Under the pieces are notes generated by a model. That model saw nothing but the letters and a program-made list of their open reading frames with translations, had not been told where the DNA came from and searched no databases. Shown piece by piece: positions 1 to 64,000 of a stretch of DNA of 64,000 bases. How positions within the stretch are numbered: the first letter of the stretch is position 1; every line of letters starts with the position of its first letter. Location of the stretch: positions 7,502,001 to 7,566,000 of the forward strand of contig OZ059899.1 in assembly GCA_964057225.1 (NCBI GenBank), written 5' to 3'. The position numbers were made by a program, and so were the translations under genes. The stretch is from Auanema rhodensis. Lineage: Eukaryota; Animalia; Nematoda.

Positions 1-560
1 CCTTCAATACATAGAAGTTGAATGAAAATGGTAATAAACAAAAAAAATAATGTAAAGATGAAGATGAATTGGATAGCTAACTGATGTTTTACATCATAGT
101 ATTTAAAAGAAATACAAAACTTAATAAGAAAGTTTTATAATAATATATAATATAAGAATAATAATTATGTACCAAAGTGGAGAAGAAATTGTCTGTGTAA
201 ATATTTTAATTTAATATACTTTAATGGCTTAATTAAAATATTAAAAAAATTGAAAATATAATGTGTTAAAGATATGAGTGAAATTATATAATTTAACAAT
301 GTAATCAAAACATATAAATTAAAAAACATACGATTGTTCAATGAAAATATGTCATTTCTCTTCAAACTGAAGATAAACATATTGTAGTAAAGCTTATTGA
401 TTACTTTTTACTTGTAAAAAGATTAATTAAGAATATCGATTTTTTTAAAATATTGTTAAAATCAAAGTATAATTGTTGAAAACATTGCACAACAATATTT
501 CTCAAATAGAGGTATTCGTCGAATCCATCTTGAATTAAATCTTCTGCTATATAATGATTC

Positions 561-3500
561 TTACGGTTTTAATTTTGGATCTTTTTCCTGAAACAATAAA
601 TACAAATAAAGAAATATTATGTTTTAATATTTTTATAGAGAATGTACCGACTGCCTTCCTAAAACTTTTTGAACCAACTCTTCTTGACTATTTTTATTAT
701 GGAAATCTGAGACAATCACGTTGTGATCCGCCGGAATACCGAAATCCATATTACCATCTATAATAATGATAATATATATATACATGTATTAACTTATTTA
801 TAAACTAACTGTTAATATTTACTCCAATTACTTGATCAAACAGTGTCATATTCAATTTGGGTTTATGGGTCTCTTCAGAATCCCTTAATTATAAAATAAG
901 TAAATTATTGAAGAACATTCCGATATACCCTCCATAAAACAAAATCAAACAAGTATTCTTTATTCCATCCATAAAAGTAGTTTCGTTCAAATCTTCAATA
1001 AGGCTGAAACAAAAAAATTAAATGTTTTTAGTAATGATGTAAGAAAAATCAGCTTGAATATTAAATTTGAAAAAAAACCAAAACTTACTCTTCTGGATCA
1101 CTCTCAAAGGAAAAACCAGAATGATATAAGTTATCTAAGTCATAATTAAAAACATTCTGAGGATATGTTTCTATGTATTGAGTGGAAAACAACACGACAT
1201 TTCCAAATGCTTGTGGATAGGCTTTGAAGATTACATCTTGGCTCTTGTATAGTTCATCTGTAACATTCTTCACAAATTGTAGTTCATCCTGAAAATCATA
1301 AATATAGTTAAAAAACTTTGTTTTTTACATTTTACATTATACATATTAGAATTAGGATAAGAATAGTCTAATACTATTAAACAATTTTTTTCTGATGGAG
1401 CAGCAGCAGTAGTAGCAGTGACTGTAGTAGAATCAGATGCTGGTGTTACAGTAGTTGGAGCTTCAGTAGTTGACATTGGTTGTTCACTAGTTGTTGGAGC
1501 TTCAGTAGTGGACGTTGGCTGTTCACTAGTTGTTGGAGCTTCAGTAGTGGACGTTGGCTGTTCACTAGTGGTTGGAGCTTCAGTAGTTGACATTGCTTGT
1601 TCGCTAGTTGTTGGAGCTTCAGTAGTGGACCTTGGCTGTTCGGGCTGCTTAAGTTTTAATTTTGGATCTTTTTCCTGAAACAATAAATACAAATAAAGAA
1701 ATATTATGTTTTAATATTTTTATAGAGAATGTACCGACTGCCTTCCTAAAACTTTTTGAACCAACTCTTCTTGACTATTTTTATTATGGAAATCTGAGAC
1801 AATCACGTTGTGATCCGCCGGAATACCGAAATCCATATTACCATCTATAATAATGATAATATATATATACATGTATTAACTTATTTATAAACTAACTGTT
1901 AATATTTACTCCAATTACTTGATCAAACAGTGTCATATTCAATTTGGGTTTATGGGTCTCTTCAGAATCCCTTAATTATAAAATAAGTAAATTATTGAAG
2001 AACATTCCGATATACCCTCCATAAAACAAAATCAAACAAGTATTCTTTATTCCATCCATAAAAGTAGTTTCGTTCAAATCTTCAATAAGGCTGAAACAAA
2101 AAAATTAAATGTTTTTAGTAATGATGTAAGAAAAATCAGCTTGAATATTAAATTTGAAAAAAAACCAAAACTTACTCTTCTGGATCACTATCAGAGAAAA
2201 AACCAGAATGATATAAGTTATCTAAGTCATAATTAAAAACATTCTGAGGATATGTTTCTATGTATTGAGTGGAAAACAACACGACATTTCCAAATGCTTG
2301 TGGATAGGCTTTGAAGATTACATCTTGGCTCTTGTAGAGTTCATCTGTAACATTCTTCACAAATTGCTTTTCATCCTGAAAATCATAAATATAGTTAAAA
2401 AACTTTGTTTTTTACATTTTACATTATACAAATTAGCATTAGGATAAGAATAGTCTAATACTATTAAACAATTTTTTTCTGATGGAGCAGCAGCAGTAGT
2501 AGCAGTGACTGTAGTCGAATCAGATGCTGTTGTTACTGTTGTTGGAGCAGCAGTAGTAGCAGTGACTGTAGTCGAATCAGATGCTGTTGTTACTGTTGTT
2601 GGAGCAGCAGTAGTAGCAGTGACTGTAGTCGAATCAGATGCTGGTGTTACAGTAGTTGGAGCAGCAGTAGTAGCAGTGACTGTAGTCGAATCAGATGCTG
2701 GTGTTACAGTAGTTGGAGCAGCAGTAGTAGCAGTGACTGTAGTCGAATCAGATGCTGGTGTTACAGTAGTTGGAGCAGCAGTAGTAGCAGTGACTGTAGT
2801 CGAATCAGATGCTGGTGTTACAGTAGTTGGAGCAGCAGTAGTAGCAGTGACTGTAGTCGAATCAGATGCTGGTGTTACAGTAGTTGGAGCAGCAGTAGTA
2901 GCAGTGACTGTAGTCGAATCAGATGCTGGTGTTACAGTAGTTGGAGCAGCAGTAGTAGCAGTGACTGTAGTCGAATCAGATGCTGGTGTTACAGTAGTTG
3001 GAGCAGCAGTAGTAGCAGTGACTGTAGTCGAATCAGATGCTGGTGTTACAGTAGTTGGAGCAGCAGTAGTAGCAGTGACTGTAGTCGAATCAGATGCTGG
3101 TGTTACAGTAGTTGGAGCAGCAGTAGTAGCAGTGACTGTAGTCGAATCAGATGCTGTTGTTACTGTAGTTGGAGCAGCAGTAGTAGCAGTGACTGTAGAC
3201 GAATCAGATGCTGTTGTTACAGTAATTGGAGTAGCAGTGACTGTAGTCGAATCAGATGCTGGTGTTACAGTAGTTGGAGCAGCAGTAGTAGCAGTGACTG
3301 TAGTCGAATCAGATGCTGTTGTTATAGTAGTTGGAGCAGCAGTAGTAGCAGTGACTGTAGTCGAATCAGATGCTGTTGTTACAGTAGTTGGAGCAGCAGT
3401 AGTAGCAGTGACTGTAGACGAATCAGATGCTGTTGTTACAGTAATTGGAGTAGCAGTGACTGTAGTCGAATCAGATGCTGTTGTTACAGTAGTTGGAGCA

Positions 3501-6500
3501 GCAGTAGTAGCAGTGACTGTAGTCGAATCAGATGCTGTTGTTACTGTTGTTGGAGCAGCAGTAGTAGCAGTGACTGTAGTCGAATCAGATGCTGTTGTTA
3601 CAGTAGTTGGAGCAGCAGTAGTAGCAGTGACTGTAGTCGAATCAGATGCTATTGTTACAGTAGTTGGAGTAGCAGTGACTGTAGTCGAATCAGATGCTGT
3701 TGTTACAGTAGTTGGAGCAGCAGTAGTAGCAGTGACTGTAGTCGAATCAGATGCTGTTGTTACAGTAGTTGGAGCAGCAGTAGTAGCAGTGACTGTAGTC
3801 GAATCAGATGCTGTTGTTACAGTAGTTGGAGCAGCAGTAGTAGCAGTGACTGTAGTCGAATCAGATGCTGTTGTTACAGTAGTTGGAGTAGCAGTGACTG
3901 TAGTCGAATCAGATGCTGTTGTTACAGTAGTTGGAGCAGCAGTAGTAGCAGTGACTGTAGTCGAATCAGATGCTGTTGTTACAGTAGTTGGAGCAGCAGT
4001 AGTAGCAGTGACTGTAGTCGAATCAGATGCTGGTGTTATAGTAGTTGGAGCAGCAGTAGTAGCAGTGACTGTAGTCGAATCAGATGCTGGTGTTACAGTA
4101 GTTGGAGCAGCAGTAGTAGCAGTGACTGTAGTCAAATCAGATGCTGTTGTTACAGTAGTTGGAGCAGCAGTAGTAGCAGTGACTGTAGTCGAATCAGATG
4201 CTGTTGTTACAGTAGTTGGAGCAGCAGTAGTAGCAGTGACTGTAGTCGAATCAGATGCTGTTGTTACTGTTGTTGGAGCAGCAGTAGTAGCAGTGACTGT
4301 AGTCGAATCAGATGCTGTTGTTACTGTTGTTGGAGCAGCAGTAGTAGCAGTGACTGTAGTCGAATCAGATGCTGGTGTTATAGTAGTTGGAGCAGCAGTA
4401 GTAGCAGTGACTGTAGTCGAATCAGATGCTGTTGTTATAGTAGTTGGAGCAGCAGTAGTAGCAGTGACTGTAGTCGAATCAGATGCTGGTGTTATAGTAG
4501 TTGGAGCAGCAGTAGTAGCAGTGACTGTAGTCGAATCAGATGCTGTTGTTATAGTAGTTGGAGCAGCAGTAGTAGCAGTGACTGTAGTCGAATCAGATGC
4601 TGTTGTTACTGTTGTTGGAGCAGCAGTAGTAGCAGTGACTGTAGTCGAATCAGATGCTGGTGTTATAGTAGTTGGAGCAGCAGTAGTAGCAGTGACTGTA
4701 GTCGAATCAGATGCTGTTGTTACTGTTGTTGGAGCAGCAGTAGTAGCAGTGACTGTAGTCGAATCAGATGCTGTTGTTACTGTTGTTGGAGCAGCAGTAG
4801 TAGCAGTGACTGTAGTCGAATCAGATGCTGGTGTTATAGTAGTTGGAGCAGCAGTAGTAGCAGTGACTGTAGTCGAATCAGATGCTGTTGTTATAGTAGT
4901 TGGAGCAGCAGTAGTAGCAGTGACTGTAGTCGAATCAGATGCTGTTGTTACAGTAGTTGGAGCAGCAGTAGTAGCAGTGACTGTAGTCGAATCAGATGCT
5001 GTTGTTACAGTAGTTGGAGCAGCAGTAGTAGCAGTGACTGTAGTCGAATCAGATGCTGTTGTTACAGTAGTTGGAGCAGCAGTAGTAGCAGTGACTGTAG
5101 TCGAATCAGATGCTGTTGTTACAGTAGTTGGAGCAGCAGTAGTAGCAGTGACTGTAGTCGAATCAGATGCTGGTGTTACAGTAGTTGGAGCAGCAGTAGT
5201 AGCAGTGACTGTAGTCGAATCAGATGCTGTTGTTACAGTAGTTGGAGCAGCAGTAGTAGCAGTGACTGTAGTCGAATCAGATGCTGGTGTTATAGTAGTT
5301 GGAGCAGTAGTAGTAACGGTAGTGATTGGAATTGAGGTAGTACCCGTAGAATGAGCTAAGTAAATATATATTCAAAGTGTAATATATAATATGCTTACTT
5401 ATTGTTCCAGCTATAGCTGCTGAAATATTGTTGTTGTCAGATCCATAAATAATTACTGATTGTTGTGTCATATTATATATAACTTTAAGCTCGGCTGAAG
5501 TTTTCTTCAAACTAGCTAAAATTGGAGACTTGAGTGATTCCAAATGGATTCCAACATAGAAATTGTCATTTTTCATGCTTAAAAAGAAACATTTATGATT
5601 GAACCAAGTTTTGAATCATACTCACTCTGTGGTTATACATGGGACGAAATAGAGTAATTGATCGTTAGTCAACAAATTTGTAGAATAAGATTCAAAAAAC
5701 CTTAAACAAGTATAAGAATATGTTATTAGAAACGAAATATACCGTGTTTGATTAATCCTCTCTGATTTTGCAGTTTTCAATGTATTTCTTATTAATTGAA
5801 TCATATCATTTTTATTTTGAATATTTGAGAATGTAGTTTGAGTAGAATATGTTCCTAAACGATACATTATTGTTGGATCATTGATATCTTGAAGAGTTTG
5901 TATAGCAAGGTCACGATTCTAAAATATATTTTCTTTACTTTATATACGTAATTGATTTTCTAACCGTTGTCATCGAACAATCATCTATTCCAGAATTCCT
6001 CTTTATTCGTTTATTGTTGGAATTGAAACCATCAGAATCTGATATGGCAATTGTAACAACTTTACCTAAAAATTATATGTTAGTTGTTTTCATAAAAGAA
6101 ATATTTAAGAAGATGATATGAATAAATTTATTTTAATTTCTTGTTATATTTCACTTAATTCAATTAAATTTTCTTATTTAAATGTTTAAATATATGGTGG
6201 TTGTTGCATTACAATTCTGCCTTTGCCGGAAAAAAAGCTTCCCTGTTGAATGATATTGAAAATACCCATAGAGCTTTTGAAATGTTTAAAAATCGTTTAG
6301 CAGCCTGATAACAAAACTTTATGCACTTTTTAACCTTAAAAATAACCATACTGTTGCTCACAAGGAAATGCACTTCAAAACAATCTCCAAAAAAATCTTG
6401 ATACTTTCAAGTAGTTCGAGAGTGAAAGATTGGCTTAAGGAATTTCAATAATATATGTTTCATCCACATTACAATTCTGACTAAGCTTCAGGTAATAACT

Positions 6501-7209
6501 TGAAGATTTTCTTTCTATAAAACCAAAAATTGTTTTCGTGGGAAGATTACAACTATTGCTAGAGTAATAGATATAGCAGCAGAACTTTCGATAATAATCG
6601 GGACTGTTCGCAATATGGACTAAACAATGAATCTTATGTCTAACATGTAAATTTTGTTGTTTCGGACAATGCACCGAGAAAATCGACAACTTATTATATG
6701 ATCACAATCATTTTTTTTTAATTAGTTAAATATCATACAATTATCAGTTCAGAAGATAAGAAACAGAAACAGAAGTGATCTCTTTTATTTAACAGGAAAT
6801 GAAAAAAGTTGTAAAAAGAATGTGATCAAGTTAAAAAATATTAAAATATGTTTGATTACAAGATAAAAGCATTTATCCATTAAAAGTTAGTTTGCAACCC
6901 TTTTAATTTTCCAATATGCTTTATAAAATAAACTGATAACTAGTTTATGACACGATTTGGGTGTGCCAGTGCGTTTTAATTCTAATACAATGCTTTGATG
7001 ACTCAATAAATAGCTAAAATTTGAACCAAAAATTTGATTTCTTTTGAAATAAGATAAAATATATTCTTACCACTATCATCATTTTTTATTGTAACTGCGA
7101 CTATTACAATAACTGCTACAAATATTAAAATTATTAGTAATATAGAGAGTAGAATAAAAATCCTCAAGTATTGTTGTTTCTTGGATTTATGTTGTTCTCC
7201 ATCAGACAT
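561..7209 (-). CDS. Type II membrane mucin-like protein ('gene B'): TM anchor, RIKR site, globular domain, 19-aa Thr/Ala/Ser repeat array, two tandem copies of a C-terminal globular domain
   Basis: Spliced by hand: MSDGEQHKSKKQQYLRIFILLSILLIILIFVAVIVIVAVTIKNDDS|GKVVTIAISDSDGFNSNNKRIKRNSGIDDCSMTT|NRDLAIQ...INQTR|FFESYS...LLYFVPCITT|MKNDNF...AIAGTI|THSTGTTS-(repeats)-APSEKNCLIVLDYSYPNANLYN|DEKQFVKN...|...CLILFYGG|...|linker|second copy|EKDPKLKP*. GT-AG introns keep frame. The 3' end is the least certain part. Confidence 0.8.
566..2548. repeat. Tandem segmental duplication, offset 1087 bp (copy 1 ~566-1461, copy 2 ~1653-2548), covering several exons and introns of gene B
   Basis: Direct comparison of the two copies; ORF-track pairs 763/1850 and 1085/2172 differ by exactly 1087. 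Confidence 0.95.
2486..5310 (-). repeat. Coding minisatellite, 57-bp unit (TTVT[T/P]ASDSTTVTATTAAP) with occasional 48-bp variants, about 50 copies
   Basis: Unit read directly (+ strand ...ggagcagcagtagtagcagtgactgtagtcgaatcagatgctg[g/t]tgtta...); minus frame is open throughout. Confidence 0.97.
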
Positions 7210-7663
7210 GACAACCTGTTAGACTTAATTATAAATTATGTTTAATATAGAAACATGAACAAGAGAAAATACTCGAAAAATATTTATAAAACATAGTTAT
7301 ATGTAAAATAAAACATGATATATACAGCTTTTCAAATTTAAAAAAAAATTAACAAGTAGAGCGAAACAATTCCGACAATAACTACAATGAGAAGAGTTTA
7401 AAATGAGAAAAGAAATAATGTTCGTTATGTAGCAAAGAAAGATGAAACGATTACACCCCTTACCGTTATCAGCGTTAATATTGTACGATAAGAAGTTGAA
7501 GAATGCTTAAATATAATATGATACTGAACTTGCATATCTAACATATTCCGGATGAGAAATAGTAACCTGAATTTTAGAAAAAGAAACATTGTTAACAATA
7601 AATATAACACTATGAAATAAAAAGTAATATTAAATACAATATAACAAGCTAATTACTAACCAA

Positions 7664-10600
7664 TCACTTTATCGGTGTTGAAGTTTCTGTGGTGGACATT
7701 GGTTGTTCACTAGTTGTTGGAGCTTCTGTAGTTGACATTGGTAGTTCACTTGTGGATTGAGCTTCAGTAGTTGGCATTGGTTGTTCACTAGTTGTTGGAG
7801 CTTCAGTAGTGGACGTTGGCTGTTCACTAGTGGTTGGAGCTTCAGTTGACATTGGTTGTTCACTAGTTGTTGGAGCTTCAGTAGTAGACGTTGGCTGTTC
7901 ACTTGTGGATTGAGCTTCAGTACTTGACATTGGTTGTTCACTAGTTGTTGGAGCTTCAGTAGTGGACGTTGGCTGTTCACTTGTGGATTGAGCTTCAGTA
8001 GTTGACATTGGTTGTTCACTAGTTGTTGGAGCTTCAGTAGTGGACGTTGGCTGTTCACTAGTGGTTGGAGCTTCAGTTGACATTGGTTGTTCACTAGTTG
8101 TTGGAGCTTCAGTAGTAGACGTTGGCTGTTCACTTGTGGATTGAGCTTCAGTACTTGACATTGGTTGTTCACTAGTTGTTGGAGCTTCAGTAGTGGACGT
8201 TGGCTGTTCACTAGTGGTTGGAGCTTCAGTTGACATTGGTTGTTCACTAGTTGTTGGAGCTTCAGTAGTAGACGTTGGCTGTTCACTTGTGGATTGAGCT
8301 TCAGTAGTTGACATTGGTTGTTCACTAGTTGTTGGAGCTTCAGTAGTAGACGTTGGCTGTTCACTTGTGGCTTGAGCTTCAGTAGTAGACGTTGGCTGTT
8401 CACTAGTTGTTAGAGCTTCAGTAGTTGACATTGGTAGTTCACTAGTTATTGGAGCTTCAGTAGTAGACGTTGGCTGTTCACTTGTGGATTGAGCTTCAGT
8501 ACTTGACATTGGTTGTTCACTAGTTGTTGGAGCTTCAGTAGTGGACGTTGGCTGTTCACTAGTGGTTGGAGCTTCAGTTGACATTGGTTGTTCACTAGTT
8601 GTTGGAGCTTCAGTAGTGGACGTTGGCTGTTCACTTGTGGATTGAGCTTCAGTAGTTGACATTGGTTGTTCACTAGTTGTTGGAGCTTCAGTAGTGGACG
8701 TTGGCTGTTCACTAGTGGTTGGAGCTTCAGTTGACATTGGTTGTTCACTAGTTGTTGGAGCTTCAGTAGTAGACGTTGGCTGTTCACTTGTGGATTGAGC
8801 TTCAGTACTTGACATTGGTTGTTCACTAGTTGTTGGAGCTTCAGTAGTGGACGTTGGCTGTTCACTAGTGGTTGGAGCTTCAGTTGACATTGGTTGTTCA
8901 CTAGTTGTTGGAGCTTCAGTAGTAGACGTTGGCTGTTCACTTGTGGATTGAGCTTCAGTACTTGACATTGGTTGTTCACTAGTTGTTGGAGCTTCAGTAG
9001 TGGACGTTGGCTGTTCACTAGTGGTTGGAGCTTCAGTTGACATTGGTTGTTCACTAGTTGTTGGAGCTTCAGTAGTGGACGTTGGCTGTTCAGTTGTGGA
9101 TTGAGCTTCTGTAGTTGACATTGGTTGTTCACTAGTTATTGGAGCTTCAGTAGTAGACGTTGGCTGTTCACTTGTGGATTGAGCTTCAGTAGTAGACGTT
9201 GGCTGTTCACTTGTGGCTTGAGCTTCAGTAGTTGACATTGGTTGTTCACTAGTTGTTGGAGCTTCAGTAGTAGACGTTGGCTGTTCACTAGTGGTTAGAG
9301 CTTCAGTAGTTGACATTGGTTGTTCACTAGTTGTTGGAGCTTCAGTAGTAGACGTTGGCTGTTCACTAGTGGTTAGAGCTTCAGTAGTTGACATTGGTAG
9401 TTCACTAGTTATTGGAGCTTCAGTAGTAGACGTTGGCTGTTCACTTGTGGATTGAGCTTCAGTAGTTGACATTGGTTGTTCACTAGTTGTTGGAGCTTCA
9501 GTAGTGGATGTTGGCTGTTCACTAGTGGTTGGAGCTTCAGTTGACATTGGTTGTTCACTAGTTATTGGAGCTTCAGTAGTAGACGTTGGCTGTTCACTTG
9601 TGGCTTGAGCTTCAGTAGTTGACATTGGTTGTTCACTAGTTGTTGGAGCTTCAGTAGTAGACGTTGGCTGTTCACTAGTGGTTAGAGCTTCAGTAGTTGA
9701 CATTGGTTGTTCACTAGTTGTTGGAGCTTCAGTAGTAGACGTTGGCTGTTCACTAGTGGTTAGAGCTTCAGTAGTTGACATTGGTAGTTCACTAGTTATT
9801 GGAGCTTCAGTAGTAGACGTTGGCTGTTCACTTGTGGATTGAGCTTCAGTAGTTGACATTGGTTGTTCACTAGTTGTTGGAGCTTCAGTAGTGGATGTTG
9901 GCTGTTCACTAGTGGTTGGAGCTTCAGTTGACATTGGCTGTTCACTAGTTGTTGGAGCTTCAGTAGTAGACGTTGGCTGTTCACTTGTGGCTTGAGCTTC
10001 AGTAGTAGACGTTGGCTGTTCACTAGTTGTTAGAGCTTCAGTAGTTGACATTGGTAGTTCACTAGTTGTTGGAGCTTCTGTAGTGGACGTTGGCTGTTCA
10101 CTAGTGGTTAGAGCTTCAGTTGACATTGGTTGTTCACTAGTTATTGGAGCTTCAGTAGTAGACGTTGGCTGTTCACTTGTGGATTGAGCTTCAGTAGTTG
10201 ACATTGGTTGTTCACTAGTTGTTGGAGCTTCAGTAGTAGACGTTGGCTGTTCACTTGTGGCTTGAGCTTCAGTAGTTGACATTGGTTGTTCACTAGTTAT
10301 TGGAGCTTCAGTAGTAGACGTTGGCTGTTCACTTGTGGATTGAGCTTCAGTAGTTGACATTGGTTGTTCACTAGTTATTGGAGCTTCAGTAGTGGACGTT
10401 GGCTGTTCAGTTGTGGATTGAGCTTCTGTAGTGGACGTTGGTTGTTCACTAGTTATTGGAGCTTCAGTAGTAGACGTTGGCTGTTCACTTGTGGCTTGAG
10501 CTTCAGTAGTAGACGTTGGCTGTTCACTAGTTGTTAGAGCTTCAGTAGTTGACATTGGTAGTTCACTAGTTATTGGAGCTTCAGTAGTGGACGTTGGCTG

Positions 10601-13600
10601 TTCACTAGTGGTTGGAGCTTCAGTAGTTGACATTGGTTCTTCACTAGTTGTTGGAGCTTCAGTAGTAGACGTTGGCTCTTCACTTGTGGCTTGAGCTTCA
10701 GTAGTGGACGTTGGCTGTTCACTAGTGGTTAGAGCTTCTGTAGTGGACGTTGGCTGTTCACTAGTGGTTGGAGCTTCAGAAGTTGACATTGGTTGTTCAC
10801 TAGTTATTGGAGCTTCAGTAGTAGACGTTGGCTGTTCACTTGTGGATTGAGCTTCAGTTGTTGACATTGGTTGTTCACTAGTTGTTGGAGCTTCTGTAGT
10901 GGACGTTGGCTGTTCACTAGTGGTTAGAGCTTCAGTTGACATTGGTTGTTCACTAGTTATTGGAGCTTCAGTAGTAGACGTTGGCTGTTCACTTGTGGAT
11001 TGAGCTTCAGTAGTGGACGTTGGCTGTTCACTTGTGGCTTGAGCTTCAGTAGTGGACGTTGGCTGTTCACTAGTGGTTAGAGCTTCAGTAGTTGACATTG
11101 GTTGTTCACTAGTTGTTGGAGCTTCAGTAGTAGACGTTGGCTGTTCACTTGTGGCTTGAGCTTCAGTAGTTGACATTGGTTGTTCACTAGTTGTTGGAGC
11201 TTCAGTAGTAGACGTTGGCTGTTCACTAGTGGTTAGAGCTTCAGTAGTTGACATTGGTTGTTCACTAGTTGTTGGAGCTTCAGTAGTAGACGTTGGCTGT
11301 TCACTAGTGGTTAGAGCTTCAGTAGTTGACATTGGTAGTTCACTAGTTATTGGAGCTTCAGTAGTAGACGTTGGCTGTTCACTTGTGGATTGAGCTTCAG
11401 TAGTTGACATTGGTTGTTCACTAGTTGTTGGAGCTTCAGTAGTGGACGTTGGCTGTTCACTAGTGGTTGGAGCTTCAGTTGACATTGGTTGTTCACTAGT
11501 TATTGGAGCTTCAGTAGTAGACGTTGGCTGTTCACTTGTGGCTTGAGCTTCAGTAGTAGACGTTGGCTGTTCACTAGTTGTTAGAGCTTCAGTAGTTGAC
11601 ATTGGTAGTTCACTAGTTATTGGAGCTTCAGTAGTTGACATTGGTTGTTCACTAGTTGTTGGAGCTTCAGTAGTAGACGTTGGCTGTTCACTAGTTGTTA
11701 GAGCTTCAGTAGTTGACATTGGTAGTTCACTAGTTATTGGAGCTTCAGTAGTAGACGTTGGCTGTTCACTTGTGGATTGAGCTTCAGTTGTTGACATTGG
11801 TTGTTCACTAGTTGTTGGAGCTTCTGTAGTGGACGTTGGCTGTTCACTAGTGGTTAGAGCTTCAGTTGACATTGGTTGTTCACTAGTTATTGGAGCTTCA
11901 GTAGTAGACGTTGGCTGTTCACTTGTGGATTGAGCTTCAGTAGTTGACATTGGTTGTTCACTAGTTGTTGGAGCTTCAGTAGTAGACGTTGGCTCTTCAC
12001 TTGTGGCTTGAGCTTCAGTAGTGGACGTTGGCTGTTCACTTGTGGCTTGAGCTTCAGTAGTTGACATTGGTTGTTCACTAGTTATTGGAGCTTCAGTAGT
12101 GGACGTTGGCTGTTCAGTTGTGGATTGAGCTTCTGTAGTGGACGTTGGTTGTTCACTAGTGGTTGGAGCTTCAGTAGTTGACATTGGTTCTTCACTAGTT
12201 GTTGGAGCTTCAGTTGACATTGGTTGTTCACTAGTTATTGGAGCTTCAGTAGTAGACGTTGGCTGTTCACTTGTGGCTTGAGCTTCAGTAGTAGACGTTG
12301 GCTGTTCACTAGTTGTTGGAGCTTCTGTAGTGGACGTTGGCTGTTCACTAGTGTTTAGAGCTTCAGTTGACATTGGCTGTTCACTTGTGGCTTGAGCTTC
12401 AGTAGTTGACATTGGTTGTTCACTAGTTGTTGGAGCTTCAGTAGTAGACGTTGGCTGTTCACTTGTGGCTTGAGCTTCAGTAGTAGACGTTGGCTGTTCA
12501 CTAGTTGTTAGAGCTTCAGTAGTTGACATTGGTAGTTCACTAGTTATTGGAGCTTCAGTAGTTGACATTGGTAGTTCACTAGTTGTTGGAGCTTCAGTAG
12601 TAGACGTTGGCTGTTCACTAGTTGTTAGAGCTTCAGTAGTTGACATTGGTAGTTCACTAGTTATTGGAGCTTCAGTAGTAGACGTTGGCTGTTCACTTGT
12701 GGATTGAGCTTCAGTTGTTGACATTGGTTGTTCACTAGTTGTTGGAGCTTCTGTAGTGGACGTTGGCTGTTCACTAGTGGTTAGAGCTTCAGTTGACATT
12801 GGTTGTTCACTAGTTATTGGAGCTTCAGTAGTAGACGTTGGCTGTTCACTTGTGGATTGAGCTTCAGTAGTTGACATTGGTTGTTCACTAGTTGTTGGAG
12901 CTTCAGTAGTAGACGTTGGCTCTTCACTTGTGGCTTGAGCTTCAGTAGTGGACGTTGGCTGTTCACTTGTGGCTTGAGCTTCAGTAGTTGACATTGGTTG
13001 TTCACTAGTTGTTGGAGCTTCAGTAGTAGACGTTGGCTGTTCACTAGTGGTTAGAGCTTCAGTTGACATTGGTTGTTCACTAGTTATTGGAGCTTCAGTA
13101 GTAGACGTTGGTTGTTCACTTGTGGATTGAGCTTCAGTAGTTGACATTGGTTGTTCACTAGTTGTTGGAGCTTCAGTAGTAGACGTTGGCTGTTCACTAG
13201 TGGTTAGAGCTTCAGTAGTGGACGTTGGCTGTTCACTAGTGGTTGGAGCTTCAGAAGTTGACATTGGTTGTTCACTAGTTATTGGAGCTTCAGTAGTGGA
13301 CGTTGGCTGTTCACTAGTGGTTAGAGCTTCTGTAGTGGACGTTGGCTGTTCACTAGTGGTTGGAGCTTCAGAAGTTGACATTGGTTGTTCACTAGTTATT
13401 GGAGCTTCAGTAGTAGACGTTGGCTGTTCACTTGTGGATTGAGCTTCAGTTGTTGACATTGGTTGTTCACTAGTTGTTGGAGCTTCTGTAGTGGACGTTG
13501 GCTGTTCACTAGTGGTTAGAGCTTCAGTTGACATTGGTTGTTCACTAGTTATTGGAGCTTCAGTAGTAGACGTTGGCTGTTCACTTGTGGATTGAGCTTC

Positions 13601-16600
13601 AGTAGTGGACGTTGGCTGTTCACTTGTGGCTTGAGCTTCAGTAGTGGACGTTGGCTGTTCACTAGTGGTTAGAGCTTCAGTAGTTGACATTGGTTGTTCA
13701 CTAGTTGTTGGAGCTTCAGTAGTAGACGTTGGCTGTTCACTTGTGGCTTGAGCTTCAGTAGTTGACATTGGTTGTTCACTAGTTGTTGGAGCTTTAGTAG
13801 TAGACGTTGGCTGTTCACTTGTGGCTTGAGCTTCAGTAGTTGACATTGGTTGTTCACTAGTTGTTGGAGCTTCAGTAGTAGACGTTGGCTGTTCACTTGT
13901 GGCTTGAGCTTCAGTAGTTGACATTGGTTGTTCACTAGTTGTTGGAGCTTCAGTAGTAGACGTTGGCTGTTCACTTGTGGATTGAGCTTCAGTAGTTGAC
14001 ATTGGTTGTTCACTAGTTGTTGGAGCTTCAGTAGTAGACGTTGGCTCTTCACTTGTGGCTTGAGCTTCAGTAGTGGACGTTGGCTGTTCACTTGTGGCTT
14101 GAGCTTCAGTAGTAGACGTTGGCTGTTCACTAGTTGTTGGAGCTTCTGTAGTGGACGTTGGCTGTTCACTAGTGGTTAGAGCTTCAGTTGACATTGGTTG
14201 TTCACTAGTTATTGGAGCTTCAGTAGTAGACGTTGGCTGTTCACTTGTGGATTGAGCTTCAGTAGTTGACATTGGTTGTTCACTAGTTGTTGGAGCTTCA
14301 GTAGTAGACGTTGGCTGTTCACTTGTGGATTGAGCTTCAGTTGACATTGGTTGTTCACTAGTTATTGGAGCTTCAGTAGTAGACGTTGGCTGTTCACTTG
14401 TGGATTGAGCTTCAGTAGTTGACATTGGTTGTTCACTAGTTGTTGGAGCTTCAGTAGTAGACGTTGGCTCTTCACTTGTGGCTTGAGCTTCAGTAGTGGA
14501 CGTTGGCTGTTCACTTGTGGCTTGAGCTTCAGTAGTAGACGTTGGCTGTTCACTAGTTGTTGGAGCTTCAGTAGTAGACGTTAGTTGTTCACTAGTTGTT
14601 GGAGCTTCTGTAGTGGACGTTAGTTGTTCACTAGTAGTTGGACCTTCAGTAGTAGACGTTGGCTCTTCACTTGTGGCTTGAGCTTCAGTAGTGGACGTTG
14701 GCTGTTCACTAGTGGTTGGAGCTTCAGTAGTTGACATTGGTTGTTCACTAGTTATTGGAGCTTCAGTAGTAGACGTTGGCTGTTCAGTTGTGTATTGAGC
14801 TTCTGTAGTGGACGTTGGTTGTTCACTAGTTGTTGGAGCTTCTGTAGTGGACGTTAGTTGTTCACTAGTAGTTGGACCTTCAGTAGTAGACGTTGGCTGT
14901 TCAGTTGTGTATTGAGCTTCTGTAGTGGACGTTGGTTGTTCACTAGTTGTTGGAGCTTCTGTAGTGGACGTTAGTTGTTCACTAGTTGTTGGAGCTTCTG
15001 TACTGGACGTTAGTTGTTCACTAGTTGTTGGAGCTTCTGTAGTGGACGTTAGTTGTTCACTAGTTGTTGGAGCTTGTGTAGTAGACGTTGGCTGTTCACT
15101 TGTGGATTGAGCTTCAGTAGTTGACATTGGTTGTTCACTAGTTGTTGGAGCTTCAGTAGTAGACGTTGGCTGTTCACTTGTGGCTTGAGCTTCAGTAGTA
15201 GACGTTGGCTGTTCACTAGTTGTTAGAGCTTCAGTAGTTGACATTGGTTGTTCACTAGTTGTGGGAGCTTCTGTAGTGGACGTTAGTTGTTCACTACTTG
15301 TTGGAGCTTCTGTAGTGGACGTTGGTTGTTCACTAGTTATTGGAGCTTCAGTAGTAGACGTTGGCTGTTCACTTGTGGATTGAGCTTCAGTTGTTGACAT
15401 TGGTTGTTCACTAGTTGTTGGAGCTTCTGTAGTGGACGTTGGCTGTTCACTAGTGGTTAGAGCTTCAGTTGACATTGGTTGTTCACTAGTTATTGGAGCT
15501 TCAGTAGTAGACGTTGGCTGTTCACTTGTGGATTGAGCTTCAGTAGTGGACGTTGGCTGTTCACTTGTGGCTTGAGCTTCAGTAGTGGACGTTGGCTGTT
15601 CACTAGTGGTTAGAGCTTCAGTAGTTGACATTGGTTGTTCACTAGTTGTTGGAGCTTCAGTAGTAGACGTTGGCTGTTCACTTGTGGCTTGAGCTTCAGT
15701 AGTTGACATTGGTTGTTCACTAGTTGTTGGAGCTTTAGTAGTAGACGTTGGCTGTTCACTTGTGGCTTGAGCTTCAGTAGTTGACATTGGTTGTTCACTA
15801 GTTGTTGGAGCTTCAGTAGTAGACGTTGGCTGTTCACTTGTGGCTTGAGCTTCAGTAGTTGACATTGGTTGTTCACTAGTTGTTGGAGCTTCAGTAGTAG
15901 ACGTTGGCTGTTCACTTGTGGATTGAGCTTCAGTAGTTGACATTGGTTGTTCACTAGTTGTTGGAGCTTCAGTAGTAGACGTTGGCTCTTCACTTGTGGC
16001 TTGAGCTTCAGTAGTGGACGTTGGCTGTTCACTTGTGGCTTGAGCTTCAGTAGTAGACGTTGGCTGTTCACTAGTTGTTGGAGCTTCTGTAGTGGACGTT
16101 GGCTGTTCACTAGTGGTTAGAGCTTCAGTTGACATTGGTTGTTCACTAGTTATTGGAGCTTCAGTAGTAGACGTTGGCTGTTCACTTGTGGATTGAGCTT
16201 CAGTAGTTGACATTGGTTGTTCACTAGTTGTTGGAGCTTCAGTAGTAGACGTTGGCTGTTCACTTGTGGATTGAGCTTCAGTTGACATTGGTTGTTCACT
16301 AGTTATTGGAGCTTCAGTAGTAGACGTTGGCTGTTCACTTGTGGATTGAGCTTCAGTAGTTGACATTGGTTGTTCACTAGTTGTTGGAGCTTCAGTAGTA
16401 GACGTTGGCTCTTCACTTGTGGCTTGAGCTTCAGTAGTGGACGTTGGCTGTTCACTTGTGGCTTGAGCTTCAGTAGTAGACGTTGGCTGTTCACTAGTTG
16501 TTGGAGCTTCAGTAGTAGACGTTAGTTGTTCACTAGTTGTTGGAGCTTCTGTAGTGGACGTTAGTTGTTCACTAGTAGTTGGACCTTCAGTAGTAGACGT

Positions 16601-19600
16601 TGGCTCTTCACTTGTGGCTTGAGCTTCAGTAGTGGACGTTGGCTGTTCACTAGTGGTTGGAGCTTCAGTAGTTGACATTGGTTGTTCACTAGTTATTGGA
16701 GCTTCAGTAGTAGACGTTGGCTGTTCAGTTGTGTATTGAGCTTCTGTAGTGGACGTTGGTTGTTCACTAGTTGTTGGAGCTTCTGTAGTGGACGTTAGTT
16801 GTTCACTAGTAGTTGGACCTTCAGTAGTAGACGTTGGCTGTTCAGTTGTGTATTGAGCTTCTGTAGTGGACGTTGGTTGTTCACTAGTTGTTGGAGCTTC
16901 TGTAGTGGACGTTAGTTGTTCACTAGTTGTTGGAGCTTCTGTACTGGACGTTAGTTGTTCACTAGTTGTTGGAGCTTCTGTAGTGGACGTTAGTTGTTCA
17001 CTAGTTGTTGGAGCTTGTGTAGTAGACGTTGGCTGTTCACTTGTGGATTGAGCTTCAGTAGTTGACATTGGTTGTTCACTAGTTGTTGGAGCTTCAGTAG
17101 TAGACGTTGGCTGTTCACTTGTGGCTTGAGCTTCAGTAGTAGACGTTGGCTGTTCACTAGTTGTTAGAGCTTCAGTAGTTGACATTGGTTGTTCACTAGT
17201 TGTGGGAGCTTCTGTAGTGGACGTTAGTTGTTCACTACTTGTTGGAGCTTCTGTAGTGGACGTTGGTTGTTCACTAGTTGTTGGAGCTTCTGTAGTGGAC
17301 GTTAGTTGTTCACTAGTTGTTGGAGCTTCTGTAGTGGACGTTAGTTGTTCACTAGTTATTGGAGCTTCAGTAGTAGACGTTGGCTGTTCACTTGTGGATT
17401 GAGCTTCAGTAGTTGACATTGGTTGTTCACTAGTTGTTGGAGCTTTAGTAGTGGACGTTGGCTGTTCACTAGTGGTTGGAGCTTCAGTTGACATTGGTTG
17501 TTCACTAGTTATTGGAGCTTCAGTAGTAGACGTTGGCTGTTCACTTGTGGCTTGAGCTTCAGTAGTAGACGTTGGCTGTTCACTAGTTGTTAGAGCTTCA
17601 GTAGTAGACGTTGGCTGTTCACTAGTTGTTAGAGCTTCAGTAGTTGACATTGGTAGTTCACTAGTTATTGGAGCTTCAGTAGTGGACGTTGGCTGTTCAC
17701 TAGTGGTTGGAGCTTCAGTAGTAGACGTTGGCTCTTCACTTGTGGCTTGAGCATCAGTAGTGGACGTTGGCTGTTCACTAGTGGTTAGAGCTTCAGTAGT
17801 TGACATTGGTAGTTCACTAGTTATTGGAGCTTCAGTAGTGAACGTTGGCTGTTCACTAGTGATTGGAGCTTCAGTAGTGGACGTTGGCTGTTCACTTGTG
17901 GCTTTAGCTTCAGTAGTGGACGTTGGCTGTTCACTAGTGGTTAGAGCTTCAGTAGTTGACATTGGTTGTTCACTAGTTGTTGGAGCTTCAGTAGTTGACA
18001 TTGGTTGTTCACTAGTTGTTGGAGCTTCAGTAGTAGACGTTGGCTGTTCACTTGTGGCTTGAGCTTCAGTAGTTGACATTGGTTGTTCACTAGTTGTTGG
18101 AGCTTCAGTAGTAGACGTTGGCTGTTCACTTGTGGCTTGAGCTTCAGTAGTTGACATTGGTTGTTCACTAGTTGTTGGAGCTTCAGTAGTAGACGTTGGC
18201 TGTTCACTTGTGGCTTGAGCTTCAGTAGTTGACATTGGTTGTTCACTAGTTGTTGGAGCTTCAGTAGTAGACGTTGGCTGTTCACTTGTGGCTTGAGCTT
18301 CAGTAGTAGACGTTGGCTGTTCACTAGTTGTTAGAGCTTCAGTAGTTGACATTGGTTGTTCACTAGTTGTGGGAGCTTCTGTAGTGGACGTTAGTTGTTC
18401 ACTACTTGTTGGAGCTTCTGTAGTGGACGTTGGTTGTTCACTAGTTGTTGGAGCTTCTGTAGTGGACGTTAGTTGTTCACTAGTTGTTGGAGCTTCTGTA
18501 GTGGACGTTAGTTGTTCACTAGTTATTGGAGCTTCAGTAGTAGACGTTGGCTGTTCACTTGTGGATTGAGCTTCAGTAGTTGACATTGGTTGTTCACTAG
18601 TTGTTGGAGCTTTAGTAGTGGACGTTGGCTGTTCACTAGTGGTTGGAGCTTCAGTTGACATTGGTTGTTCACTAGTTATTGGAGCTTCAGTAGTAGACGT
18701 TGGCTGTTCACTTGTGGCTTGAGCTTCAGTAGTAGACGTTGGATGTTCACTAGTTGTTAGAGCTTCAGTAGTAGACGTTGGCTGTTCACTAGTTGTTAGA
18801 GCTTCAGTAGTTGACATTGGTAGTTCACTAGTTATTGGAGCTTCAGTAGTGGACGTTGGCTGTTCACTAGTGGTTGGAGCTTCAGTAGTAGACGTTGGCT
18901 CTTCACTTGTGGCTTGAGCATCAGTAGTGGACGTTGGCTGTTCACTAGTGGTTAGAGCTTCAGTAGTTGACATTGGTAGTTCACTAGTTATTGGAGCTTC
19001 AGTAGTGAACGTTGGCTGTTCACTAGTGATTGGAGCTTCAGTAGTGGACGTTGGCTGTTCACTTGTGGCTTTAGCTTCAGTAGTGGACGTTGGCTGTTCA
19101 CTAGTGGTTAGAGCTTCAGTAGTTGACATTGGTTGTTCACTAGTTGTTGGAGCTTCAGTAGTTGACATTGGTTGTTCACTAGTTGTTGGAGCTTCAGTAG
19201 TAGACGTTGGCTGTTCACTTGTGGCTTGAGCTTCAGTAGTTGACATTGGTTGTTCACTAGTTGTTGGAGCTTCAGTAGTAGACGTTGGCTGTTCACTTGT
19301 GGCTTGAGCTTCAGTAGTTGACATTGGTTGTTCACTAGTTGTTGGAGCTTCAGTAGTAGACGTTGGCTGTTCACTTGTGGCTTGAGCTTCAGTAGTTGAC
19401 ATTGGTTGTTCACTAGTTGTTGGAGCATCAGTAGTGGACGTTGGCTGTTCACTAGTGGTTAGAGCTTCAGTAGTTGACATTGGTTGTTCACTAGTTGTTG
19501 GAGCTTCAGTAGTAGACGTTGGCTGTTCACTTGTGGATTGAGCTTCAGTAGTGGACGTTGGCTCTTCACTTGTGGCTTGAGCTTCAGTAGTGGACGTTGG

Positions 19601-22600
19601 CTGTTCACTTGTGGCTTGAGCTTCAGTAGTGGACGTTGGCTGTTCACTAGTGGTTAGAGCTTCAGTAGTTAACATTGGTTGTTCACTAGTTGTTGGAGCT
19701 TCAGTAGTGGACGTTAGTTGTTCACTAGTTATTGGAGCTTCAGTAGTAGACGTTGGCTGTTCACTTGTGGATTGAGCTTCAGTAGTTGACATTGGTTGTT
19801 CACTAGTTGTTGGAGCTTCAGTAGTAGACGTTGGCTGTTCACTTGTGGATTGAGCTTCAGTAGTGGACGTTGGCTGTTCACTTGTGGCTTGAGCTTCAGT
19901 AGTGGACGTTGGCTGTTCACTAGTGGTTAAAGCTTCAGTAGTTGACATTGGTTGTTCACTAGTTGTTGGAGCTTCAGTAGTAGACGTTGGCTGTTCACTT
20001 GTGGCTTGAGCTTCAGTAGTGGACGTTGGCTCTTCACTTGTGGCTTGAGCTTCAGTAGTGGACGTTGGCTGTTCACTAGTGGTTGGAGCTTCAGAAGTTG
20101 ACAGTGGTTGTTCACTAGTTATTGGAGCTTCAGTAGTAGACGTTGGCTGTTCACTAGTGGTTAGAGCTTCAGTTGACATTGGTTGTTCACTAGTTATTGG
20201 AGCTTCAGTAGTAGACGTTGGCTGTTCACTTGTGGATTGAGCTTCAGTAGTTGACATTGGTTGTTCACTAGTTGTTGGAGCTTCAGTAGTAGACGTTGGC
20301 TCTTCACTTGTGGCTTGAGCTTCAGTAGTAGACGTTGGCTCTTCACTTGTGGCTTGAGCTTCAGTAGTGGACGTTGGCTGTTCACTAGTGGTTGGAGCTT
20401 CAGAAGTTGACAGTGGTTGTTCACTAGTTATTGGAGCTTCAGTAGTAGACGTTGGCTGTTCACTTGTGAATTGAGCTTCAGTTGTTGACATTGGTTGTTC
20501 ACTAGTTGTTGGAGCTTCAGTAGTAGACGTTGGCTGTTCACTTGTGGCTTGAGCTTCAGTAGTTGACATTGGTTGTTCACTAGTTGTTGGATCTTCAGTA
20601 GTAGACGTTGGCTGTTCACTAGTTATTGGAGCTTCAGTAGTGGACGTTGGCTGTTCAGTTGTGGATTGAGCTTCTGTAGTGGACGTTGGTTGTTCACTAG
20701 TTGTTGGAGCTTCTGTAGTAGACGTTGGCTCTTCACTTGTGGCTTGAGCTTCAGTAGTGGACGTTGGCTGTTCACTTGTGGCTTGAGCTTCAGTAGTGGA
20801 CGTTGGCTGTTCACTAGTGGTTAGAGCTTCAGTAGTTGACATTGGTTGTTCACTAGTTGTTGGAGCTTCAGTAGTAGACGTTGGCTGTTCACTGGTGGTT
20901 AGAGCTTCAGTAGTAGACGTTGGCTGTTCACTGGTGGTTAGAGCTTCAGTAGTTGACATTGGTTGTTCACTAGTTGTTGGAGCTTCAGTAGTTGACATTG
21001 GTTGTTCACTAGTTGTTGGAGCTTCAGTAGTAGACGTTGGCTGTTCACTAGTGGTTAGAGCTTCAGTAGTTGACATTGGTTGTTCACTAGTTGTTGGAGC
21101 TTCAGTAGTTGACATTGGTTGTTCACTAGTTGTTGGAGCTTCAGTAGTTGACATTGGTTGTTCACTAGTTGTTGGAGCTTCAGTAGTAGACGTTGGCTGT
21201 TCACTGGTGGTTAGAGCTTCAGTAGTTGACATTGGTTGTTCACTAGTGGTTAGAGCTTCAGTAGTTGACATTGGTTGTTCACTAGTTGTTGGAGCTTCAG
21301 TAGTAGACGTTGGCTGTTCACTAGTGGTTAGAGCTTCAGTAGTTGACATTGGTTGTTCACTAGTTGTTGGAGCTTCAGTAGTTGACATTGGTTGTTCACT
21401 AGTTGTTGGAGCTTCAGTAGTTGACATTGGTTGTTCACTAGTTGTTGGAGCTTCAGTAGTAGACGTTGGCTGTTCACTAGTGGTTAGAGCTTCAGTAGTA
21501 GACGTTGGCTGTTCACTTGTGGCTTGAGCTTCAGTAGTTGACATTGGTTGTTCACTAGTTGTTGGAGCTTCAGTAGTAGACATTGGTTGTTCACTAGTTG
21601 TTGGAGCTTCAGTAGTAGACGTTGGCTGTTCACTAGTTGTTGGAGCTTCAGTAGTGGACGTTGGCTGTTCACTAGTGGTTAGAGCTTCAGTAGTTGACAT
21701 TGGTTGTTCACTAGTTGTTGGAGCTTCAGTAGTAGACGTTGGCTGTTCACTTGTGGCTTGAGCATCAGTAGTGGACGTTGGCTGTTCACTTGTGGCTTGA
21801 GCTTCAGTAGTTGACATTGGTAGTTCACTAGTTATTGGAGCTTCTGTAGTGGACGTTGGCTGTTCACTAGTGATTGGAGCTTCAGTAGTGGACGTTGGCT
21901 GTTCACTTGTGGCTTTAGCTTCAGTAGTGGACGTTGGCTGTTCACTAGTGGTTAGAGCTTCAGTAGTTGACATTGGTTGTTCACTAGTTGTTGGAGCTTC
22001 AGTAGTTGACATTGGTTGTTCACTAGTTGTTGGAGCTTCAGTAGTAGACGTTGGCTGTTCACTTGTGGCTTGAGCTTCAGTAGTTGACATTGGTTGTTCA
22101 CTAGTTGTTGGAGCTTCAGTAGTAGACGTTGGCTGTTCACTTGTGGCTTGAGCTTCAGTAGTTGACATTGGTTGTTCACTAGTTGTTGGAGCTTCAGTAG
22201 TAGACGTTGGCTGTTCACTTGTGGCTTGAGCTTCAGTAGTTGACATTGGTTGTTCACTAGTTGTTGGAGCATCAGTAGTGGACGTTGGCTGTTCACTAGT
22301 GGTTAGAGCTTCAGTAGTTGACATTGGTTGTTCACTAGTTGTTGGAGCTTCAGTAGTAGACGTTGGCTGTTCACTTGTGGATTGAGCTTCAGTAGTGGAC
22401 GTTGGCTCTTCACTTGTGGCTTGAGCTTCAGTAGTGGACGTTGGCTGTTCACTTGTGGCTTGAGCTTCAGTAGTGGACGTTGGCTGTTCACTAGTGGTTA
22501 GAGCTTCAGTAGTTAACATTGGTTGTTCACTAGTTGTTGGAGCTTCAGTAGTGGACGTTAGTTGTTCACTAGTTATTGGAGCTTCAGTAGTAGACGTTGG

Positions 22601-25600
22601 CTGTTCACTTGTGGATTGAGCTTCAGTAGTTGACATTGGTTGTTCACTAGTTGTTGGAGCTTCAGTAGTAGACGTTGGCTGTTCACTTGTGGATTGAGCT
22701 TCAGTAGTGGACGTTGGCTGTTCACTTGTGGCTTGAGCTTCAGTAGTGGACGTTGGCTGTTCACTAGTGGTTAAAGCTTCAGTAGTTGACATTGGTTGTT
22801 CACTAGTTGTTGGAGCTTCAGTAGTAGACGTTGGCTGTTCACTTGTGGCTTGAGCTTCAGTAGTGGACGTTGGCTCTTCACTTGTGGCTTGAGCTTCAGT
22901 AGTGGACGTTGGCTGTTCACTAGTGGTTGGAGCTTCAGAAGTTGACAGTGGTTGTTCACTAGTTATTGGAGCTTCAGTAGTAGACGTTGGCTGTTCACTA
23001 GTGGTTAGAGCTTCAGTTGACATTGGTTGTTCACTAGTTATTGGAGCTTCAGTAGTAGACGTTGGCTGTTCACTTGTGGATTGAGCTTCAGTAGTTGACA
23101 TTGGTTGTTCACTAGTTGTTGGAGCTTCAGTAGTAGACGTTGGCTCTTCACTTGTGGCTTGAGCTTCAGTAGTAGACGTTGGCTCTTCACTTGTGGCTTG
23201 AGCTTCAGTAGTGGACGTTGGCTGTTCACTAGTGGTTGGAGCTTCAGAAGTTGACAGTGGTTGTTCACTAGTTATTGGAGCTTCAGTAGTAGACGTTGGC
23301 TGTTCACTTGTGAATTGAGCTTCAGTTGTTGACATTGGTTGTTCACTAGTTGTTGGAGCTTCAGTAGTAGACGTTGGCTGTTCACTTGTGGCTTGAGCTT
23401 CAGTAGTTGACATTGGTTGTTCACTAGTTGTTGGATCTTCAGTAGTAGACGTTGGCTGTTCACTAGTTATTGGAGCTTCAGTAGTGGACGTTGGCTGTTC
23501 AGTTGTGGATTGAGCTTCTGTAGTGGACGTTGGTTGTTCACTAGTTGTTGGAGCTTCTGTAGTAGACGTTGGCTCTTCACTTGTGGCTTGAGCTTCAGTA
23601 GTGGACGTTGGCTGTTCACTTGTGGCTTGAGCTTCAGTAGTGGACGTTGGCTGTTCACTAGTGGTTAGAGCTTCAGTAGTTGACATTGGTTGTTCACTAG
23701 TTGTTGGAGCTTCAGTAGTAGACGTTGGCTGTTCACTGGTGGTTAGAGCTTCAGTAGTAGACGTTGGCTGTTCACTGGTGGTTAGAGCTTCAGTAGTTGA
23801 CATTGGTTGTTCACTAGTTGTTGGAGCTTCAGTAGTTGACATTGGTTGTTCACTAGTTGTTGGAGCTTCAGTAGTAGACGTTGGCTGTTCACTAGTGGTT
23901 AGAGCTTCAGTAGTTGACATTGGTTGTTCACTAGTTGTTGGAGCTTCAGTAGTTGACATTGGTTGTTCACTAGTTGTTGGAGCTTCAGTAGTTGACATTG
24001 GTTGTTCACTAGTTGTTGGAGCTTCAGTAGTAGACGTTGGCTGTTCACTGGTGGTTAGAGCTTCAGTAGTTGACATTGGTTGTTCACTAGTGGTTAGAGC
24101 TTCAGTAGTTGACATTGGTTGTTCACTAGTTGTTGGAGCTTCAGTAGTAGACGTTGGCTGTTCACTAGTGGTTAGAGCTTCAGTAGTTGACATTGGTTGT
24201 TCACTAGTTGTTGGAGCTTCAGTAGTTGACATTGGTTGTTCACTAGTTGTTGGAGCTTCAGTAGTTGACATTGGTTGTTCACTAGTTGTTGGAGCTTCAG
24301 TAGTAGACGTTGGCTGTTCACTAGTGGTTAGAGCTTCAGTAGTAGACGTTGGCTGTTCACTTGTGGCTTGAGCTTCAGTAGTTGACATTGGTTGTTCACT
24401 AGTTGTTGGAGCTTCAGTAGTAGACATTGGTTGTTCACTAGTTGTTGGAGCTTCAGTAGTAGACGTTGGCTGTTCACTAGTTGTTGGAGCTTCAGTAGTG
24501 GACGTTGGCTGTTCACTAGTGGTTAGAGCTTCAGTAGTTGACATTGGTTGTTCACTAGTTGTTGGAGCTTCAGTAGTAGACGTTGGCTGTTCACTAGTTG
24601 TTGGAGCTTCAGTAGTAGACCTTGGCTGTTCACTTGTGGCTTGAGCTTCAGTAGTTGACATTGGTTGTTCACTAGTTGTTGGAGCTTCTGTAGTGGACGT
24701 TAGTTGTTCACTAGTTGTTGGAGCTTCTGTAGTGGACGTTAGTTGTTCACTAGTTGTTGGAGCTTCTGTAGTGGACGTTAGTTGTTCACTAGTTGTTGGA
24801 GCTTCTGTAGTGGACGTTAGTTGTTCACTAGTTGTTGGAGCTTCTGTAGTGGACGTTAGTTGTTCACTAGTTGTTGGAGCTTCTGTAGTGGACGTTAGTT
24901 GTTCACTAGTTGTTGGAGCTTCTGTAGTGGACGTTAGTTGTTCACTAGTTGTTGGAGCTTCTGTAGTGGACATTAGTGGTTCACTAGTTGTTGGAGCTTC
25001 AGTAGTGGACGTTAGTTGTTCACTAGTTGTTGGAGCTTCTGTAGTGGACGTTAGTTGTTCACTAGTTGTTGGAGCTTCTGTAGTGGACGTTAGTTGTTCA
25101 CTAGTTGTTGGAGCTTCTGTAGTGGACATTAGTTGTTCACTAGTTGTTGGAGCTTCTGTAGTGGACATTAGTGGTTCACTAGTTGTTGGAGCTTCTGTAG
25201 TGGACATTAGTGGTTCACTAGTTGTTGGAGCTTCTGTAGTGGACATTAGTGGTTCACTAGTTGTTGGAGCTTCTGTAGTGGACGTTAGTTGTTCACTAGT
25301 TGTTGGAGCTTCTGTAGTGGACGTTAGTTGTTCACTAGTTGTTGGAGCTTCAGTAGTAGACGTTGGCTGTTCACTAGTTGTTGGAGCTTCAGTAGTGGAC
25401 GTTGGCTGTTCACTAGTGGTTAGAGCTTCAGTAGTTGACATTGGTTGTTCACTAGTGGTTAGAGCTTCAGTAGTAGACGTTGGCTGTTCACTTGTGGCTT
25501 GAGCTTCAGTAGTTGACGTTAGTTGTTCACTTGTGGCTTGAGCTTCAGTAGTTGACATTGGTTGTTCACTAGTTGTTGGAGCTTCTGTAGTGGACGTTAG

Positions 25601-27930
25601 TTGTTCACTAGTTGTTGGAGCTTCTGTAGTGGACATTAGTTGTTCACTAGTTGTTGGAGCTTCTGTAGTGGACATTAGTGGTTCACTAGTTGTTGGAGCT
25701 TCTGTAGTGGACATTAGTGGTTCACTAGTTGTTGGAGCTTCAGTAGTGGACGTTAGTTGTTCACTAGTTGTTGGAGCTTCTGTAGTGGACATTAGTGGTT
25801 CACTAGTTGTTGGAGCTTCTGTAGTGGACGTTAGTTGTTCACTAGTTGTTGGAGCTTCTGTAGTGGACATTAGTGGTTCACTAGTTGTTGGAGCTTCAGT
25901 AGTGGACGTTAGTTGTTCACTAGTAGTTGGACCTTCAGTAGTAGACGTTGGCTCTTCACTTGTGTCTTGAGCTTCAGTAGTTGACGTTAGTTGTTCACTT
26001 GTGGCTTGAGCTTCAGTAGTTGACATTGGTTGTTCACTAGTTGTTGGAGCTTCTGTAGTGGACGTTAGTTGTTCACTAGTTGTTGGAGCTTCTGTAGTGG
26101 ACATTAGTTGTTCACTAGTTGTTGGAGCTTCAGTAGTGGACGTTAGTTGTTCACTAGTTGTTGGAGCTTCTGTAGTGGACATTAGTGGTTCACTAGTTGT
26201 TGGAGCTTCTGTAGTGGACGTTAGTTGTTCACTAGTTGTTGGAGCTTCTGTAGTGGACATTAGTGGTTCACTAGTTGTTGGAGCTTCAGTAGTGGACGTT
26301 AGTTGTTCACTAGTAGTTGGACCTTCAGTAGTAGACGTTGGCTCTTCACTTGTGTCTTGAGCTTCAGTAGTAGACGTTGGCTCTTCACTTGTGTCTTGAG
26401 CTTCAGTAGTGGACGTTGGCTGTTCACTAGTGGTTGGAGCTTCTGTAGTGGACGTTAGTTGTTCACTAGTGGTTGGAGCTTCTGTAGTGGACATTAGTGG
26501 TTCACTAGTTGTTGGAGCTTCAGTAGTGGACGTTAGTTGTTCACTAGTAGTTGGACCTTCAGTAGTAGACGTTGGCTCTTCACTTGTGTCTTGAGCTTCA
26601 GTAGTGGACGTTGGCTGTTCACTAGTGGTTGGAGCTTCTGTAGTGGACGTTAGTTGTTCACTAGTTGTTGGAGTTTCTGTAGTCAAAGTTGATTTTGATG
26701 TCGATGTTGTAATATTATCAGAGCTATCTAAAAATAAACTCAATTCTTTTGTTCTCTAACATGACCTCTTACTTATTATATGAGAAATAACTTGAGATAT
26801 ATTTTGACCTTTACCAACAGAAGTGACTGCATTTTCTGAAATATTATAAAGATTCCGTATTTGTTTTTGCGTTAATTGATCTGATGTTAAGATGGTTTCC
26901 TGTGAACGGAGTAAGCATTTCGATAAAATCTGGTCAAAGTTTTCTAGGTCTTCTTTTTTACTGAAAATAGTCTTATTATGATATCTACGGTATAAACTAA
27001 GACTACCCGGTATAATTTGCAGATGCCATACATGGGATAAAATAAAGAAAATAATTTTTTCTATCAGAATTATCTAAATTGGTTTCATATTTCTCTACAG
27101 CACTGAAATTATGAAATATTTTATAATGATTTACATTTGCTTTTTTTAAGATGAAATTTTATTTTGTTTTATATTATATAGGATTTTTGCTGATTCAGTT
27201 ATAACGATAAAAAAATTTCGCTGGTCATGTTTGAACTATATGAAATTGTGATGCAATATTTCTTATGTGAGAATTATACATTAGTTTGTTTGGTAACACT
27301 ACGAATAAATGAAATTTTCAGTTTTAATAGGAAAGAGAATACAAAATGTCAAAAGAAATTTTAAACGTTTTTTTTACGTTATATAGAAAACTATAAAGAA
27401 AGTTAATTTTTTTTTATTTTGAGACGTTCACCTTTGTTGTGATAAGGATTTTGAATTAGATTGTTGAATGGTTTCAATATACTCAAGTGCTTGCGGTATA
27501 GTTAGTACATCAGTTGCTTCAGCAGTTTCAGAAAAAGTAATAATGGATAAGCTAAAATCATTATCAAGATTTTTTATGATTTCCTTAGCCTCTTTGCTGA
27601 TCTGTACAATATACTTTCAAAATTATAATTTTTACAAAGTAGAACCAACGGTATAGTAACTGCATGACGAAGTATCTCGCTTTTGCCGCAAAGCTTTTGT
27701 TTCATCTACAGTTGGAATAGCTACTGATAGAAGCTTTGTTACAATAGTATTGGTTTGTTTATGTTCTAAATAATTAATATTGATTTAAATATATAAAAAT
27801 ATAATTGTCTGTAAAAATTAATATAATTACTATTAGTTAGTACTATAGCTAAAATAACCGCCACAGCAGCAAGAACCACAACAAAAATTATCAGAACAAG
27901 TAGTGAAAGTACTAAATATGATTTCTTCAT
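7664..27930 (-). CDS. Giant type II membrane mucin-like protein ('gene A'), about 6,600 aa: TM anchor, RQKR site, globular domain, ~6,300-aa Thr/Ser/Glu/Pro repeat region
   Basis: Exon 1 27930-27831 MKKSYLVLSLLVLIIFVVVLAAVAVILAIVLTN; exon 2 27765-27650 ...KLLSVAIPTVDETKALRQKRDTSSCSYYT; exon 3 ISKEAKEII...FSLSIITFSETA...; exon 4 ...NYFLYFIPCMASANYT; exon 5 KKEDLENFDQILSKC...VISHII; giant exon 26727-7664, open throughout (ORF track 6359 aa). Confidence 0.88.
7680..26680 (-). repeat. Coding minisatellite, 39-bp unit (STTEA[PT/QA/QS/LT/PI]TSEQ[P/L][T/M]) with 36-bp variants, roughly 490 copies with higher-order structure
   Basis: Visible directly; copy number estimated as length/39. Confidence 0.98.
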
Positions 27931-28835
27931 TCTTTATTCTAAATTATAAAAAATTTGTTATTATATTTTAATAAATATAAAATAAAAAGAAATGAAGTAT
28001 AATAGAATAATGAAAAAGCAAAAAAGATTTCTTATAACACTATGGTTTTTTTTAACTAATTTATATTTTTTATCTATTATCAAAATAGAATTAAGTATGC
28101 GCCAAAGTTTCTGACCATTGATATTGAAATTCGACTAAATATGTTGTGTTTGAAATCTAAATTATTCAAAAAAATTTCTTGTTTTTACTTTTTGTTTCAG
28201 TTTTTCTCTTTTTTTCTGGATATATAATATTATCACATATAGTATTGTAAACATTTACAGTTTAATAAATAAAATAAATAAAAACTTGAGCATAAATTTC
28301 TTTTTCGAACTATAATTAAATAATTAGTTATTACAATAAGATTGTAAGTATAATCGAACATAACAACAGTTAAACGTCTAATGCATGTACATAAGGATAC
28401 AATCTACTGAAATTCTCAACTGAATATAGAAACTTTAAAGAATTTATGATTAGAGGAATCAGAGTAAAGATTATATATCATACAACATTTGCAACGTTCG
28501 AATATTTCATATGTGGAAGACATAAACTTAAACTGTCTTCGCACACATATTCTTCAATATGTATCTTTTTCTTTCTTTAATATTATATTTATGTTTGTGT
28601 AAACATTCAAATATTTTATGCTTTTTCATCATCATCTTGATGAATAATATGATATCAAATTGTTTCTTTTTTTGTAATGAATAAATAAATTATATTAGTT
28701 AATTAAATAATAATATTCAATATATCACATTATAATACAGTATTCAATTTATTTTATTTTATTAATTGTTCTATATGATTCACTTTACACTTTGCTTTGC
28801 TACTGAAATGATCTTCATCTCTTGTTTGAAACTCT

Positions 28836-30376
28836 TTAGCCTATCTTACATGGATCTGGACTGTTAGCTTCATTCTCTACCATCTTTAGTTCTTTCTTTT
28901 TTATTATAGAAGGGGTTGACAGCGGCTTTAAAGTGCAAAAAGTTATCTTTAAATTTTTAGAAACACGCATCACCTAAAGTTACAATCAATGAAATAATGT
29001 AAGTTAAAACTAACTGATCCAGAATTTCCGTCTGATCCGCAATAGTTTGGAGCAGAAAAAATTGTAACTATATGATTATCGAATTCCCATAAATGACCAT
29101 TCTAGTGTTTTTTTTGTATTTTGAAATAGTATAAGTTTAAATATACCGGAACTACTTCATGTGCTCTAACAATCAATTTCAAGCTTAATTTTTCACATAA
29201 TTCTTTTACAGCTCGTTTTCCAAAAATTACAGATGTATATCTAACCTATTGAATAAAAATTAATAGTGTAAATGACAAAATCTAAAATATCATAAACTAT
29301 AACATTACTGAATTGTATGCATATACTGGACAACAAGCATCAGTCGTTGGATCTGACCACATCAAATCTAAAGCAATTCCTTCGTCGCATTCATCAGGGC
29401 CACTAGGTTTCTACAAAATTGGGAAACGAATTTTCAACACATCAAATGTGATTAGAAAACTTTAAGGCTCAACAGACTATCCCATGACTGTATCAGGGGT
29501 GATAAACCACCGTGCATGCATAAAATTGTTTTATCAATTGTAGCACATAGAGGAAAATGATCAAATACCTAGAAAATAGAGTTTTATGTTTGATAACCCT
29601 TTAATACCAACTAACCTCATTGTACTTTTTCCATATATTGCTTGATCGTTTTTCAATTAATTCTTCACGAAAACCATACAATGCATTCATTCGTGAGCAT
29701 TCATGATTTCCACGAATTAAATATATTGAATTAGGATATAGTACTTTATAACAAAGTAATAAAGTTATAACCTTTAAATAGTATAATTAAAAATTAATTT
29801 TTAACTATTAAAAATAATAATATTAACAACTTCTAAAGATAATTTTCCTCTGTCCACATAATCACCTAAGAAAAGTAAAACTGTATTGGGAGGTGTACCA
29901 ACAACGGATAAAAATCTGAAATTTGTCTTTTTCAAGTTTAATGAAAAATCGAAATTAAATGAAAAATAATTCTAGACTGCTAAAAATATTATAAATTTTC
30001 AAATGTATACTTTAACAGATCCAGCAGCTGTCCATGAATATCTCCAAATATAACCAACGGAGCTGTCAAACATAAAGTTGCTGGTTCTAGTTTTAAAACC
30101 GATGTTGCCTTAAAAATACAATATAATAAATTGTCGTTAATTATTGTTTTTATATATGATATAGCTTGTAATTTATTTAAATCTATATTACCTCATTTAG
30201 TATTTGAGATAACTGTTGATCAGTGAATCCACATATATGATAATCAGTTTGTATTCGGCGTATAATTCGTTCAGCCAATATTTTAGTTAGCTATATTACA
30301 ATTCATATAATTATTATAATTTGTTTAATTATTTTACTATTGTTTTATTAGTAGAATAATTAGTAGAAGTATTCAT
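28836..30376 (-). CDS. PP1-like Ser/Thr protein phosphatase catalytic subunit (divergent nematode PPP paralogue)
   Basis: Spliced exons give all PPP motifs: FGDIHGQ, FLGDYVDRG, IRGNHE, CMHGGLSP, DLMWSDP, IVRAHEVV, TIFSAPNYCG; ends ...ANSPDPCKIG*. The first exon (MNTSTNYSTNKTI) is less certain. Confidence 0.92.
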
Positions 30377-30693
30377 ATTTATGTATATGAAAAACTTAAC
30401 CAGTTAATGTGAATGATATTAGTAAATTTGAAATTCCTATATCCAAACGTGTCAAATAATTTACGTGGAAATTAGAATAAATAATGAGAAAAAACATTCA
30501 ATTACAGAAATATGATTGAAAAATATCAATTTTATTCTTTATATTATTATTTCAAATTACTTAGTTAGATTTTAAGGAAAATCAAAAAAAAATAATTTTT
30601 TTATGATTGCTTTGATACTTTTTATTTTTACGTTCAAATGATTAATGATGTTTGTGGCTTGTTTTAAGTATTTCAAAAGAAAGAGAAGATGAT

Positions 30694-30710
30694 GGGAGGG
30701 GGGGGGGGGG
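30694..30710 (+). repeat. Poly-G tract (GGGA + G13), G-quadruplex capable
   Basis: gggaggggggggggggg read directly. Confidence 0.85.
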
Positions 30711-31989
30711 AATTCGGATAGCATTAAGAAGGCGTGGCTAGTCTGTGCCAAATCAACCAAAAGCAAGACGTATATCCTTTTGACTGTCCTTTGCATTCAT
30801 TTCAAGGAATGCAATTATTTATTATATGACTTCATATTCAAAATATAAAAAATATAAATATATTTTAATTATGCATAAACTACTAATTATATGTTATGAT
30901 GTTTTCATTATATATAAATCCGCTATTGAATAATTGAATATTGATACAATCTGAATGTATATTTTGTTTTATTTATATGAATCGAATATTTTTTTAATTT
31001 ATTTCATTTTATTCTAAATATATAATATATAGGCTACCTTATTTTCTAATAGTTATTAATAAGATCGAATAAGAAATTTTCCCTAAGAAGCAAAACTTGC
31101 AAATAGGAACTGGTCAGCTAGTTTATATAACTTTCCGTTGCTTTTGTCCGATGACTATTATATAGCTAATACTTTCTAGTTATCTTATATGCTTAATCAT
31201 ACTATATAGAATATAATTATGTTATTCTTCCCAGACTATGATGGTATTCTTTTTACTTGTTATACTTCTTTACAACTACTTGATACCTATGCATAAGCAT
31301 ACACAAACCTTTTTTTGAATTAAGAAATAATCTTTATATCTTTTTTATAATATATGTAAATATATATATATATATATGTTATATGTTTTCTTTATTAGAT
31401 AATAATACAATATCCGGAAGATAATTATCTAAGAATTTTCATCCGGTCAATCATGTTTCTTATGCAATCATGTATATGTATACATGAATTCATGACTTCA
31501 CCAACAACTAGCTTTTTCTTAACGGCTCTTTATCATTGAATGAGATCTAATTTGAATGTTTTCTTTCACTCTTATATACATAAGAATATTATTATTATAA
31601 CTTATATGTTCACATATTCAATCTACCATTCTATTTCATTTTCTCTATTTATTTTGTATTTATATGTAGATACTCAGATGAATGCCCGTTATATGATTTT
31701 CATCCTTTTCTTCTTCATTCCTTAAAAACAAAAACTGTTTCACGGAAGCAGCCAAGACAAAAAAATTGACAACGAGACAGAAGCAATCCATTGGATTTGA
31801 CGTACTTTTGCAATTTTTCCTTTTACGGCCTTCGTTCTTACTTTCTCTCTCGTGTATCCCGGTCTAGATTGTACAACCCTGTTTCAATGGCCAAGTAGTT
31901 GATCCAAGTCAATTAATTCATCTGAGATTTTTTTGCTTTCCTTTATACTTACCCATTTCTTACGTCAAACTTATGTTTCTATCTAAGGG

Positions 31990-39264
<7,275 letters not shown>

Positions 39265-39326
39265 CTGAACGTTACATCTTATTGAACATAACATGTTTTG
39301 TTAAATCGAATTGGAAGTTACATTCG

Positions 39327-39331
<5 letters not shown>

Positions 39332-39405
<74 letters not shown>
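39332..39405. repeat. (AT)n microsatellite just downstream of the wart gene stop codon
   Basis: Read directly. Confidence 0.97.
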
Positions 39406-39410
<5 letters not shown>

Positions 39411-39778
39411 TTGAAATTCAAATCAATTTTATCGAACGAAGAAAATAAAATAGATATATACTTACTAGGAAGGTTCGCATTTTTTGTTTTTTAAATTTAT
39501 TTTAAATGCTTAACCCCCCATTCAATTCAATCTTTTGCGTATTTGTAGTCCGTCTAGGTGCTTGGCTTATTTCTAATAATATTTCCTTTTCGATATAATT
39601 CTGTGTAATTACATTGTAGATTATTTTTAAAATTATCTTTTTCAATTCATTTCTCAACACTTATTTTATTGTCAACTATATAATTTGTAGAAACAGGCTA
39701 TACTTTCCGACAATATTGTCGATGCTCAGGCATTTGATGCTAGTTTCTTTCTTTAAATTCATTTAAATACTTCAAAAA

Positions 39779-39813
<35 letters not shown>

Positions 39814-40374
39814 GATGTAGTATTAAAATGTTTTTTTCTTTGAAATCAAAATTATTTAATTTTTTTTGTCTGAAAGATATGTGTTCCGTCTCCATGCAAT
39901 GACTTTGTTGTGCCCAACCATGGTACAGGTACTTGTTTTATTTCGTAGAATGTTATTATTATTATTATAATTATTATTACTTTTTTCTAACTATTTTTCT
40001 ATTTTTTTTTTAAGATTCAATTTTCTATTTAAGATTGAAAACGATAAAGTATTTTCTCATGATTTCTTTTCATTCGCTTTATTGCAAAACGTAAAAATAT
40101 TCGAAAAAATAAAAATACATACAAAAAAATATTTTATGACAATGAAGTTAAGCAACAGAAACGAAATATACATGAGCTACATATACATATGCGTATACAT
40201 TCATATGTCTTCATTTCAAGGTATCTAATTTCAACTTCATTCTGATTATCATTAAAGCAAAGCTTAAATATAAGAGATTTTTTCTTCCAATATCATTGTA
40301 TGTGTTAGATATAGCATAGGTTCTGCTTGGACATGAATGCAAACTGAAATCTTCATGTATGGAATGTGAAAGGC

Positions 40375-41858
40375 TTAAATTCGAATATCGAAGTGAGGTG
40401 GTATCCGAGCAACGAGTTGATAATCGAAATATAAAGCTCCATTAACCATAGTAACTGTTCGGCCCTCGGCCTAAAAATTTTGATTTAGTACTTCTCGAAC
40501 AAGTCACTGACAAATGAAATTAGTGTTCTGAAACAAAAAAAAAACTTACTTTAGCTTTTCTAATTTGTCCTTGTAAGGCAGTTGGATCCATAGATGGTGC
40601 TTGAGCTCCAACAATTGCTCCAGCTTGTTGCATCATCATAGCAACACCCATACCAACACCCATTGACCTTTAAAAGAAATGATTAATTACTTTTAAAAAC
40701 ATATATTTCTCTTATATACTATAATCCTTTATTGAAAAATAACGATAATTATCATCTCAACTACTGAATATTCATCAAAATCTCTATGTTGACAAATGCA
40801 AGAGCCAAAAGAACTTTGAGGCATTTCAAAATGCAAATTGAAATCAGCAAATAGTTATTCAAAGGACAAATTTTTAAAAAAGAATAACTTCTTTTCTTTA
40901 TTAGAAATTGCCTCGCATTGCTGTAGTTGTTATATTTTTTTCATGAAGTTTCAAATACAACATGATATTCCATTACATGCTCTGATGTTCAGACAAATTA
41001 AAATTTTAAAATCAGATCAGCACGACATTCCTTCATCTGAAATACATCCTACACAAAAGTATCTTTCAACTTTTTTGGCCTATATTATTTTGATGTGGAA
41101 GATCTAGAAACAAACATGTAATCAAGTTTAGAAAATTTATAAAATGTGAAAGCACATGCTGCTCCCGATTCTATCTTTATCTTTCATCTCCAACTTAACA
41201 ACAAAAAACGTTTTATGAGCCAGATGAAGAAAGTGACTTCTTCTTCGTTTTTTAATCACATTTCTATTTTACACATTAAGCTGTTATAAATTTGAGAGTC
41301 GATAATACGAATAGAATTGTTGGAAAAGTTATCCTCCTTGCCGTCGTAGCTACATTCATATTCGTGAAATTTAACTGAATCAAGTAGTGCCTAGTGCCCT
41401 TGTCGTAGCTGAATACTTCGGAAGCTGTAACAAAATTTCCGGCTCTTGTAATAGTCGCTAAGCACGTTGACATGAACGAGAAAGCGACATGCATCTTTTC
41501 ATCACTTACTGCTATTCTACAGTTAAATTGAAATGAATAGATAACATAGCTATGTTTATAAAAATAGCGAAAAATTGTAAAAAACTGATGTATATAACAT
41601 TTTCTCAAAAGTACACCATAATTTACAAAGAAATGTTCAACTAATTTTGTCATCGTTTTTTCAGTTAGTTAGAATATCAATGATGTAAAATATTATAAAT
41701 ATAGACACATAGATCTATGGTCTGATTTTAAGTCATAAAATTAAATAAATAGCATTCTATATTTTGCGCAGTAAATTGATAAAAATCAAAACTTACGATT
41801 GTCGTCTTTTACGGTCCTCATTAAATTGCTCCGATTCTGAGGACACGCAACAGCCCAT
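40375..41858 (-). CDS. 91-aa protein of unknown function with an N-terminal MGCC lipidation motif
   Basis: Exons 41858-41797, 40667-40550 and 40470-40375 join in frame via GTAAG...AG introns: MGCCVSSESEQFNEDRKRRQSSMGVGMGVAMMMQQAGAIVGAQAPSMDPTALQGQIRKAKAEGRTVTMVNGALYFDYQLVARIPPHFDIRI*. Confidence 0.75.
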
Positions 41859-44800
41859 GATGTGTTCAGACCATTCTGATTTGCTTCAGGAAACTCTCTC
41901 TAAAGTAGAAAAGTTAAACTTAAGTTAAAATAAGATGAGTTTAAAGCTACAACGTTAATAGAATACTAATATGTGAACTAAGACAAAATTGAAATACCAA
42001 CAAGTGATGTTATGAAGACATAACAAGTTTAAACAAGAGTTTGCTGTAAAAAAAGAGAAAAGTAGAAATAAAGAAATAAGTATCATATAACAGATTTGAG
42101 TATATAACAGAATATTGTTAAAATAAATTGAAGAATTGTTTTTTTTTCACTTTCAGATATGGGCTCGACAAGTGGGCTTTCATGTTTTCAGTACAGCAAC
42201 TTTAGCCTCCCGTGGCCTTAATGTAATTGAAAAGTCAGCCGGCCTCTATTATGCTTTTGTGGAACAATCACATTAGAGAGTCAGACTCTATGAGAATCAT
42301 CCGTCCTCCAATACTTTTTTCTGCTCAAACATTTTTCTAAGTACTTTTGATAAAAAAAACGTATTCAAGCTAGTTTTACTAGTACATTACACAACTTTTC
42401 AACAATTTTATATATATATATAATATTATAAATGTAAATATATAGAATATAAAATTTCAATATATACAAATAGAATTATGAAGAACTAAACATAATATTT
42501 CGAAAAAAAACCAGAAAGTAGAAGTATAATAACGGAAGGAAGAAAACGACTAGATAAAATGAGAAATAGATTATTAAAATTGAAGCAAGGAAATGGATGA
42601 TCATACATGAAAAAAAAGGAATTGAATCTAAAATGAAAAAAAAAATAAACGAATAAGAGGAAAGTATAGAATATGAGCAATATTTATATGATTTTTACTT
42701 AAACGTTGTGGAACTTAAGGAATCTTGTTTAATGATAGAAAACAAATAAAAATAAAAAGTAGTATAAAGGTTATGAGAAAGTATAGGGCAAATACTTTTC
42801 ATTGTTCTTGCAACTTGATAATTGTGCGAATATAGTTTAGACAAGAGTCATATAAATGATAAATAAAGACTTAAGGAAAGTAAAAGTGATGTATGTTCAA
42901 GTATATGATTATGCATGAGCAGTAGTTCAAAAAAGAAATAATGTTCTTGATATATAAGAAGAATCAAAATATTCATTTACAAATTGCTAAAGATGAATAG
43001 TAATTATTCAAGCATATTTCATCAAGTATATATTTTTATTTTATTTATTTATTTATGATATTTATCCCGGAGGGAGAATCAGACGAGGAACGAGTGATGA
43101 GATGAAAATAACAACTATAACCTTATTTGATTTCAGTTGGAATGAGAGTAGAGCTTGAAGATTAAGATTAAGCTAAATTTTAAAAAAAAGTAGATGAGAA
43201 GAAGTGTGGATATACATTTTATAAAAACCTTGAAAAACGAGTTTCACATTTTTCATATGTGATATCCGGCAACTGTGAGCTGCTTTCATATTTCCCAGAA
43301 ATGTAAATTTTAAATCTCTAAAATTCATAAGAACAAACTTTATAATTTAAAAAAGACTATACATTTGTTGTGGAAGAACTTTTATTATCTTCACCTTCAT
43401 CATTGATATCAGATTGACGTAGAGCTTTAAGGTCGTATTTATTGTGTCGTTTTCGAATGTATATCTATGTTGAAGAAGAAACTAGGGCTACAAAATGTAG
43501 TTAGCGGGTAAGGAAACTACAAGCATCTCTAGGGTCGGGTAAACGAAGATGATGAAGCGGGGATGGGAGGAAGTTTAAGAAGGCAGTTTAGGTGAGTTCT
43601 TTAAGTCCATTCATCTGGTCCTTTTTATGTTGTATGGAATATATTTTCACTTGATCTTTCAATTGTACGTAATTGATTCGATGAAAAGGAGAAAAAACAT
43701 TGAGGCAAGTAACATAGGTCATAAACAAAGCATTTAAAAACTATTTAACAGAAACAAAGAAAAATTATAAGTATATTGAAACAGAATAATTACAGCTAAT
43801 GACATCTCAATAAAAGATAAAATTATACAGGAGTTTTTCAAAAGAGAATAATGCAATCGAGCAGAGCAGTTTGGAGAAAATTGCTTGTTATGGCAACCAA
43901 CTTTTAGTTTATCGTCATTTTATTTGTGAGACCTTTAGATGGGATTAGTTTATGCTGAAATAGAGTATTACGAACAACAGAACAAACAACTCTTGGTCGG
44001 CTTTTCAATTAAAGGTAAAAAAAAATATTGAAGCTAGAACGATAAAATTAAACATTAACAACTATATCTGATTGAATATTTGAAGTGAAAAATAAAAAAG
44101 TTTTTATGTGAATAATGCAAATCAAAGAAATATAATAAATATAATAAGCTCGCGGATTTGTTCCTACATAATTCTCGACCTCAACACTTTAGAAAAAAGG
44201 ACATGGAATATTTTGCTAAGAATCAAAGGTAAAAGCATTGATGCATAACTTTAGACAATAGTTTTCAGCTACTCTCCTGTATTTACACAAACTTTGCAAC
44301 TGAAATGAAGATCGCTAATAAAAACTTCATAATATCACTGCAATACAATAGCCAATGAGTAGTGAAGCGAAAATAAAACTTTGACATTAGTCGTTATATG
44401 TCCAGTTAAAAGTAACCTCGTAAAAATCAAGAATCAGATTGTACTTACTTAATTCTTCAGCCTACGCCACACTTTATCAAAAGAACACAATTTTTTTTAT
44501 CGAATATAAAAACTTTTTTCGAGTATATAATAATATCGGCAGTGTTAGTAGACCTATGATTTTAAATAGATGCTTTCCAAAACATTTAATTTATAAATGA
44601 ATCTAATCATCTGACAAATGTAACATATAGTACGTGAGATTTTACAAATCTTGAACATAACTTGATGTCAATAAATGGCGATTCAACGCATGATCATCAA
44701 GTTAATACAACAAACTAGACGTTGATGTGTTAATACAATAGCTATGTTCATGAAAACGAAAGATGTTCACGTAACATATTACACAAATCTGTATATAATA

Positions 44801-46702
44801 AACTTTCGCGAATTGAGTGAAAAATAAAGATTTTTAATCAACAAGATTCTATTATTACTTATATCATCAAATTTCTGCACGAAAGGCATTTACTTATTAT
44901 ATGTTAAACAAAAAGCATGGATATCAGTACTGGTCATTAACGTGTTCTAAAACTACTGTCTTTGTTGTCTTTCTTTCTAGCATCTTATTATATTACATCA
45001 AGATTAATTTATTTTTGATTTATCTTTTATCATATGTGTTCAGGTTAAATTTTCAACTCTTTCATAGTATTCATGTTGTTGTTTTTCGGCAAAACAGATA
45101 ATATTTCAAAAATAAAAACCGAACGCATAAATTACTCCTCTACAATTCTCGGATCTCCCAGTTTATATATCGGAGCACATAATAGATCGGTTTTGTATAT
45201 ATTGCAAAAATATTTCCTTCCCCCACTCCAAAAATGGAAAATCCCTCCATACAAAACACAAAGAAATGAATTGTATTGCAGATTTGATTTCGTACCAAGT
45301 TTCGAAATGTGGGAAAAAATATTGCTTATTAGTGAGCGTGAGAGAATGGTCGGCGCGTTTCTTTATTTTTTTTTAATGTTCCGGGCGCACCGGTCGTCAG
45401 TCAGTGTCAGCTGGGCCCTTTTCTCTACTTACCTAATTCTCTCGATTTCTGCTTTTTCTAGTTACAATGCGTAAAAAGATCAGTTGGATTTCATAATTGT
45501 ATATCTGCGTATTAGTATATTGATTTCGTTACCCAAAACAACTCAATTAAAATCTTTTACTTAGCTTACCATCAAGTTATTGGCTGAGTTTATTACAAAT
45601 GTATAGTTTGCAGTATGATGTTGCAGGAGTATGGCGCGTAAACCTTACACTTTGTTTATATCAGTTTTCTTATCTATAGAGCGTACGTATTAATTTAATT
45701 TCAATTTATGATTTTGCGCTAATTTTTGGCAGTTTTCTTTATAATGTTAACGTTAAGACGAAATACAAAACTTTTGTTTACCTCCAACATGTTATTCTGT
45801 ATTCCTTTCCATGTAATAATTTGATTGGTGCAGAGGATGTCCGTGACCTCTTTACTCCATTGATCTCTACCTATTCCTCTGCACATCATCCTAGCCGCTA
45901 GTGGTCTGGCATCTTATTGCGGTCAACAGTCACAATTGCTTTATAATGTTTTTTCCCTTATCAACTTCAAAATTTTCATGCTTTACTAGTTTTCTTCTCG
46001 GGATGAGCTGATGTAGTCGAATGTTAACAATATAATCTTGCCATTATTACCTAGCATGTTTATAAGCAGTTGAAATGAATAAGTTGAGCTTGTCAACTCG
46101 AAGAAATAAGTGTTCTGGATAGGGTTATGTTTTTTTATAATATTTACTCTTCACAGAGCCTACTGGATGCTCCTTTGCGCAATACAGCTGTTATTGATTT
46201 GCTTTTTTGAATTCTCATGGGTGTTCATTCGCAGCAGCTTTTCTTTGCCAATATTTGTGCATATTTGAGCCTACTAGTCTGTCTAAAACGTGTCAAATTA
46301 ACGAATTTAGTTTTAAAATGTTTATTTTGATGTTCTTTATTTACTTCCACGTTAGAGCCGATAATATATCAATTCCAAAAATATTGTTTCATGTTTCATA
46401 GGTTAACATTTTGAATTCAGGTACTTTATTCCTTTTCAAATTAACAAATTTTGTCCTATAATCTTAGGTCAGTTCTTTAACTATCTTTGGAAATAGGGCA
46501 TGTCTCTTTTTCATGGTTTGGCGCTCCAATTCATGCCTTCCTTCCAATCTTATTATTCTTTTCGTGGATTTCGATATCTAATTCAGCTCAAAAAGTTATT
46601 TTATATACATTTTCTTTTATTGAAGCAAAATTGTAAATTCCTTTGGATTCTTGTTTTTTAATGTAGTCAAATCTTCAAATTTATGTGATATATATTTCAT
46701 AG

Positions 46703-49700
46703 ATGTCAGCCAAGGCAGTGAGTGAACTTTCTGGAAAAGAATTACTTTATCGCCACCTCGAAAATACTAAATTTATTGATGCTCCCGTGCCCGCTCGTGT
46801 GCATAATGTTAATGATTTTGACGCAATTGTGTCTAACCCAAATCACTGGTTAAATGTGTCCAAGGTATGTTCCTAAAAGAATTTCTTATCTCTCAAGTTT
46901 GTTTTTCTTTGTTTTCTTATCATTGTTCTTTTTCAGAAAGGTGTAGTCAAGCCAGATCAGTTGATTAAGCGTAGAGGAAAGCATGGCTTGGTCAAATGGG
47001 GTGATGTTGCAACCATACGCCAATGGATAGCTGAGAAAGCTGGATCTTACGTTACGGTAGAACAGAAAAATAAAATTCTTGTTATGGTTTTTTATAGATT
47101 GGAAAGACTACAGGACGACTGCATAGTTTTATTGTTGAACCCTTCTGCGATCACACGGAATCCGATGAACTGTATATAGCTATTTACAGCCTTAGAGATG
47201 AAGATGTCATAATGTTTTATGAACAAGTAACATATTCAGCGTAAAGTTTTCAGTTATATGTTTTCTAAGGGTGGTGTTGATATTGGCGATGTGGACGAAA
47301 AAGCTCGCACTTTGAAAATTGCCGTTCAAGAGAACAATGTTAAGATGACTCCAACTGACGATCAGTTGAATACTCTAGTTGGCAATTTAGGAGAACGCAC
47401 CGGGTAATTTGATTAATTGTAGTTGAATGATCACAAATTATTATAGTCTTGTAATCAAGTTTGTGTCTGCCCTATACGAAGCTTACAAATCTCTTCATTT
47501 TACTTACCTTGAAATTAATCCTCTAGGTAATTTAGATTTTTTTTCAAAAATTCTGAATAAAACCTTTTAGTTGTTTTGGAGAACAAAATTTATATTCTTG
47601 ACTTGGCTGCAAAAATTGATGAAACTGCGAATTTCCTTTGTGCGGACAAATGGAAATCTCGCAACGGCCAACCTATCGAATTTCCTGCTCCGTTTGGTAG
47701 AGATTTAACAAAAGAAGTTAAATTAAAGTCTTTTACGGATATAAGTTAATATTCTAACAGGAACAGTATATTGCTGACTTGGATGCCAAGACTGGAGCCT
47801 CTTTGAAACTCACTATTCTTAATAGATCAGGACGCATATGGACAATGGTTGCCGGAGGGGGCGCTTCTGTAGTTTTTACGTACTTTACGATCTGTATATA
47901 TTCTCTCAGTTTATTTTTTTAGTGATACTGTATGTGATCTGGGAGGGGCTTCCGAGTTAGCTAATTACGGAGAATATTCTGGAGATCCATCAGAAACGCA
48001 AACTTTCGAATATGCAAAAACTATTTTATCCGTTATGACTGAGGGTGCACCAAGAGTGGATGGAAAAGTTCTTATAATCGGAGGATCTATCGCCAATTTC
48101 ACTAATGTAGCAAAAACATTTGGTGTATGTTTAGTTTTGTTTTACAGTTTTTAGTTTTTTTTTTAGGGAATAGTGAGAGCTTTTGAAGAATACGTAGACA
48201 AACTTAAGGAACATAAAATTACCATCTTTGTCCGTAGAGGGGGACCTAACTACCAAGAAGGACTACGTCGAATTAAAGATGCTGGTATTTCTACTTTTAT
48301 ATTCATTTAATATCATTTTATTTTCAGCTCAAACATTAGAGCTTCCCATCCATGTTTTTGGACCTGAAACCCATATGACTGCTATTGTTGGTGCAGCTCT
48401 GAAAGTACGTCCTATTCCAACTGTTCCTAAGGAACCACAAACTACCGGACAATTTTTATTAAGTCCTGAACGCCACGTATGTTAACGAACATGTGTGCAT
48501 AAAATACGACATTGTGGTTTCAGACTGCTGGTACTTCTCGTGACTCCTCTCGTCAGCCTTCTGATGAAATGGGCGGAAATGGTAGACCTAAAGAAGAGAT
48601 TGTAACTCCACCTGTCTTAATGGCTGAATTACAAAGCCAGTTTAAATCTCTGTTTGAAAATAATACCAAAGCTGTAATTTGGGGTCAACAACAGAAAGCC
48701 ATTCAGGTATAAATTTTTAAAAAAAATTTAATTTTTCTTGTTATTTTCAGGGAATGCTTGATTTCGACTATGTATGTCGTCGAGCAGAACCATCTGTTGT
48801 TGCGTCGACATACCCCTTCACTGGTGACAACAAACAAAAATATTACTTTGGGCATAAAGAAATCTTGGTTCCTGCTTACAAGTCTATGAGGATGGCTTTT
48901 GAAACTCATCCTGAAGCCTCTGTTATGGTCACATTCGCTTCGTTAAGATCAGTTTTTGAAACTGTTTTGGAAGCTCTCACATTCCCACAAATCAAAGTCA
49001 TTGCTGTTATTGCTGAAGGAGTACCAGAAAATCAAACCAGAGTTCTCTTGAAGGTGAGAGTTATATTGCTGAATACTTTTTATTTGAAAGTTTTTGTTAG
49101 ATTGCCAGAGAACGTGGAGTTACTCTCATCGGGCCAGCTACCGTTGGAGGAATCAAACCAGGATGTTTCAAGATAGGAAATACTGGTGGAATGATGGATA
49201 ATATTTTAGCTTCTAAGTTATATAGACCTGGAAGGTATTTGACATTATTGTTAATTTTATATTTGATCAAAATTATAGCGTTGCTTACGTTTCTCGTTCT
49301 GGAGGAATGTCTAATGAACTAAACAATATAATTTCTCAAAATACTGATGGTGTTTTCGAAGGAATTGCGATTGGAGGAGATAGATATCCTGGATCAACTT
49401 ATACTGACCACGTATTGAGATATCAGGATGATAGCAGGTGTGTTGTTACCATTTGCGCATAAAATAGAAACTATTGTAGAGTTAAAATGATTGTCCTTCT
49501 TGGCGAAGTAGGTGGCACGGAAGAATATAAGATTGTCGCAGCAATGAAAGAAGGAAGAATTACCAAGCCATTGGTTGCATGGTGCATTGGAACATGTGCA
49601 GACCATATCACATCCGAGGTTGAAAGCTGTTTTGTCGCTTCTAATAGTTTTTGTTAAGGTTCAATTTGGTCATGCTGGAGCGAGTGCCAACGCAGAAAGA

Positions 49701-51009
49701 GAAACGGCTGCAGCTAAGAATGATTCTCTTCGACAGTCTGGAGCTCTTGTTCCACCATCCTTTGATGATCTTGGAACGATGATCAAGGAAACTTATGATG
49801 GTTTGGTGAAAAAAGGAGAAATTGTTCCAAAGCCTGAAGTTCCACCGCCCGCTGTTCCAATGGATTATGCTTGGGCTAGGGTAAATTTAAGAACAAAAAC
49901 TGAGTTACAATAATCTACTTTGTAGGAACTCGGTCTTATCAGAAAACCTGCTTCATTTATGACATCTATTTGTGATGAGCGAGGAGAAGAACTGATATAC
50001 GCTGGTGTCCCCATTACAAAAGTTTTGGAGCAAGACATAGGTATTGGTGGAGTACTCGGACTTTTATGGTTCCAGGTATATTAAATTAGAATTTGAACAA
50101 ACATATAGTCTCTGTTTAGAAGAGATTGCCGGCGTATGCCAATAAGTTTATAGAAATTTGCTTAATGTTAACAGCTGATCACGGTCCAGCGGTGTCTGGA
50201 GCCCATAACACGATTGTATGTGCACGTGCTGGTAAAGATCTAATCTCTTCTCTTGTATCCGGATTACTAACTATCGTAAGTGTTTTTATTTTTATTTTTT
50301 TTTAACTTAAAATTGCAGGGTGATCGTTTTGGTGGAGCTTTAGATGGCGCTGCTAAACAATTTTCTGAAGCTATCGAAAAAGGATGGAGCCCTATGCAAT
50401 TTGTTAATGAAATGAGAAAACAAGGAAAGCATATTATGGGTATTGGCCATCGTGTAAAATCAGTAAGTAGAATACTTTAAATATATTCGATTATGTGAAA
50501 TTCAGATTAACAACCCTGACAAAAGAGTTGAAATTTTGAAAAAGTTCGCACTTGATCGATCAGAATTCCAGCAGGAGACTCCTCTTCTAGAATACGCTCT
50601 TGAGGTGGAAAAGATCACAACTGCTAAGGTTTAACCTAAACTATTAAAATTTTCAAGCTTAACATTTAGAAACCTAATTTAATTCTTAACGTGGATGGAG
50701 CTATCGGGGTTATTTTTGTAGATATATTAAAACACTCTGGAATGTTCACACCCTCTGAAGCTGTAGAAACCATTGAAATTGGTTCGTTAAACGGTCTTTT
50801 TGTGCTTGGCCGCAGTCTTGGATTTATCGGTAATCTATTATATTAAGAAATTCGGCTCAGTAAATATTTATAGGACATTATCTCGATCAACGTCGTTTGA
50901 AGCAAGGTTTATATAGACATCCTTGGGATGACATCTCATACATCATGCCTGAGAGAGACTTGGTGAGAATACTTTTTTTTCAAATTTATACTCTATATTT
51001 TTATAGTAA
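46703..51009 (+). CDS. acly: ATP-citrate lyase (single-chain, animal type)
   Basis: [19 protein letters not shown]; [17 protein letters not shown]; [13 protein letters not shown]; [10 protein letters not shown]; [12 protein letters not shown]; FGHAGA (phospho-His); [13 protein letters not shown]; GIGHRVKS; LNVDG; [10 protein letters not shown]. Stop is at 51007-51009 if the last intron is spliced, otherwise 51026-51028. Confidence 0.97.
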
Positions 51010-51145
51010 ACAAGAAAAATCGCTGTAGTGGATCATACTTGTACCATTCGTTTTATACATTATCGCCAGCGTGACACTGTATACTAATAATTCATTTATT
51101 TTCACTTTTGTATAAATACAATTTATGTCCCTTGTTTTACCTTGC

Positions 51146-51256
51146 AATAAAATTTTTTCAAAAAAATTGATAAATAGTGTTTGCCATGTTTTTCGTTTGG
51201 TATCTTTGCAAGTATAGTACAAAATACCATATGAATGATCAAGTTATGCATTTTAG
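51146..51256 (+). promoter_or_regulatory. Probable operon intercistronic region: AATAAA, U-rich (Ur) element, trans-splice acceptor
   Basis: AATAAA at 51146-51151; U-rich stretch with TATCTT (UAYYUU consensus) at 51201-51206; TTTTAG ending at 51256, 4 nt before the next ATG. Confidence 0.7.
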
Positions 51257-51260
51257 CACG

Positions 51261-54200
51261 ATGGAGGGTGAAAACGAAAGCTGTGAGGGCGAAAATATGA
51301 AAAAGGCGGATCCTCTAAGGATGATACGTGTTGAACTAACGGCAATTCTTGTAGCAGAGCGAGAGCCAGTCAGCTGGCAACAAATTGCTACACGTTATGA
51401 GTAATGCGGTTTCTTCAAATATAAATATTTATTTTGGTTATAGAGATGAAATTGGGATACCTTTAGATCCTAAAACGTATCAATTCAACACTGTGCCTGA
51501 GTTGCTTGATGCTCTCCGAGATAACATCGTAGCCGTAACTCTTCAAGGGCATAAACTGTGTGTATTATCATTCAATCTGAAATACGAAACATTTTTCTAG
51601 GTATCGAACTAAGTTCTCTCATGAATTGAGAGATCTGCAAAAACTAGTACAATCCCAAACCACAAAAGAAGAGCGTTTAATCGAAGCTCAAAGAAAAAAT
51701 AGGGGGTATTTTTTTAATGTATAACCTAATATTTTCCTTCTCTTAGTCGCCCTGTTAGAGTATCGCAATTCAGCAGTCGTTTCCAGAATACAATGGTCCA
51801 GTCAGGGTAAACTAAAAGAACTGACTCAGGGCGAATTAAACACTGTTTCAGATGGTATAATTCTGCAACTCACGAATCTACTCGTAAACCTGCAGCAAAT
51901 TTGGTACGCTGTGTTAAGTTAAAATAAGAAAATTTTGTTGCAAATATTAGGTGACTCAAATCTACCACATTATGAAGCACCAGGGTATTTTAAATGATGA
52001 AGGCTTGCTCGAGATGAGTTTATATCAACTGAAAGAAGCTTTTGAGGAAAAATATCATGAATATATGTTTCAAGAAAATACTACCATTATGTACTCATTG
52101 TTTCGCGCGCACTTTGAGTATTAGAATATTTTAGAAACTATGTTCAACTTTTTCGAAACCCTGACTATTCTCAGCATTGGAAGATTGAAGAAAGACCAAA
52201 AGACGGTTATACAACTTACTTCATGGTTTTAAAAAATTATCTGAGGGTTGTTCAAGGTTTCTTAGTGTACAGCTTTGCTATATATATCAAATAATTTAGA
52301 AGGTACACCACAAAAAATAAGTGTAGCTGGGCGACGTTTAGCATTGTAAGCTTTCGTTGTCGCATATACTAATAATATTTTTTTGTAGAAATTCATTAAA
52401 AACGGCTCTGTTTCATAATCGTGAAATGACAAACGATACAAGCTTAAAGAATAGTTCTCTCAGTAGTTCAGATAACTTGACCTCGTTGAATTCCGTTGAA
52501 TCTACCAGAATAGATTCCAACGATTTAAAATATGCTACAACAGATATTGAAGAAATCGACAATCTATCGGAAAGTTTGAAAATTTTTAGTACGTTTAGTT
52601 TGTCTTAGTTCTTAAACTTTGGCCCTGCTTTCAGCTTTTCCAACTCCAAACGGTCCCGGTATATATTCAAGAGAAGAATTTTGTTCCTTGCGATATAGCA
52701 ATTATTTCTCTGCGGACATTATAGACATTCTAAAGAATCATCCCAGCATATGCCGATCTCAGTAAGTACTTCAGATATTTTCTAAAATTTAACCAAATGG
52801 ACTGTACTTTGATCGAATATATTGATGGTATAAGATATAGTGTTTTTTCAGCGCTTTGTACTATCTCAAATTTACTTTGCGCTATGATTTTGATTAAAAA
52901 CAGAATAATAGAAAAATTTATTTTTTGTATCCTTAGATTTGTTGTGGCAATAGATCATTGAAAAAAATAATTTTCTATCTATGCTGGATACAAATGTGCT
53001 CTGTCTGTCCATATTTGTAGTTAAGCTTGTCTTGCCAAATGAGAAATATGGCATAACCTCACAGATATTTACTGGCTGTCGTAAAAATAGTCGACTTTCC
53101 TTAAATTTAGCTTACGTCAAAACCTAGCAGAATCAACTGATCCAATGACTTCTCGAAAATTACCTTACGGAGTTCGTTTTTCAAATTGGTTCTGTGAGCC
53201 TTATCTAATTCAGATATTTAACAATGGCAGGGATCCCCATCATATTACAACTAATATCATATGTCCAATAGCTAAAGAAGAAAGTGAAGTTTATAAGGTG
53301 ACATTAATTTATTTTTAATAAATAAATAATGAATTTGAATAACTCATTTAGAAAATTGAAAAAGTTAGCAGCAATACTGTTAACACTACACGCGGGAGAT
53401 TTGGTATGAAATTTGCAGCAACAGTTTTTTGGAAAAAGCATATTTCAGTGGCTCCCTCACAAACTGAGAAGGCACCGTTGATGCTGAATGGGAAGGGAAG
53501 AGCAGAACTAACAGATTGGCAAACAACCAAAGGTTTAGTTTGTTGTATTCTGAGTTTTAAACATTTATATTTAGAAAACAGATATTTAAGTCGATCATGT
53601 TACGACCCCCCACGTTATGTAACTTTTTTTTAACAGTGTCGAACAAATTACTCTTATTTTAGCTTGATCAAGCTGACAAAATGAATAGGCAACCCGGAAT
53701 ATTTTCTCGGCTTTCATTTTCACAGAGTGAAAAAACATTGGTAATATTTGCTTTATCATATTTTATAAATATATAAACCAGTAAATGTTTATTATCTAAT
53801 ACTTATATACGGATTTATAAATATTCAATGTGCTCTTTCTAACTATTATTTTCAAGGACTATATATTAAGTGCGCACATGTTGACCTTGCAAACTTATAA
53901 AGCATACTATTATTTTTACGAAATTGAAAATTTATTTTTGTCCAATATCTGATTTTTTAGTCCCTTGGTAAAGAAAGCGCTATTAAAGCTCTTGCTGCAA
54001 TGAATGAGGTAGAATAACAACAATTAATTTTCATATATTAATATTAAAGATTGATGATGAGTTCAGCAATTCTGAAAGCGAGTTTTCTGATAATAACGAA
54101 GGTGAATTTGGTAGCTTTAATTCTATAAATTTTTGGTTTAGATAAAGAATCTTCTGTAAATTTAATGACAGAATACGATCTAGCGTGGATGAAACATGCC

Positions 54201-55833
54201 AAATTTGTTGAGGATCCTCAATTAGACGAAATTAGAATGGTAGTTTTTGTTCTCTATAATATTTAAAATTTGCTGTAGTGTGCTCCCATGTATTTTGTCC
54301 CTCCCACTTCAATTCTTATCAGCTTTGAAAGTGGTAATGAAAATGGTTGTGCCAGATTCGCAGCTGTTCAACGCCTTCTCCAGTTGGTTAAAAGCATGTT
54401 TAAATTAGCAAATGTTTTATTTTCAGAGCTCATTTTGCTAAATATCCTTTCGAGCCATTGAAAGCACCCAAACTAGGACTACCCTGTATTGCTAGAAGTG
54501 CGGATGCAAACGAATTTGCTCGTGTAATTATTGTCTCCATGGTAAATTATGAGAAAAAAATCAAAATTTTTCTTGGTTATTCTAGAAAGGATCGACTATT
54601 GAGTGCGCTTGTTTGGATTACCATGGTTTTGTGATTGCTACACCTGATTCTTTATCTGTTTTGCCAACTATTTTCTCTCCAAGATATCTGCCTTGCAATA
54701 CCTTTTTAGCTCGTTTCAATGCAATTAAATGTATTCCAGCGGTATCGAAACGTGGTGCAAAAGTAGAGACTAATTAGTGAGTTTCTAGGAGAAGTATCAA
54801 GATTTAGCAAAGAACATTGCTGAACAATCACCCGGCAGTAATGAGTTTATGCTGTTTACAACAGCTATATTCGGTGTAGATCCTGTGAGTTGTGAAAATG
54901 TTAGAAAATATATTTGTGATAAATTTAGGCAGATAACAAAACAGTAGTTGATTGGATTACACCTTCGGGATGTTGGAAATCTACTGAGATTTTGAGACTT
55001 TACAATGCCGTTCACAAAAGCAATGATCCTTCTCATCCAACTTCAGATGAGGTAGAATTAGCATCTAAGGTTAGTATCTCGTTTCATTTATTTTTAAAAA
55101 ATATTATTTAGGAGATAGAATTGAATGTAAGCGAGTTTAAAAAAATAGAATGGGCGTTTTCGGCTGATGATAAGTCTCTTAAGCGCGAAGCAGAACTTTT
55201 AGAGGTATGTTTTTTACAATTAAAACTTGATGTAAAATCGTTTTAGAAATGGAATGAGGGGTTGCTTTCCGACTCTTCAGCTATTCGTATTTCTTCTGAA
55301 GCTGAGAATGAAGTTAATGACGAGAAACTAGTTCATCCTGAAAAGAATACGGTTTGAATATGCACATATGTTTTATTTCTAGTGTTTCGTGTTATATAGG
55401 ATGACATTAAACAGGAGGAAGATCATTGCAATAGCCAGCCTAAAATTGATATTGTTCAGCATAATAAATTTAGCATCTCACCTGAGCCTGAAAAGGAAGA
55501 GAGGGTTTTGACACCTCAAAAAGTACTGGATCAAGAATATAAGAATGAAATTTTGAATTTGTGAGTTATTTTGATCATTTTTACTCTTACATAAATCATT
55601 ATCATATTAAAAATGACTTCCAGAAGCAATTTATTGGCATCTGTTTCGGATAGTTTATATCCTGAAATCCGATCACCATTCAATAGTCTTGTTGCTGGAA
55701 TCGCTAAACTTGCTAAGGTATGCATAGCAATGTAAGTCGCTGTCTAAACGTATTATTTTTTCAGAGTTCTTCTATGAATGAAAATAATGAAGCTTGGGAC
55801 TCTGTAATTGAAAAGTTTATGTCAAGATGTTAA
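51261..55833 (+). CDS. lotr-1: LOTUS (OST-HTH) + Tudor domain protein, TDRD5/TDRD7/LOTR-1-like germ-granule factor
   Basis: N-terminal LOTUS pattern IRVELTAILVAEREPVSWQQIATRYE|DEIGIPLDPKTYQFNTVPELLDAL; probable second LOTUS (MSLYQLKEAFEEKYHE); Tudor PKLGLPCIARSADANEFARVIIVSM|KGSTIECACLDYHG; acidic tail ending ...EKFMSRC*. Not all internal junctions were verified. Confidence 0.75.
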
Positions 55834-55889
55834 ATCTCGTGTTGTTCTAGCAATTTTTTTGTTATACGAAATAAAACATTTTTTTTCTT

Positions 55890-56360
55890 TCATTGAAATA
55901 TATAAAGTGTTAGAGGTACAATAATAGCCAAAATTCCTGAAATTTGAATAGATCCTGAGTTACAGAGGTCTGTGTTACAACAGCATATTTTTGCTTCCAT
56001 TTCAGTTCTGCATCCAGAGGCCTTAAGATTGCACGATGACTCTTTTAAAGTGTCTTAACGCTCACCTCGCATACTCCCATATCTACACGTGTTGTATTCG
56101 CACAATTTTCTTCGATATATTTTGTAAGATCTCCGGCTTCTCTATAAAAATTCCAACAGAAGTTCACATTTCCGCAGTCAACTGCGACCTGTAATGAGTG
56201 ATTCATGATTGTTGAACACGAGCATCTAGCAAACTCTTGGGCTTTTCATGATTTGGCCGCCTTTTTGTTCTTCAGTATACTTGTAACATTTAAGAGAAGA
56301 AACTTCGAAATTGCAAAATAGTAGCAACGAAATAAAGACTAATAGTCGACAAGGGAACAT
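55890..56360 (-). CDS. Ly6/uPAR (three-finger) GPI-anchored protein
   Basis: Three exons: signal peptide MFPCRLLVFISLLLFCNFEVSS, LKCY...VDCGNVNFCW...ENCA...GVCE|ASGCR...ICCCNTDLCN (10 Cys), hydrophobic tail SGSIQISGILAIIVPLTLYIFQ*. Absent from the ORF track. Confidence 0.88.
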
Positions 56361-56870
56361 GTTTAAGGTATAATACGAACTGCTATCAATTACAGAAGCT
56401 AATAATGGAAAACTGATAATTTATTATCAGATTAAATTATATCTTTGTATAAATACATATAGGTTAAATTGATTCATAGTTTGAAATTTATATTTCAACT
56501 TCCATTGAATAACGTGTTAGAATTATTGTGATAATGGTGAATTGAAGATTAGAATATAAGGATACTTCATATTCGTCTCAGAAATAAAAACCAATCTCGG
56601 TATTCTCGATTGCACTGTCTTTTTATCAGTTTGCGTGATCGATTTTTACACTTCGATGATTTTTCAACTGACAAATGATGTTGAATATTTGTGGGCTTTG
56701 CTTAAAGTTCCAATTTCGTGAAGATTCACATAGTATTATTTATCTCCTAGTGCATATAACATTTCTTGCATTAATTTCTTCATTGTTTGGTCATGCAAAA
56801 TTCAACCGTGAATACTTGCGGGCATTAAAAAATATGACAAAGTGAAACAATATTCACAGCGTATTATAAT

Positions 56871-56872
<2 letters not shown>

Positions 56873-56928
<56 letters not shown>
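56873..56928. repeat. (AT)n microsatellite
   Basis: Read directly. Confidence 0.97.
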
Positions 56929-56931
<3 letters not shown>

Positions 56932-57194
56932 GTCAATTGATTTATGTTGTTTCCACTTGCATAACACACCTTTCACAGCGGTTTGGTTGAGTACTTGCAT
57001 AACAGTTTGGTTGAATAATTTTGTAATTTCGATCTTTAATATCAGAATGATGCTGACAACGCTTGCTCCAAAATCGAATTGTTTTTTGAACTTCAACAAT
57101 TGAACACAAATTTCAACAATTCTTTCATACTTGCATACTCCGTTGAACCATGCTTATTGAACTTGTTTAATTATTTTTGCATGTAGTTTTTGTG

Positions 57195-58259
57195 ATGGTA
57201 TCATTGCTGGCCGGAAAACTCTCTGTGATCACTGGTATTCGTTTTTCCTTTCTATTATAGTAGGTTTCTGCTATTAAGGAGGGGCATCCGGAATAGGACG
57301 AGTAGTTTGCCAAAAATTCGCTGAGCATGGAGCACGAGTTGTTGTCGTCGATTTACATAACAATGCTGCCGTTGATGTAGCAAAATCTCTAGGTAATTCC
57401 AAAAAAAAACTAACCTCATTAATGTTTTATTTTCAGGATCTAATAATCACACAAGTTTTGCGTGTGATGTTAGCAAAGTATGTTTAACAACTTGTTTTTT
57501 TGTTCTCTATTGTTTTAGTCCGACCAAGTTTCTTCTCTCAAAGATTTCGTTTTATCTAAATATAACCAATCTCCATCCATTGTTGTCAACTGCGCAGGTA
57601 TTACTCAGGTAAACATAATATTATATATAGCATAACCTATGCTTAGTGACATGTGATTATAATTCAGGACTCAACCCTTTTAAAAATGACCGAAGAAAAA
57701 TTTGACAATGTGGTAGCAGTAAATCTCAAGGGTACTTTCCTTGTAAGGTGTTTTGGCTCATTATTATCCGTTATGAATATGCTTAGATTAATCAAGCCTT
57801 TTCTAAAGCTTCGGTTGAAAATAAAATTCCTCTTTCAATTGTTAATGTTTCATCAATTATTGGGAAGGTAGCAATGATTGATTTTAATTACTGATTCATA
57901 AGTTATTTATAGGTTGGAAATTTCGGGCAGTCTAATTATGCTGCAACTAAAGCTGGTGTGATTGCATTCAGCAAAAGTGCTGCTAAAGAATTAGCCAAGA
58001 AGGGAGTTCGTGTTAATGCCATTCTACCAGGTTTTATCACGACACCTATGACAGCAGCAATGCCTCCCCAGGTTTCGTGATGCGAGACATCAACACCTAA
58101 ACTAGTTTTCAGGTTTTATCTGATATATGTGCCGGAATTCCAATGGGCAGAATGGGAGAGGCAAATGAAATTGCTGATGCAGCTCTCTTTTTGGGATCTG
58201 ATTTATCAACCTACGTCACCGGCACTACTTTAGAGGTAACTGGTGGCCTCCATGCTTGA
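57195..58259 (+). CDS. dhs-25: Short-chain dehydrogenase, HSD17B8/FabG-like
   Basis: [20 protein letters not shown]; [15 protein letters not shown]; NVSSIIGK; [11 protein letters not shown] (YxxxK); [16 protein letters not shown]; [12 protein letters not shown]. Confidence 0.92.
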
Positions 58260-58527
58260 GTAATTTTGAAATTCCTATATGGAAAAATTTACATTTCCTC
58301 TGTTTTTCTTGTTCTAAAATTCTATGTATGTAAGTATCAAAAATGTATTTTGTCCGATTCAGGTTAACAACAAATCATCCAGAATTATAATTATTAGGCA
58401 TTGAAATAAAAATAAATTATTACATTTATTCAAGCAGTATAGTTAACAATACGATTATATTAAAAATTGAATAGAATTCACAGTGAGCAAAAATGGTTGC
58501 GTAATCATTTGAACCATAGTTAACAAG

Positions 58528-60104
58528 TTATTCTTCTATTTCGCATTCAACTTCGTGGATAGCTAATGGTTCAGCGTAATCTTGACTTTGTCCAAAACAA
58601 TTCATTTCATTTTTCGAACTGCTGTGATTGGAGCTATCACTCGTTGAAGAGGAGCAACTCGACGTTCCTCTACTTCCACCTAAAAAGGAAATTGCTTCAT
58701 ATTAATATTTATAATCACTGCATGTGTAATCGGAGATGAACACATTATATATTCAAGCATCGCATAATTATTCGTATAAATACAGAAAGTAAAATTGAGT
58801 TGTATTTTGAAGAAAATTGTAGCTGAATCGGAAATACTGGTAAACTGATGTAGTTTCAATAAAACTAATATTATAAGAAATATTGAATATAATGAAGTGG
58901 ACCGTAATGTTCCATTACTGGATAAAAGACAAACCGTTGATACTGGAGGAGTTGGAACGCTGTTGCTCGCAACTGGTGTTGCTATTACTGCCGCTGCTGG
59001 CTGTAGAAGACTGGCGACGGGCTGCCCACCATTCAGACTTCCAACGCTGTCCTTTTTCCGACTGGAAGAAAAAATTAAATTATTCTTGTTAATTTAAAAA
59101 AATACTATTTTAACGTTAACCTACTTGTTCTGACCTGTAAGCTTTTGAAAATTTAGGAGTTTTGGGAACAATTCTGCGTTCCCACCCGAGAACAAAATGA
59201 CGAGACATAAGAAGAGTAATTGATGACCAAATTCCTAGCAGGCTCTGCCTTTCTAATGATGATAATGGTCCTTCCTTTCGTCTTGATGATATTACATCCG
59301 CTATTACCTGTAATGTTTTGGTTTTAGCAGTATAATACGACAAAAATACCTCTGGTAATAATTTAAAGAGAAGTTCAAAATTATCTGGACTAATATTTGG
59401 TACTATTGCTCTGTGTAGTCCTCCTATCTCTTGTACCGTCTCTAGAAAAGCAGTTTGAGTATCAGCAGGATCAGGATTAGGATCAGCGAATGTGGCAACT
59501 GCATCTGCGAGTGTCTGAAAGTTTGCAAATTACCAGTATATTTTGTTTATTTCATTTATTTTGAATATTTGTATTAGATTGTATATAGTTTCCTTTGATG
59601 CTTGCAAAGAGTTAAATAATTACTAATAGGCTATTTACTAGGTTCATAAAAAATGTTTCAAGCAAATAATTTCTCAGCCTACTGAGGAAAATTTAAGTTG
59701 ATACAAAAATTATGAGCTATTCATAAATTAATAACAAAAACGTATACGGTGAAAATACAACATATAACTATACAACTAATAAGAGAATATTTATAGTTTA
59801 GTTGAAAATCATTAACGTATAGGTGGCTTATGTTTCGGACCAGATTCCTGGTAAGAAAACAAACCCTTAGTGGGTATTGATGTATGCGTGGATTGCGGCT
59901 TTATCAATTATTCAATATATGCAAAATGACTTTGATAATCACAAAATTCAAATTCATATTCATTGAAAATAAACGATTTTAGCGGATATAACCAATCAGG
60001 ATATAAACATTTCCAGCGATGATTATATTTGCTAACGAAATCTATTCTGCGTTATAGTGGTTCAACTATAGTTATTCAATATACAAACAATTGTACGCAT
60101 TAAT

Positions 60105-60150
<46 letters not shown>

Positions 60151-60496
60151 ATTATATACAAATTTTAGAGTAAAACTTGCCTGTTCCAAAGAAAGCACGA
60201 TGCGCTTAATACGCTCATCTTTTCGCCAACCTTCGTCATCCACAGGTAAAGAAAAGAAAGTTTTTAATTGAGATCGATAACTGAATAGGCGTTCAAATGC
60301 TCGGAGCCCCATATCAAATAGACTAAATCGAATATATTCATATGACTTAAGATTATGGGTAACCTTGCAAAGTTATCCGGCCATGTTTGAAACATCAAGT
60401 CTAAATCCTTGCGGGAGGCTTTGAGAACCTCTGTCTAAAATTGATGTATAAAATAATATTTCAGCTGGTCGGGCGTACCGTTCCCAAATCGTTCAT
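58528..60496 (-). CDS. Divergent nematode globin with a low-complexity C-terminal extension
   Basis: DLDLMFQTWP (A helix); MGLRAFERLFSYRSQLKTFF (B/C, CD1 Phe); VQEIGGLHRA (F8 His); SPDNFELL (G); LLGIWSSI (H); tail ...VECEIEE*. Junctions in the tail are less certain. Confidence 0.8.
60107..60146. repeat. (AT)n microsatellite in a globin intron
   Basis: Read directly. Confidence 0.95.
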
Positions 60497-61160
60497 AGCC
60501 TATTGTAAACACTTCAATTTCCAATTTAGAACTTTATTAGCTGCCTCAAATGCAAGGTGATTAGACAGTGATTATTATTGAAATACAATTGGTAATATAT
60601 AGCATTTAATGAACAATAGAAAAAAGACCATTTAATTATTATTGAAGATATATAAGAAAAGGAATGCAGGAGATTAAGGTATCAGAAAAAAATTCAAAGA
60701 ATTGTTTACACAGATCCTGGCAAAGCTGAAATATATCGGTAAAGCCCGCATTTTCAGTTGACTAGTGTTGAAGAAGGCGGAGCGTTTCCAATTTTCGCTA
60801 TGGCAACCATTGTCAAGTATAATATGCTCCACTGTCATTATCAATCACATTCAACATTAGTACTAAAATTCTGTTCAAAGCAGAAATACGTACTAGAAAG
60901 CAGGAAACACGAGTTCGTGCGAAGGATGCAGGAACGAACTTAAAGTTATAACAAATCTCAAGATCACAAAGAAAGAGTAAGAAGATTCTAGATTTTAAAA
61001 ACTGCCATATTCGTGACAAAAAATTATTTACAAAATCAGTCAAGTGGACGCAAAATACAGAAATTAGTTCAAATGTGTTGCAAATATAGATTACCTCACA
61101 AGAAATGTTATTCATGTTTGTATAAATGGTTAGTAGATGATTGGGGTAAGACGCAGTAAT

Positions 61161-64000
61161 TTAGTAATCATCTTCATCATCTTCAGAAATGTCTGAATTG
61201 TGTCGTTTCCCTCTGCCTTTAGTATTTTTTTCAATAGCTTCAATTTTCTTTGTCACATCGTGAACAGCTTTTTTTCGTGCGCCCTGAAATAGATGTTAAA
61301 TAATCATTAAAATTTTATAATTTTATTACAGCTGTTGTGGTGTTGAACATTGATGTGCCTAGTCTACTTGTGTTATAAGATTGATTCTTTTGCTTGTTTA
61401 GATGATGCATATACCTCTGCTGTTCTTCCCTGCAACAATGAAAATAACAAATTATATACACACTCTAAAAACCTAGCTTCATCTGGAACCACTGATAGCC
61501 GTCGTGCAGAAGACCGACGCGCTGAGAAGTGCACATCGTCGTCAACTATTCCTTCCGGTACAAAAGCCAAACGATTTTTACCCTACGTATAAAAATATAA
61601 AACGAAATAATTGATTACAACATTACCACTCGCTTATTTTGAGTCACAACAACGGGAGTCTTTATGGCAGAAAGCAGAGAATCATTTGGATCAAATGTTG
61701 CTACATCAGGTATAGGAGCTTCAAAAGTAGCATTAAGAGCATCATCATTATTACGGAAAAAGTCATCTTCTTGCGATCCACCACCCATCATATATTGTCT
61801 AAATTTAGCACAACCAAAACGTAATTAGTAAATCATTACTATCTAACCTTCCTCTGCTCTCAGCTTGAACTTGATATGCAATAGTACCTTGCTTGGCAGT
61901 TACTTCAATGTATCCCGTTTTCGATGGCTCGGGTTCATCAGTAGGCTCCCATTTTAAACGCTTGATTGCGGCCTATAGAATAATTGTCATTAAAATACTA
62001 AAATGAACATAAACATTTTTAAATTACAAAATTACCTCTTGGCATTCCTCAGGAGTCCAAGCACCTCCTAGTGAACGAGCAACTTTTTCCCAATCGCTAT
62101 CGCGTCTGATTACGGTGGCAGCAAGAGCCAACTACAGCAAATTATTAATATATTGCTTTGATTAGGTTACCTTGAGTCTATCAATATCTGCCTTTTTCCA
62201 GCTATTTTTCTTTCTTTTATAGCCATGACCAAGTTCCTTGGGGTCATTCTCCTCTTGCTCTTCATTCGAACTTTCGTCACTAACTAAATCCGATGTTCGC
62301 TTCGATTGATGTTTGGCCTTCTTGCTCATTTTTTTTCTCGCTATAATAACAAAGTAAAGGTATTTTCTAACTGTGTAAATATACCTTTTATCATAGACAT
62401 TTCCCATTCTCCACCATCGTCGGATACTTCAGTTTCAGTACTTTCGTAATTGTTTTCAGTTCTACGAAGTCTCTCTTGTTCTTGCATTTCCAAAAAGTCA
62501 TCATCCAATTCCCGAGCTTTTTTCTTCTAAAAGTTTTATGAGTCATAGCTATGTCGACCTATAAGCAATACCTTCTCCTTATTTATTTTACTTCTACGAG
62601 TTGCTTCCATAGCTCTTCTCTCCATTTCTTCAAGGAATCGCTGCCTTTTCGCAAGCCTTTTCTTCTCTTTTCTAATAACGTCTTTTCTCATCTGTTCAAG
62701 TTCCAACAAAGAGTCATCTGAATCATCCGATTCAATCTAAACTTAATCTTCTTTTTTTCAATAAAGCAGGTAACCTACACATCGGCGCTTAGATTTAGTC
62801 TTTTTCTTAATTACGGGACTGTCTTCATAAGAAATCTCATTCAAAGTATTAATATATGGATCATTTTCGTCATCATCGCTAAGAGAGGAATCGCTATAGG
62901 TTACCTAAAGCATATATATATATGTAATCAACATTCCATCACAGGAACAAACCAAAGTCTTCCTCTTTCTTTTACGTGAACTATTTTCCACTGCTAAAAC
63001 TGCACCGCGTTGAGAATCTCTCTCGACCGCTCTAGATTGAGGTACTTTGAAACCATATGCACCAGCCACGTTATTCTAAAAATATTTATTAAACCAAAAT
63101 AGTATAACAATCTATATCTAACAATCTGTCCCGTGTGATTAGTATGAACAGTACGAGTAGAGACATCTTCTACCCCGACGGCTTCACCTTCGTTATTAAA
63201 ACGAACTCGTTGGCCAGCCCAATAAGCCAATGGTTCATGCACTAGTCGGCCACTAGAGGTACGTCGAACTTTATCTGTTAAAGAACTATCATAATGAAAG
63301 TATTTAATCAAACAAAACCATTGAAAGGCATTAGAGATGTGTTATGTTTTATTGGTTGACTGACGTTTCTTCGATCAGAACCAGCTTTAGACATCATAGT
63401 CTGATTACGCCAATGTGACTCATTGCCAGTATCTCTATATGGTTGATATGGCAAAGAAGAATCACTTTCAGGGTTATCATATCCATTCAAGCGGAATGAA
63501 ATGGTACTGAATAAAAAAAACAAAATGAGCTCTAAACTTTATAGAACTTACGAGTGAATTGATCGCAAATCATTTCTCCAAGAAACAGGAAATCCATTAA
63601 CGAATTTATCAACGATATCTTTAGGGTATCCGAGTTTAGCAGCTGCCTTTTCATGGATGACTCCTTGTACTGAGTACACCTTTCCATTATATGTTTGAAA
63701 CAATGTTTTATCTAATACTTTTAAAATAATGGATGTACACCATTCACCGTTATAATTCGACGATCTGAATACAATTCGTGTACAGACATAGAATATTACG
63801 CGACTCACAGATTCTTTCCAAATAAAACAAACGGAGGATAATCTTTTGTAGGAATTTGATCATTAGGTGGTACGAATGAGAAGCACCAATTTGACAAAAC
63901 AACAGCTTCGGAGCGTAAGCGATCTGAAACGAACTCAATGACATGAAAACAAACACTGTTTTCACACTTATTCGTGAATTTGGTTGATTGGCTTTAGGTA
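61161..64000 (-). CDS. knl-2: KNL-2/M18BP1 centromere licensing factor (5' end lies outside the window)
   Basis: SANTA domain (VVLSNWCF...EWCTSIILKVLDKTLFQTYNGKVYSVQG...DKFVNGFPVSW); CENP-C-like motif RTSSGRLVHEPLAYW; Myb/SANT (NSWKKADIDRLK|LAL...DWEKVARSLGGAWTPEECQE); EDDFF motif; ends ...SEDEDDY*. Confidence 0.9.

Follow-up and report, generated by a model that had tools for sequence, protein, structure and literature searches.

A tandem pair of highly diverged mucin-type genes encoding an N-terminal anchor and a shared putative convertase site in the nematode Auanema rhodensis

Results

The window analyzed here, a stretch of 64,000 nucleotides of Auanema rhodensis DNA (contig OZ059899.1, positions 7,502,001 to 7,566,000), contains two genes, designated A and B, which lie in tandem on the reverse strand. 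All features described below are located on this strand and are numbered from the first letter of the window. The gene models were rebuilt from the sequence, with GT donors and AG acceptors at all internal exon boundaries of both genes. Gene A (7664..27930) is predicted to comprise six exons (27930-27831, 27765-27650, 27601-27432, 27102-27007, 26960-26773 and 26727-7664) with an open frame for 6577 aa, which ends with a TGA stop codon at 7664-7666. The predicted short form of gene B (1720..7209) consists of ten exons coding for 1358 aa, namely six head and array exons (7209-7071, 6065-5965, 5918-5743, 5700-5626, 5577-5399 and 5355-2423) and four tail exons (2375-2176, 2090-2016, 1970-1897 and 1844-1720). 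The first five introns of both genes have the phases 1, 0, 2, 2 and 1.

Close to the N-terminus of each protein a hydrophobic anchor was found, which follows the residues MKKS in A (27832..27918, aa 5-33) and a basic N-terminus of 14 residues in B (7087..7167, aa 15-41). When the complete proteins were scanned for hydropathy (Kyte-Doolittle, windows of 19 residues), values above 1.6 were confined to residues 1-36 of A and residues 11-46 of B. The absence of a C-terminal transmembrane segment, as proposed in a preceding sequence-only reading of this locus, was thus borne out for both proteins. With about 27 hydrophobic residues, the anchor of A would exceed the length of a cleaved signal peptide. 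The charges on either side of this anchor are approximately equal, and the topology assigned to A is a tentative one, drawn mainly from the hydrophobic length and the analogy with B.

Downstream of the anchor, both proteins display the same order of motifs: K-x-[VL]-x-[IV]-A-I, R-x-K-R, a Cys and LYF[IV]PC. In A, the strand-like KLLSVAI (27716..27736) is located upstream of the basic site RQKR (27677..27688, aa 60-63), which is followed by DTSSC, and of LYFIPC (27030..27047). The corresponding elements of B are KVVTIAI (6043..6063), RIKR (5998..6009, aa 66-69), followed by NSGIDDC, and LYFVPC (5637..5654). LYF[IV]PC is the top conserved window between the two heads, and the K-x-[VL]-x-[IV]-A-I strand is among the best-conserved ones. 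The basic motif is the sole RxxR in either protein and occupies an equivalent aligned position in both heads, about 27 residues past the anchor; R-x-[KR]-R arises in 1-2% of shuffles of either ectodomain. The P1' residue is Asp in A and Asn in B, and in A the site is not part of a longer basic stretch. In total, the protein encoded by gene A contains three Cys residues and that encoded by gene B four.

Smith-Waterman alignment of the two heads, from which the anchor had been excluded, gave a score of 118 as compared to 37.5 +/- 6.9 for shuffled sequences (z = 11.7), and none of 500 shuffles attained this score. The heads align colinearly and are 25% identical across 175 columns. As judged from their sequences, A and B are therefore a tandem pair of old paralogues, the heads of which are homologous yet much diverged. 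This agrees with the sequence-only reading, which had described a tandem pair of N-terminally anchored mucins with shared motifs and intron phases, highly diverged heads and different repeat arrays. The shared intron phases are not counted as independent evidence, since they are expected from common descent. No further paralogue was found within the 64-kb window by tblastn.

A spliced RNA contig of about 776 nt, present in four runs of one study, matches exons 1-5 of gene B exactly and then continues for 93 nt, the 30 displayed letters of which correspond to 5326-5355, where the array exon begins. This confirms all five introns in the head of gene B, the junction to the repeat exon and, for this gene, the earlier assumption that the N-terminal exons are spliced to the repeats. 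Gene B, at least, is transcribed. Because the contigs have just five unmatched letters at the 5' end of gene B, a trans-spliced leader is not claimed. In the same four runs, no RNA contig was detected for the flank immediately downstream of the stop codon of gene A (7281-7663).

Array A (7676..26683) consists of 489.5 copies of a 39-bp unit and is carried by a single 19-kb exon, in which the frame is open for 19,064 nt. Its units comprise 437 of 13 aa and 27 of 12 aa, the commonest being TSEQPTSTTEAPT, so that all counted single-unit length variants are whole codons. Long exact duplications of 2743 bp and 1958 bp are present within this array. Array B (2489..5315) is built from 50.2 copies of a 57-bp unit, which encodes 19 aa and most commonly reads ASDSTTVTATTAAPTTVTT. 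The composition is T 32%, S 16%, E 16%, P 11% and Q 9% for array A (6353 aa) and T 45%, A 20%, S 11%, V 9.5% and P 7% for array B (955 aa). The unit lengths of 13 and 19 aa given before were correct; the former labels Glu/Gln/Pro-rich and Ala/Val-rich, however, miss that the arrays are foremost rich in Thr and Ser, which together account for 48% of array A and 56% of array B. Both are thus long Thr/Ser/Pro-rich tandem repeats of the kind by which mucins are recognized. Gly makes up at most 0.1% of either array, and Gly-X-Y repeats are absent.

Gene A ends abruptly after its array, without a tail domain. In gene B, a predicted tail domain of about 177 aa (1720..2482) begins in the terminal part of the array exon with SEKNCLIVLDYSYPN and continues through the four small exons; its intron phases are 0, 2, 2 and 1, and it contains two Cys residues (aa 1186 and 1286). 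A read-on of gene B to position 561 (561..1674) is possible, in a region with a 1087-bp tandem duplication (13 mismatches, ~99% identical); it would give a long form of 1628 aa with a frame that is open throughout. For this, a weak donor, GTACAT at 1734, would be joined to a predicted exon at 1674-1336, which encodes EKDPKLK, five 13-aa units of the A type and about 1.5 units of the B type. A-type units are thus present within this candidate linker of gene B. A second predicted copy of the tail (1288-1089, 1003-929, 883-810 and 757-648) and a predicted mini-exon (587-561) follow.

The fold of the heads and tails was compared by hhalign with a von Willebrand factor A (vWA) profile of 11 bacterial and archaeal sequences, a diverse set from plasmid records. 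The heads gave a local score of 23.1 (P = 0.0076, probability 5%), which was reached by none of 300 column shuffles. In this match, which begins directly past the R-x-K-R site and there takes the position of helix 1, the segment SKEAKEIIKNLDNDFSLSIITFSETAE aligns with helix 1 and strands 2-3 of the vWA domain, and KLLSVAI falls on the first vWA strand in a low-confidence extension of the alignment. No alignment of the heads with the vWA profile was obtained in global mode, and the tails did not match it (P = 0.33). Heads and tails also showed no sequence relation to each other (hhalign P = 0.54; Smith-Waterman z = 0.7 and 2.0). With respect to the MIDAS metal site (DxSxS...T...D), an intact DxSxS is absent, as the sequence following strand 1 reads PTVDE in A, SDSDG in B and DYSYP in the tails. 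Since many vWA domains lack a MIDAS, this does not exclude a vWA fold. The size of about 180 aa and the alternation of hydrophobic strands and amphipathic helices resemble a vWA domain, whereas the missing metal site, the unmatched tails and the lack of a Pfam match on single-exon pieces do not. The former suggestion of degenerate vWA/Rossmann folds without an intact MIDAS in heads and tails hence persists as a weak reading for the heads, with no profile match for the tails.

Ten exon pieces (31-66 aa) yielded nothing meaningful in Pfam, including no VWA match even at E-values up to 10 and no SEA match, the latter with low power. Searches of PDB sequences with exon pieces and an exon-3 profile returned chance-level matches only. 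Two pieces submitted to the ESM Atlas gave no usable match; one of them (5626-5918) includes 14 residues encoded by intron 3 of gene B, which is 42 nt long and stop-free. When 1.84 billion representative proteins were searched by HMMER with a profile built from exon 5 of both genes, no relatives emerged; the sole match was a spurious repeat protein. As this profile scores genes A and B themselves at 122 bits, the searched library does not contain A, B or close kin. Protein homologue searches with the start and the end of the array exon of gene B were negative as well. Within these limited searches, mostly with single-exon pieces, no characterized family was matched, and the earlier description of the pair as unrecognized appears to hold.

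Discussion

The features of this locus would fit lineage-restricted, type II mucin-type glycoproteins that are cut by a proprotein convertase and thereby released from their anchor, a reading to which we assign about an even chance. In such a protein, the short N-terminus would reside inside the cell, followed by a single helix serving as signal anchor, a globular head (~190 residues) and a very long Thr/Ser-rich stalk (~6350 aa in A, ~955 aa in B), to which gene B would add one or two globular tail domains. Given their composition and their luminal position in a type II protein, the stalks would acquire dense O-glycosylation in the Golgi. A kexin/furin-type convertase of the BLI-4 or KPC-1 class would then cut after R-x-K-R late in the secretory pathway and part the anchor from head and stalk, so that the mucin could leave the cell for the apical matrix, a lumen or the surface coat. 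The two conserved Cys residues, one just past the site and one in LYF[IV]PC, would probably form a disulfide within the released head. The arrays would turn over fast and swap units between A and B, while the head retains few motifs. The idea of an exchangeable stalk on a conserved chassis, put forward previously, fits the data with respect to the 25% identity of the heads, the unit lengths and the A-type units in gene B; its base is a comparison of two genes only. The pair may thus be an example of rapid change, with unrelated unit lengths next to 25% identical heads, kilobase-scale exact duplications within array A and A-type units inside gene B.

Release by a furin-type enzyme is suggested solely by the conserved R-x-K-R motif, and this leaves a minor but real chance that A and B are not cut and serve as permanent type II membrane mucins in an epithelial or glandular glycocalyx. 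The basic motif would then be kept for another reason, e.g. a structural or charge role. The Asp and Asn at P1', the lack of further basic residues in A and the potential burial of the motif, if it lies within the fold, are consistent with an uncut protein. However, its occurrence as the sole RxxR in 6577 and 1358 residues and its retention at an equivalent place in the alignment of two heads with just 25% identity argue for a function in cleavage, and in nematode collagens of the same layout (anchor plus RxxR) cleavage is functional (PMC13160090).

The conserved K-x-V-x-IAI strand, which precedes R-x-K-R, would be unexpected for a stub that is left behind and suggests that the site is possibly located within the fold. 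If the strand belongs to this fold, cutting alone would not free the protein. The site would in that case be placed in a loop of the head between the first strand and the first helix; the anchor-bearing strand would stay in the sheet, and a two-chain mucin would remain on the cell surface until shed under force or by unfolding. This would follow the logic of SEA-domain membrane mucins, with a convertase replacing autoproteolysis. In vWA domains, a hydrophobic strand 1 is directly followed by an Asp/Ser-rich loop. This pattern can be read from the sequences before and after the site, and the conservation of the strand, the start of the local vWA match right past the site and the placement of KLLSVAI on the first vWA strand in the low-confidence extension all point in the same direction. 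The vWA match is weak, however (local P = 0.008, no global alignment, no Pfam or PDB match on pieces), and we regard a cut but tethered mucin as quite unlikely. Even more speculative, and very doubtful at present, is its most specific form, in which the site lies inside a MIDAS-less, disulfide-stapled vWA-like head that is turned by cleavage into a two-chain noncovalent domain acting as an SEA-like mechanical fuse, with A and B as the first named surface-coat mucin candidates. If true, a nematode, type II and enzyme-made equivalent of the SEA fuse that vertebrate membrane mucins possess would allow a glycan brush of 6000 residues to be shed under force with the membrane untorn.

We see a slim chance that part of the locus is non-working, gene A or the second tail of gene B being a by-product of recent duplication or repeat assembly and the array lengths being unreal. 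The exact 2743-bp and 1958-bp duplications in array A, the 1087-bp duplication with its ~99% identity, the abrupt end of gene A and the lack of a contig downstream of its stop in the four runs would be compatible with such an origin. This is opposed by the 19,064-nt open frame of gene A, in which the counted single-unit length variants stay in frame, by its six exons with proper splice sites and a head that retains the shared motifs, and by the transcription and correct splicing of gene B.

When compared with known systems, the closest logic is that of the C. elegans type II transmembrane cuticle collagens, e.g. SQT-3, DPY-7 and DPY-8, and the vertebrate MACIT collagens. These share with A and B a short cytosolic N-terminus, one anchor helix, an RxxR a few tens of residues further on, Cys residues soon past the site and an extended repetitive portion outside the cell that is bound for an apical matrix. 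Secretion of cuticle collagens requires cleavage (PMC10538796, PMC13160090, PMC11304992); RxxR-to-AxxA mutants of type II cuticle collagens of C. elegans are not secreted, and BLI-4 is required (PMC10538796, PMC13160090). A and B likewise combine a single N-terminal anchor with an RxxR shortly after it, as is typical of type II precursors. In contrast to the collagens, they have no Gly-X-Y repeats, possess a Thr/Ser-rich stalk and a globular head of ~190 aa instead, and carry a conserved strand between the anchor and the predicted cut site. The likeness would thus be one of mechanism only, and A and B are not collagens. If a mucin uses the collagen-style chassis of type II anchor plus RxxR, this secretion route would not be restricted to collagens.

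The vertebrate SEA mucins (MUC1, MUC3, MUC12, MUC13, MUC16 and MUC17) are type I proteins with a C-terminal anchor, which self-cleave at G/SVVV in the SEA domain. They resemble A and B in their giant O-glycan repeat stalk and in the small globular domain near the membrane that holds the cleavage site, but A and B have an N-terminal anchor, no C-terminal hydrophobic segment and a convertase motif. Among Ser/Thr-rich nematode proteins, the Toxocara mucins TES-120/MUC-1 to MUC-5 are signal-peptide proteins with six-Cys SXC/ShK modules, which are ruled out in A and B by their three and four Cys residues. C. elegans DPY-6, OSM-8, LET-653 and PLG-1 are Ser/Thr-rich as well, and such nematode mucins belong to the surface coat, the precuticle or secretions (PMC9477421, PMC11304992); the end domain of DPY-6 is a cysteine cradle, and LET-653 has PAN and ZP domains (PMC11304992). 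A and B differ from the Toxocara mucins, DPY-6 and LET-653 by their N-terminal anchor, two to four Cys residues in all and an orphan head. The nematode surface coat, to which mucins are thought to contribute a large part, decides on pathogen adhesion and, in parasites, on host recognition, and according to a review its mucins are still unidentified (PMC11304992). If the proposed reading of a convertase-released type II mucin is true, A and B would be concrete candidates for them.

Gene models and transcription

The window opens with 28 kb in which two tandem arrays predominate, and both differ in GC content and GC skew from their AT-rich surroundings. Array A (7676-26683, read on the minus strand) contains 489.5 copies of a 39-bp unit and forms a single open frame of 6359 codons on that strand; array B (2489-5315, minus strand reading) contains 50.2 copies of a 57-bp unit and is likewise open. 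The flanks of the arrays were read and exons were chained by script, which yielded two minus-strand genes. The predicted exons of gene A (27930-27831, 27765-27650, 27601-27432, 27102-27007, 26960-26773 and 26727-7664) would encode 6577 aa. Gene B comprises exons for the head, i.e. the domain following the N-terminal anchor, and the array (7209-7071, 6065-5965, 5918-5743, 5700-5626, 5577-5399 and 5355-2423), followed by exons for a tail domain (2375-2176, 2090-2016, 1970-1897 and 1844-1720), all on the minus strand and amounting to 1358 aa. GT and AG are present at all internal exon boundaries of both genes. From these rebuilt models the first five introns have phases 1,0,2,2,1 in both genes, the same as had been assigned in the earlier sequence-only reading. 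Just upstream of gene A on the minus strand (~29000-30100) are phosphatase exons of the PP1 Ser/Thr type, carrying the motifs GDIHGQ and GDYVDRG. A plus-strand exon at 48754-49173 encodes a CoA-binding domain (Pfam PF02629, E = 8e-6), and the gene to which it belongs is probably of the succinyl-CoA ligase or ATP-citrate lyase kind.

RNA evidence comes from four small sequencing runs of one study only, each of which contains 21% of the words of 5356-7663; the contigs give no expression levels. In each run a single contig of 753-776 nt matches gene B exons 1-5 exactly, skipping 5578-5625, 5701-5742, 5919-5964 and 6066-7070, each a minus-strand GT..AG intron. The contigs extend 93 letters past 5399, and the 30 letters of this run-on that were displayed are identical to 5326-5355, the start of the array exon. 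Thus, gene B is expressed as RNA, with the head exons spliced onto the repeat exon in the way the model predicts, which settles for this gene whether the N-terminal exons are spliced to the repeats. The contigs start 8 nt 5' of the ATG (7210-7217), right at an AG that may be a trans-splice acceptor; two of them carry five unmatched letters upstream. No contig of the four runs covers 7281-7663, just downstream of the gene A stop.

Anchor and head domains

Kyte-Doolittle analysis detected a single hydrophobic segment of ~27 residues at the extreme N-terminus of each protein and none above threshold elsewhere in protein A or B, in agreement with the single N-terminal transmembrane helix and missing C-terminal one noticed previously. 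The anchor is preceded by MKKS in gene A and by a basic N-terminus of 14 residues in gene B. It is followed by KLLSVAI (A) or KVVTIAI (B), by RQKR (aa 60-63) or RIKR (aa 66-69) with a Cys 5-7 residues further on, by Y-x-TNL and then LYFIPC or LYFVPC, and by an N-I-S sequon common to both heads close to their end. All head motifs named in the sequence-only reading (K-x-[V/L]-x-[I/V]AI, R-x-K-R then Cys, LYF[I/V]PC) are therefore present in both proteins. Cys68 and Cys153 of A, and Cys76 and Cys160 of B, are candidate disulfide partners. Without the anchor, the heads align colinearly with 25% identity across 175 columns, and their Smith-Waterman score of 118 was reached by none of 500 shuffles (37.5 +/- 6.9; z = 11.7). 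On account of this score and the colinear alignment the heads are homologous, as had been proposed in spite of their high divergence, and this homology explains the common intron phases.

Family and structure searches were run on single exons or pieces. Pfam assigned no family to single exons, the ESM Atlas returned no usable neighbour for pieces, and PDB sequence searches of pieces gave chance-level matches only. A HMMER search of 1.84 billion representative proteins with an exon-5 profile of A and B matched only one spurious repeat protein. As genes A and B would reach 122 bits against their own profile, that library contains neither the two genes nor any relative close enough to be recognised; since a 63-column profile is blind to distant relatives, this is weak evidence that the head represents an orphan family.

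For comparison with the vWA fold, we used an alignment of 11 sequences, consisting of E. coli YfbK (Pfam VWA, E = 4e-22) and ten homologues encoded on plasmids (25-54% identity). In local mode, hhalign placed residues 40-91 of the head pair (SKEAKEIIKNLDNDFSLSIITFSETAE…) on the vWA stretch from helix 1 to strand 3 (score 23.1, P = 0.0076, probability 5%). As a control, none of 300 column-shuffled head alignments reached this score (mean 12.1, SD 2.3, maximum 22.8). A low-stringency extension, which carries no confidence, stays colinear and aligns KLLSVAI with the first vWA strand; global-mode alignment fails. The tails gave P = 0.33 against the same alignment. Of the degenerate vWA/Rossmann folds previously suggested for heads and tails, the comparison is thus at most suggestive, and for the heads only; an intact DxSxS MIDAS is found in no head or tail, as had been noted.

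Tails and repeat stalks

Gene A has no tail domain and ends straight after its array (…TSTPIK, TGA at 7664-7666). The gene B tail of ~177 aa opens with SEKNCLIVLDYSYPN, and a 1087-bp tandem duplication (566-1462 = 1653-2549, 13 mismatches) generates a second tail unit. Every mismatch lies within a coding exon, and they are grouped in small clusters (1103/1107/1110, 1280-1282, 1344/1350, 1429-1453); the four introns and the 3' flank have none. The copies differ at six amino acids (tail positions 16, 18, 23 and 80-82). The linker ahead of the second tail (1336-1674) contains five A-type 13-aa units and then changes to the 19-aa type at the APTT core common to both, which points to an exchange of repeat DNA between the neighbouring genes despite heads of only 25% identity. 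From a weak donor, GTACAT at 1734, a predicted open frame continues through the linker and the second tail and closes with a mini-exon whose end, 561, is the coordinate at which the locus had originally been delimited; this long form of gene B would comprise 1628 aa. The tail introns have phases 0,2,2 at sites equivalent to head introns 2-4 (2176-2423 versus 5626-5965), and exon 4 of the gene B head has the same length, 75 nt, as exon 8 in the tail. These are hints that head and tail might go back to an old duplication of a single domain. Sequence similarity between the two was not detectable by hhalign (P = 0.54) or Smith-Waterman alignment (z = 0.7 and 2.0).

Array A contains 437 units of 13 aa, most commonly TSEQPTSTTEAPT, and 27 of the 12-aa type. 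A small number of longer pieces represent units that the splitter did not separate, so that all counted single-unit length variants are in frame. Its composition is T 32%, S 16%, E 16%, P 11% and Q 9%. Array B is built of 19-aa units, most commonly ASDSTTVTATTAAPTTVTT (T 45%, A 20%, S 11%, V 9.5%). Array A harbours exact internal duplications of 2743 bp (lag 2844; 19009-21751) and 1958 bp (lag 1941; 13381-15338), which either reflect higher-order expansion in the very recent past or indicate that the copy number in the assembly is uncertain. Thus, array A is partly young, and the length at which it was assembled may be inexact.

Proposed secretion route

In C. elegans, secretion of type II cuticle collagens requires BLI-4 and is stopped by changing RxxR to AxxA (PMC10538796, PMC13160090), and Cys clusters are located shortly past the collagen RxxR site (PMC11304992). 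In A and B the N-terminal anchor is followed, ~27 residues on, by a conserved motif of the convertase type, and both proteins carry a giant Thr/Ser stalk. By analogy, they would be inserted as type II proteins, their stalks would be O-glycosylated, a kexin/furin-type convertase would cut after RxKR, and head and stalk would be freed into the apical matrix, the lumen or the surface coat. We regard the chances of this collagen-like route as evenly balanced.

The RxKR is the sole RxxR in each whole protein and occupies the equivalent aligned position in both heads, and such a motif arises in just 1-2% of composition-preserving shuffles per ectodomain; beside these observations, a site that is never cut appears unlikely. 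The strand preceding RxKR ranks among the best conserved head windows, which is the main caveat to simple release. It would fit a cleaved protein that stays tethered, the pre-site strand serving as the first strand of the fold in a two-chain domain with SEA-like logic, an arrangement to which we give rather little credence. Less likely, and in our estimation quite improbable, is a locus that is partly non-functional or mis-assembled; the long exact duplications within array A speak for it, the in-frame units of that array and the spliced transcript of gene B against it. The collagen-like route stays our preferred reading.

Comparison with known systems

According to a review, nematode surface-coat mucins are still unknown (PMC11304992), and when we searched the literature for nematode mucin-like proteins of the type II transmembrane class, the only papers retrieved were those on collagens and the precuticle. 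A and B would resemble type II cuticle collagens and MACITs in their working, but they are not collagens. By composition they are mucins, but they lack the layout of membrane mucins in vertebrates, which are type I proteins with a SEA domain. Toxocara mucins carry six-Cys modules; these are lacking in A and B, which have 3-4 Cys per protein. Overall, the anchor-and-cut chassis follows a known, collagen-style logic, and what we rate as new here is its mucin cargo with an orphan head.

Follow-up and report, generated by a model that had tools for sequence, protein, structure and literature searches.

A duplicated gene end joined by units of a neighbouring mucin array in Auanema rhodensis

In the nematode Auanema rhodensis, two neighbouring mucin genes are built from different tandem repeats. 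How a short run of repeats of the type found in one of them, gene A, came to lie within the coding end of the other, gene B, is the question addressed here. The DNA analysed is a stretch of 64,000 nucleotides (assembly GCA_964057225.1, contig OZ059899.1, positions 7,502,001 to 7,566,000 of the forward strand), referred to below as the window, and all positions are counted from its first letter. A sequence-only reading of this DNA had proposed that ectopic recombination or template switching between the two mucin arrays produced a duplication in gene B, and that the locus is a direct record of repeat exchange between paralogues.

Two mucin genes and the duplicated tail of gene B

Genes A and B both lie on the minus strand, head to tail, and are alike in build: each opens with a short hydrophobic anchor, after which come several small exons that make up the head and then a single-exon mucin array. 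Both carry the long Thr/Ser/Pro-rich tandem repeats in one open exon that typify mucins, and all units are open. The gene A array forms one open frame of about 6350 codons with a unit of 13 residues (Table 1). The heads of the two genes share a faint likeness only (44% over 25 residues), and a counterpart of the gene B tail was looked for near gene A within the window and not found. A word search with the 1004-residue array frame of gene B, under search length limits, returned low-complexity bacterial matches only. Outside the arrays the window is AT-rich (31% G+C), with introns of about 45–85 nt. The apparent starts of both mucin genes are located at 7072-7210 and 27840-27935 on the minus strand. 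Judged from the sequence, both proteins appear to begin with a short cytoplasmic stub and one hydrophobic span, i.e., a type II signal anchor; if this is true, the array and the duplicated tail would be extracellular, with the tail at the tip. Further along the window, open frames at 48754-49913 on the plus strand resemble exons of what we take to be an ATP-citrate lyase gene.

The last 57-bp unit of the gene B array and the entire tail, including its introns, are present in two head-to-tail copies with a tandem period of about 1.1 kb. At an offset of 1087 the copies differ by 13 mismatches in 896 bp, the introns and exons of the two tails being approximately 98.5–99% identical, and the identity begins and ends sharply at 566 and 1461. 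The natural protein of gene B ends with ...EKDPKLKP. The duplication breakpoint lies between 566 and 565, within the last sense codon (CCG) and two bases before the stop, and in the upstream copy CCG-TAA is replaced by CTT-AAG-CAG-CCC-GAA. Because the breakpoint falls within the last sense codon, reading passes in frame through a chimeric exon into the second tail.

Table 1. Positions of the features described in the text, counted from the first letter of the window.
Feature	Position	Strand	Basis or detail
Natural stop codon TAA of gene B	561..563	-	sequence, frame
Downstream copy: one 57-bp unit (private variant at 1429) and tail exons, natural stop	566..1461	-	offset-1087 identity
Chimeric exon: last tail exon of upstream copy, filler, A-type units, one B-type unit, start of second tail	1336..1674	-	translation; RNA contigs
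J2 (A-to-B) microhomology	1454..1461	-	GTTGGAGC, 8 bp exact, encodes APTT in both unit types
Templated insert	1462..1639	-	178 bp, about 4.6 gene-A-type 39-bp units; five counting the shared APTT
Filler at J1	1640..1652	-	13 nt, CTTAAGCAGCCCG, encodes part of LKQP
Upstream copy: last 57-bp array unit and tail exons/introns, stop codon lost	1653..2548	-	offset-1087 identity; exon frame continues to 1674
Gene B mucin array	2489..5315	-	50 units of 57 bp; unit of 19 residues
Gene A mucin array	7676..26683	-	about 489 units of 39 bp, some 36 bp (TRF, translation)
Exact repeat in gene A	13381-15338	-	1958 bp, lag 1941
Exact repeat in gene A	17048-18259	-	528+683 bp, lag 1167
Exact repeat in gene A	19009-21751 = 21853-24595	-	2743 bp, lag 2844, about 101 non-matching bases between copies
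Twin candidate donor, equally similar, without EQPRS unit	21557..21746	-	alignment
Best candidate donor stretch, including the only EQPRS (R) unit of the array, 24593-24631	24401..24631	-	alignment, unit reading

The chimeric exon (339 nt, 113 open codons, phase 0 at both ends) has its acceptor at 1674/1675 and its donor at 1335/1336, as placed by the ends and joints of RNA contigs. It encodes, in order, EKDPKLK-LKQP, five A-type units (EQPRS, EQAMS, EQPTS, EQPTS and EQPMS), VTPASDSTTVTATTAAAP and the start of the tail. The translation of the minus-strand open reading frame 1270..1692 matches exactly the peptide quoted in the sequence-only reading. TRF reports 4.9 copies of a 39-bp unit at 1450-1641, and their consensus is the same as that of the 489-copy gene A array. 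The insert variants at 1591 and 1598 are private, each being unique in the window.

The two junctions of the linker differ in microhomology. At J2, where the A-type units meet the B-type unit, it amounts to 8 bp, and the likeness over 1450-1461 extends to 11 of 12 bases. At J1, where the tail passes through the filler into the A-type units, there is no clear microhomology. Allowing up to 3 mismatches, a search of the window for possible templates of the 13-nt filler returned the filler alone. A weak likeness links the first seven bases of the filler to the gene A unit that lies upstream of R (CTTAAGC versus CTCAAGC, 6/7); the spacing is off by 2 nt and we give this likeness little weight. A word search with the chimeric exon gave no matches under search length limits that exclude longer proteins, and metagenomes scanned for exact occurrences of J2, and afterwards of J1, yielded 0 matches, which is no surprise for a nematode locus.

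What had been observed in the letters of this region is borne out. TRF, the translation and the offset-1087 duplication agree on about five gene-A-type 39-bp units between two tail copies of gene B, and the assembly sequence at 1454-1461 contains the in-frame fusion to one 57-bp B unit at a shared APTT. The gene-A codon usage of the linker, also pointed out at that time, simply follows from its near-identity to gene A.

When 1103-1453 is compared with 2190-2540, all nine differences within 566-1428 are exonic according to the RNA-defined introns. They cluster at 1103-1110 and 1280-1282, and most of them alter amino acids (SFE/FSD, L/K, S/A, M/L). The 57-bp unit of the downstream copy (1439-1461 versus 2526-2548) is of the VTPASD variant, which is common at 2640-3096, unlike the 3' end of the main gene B array, where the VTTASD variant is found at 2526 and 2583. 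This would be explained by turnover at the end of the array after the duplication, or by a switch into a different unit. Exon-by-exon Pfam searches with the duplicated tail and the head exons yielded nothing below E=0.04 and no credible family, and an ESM Atlas look-up with the largest tail exon gave nothing usable.

The duplication in public DNA and RNA runs

The evidence from public runs consists of Logan contigs (k=31), which are better at showing presence than absence. A DNA contig (X1 record 8, study P1; 1597-1682) and an RNA contig (X10 record 13, study P4; 1555-1675) both run through J1 with 0 differences, and the RNA contig ends at the predicted acceptor with 7 unplaced letters, like a spliced molecule. 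X10 is recognized as RNA because it contains four GT..AG joints on the minus strand; in its record 9 the introns 758-809, 884-928 and 1004-1088 are spliced out, and this contig matches the downstream copy with 0 differences. The introns of the downstream tail at 1289-1335, 1004-1088, 884-928 and 758-809, as given by the RNA contigs, are all GT..AG on the minus strand; the last tail intron is predicted at 588-647 from the sequence and a contig end.

The contigs of X1 and X4 break exactly at 566, the edge of the duplication, as a branch at this position requires. In X4 each of the nine listed sites is split between the letters of the two copies at about 45:55, and in X1 the depth of the tail contig is 107 versus 63 for the J1 contig, i.e., about 1.7 times. 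The X10 RNA includes the letters of both copies at 1250, 1344 and 1350, and both versions of 1280-1282 are seen at the 1279-to-1335 joint. Both tails are transcribed, and we infer that one mRNA is continuous across the whole linker. J1 is not an assembly artefact. For the tail-to-linker junction, neither of the grounds on which the sequence-only reading would have failed, an assembly chimera or a linker excluded from transcripts, applies: the structure is present in the DNA of two studies and in spliced RNA.

J2 cannot be bridged by short-read contigs because only 22 of the 31-mers, starting at 1432-1453, are specific to it. A contig spanning J2 could be 52 bp long at most, and there is none among the contigs listed; for J2 the assembly is the only source. 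An 894-bp contig of X1 (566-1459) carries the private letter at 1429, which occurs nowhere else in the window, and it supports the downstream 57-bp unit.

A run under another organism label (X8, study P3, depth about 15) presents a different picture. One contig spans 400-1099 and is unbranched through 566, flank and tail have equal depth, and the tail ends at 1428, as if an ordinary B array followed. There is no J1 contig and 1622-1715 is uncovered, with the reservation that contigs show presence better than absence. X8 probably carries the unduplicated allele, which would make the duplication a presence/absence polymorphism. A simple reversion, by one crossover between the two copies in the window, was considered for X8 and rejected: such a revertant would read as copy 2 towards the array and as copy 1 towards the flank, and X8 follows the opposite pattern, copy-2-like at 1103-1110 and copy-1-like at 1250-1350. 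Beyond 1099, the X8 contig that spans 400-1099 has 87 further letters of G+C-rich sequence (beginning CCCTTACCAATGAACCCC...) not present in the window; they may reflect a structural variant, an insertion or chimerism of the contig.

At the sites where the tail copies differ, X1 has only copy-2 letters, and the X10 RNA has only copy-1 letters at 1103-1110. The distribution of the tail-copy variants points to shuffling by conversion or recombination and not to simple divergence. Since the 13 tail differences are distributed differently in X1, X8 and X10, the event is not brand new or the copies have since exchanged sequence.

Source of the insert and the proposed rearrangement

The insert (1462-1639) was compared with the whole gene A array by semi-global alignment. 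Two stretches, ending at 24590 and 21746, match it equally well with 7 edits in 178 bp (96%), followed by a third ending at 13310 with 8 edits; typical gene A stretches require about 25–30. The EQPRS variant (CCTTGGCTGTTC) occurs in the window only at 1630 and 24620, in agreement with the sequence-only reading, which had placed a single copy in gene A near 24620. This sole R unit of the array is located directly upstream, in coding direction, of the second of the twin stretches. From there the order of units in gene A is R-T-M-T-T-M, versus R-M-T-T-M in the linker. The linker can thus be read in two ways: as the stretch that includes R with one unit missing, at six base differences, or as the five units that follow R, at seven. 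By a post hoc estimate, the chance that the lone R unit among about 489 would adjoin the best match is well under 1%. On the alignment and the order of units, the donor probably lies at this stretch of gene A, which is about 23 kb from the gene B tail, upstream of it and on the same strand in the same orientation. Within the gene A array, the proposed search for a donor succeeded in part: a near copy exists and the best match is beside the EQPRS unit, but the array holds no exact donor and the twins tie.

The array of gene A contains kilobase-long exact internal repeats (Table 1), which are either very recent internal duplications or assembly products. The two best donor stretches are twins inside the 2743-bp repeat. 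The donor corresponds to the first five units of that repeat in coding direction, and the homology of the linker ends 3 nt from its edge.

A duplication accompanied by a copied stretch from a nearby locus in the same orientation, by microhomology and by unplaced bases is the signature of template switching or multi-invasion repair. Here the 7 edits in 178 bp, against the 25–30 of typical stretches, mark the joint as one copied from elsewhere. We propose a single complex rearrangement, namely a tandem duplication of the 3' end of gene B with a templated insertion, arising via replicative template switching, and put the probability of this reading at roughly 0.6; that the event was single, as well as its direction and enzymology, we infer. 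The route would have been template switching of the FoSTeS/MMBIR type or multi-invasion break repair. Synthesis at the end of the tail coding sequence would have jumped into the gene A array, copied about five units (178 bp) along with 13 untemplated or unplaced bases, and, at the GCTCCAAC (APTT) microhomology that both unit types share, switched back into the last repeat of gene B, after which the tail would have been copied again. With the first jump falling two bases short of the stop codon and the frame kept across both joints, the gene now encodes a mucin whose two tail domains flank a spacer of about 90 residues, and it is transcribed in this form.

Two other processes were considered. 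Non-allelic homologous recombination or unequal crossing-over between the arrays does not fit. It calls for long homology at both breakpoints and a product whose size reflects the spacing of the arrays; homology here is 8–11 bp at J2 and none at J1, and gene A contributes 178 bp against the approximately 22 kb that separate the genes. An insert of 178 bp whose source is about 23 kb away is a poor match to the footprint of TMEJ (polymerase theta), whose short templated inserts derive from sequence directly beside the break (PMC7368036).

The rearrangement might instead have taken two or more events. Gene conversion or end joining would first have attached A-type units to gene B, at its 3' end or its terminal repeat, and the second tail would have arisen later through an independent tandem duplication or unequal exchange. 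The insert differs by about 4% from its best donor and the tail copies by about 1.5%, and these parts need not share an age; moreover, the several long exact duplications within gene A suggest a locus that rearranges often. However, the A-type units are found exactly and only at the duplication joint, a coincidence that one event does not need, and X8 shows neither intermediate, having no J1 and an unbranched contig from tail to flank. We consider such a history unlikely.

Somewhat less probable still is descent from a third paralogue, of which 566-1652 would be the remnant, with its own short A-type/B-type array and tail, fused to gene B by a deletion that removed the stop of gene B and the head of the third gene. 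The locus is indeed a tandem cluster of similarly built mucin genes, and the filler and the private linker variants have no source in the window. On the other hand, the tails are far closer to each other than are the heads of genes A and B, their identity has sharp edges, and in X8, where the B array, the tail, its stop and the flank are all seen, nothing hints at a further gene. Both the two-step and the third-paralogue histories require more coincidences and find no support in X8. An assembly artefact, by false duplication or a chimeric join within repeats, is very improbable: although J2 lies between two repeat types without support from the contigs listed, and the long exact repeats of gene A could also be assembly products, J1 and its unique filler recur with 0 differences in an independent DNA study and in spliced RNA, contig breaks coincide exactly with the edge of the duplication in two DNA runs, and the variants of both copies are found in X4.

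If the locus is the product of template switching, the mechanism named in the sequence-only reading is retained in part. The microhomology at J2 is consistent with template switching, but J2 is the only junction that lies between the arrays; J1 joins the end of the tail, via the 13-nt filler, to the A-type units. The claim of repeat exchange between the paralogues is overstated, since neither main array holds a unit of the other type and no reciprocal or repeated exchange was found. The locus records one one-way copying event, not ongoing repeat exchange.

The template-switching reading has a bolder extension, in which the linker and the 2743-bp duplication of gene A are the results of one multi-switch replication accident in two neighbouring mucin genes. 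It is suggested because the donor consists of the first units of the 2743-bp repeat, with homology ending 3 nt from its edge, and because the approximately 101 bp between the 2743-bp copies repeat the build of the gene B joint. We regard it as a long shot. If it were true and the allele segregates among isolates, the two genes would document, in a natural and datable form, a chromoanasynthesis-like event from which a two-headed surface mucin arose.

Comparison with known systems and significance

Replicative template switching of the FoSTeS/MMBIR type yields complex tandem duplications with templated insertions. The A. rhodensis locus shares with these the head-to-tail duplication, the presence at the joint of sequence from a like-oriented locus close by, and the 8-bp microhomology at J2. 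It differs from them at J1, where a 13-nt filler takes the place of visible microhomology, and in its donor, a diverged repeat array in which no exact template can be named; its product is an in-frame, expressed domain duplication.

In the germline of C. elegans, TMEJ by polymerase theta gives rise to tandem duplications of at least 1 kb whose joints have microhomology or insertions, and the templated insertions, observed in a brc-1/brd-1 mutant background, originate in the immediate vicinity of the junction (PMC7368036). The present case is likewise a nematode tandem duplication in the range from 1 kb upward, with microhomology and an insertion at the joint. It departs from the C. elegans cases in the length and the distance of what was copied, and in that it is found in a natural genome and not in a brc-1/brd-1 mutant.

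Clustered mucin paralogues with differing repeat types are also known from Schistosoma mansoni, where intermingled r1 and r2 repeats of the SmPoMuc genes, ascribed to ectopic recombination, give mosaic genes (PMC2576457). In SmPoMuc the repeats are separate exons of a large multigene family in which mosaics are frequent (PMC2576457); unlike these, the A. rhodensis window shows one array type intruding just once, at the joint of a duplication, while its main arrays are unmixed. The human MUC4/MUC20 locus combines partial duplications with interlocus conversion, on a scale of kilobases to hundreds of kilobases and with conversion between gene copies (PMC13345508). In contrast, here one VNTR type has moved into the coding end of the neighbouring gene.

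No new mechanism is involved, as mosaic mucins and tandem duplications with inserts at the joint have already been described elsewhere, and the locus will not surprise a specialist. It is a well-preserved natural case of a complex rearrangement that builds a new protein architecture in one step, namely two tail domains on a chimeric mucin spacer, and it should serve well as a teaching and test case. The allele is expressed and probably still polymorphic, so that isolates with and without the duplication would be directly comparable. For the mucin genes themselves, it indicates that neighbouring arrays can donate sequence to each other's coding ends.
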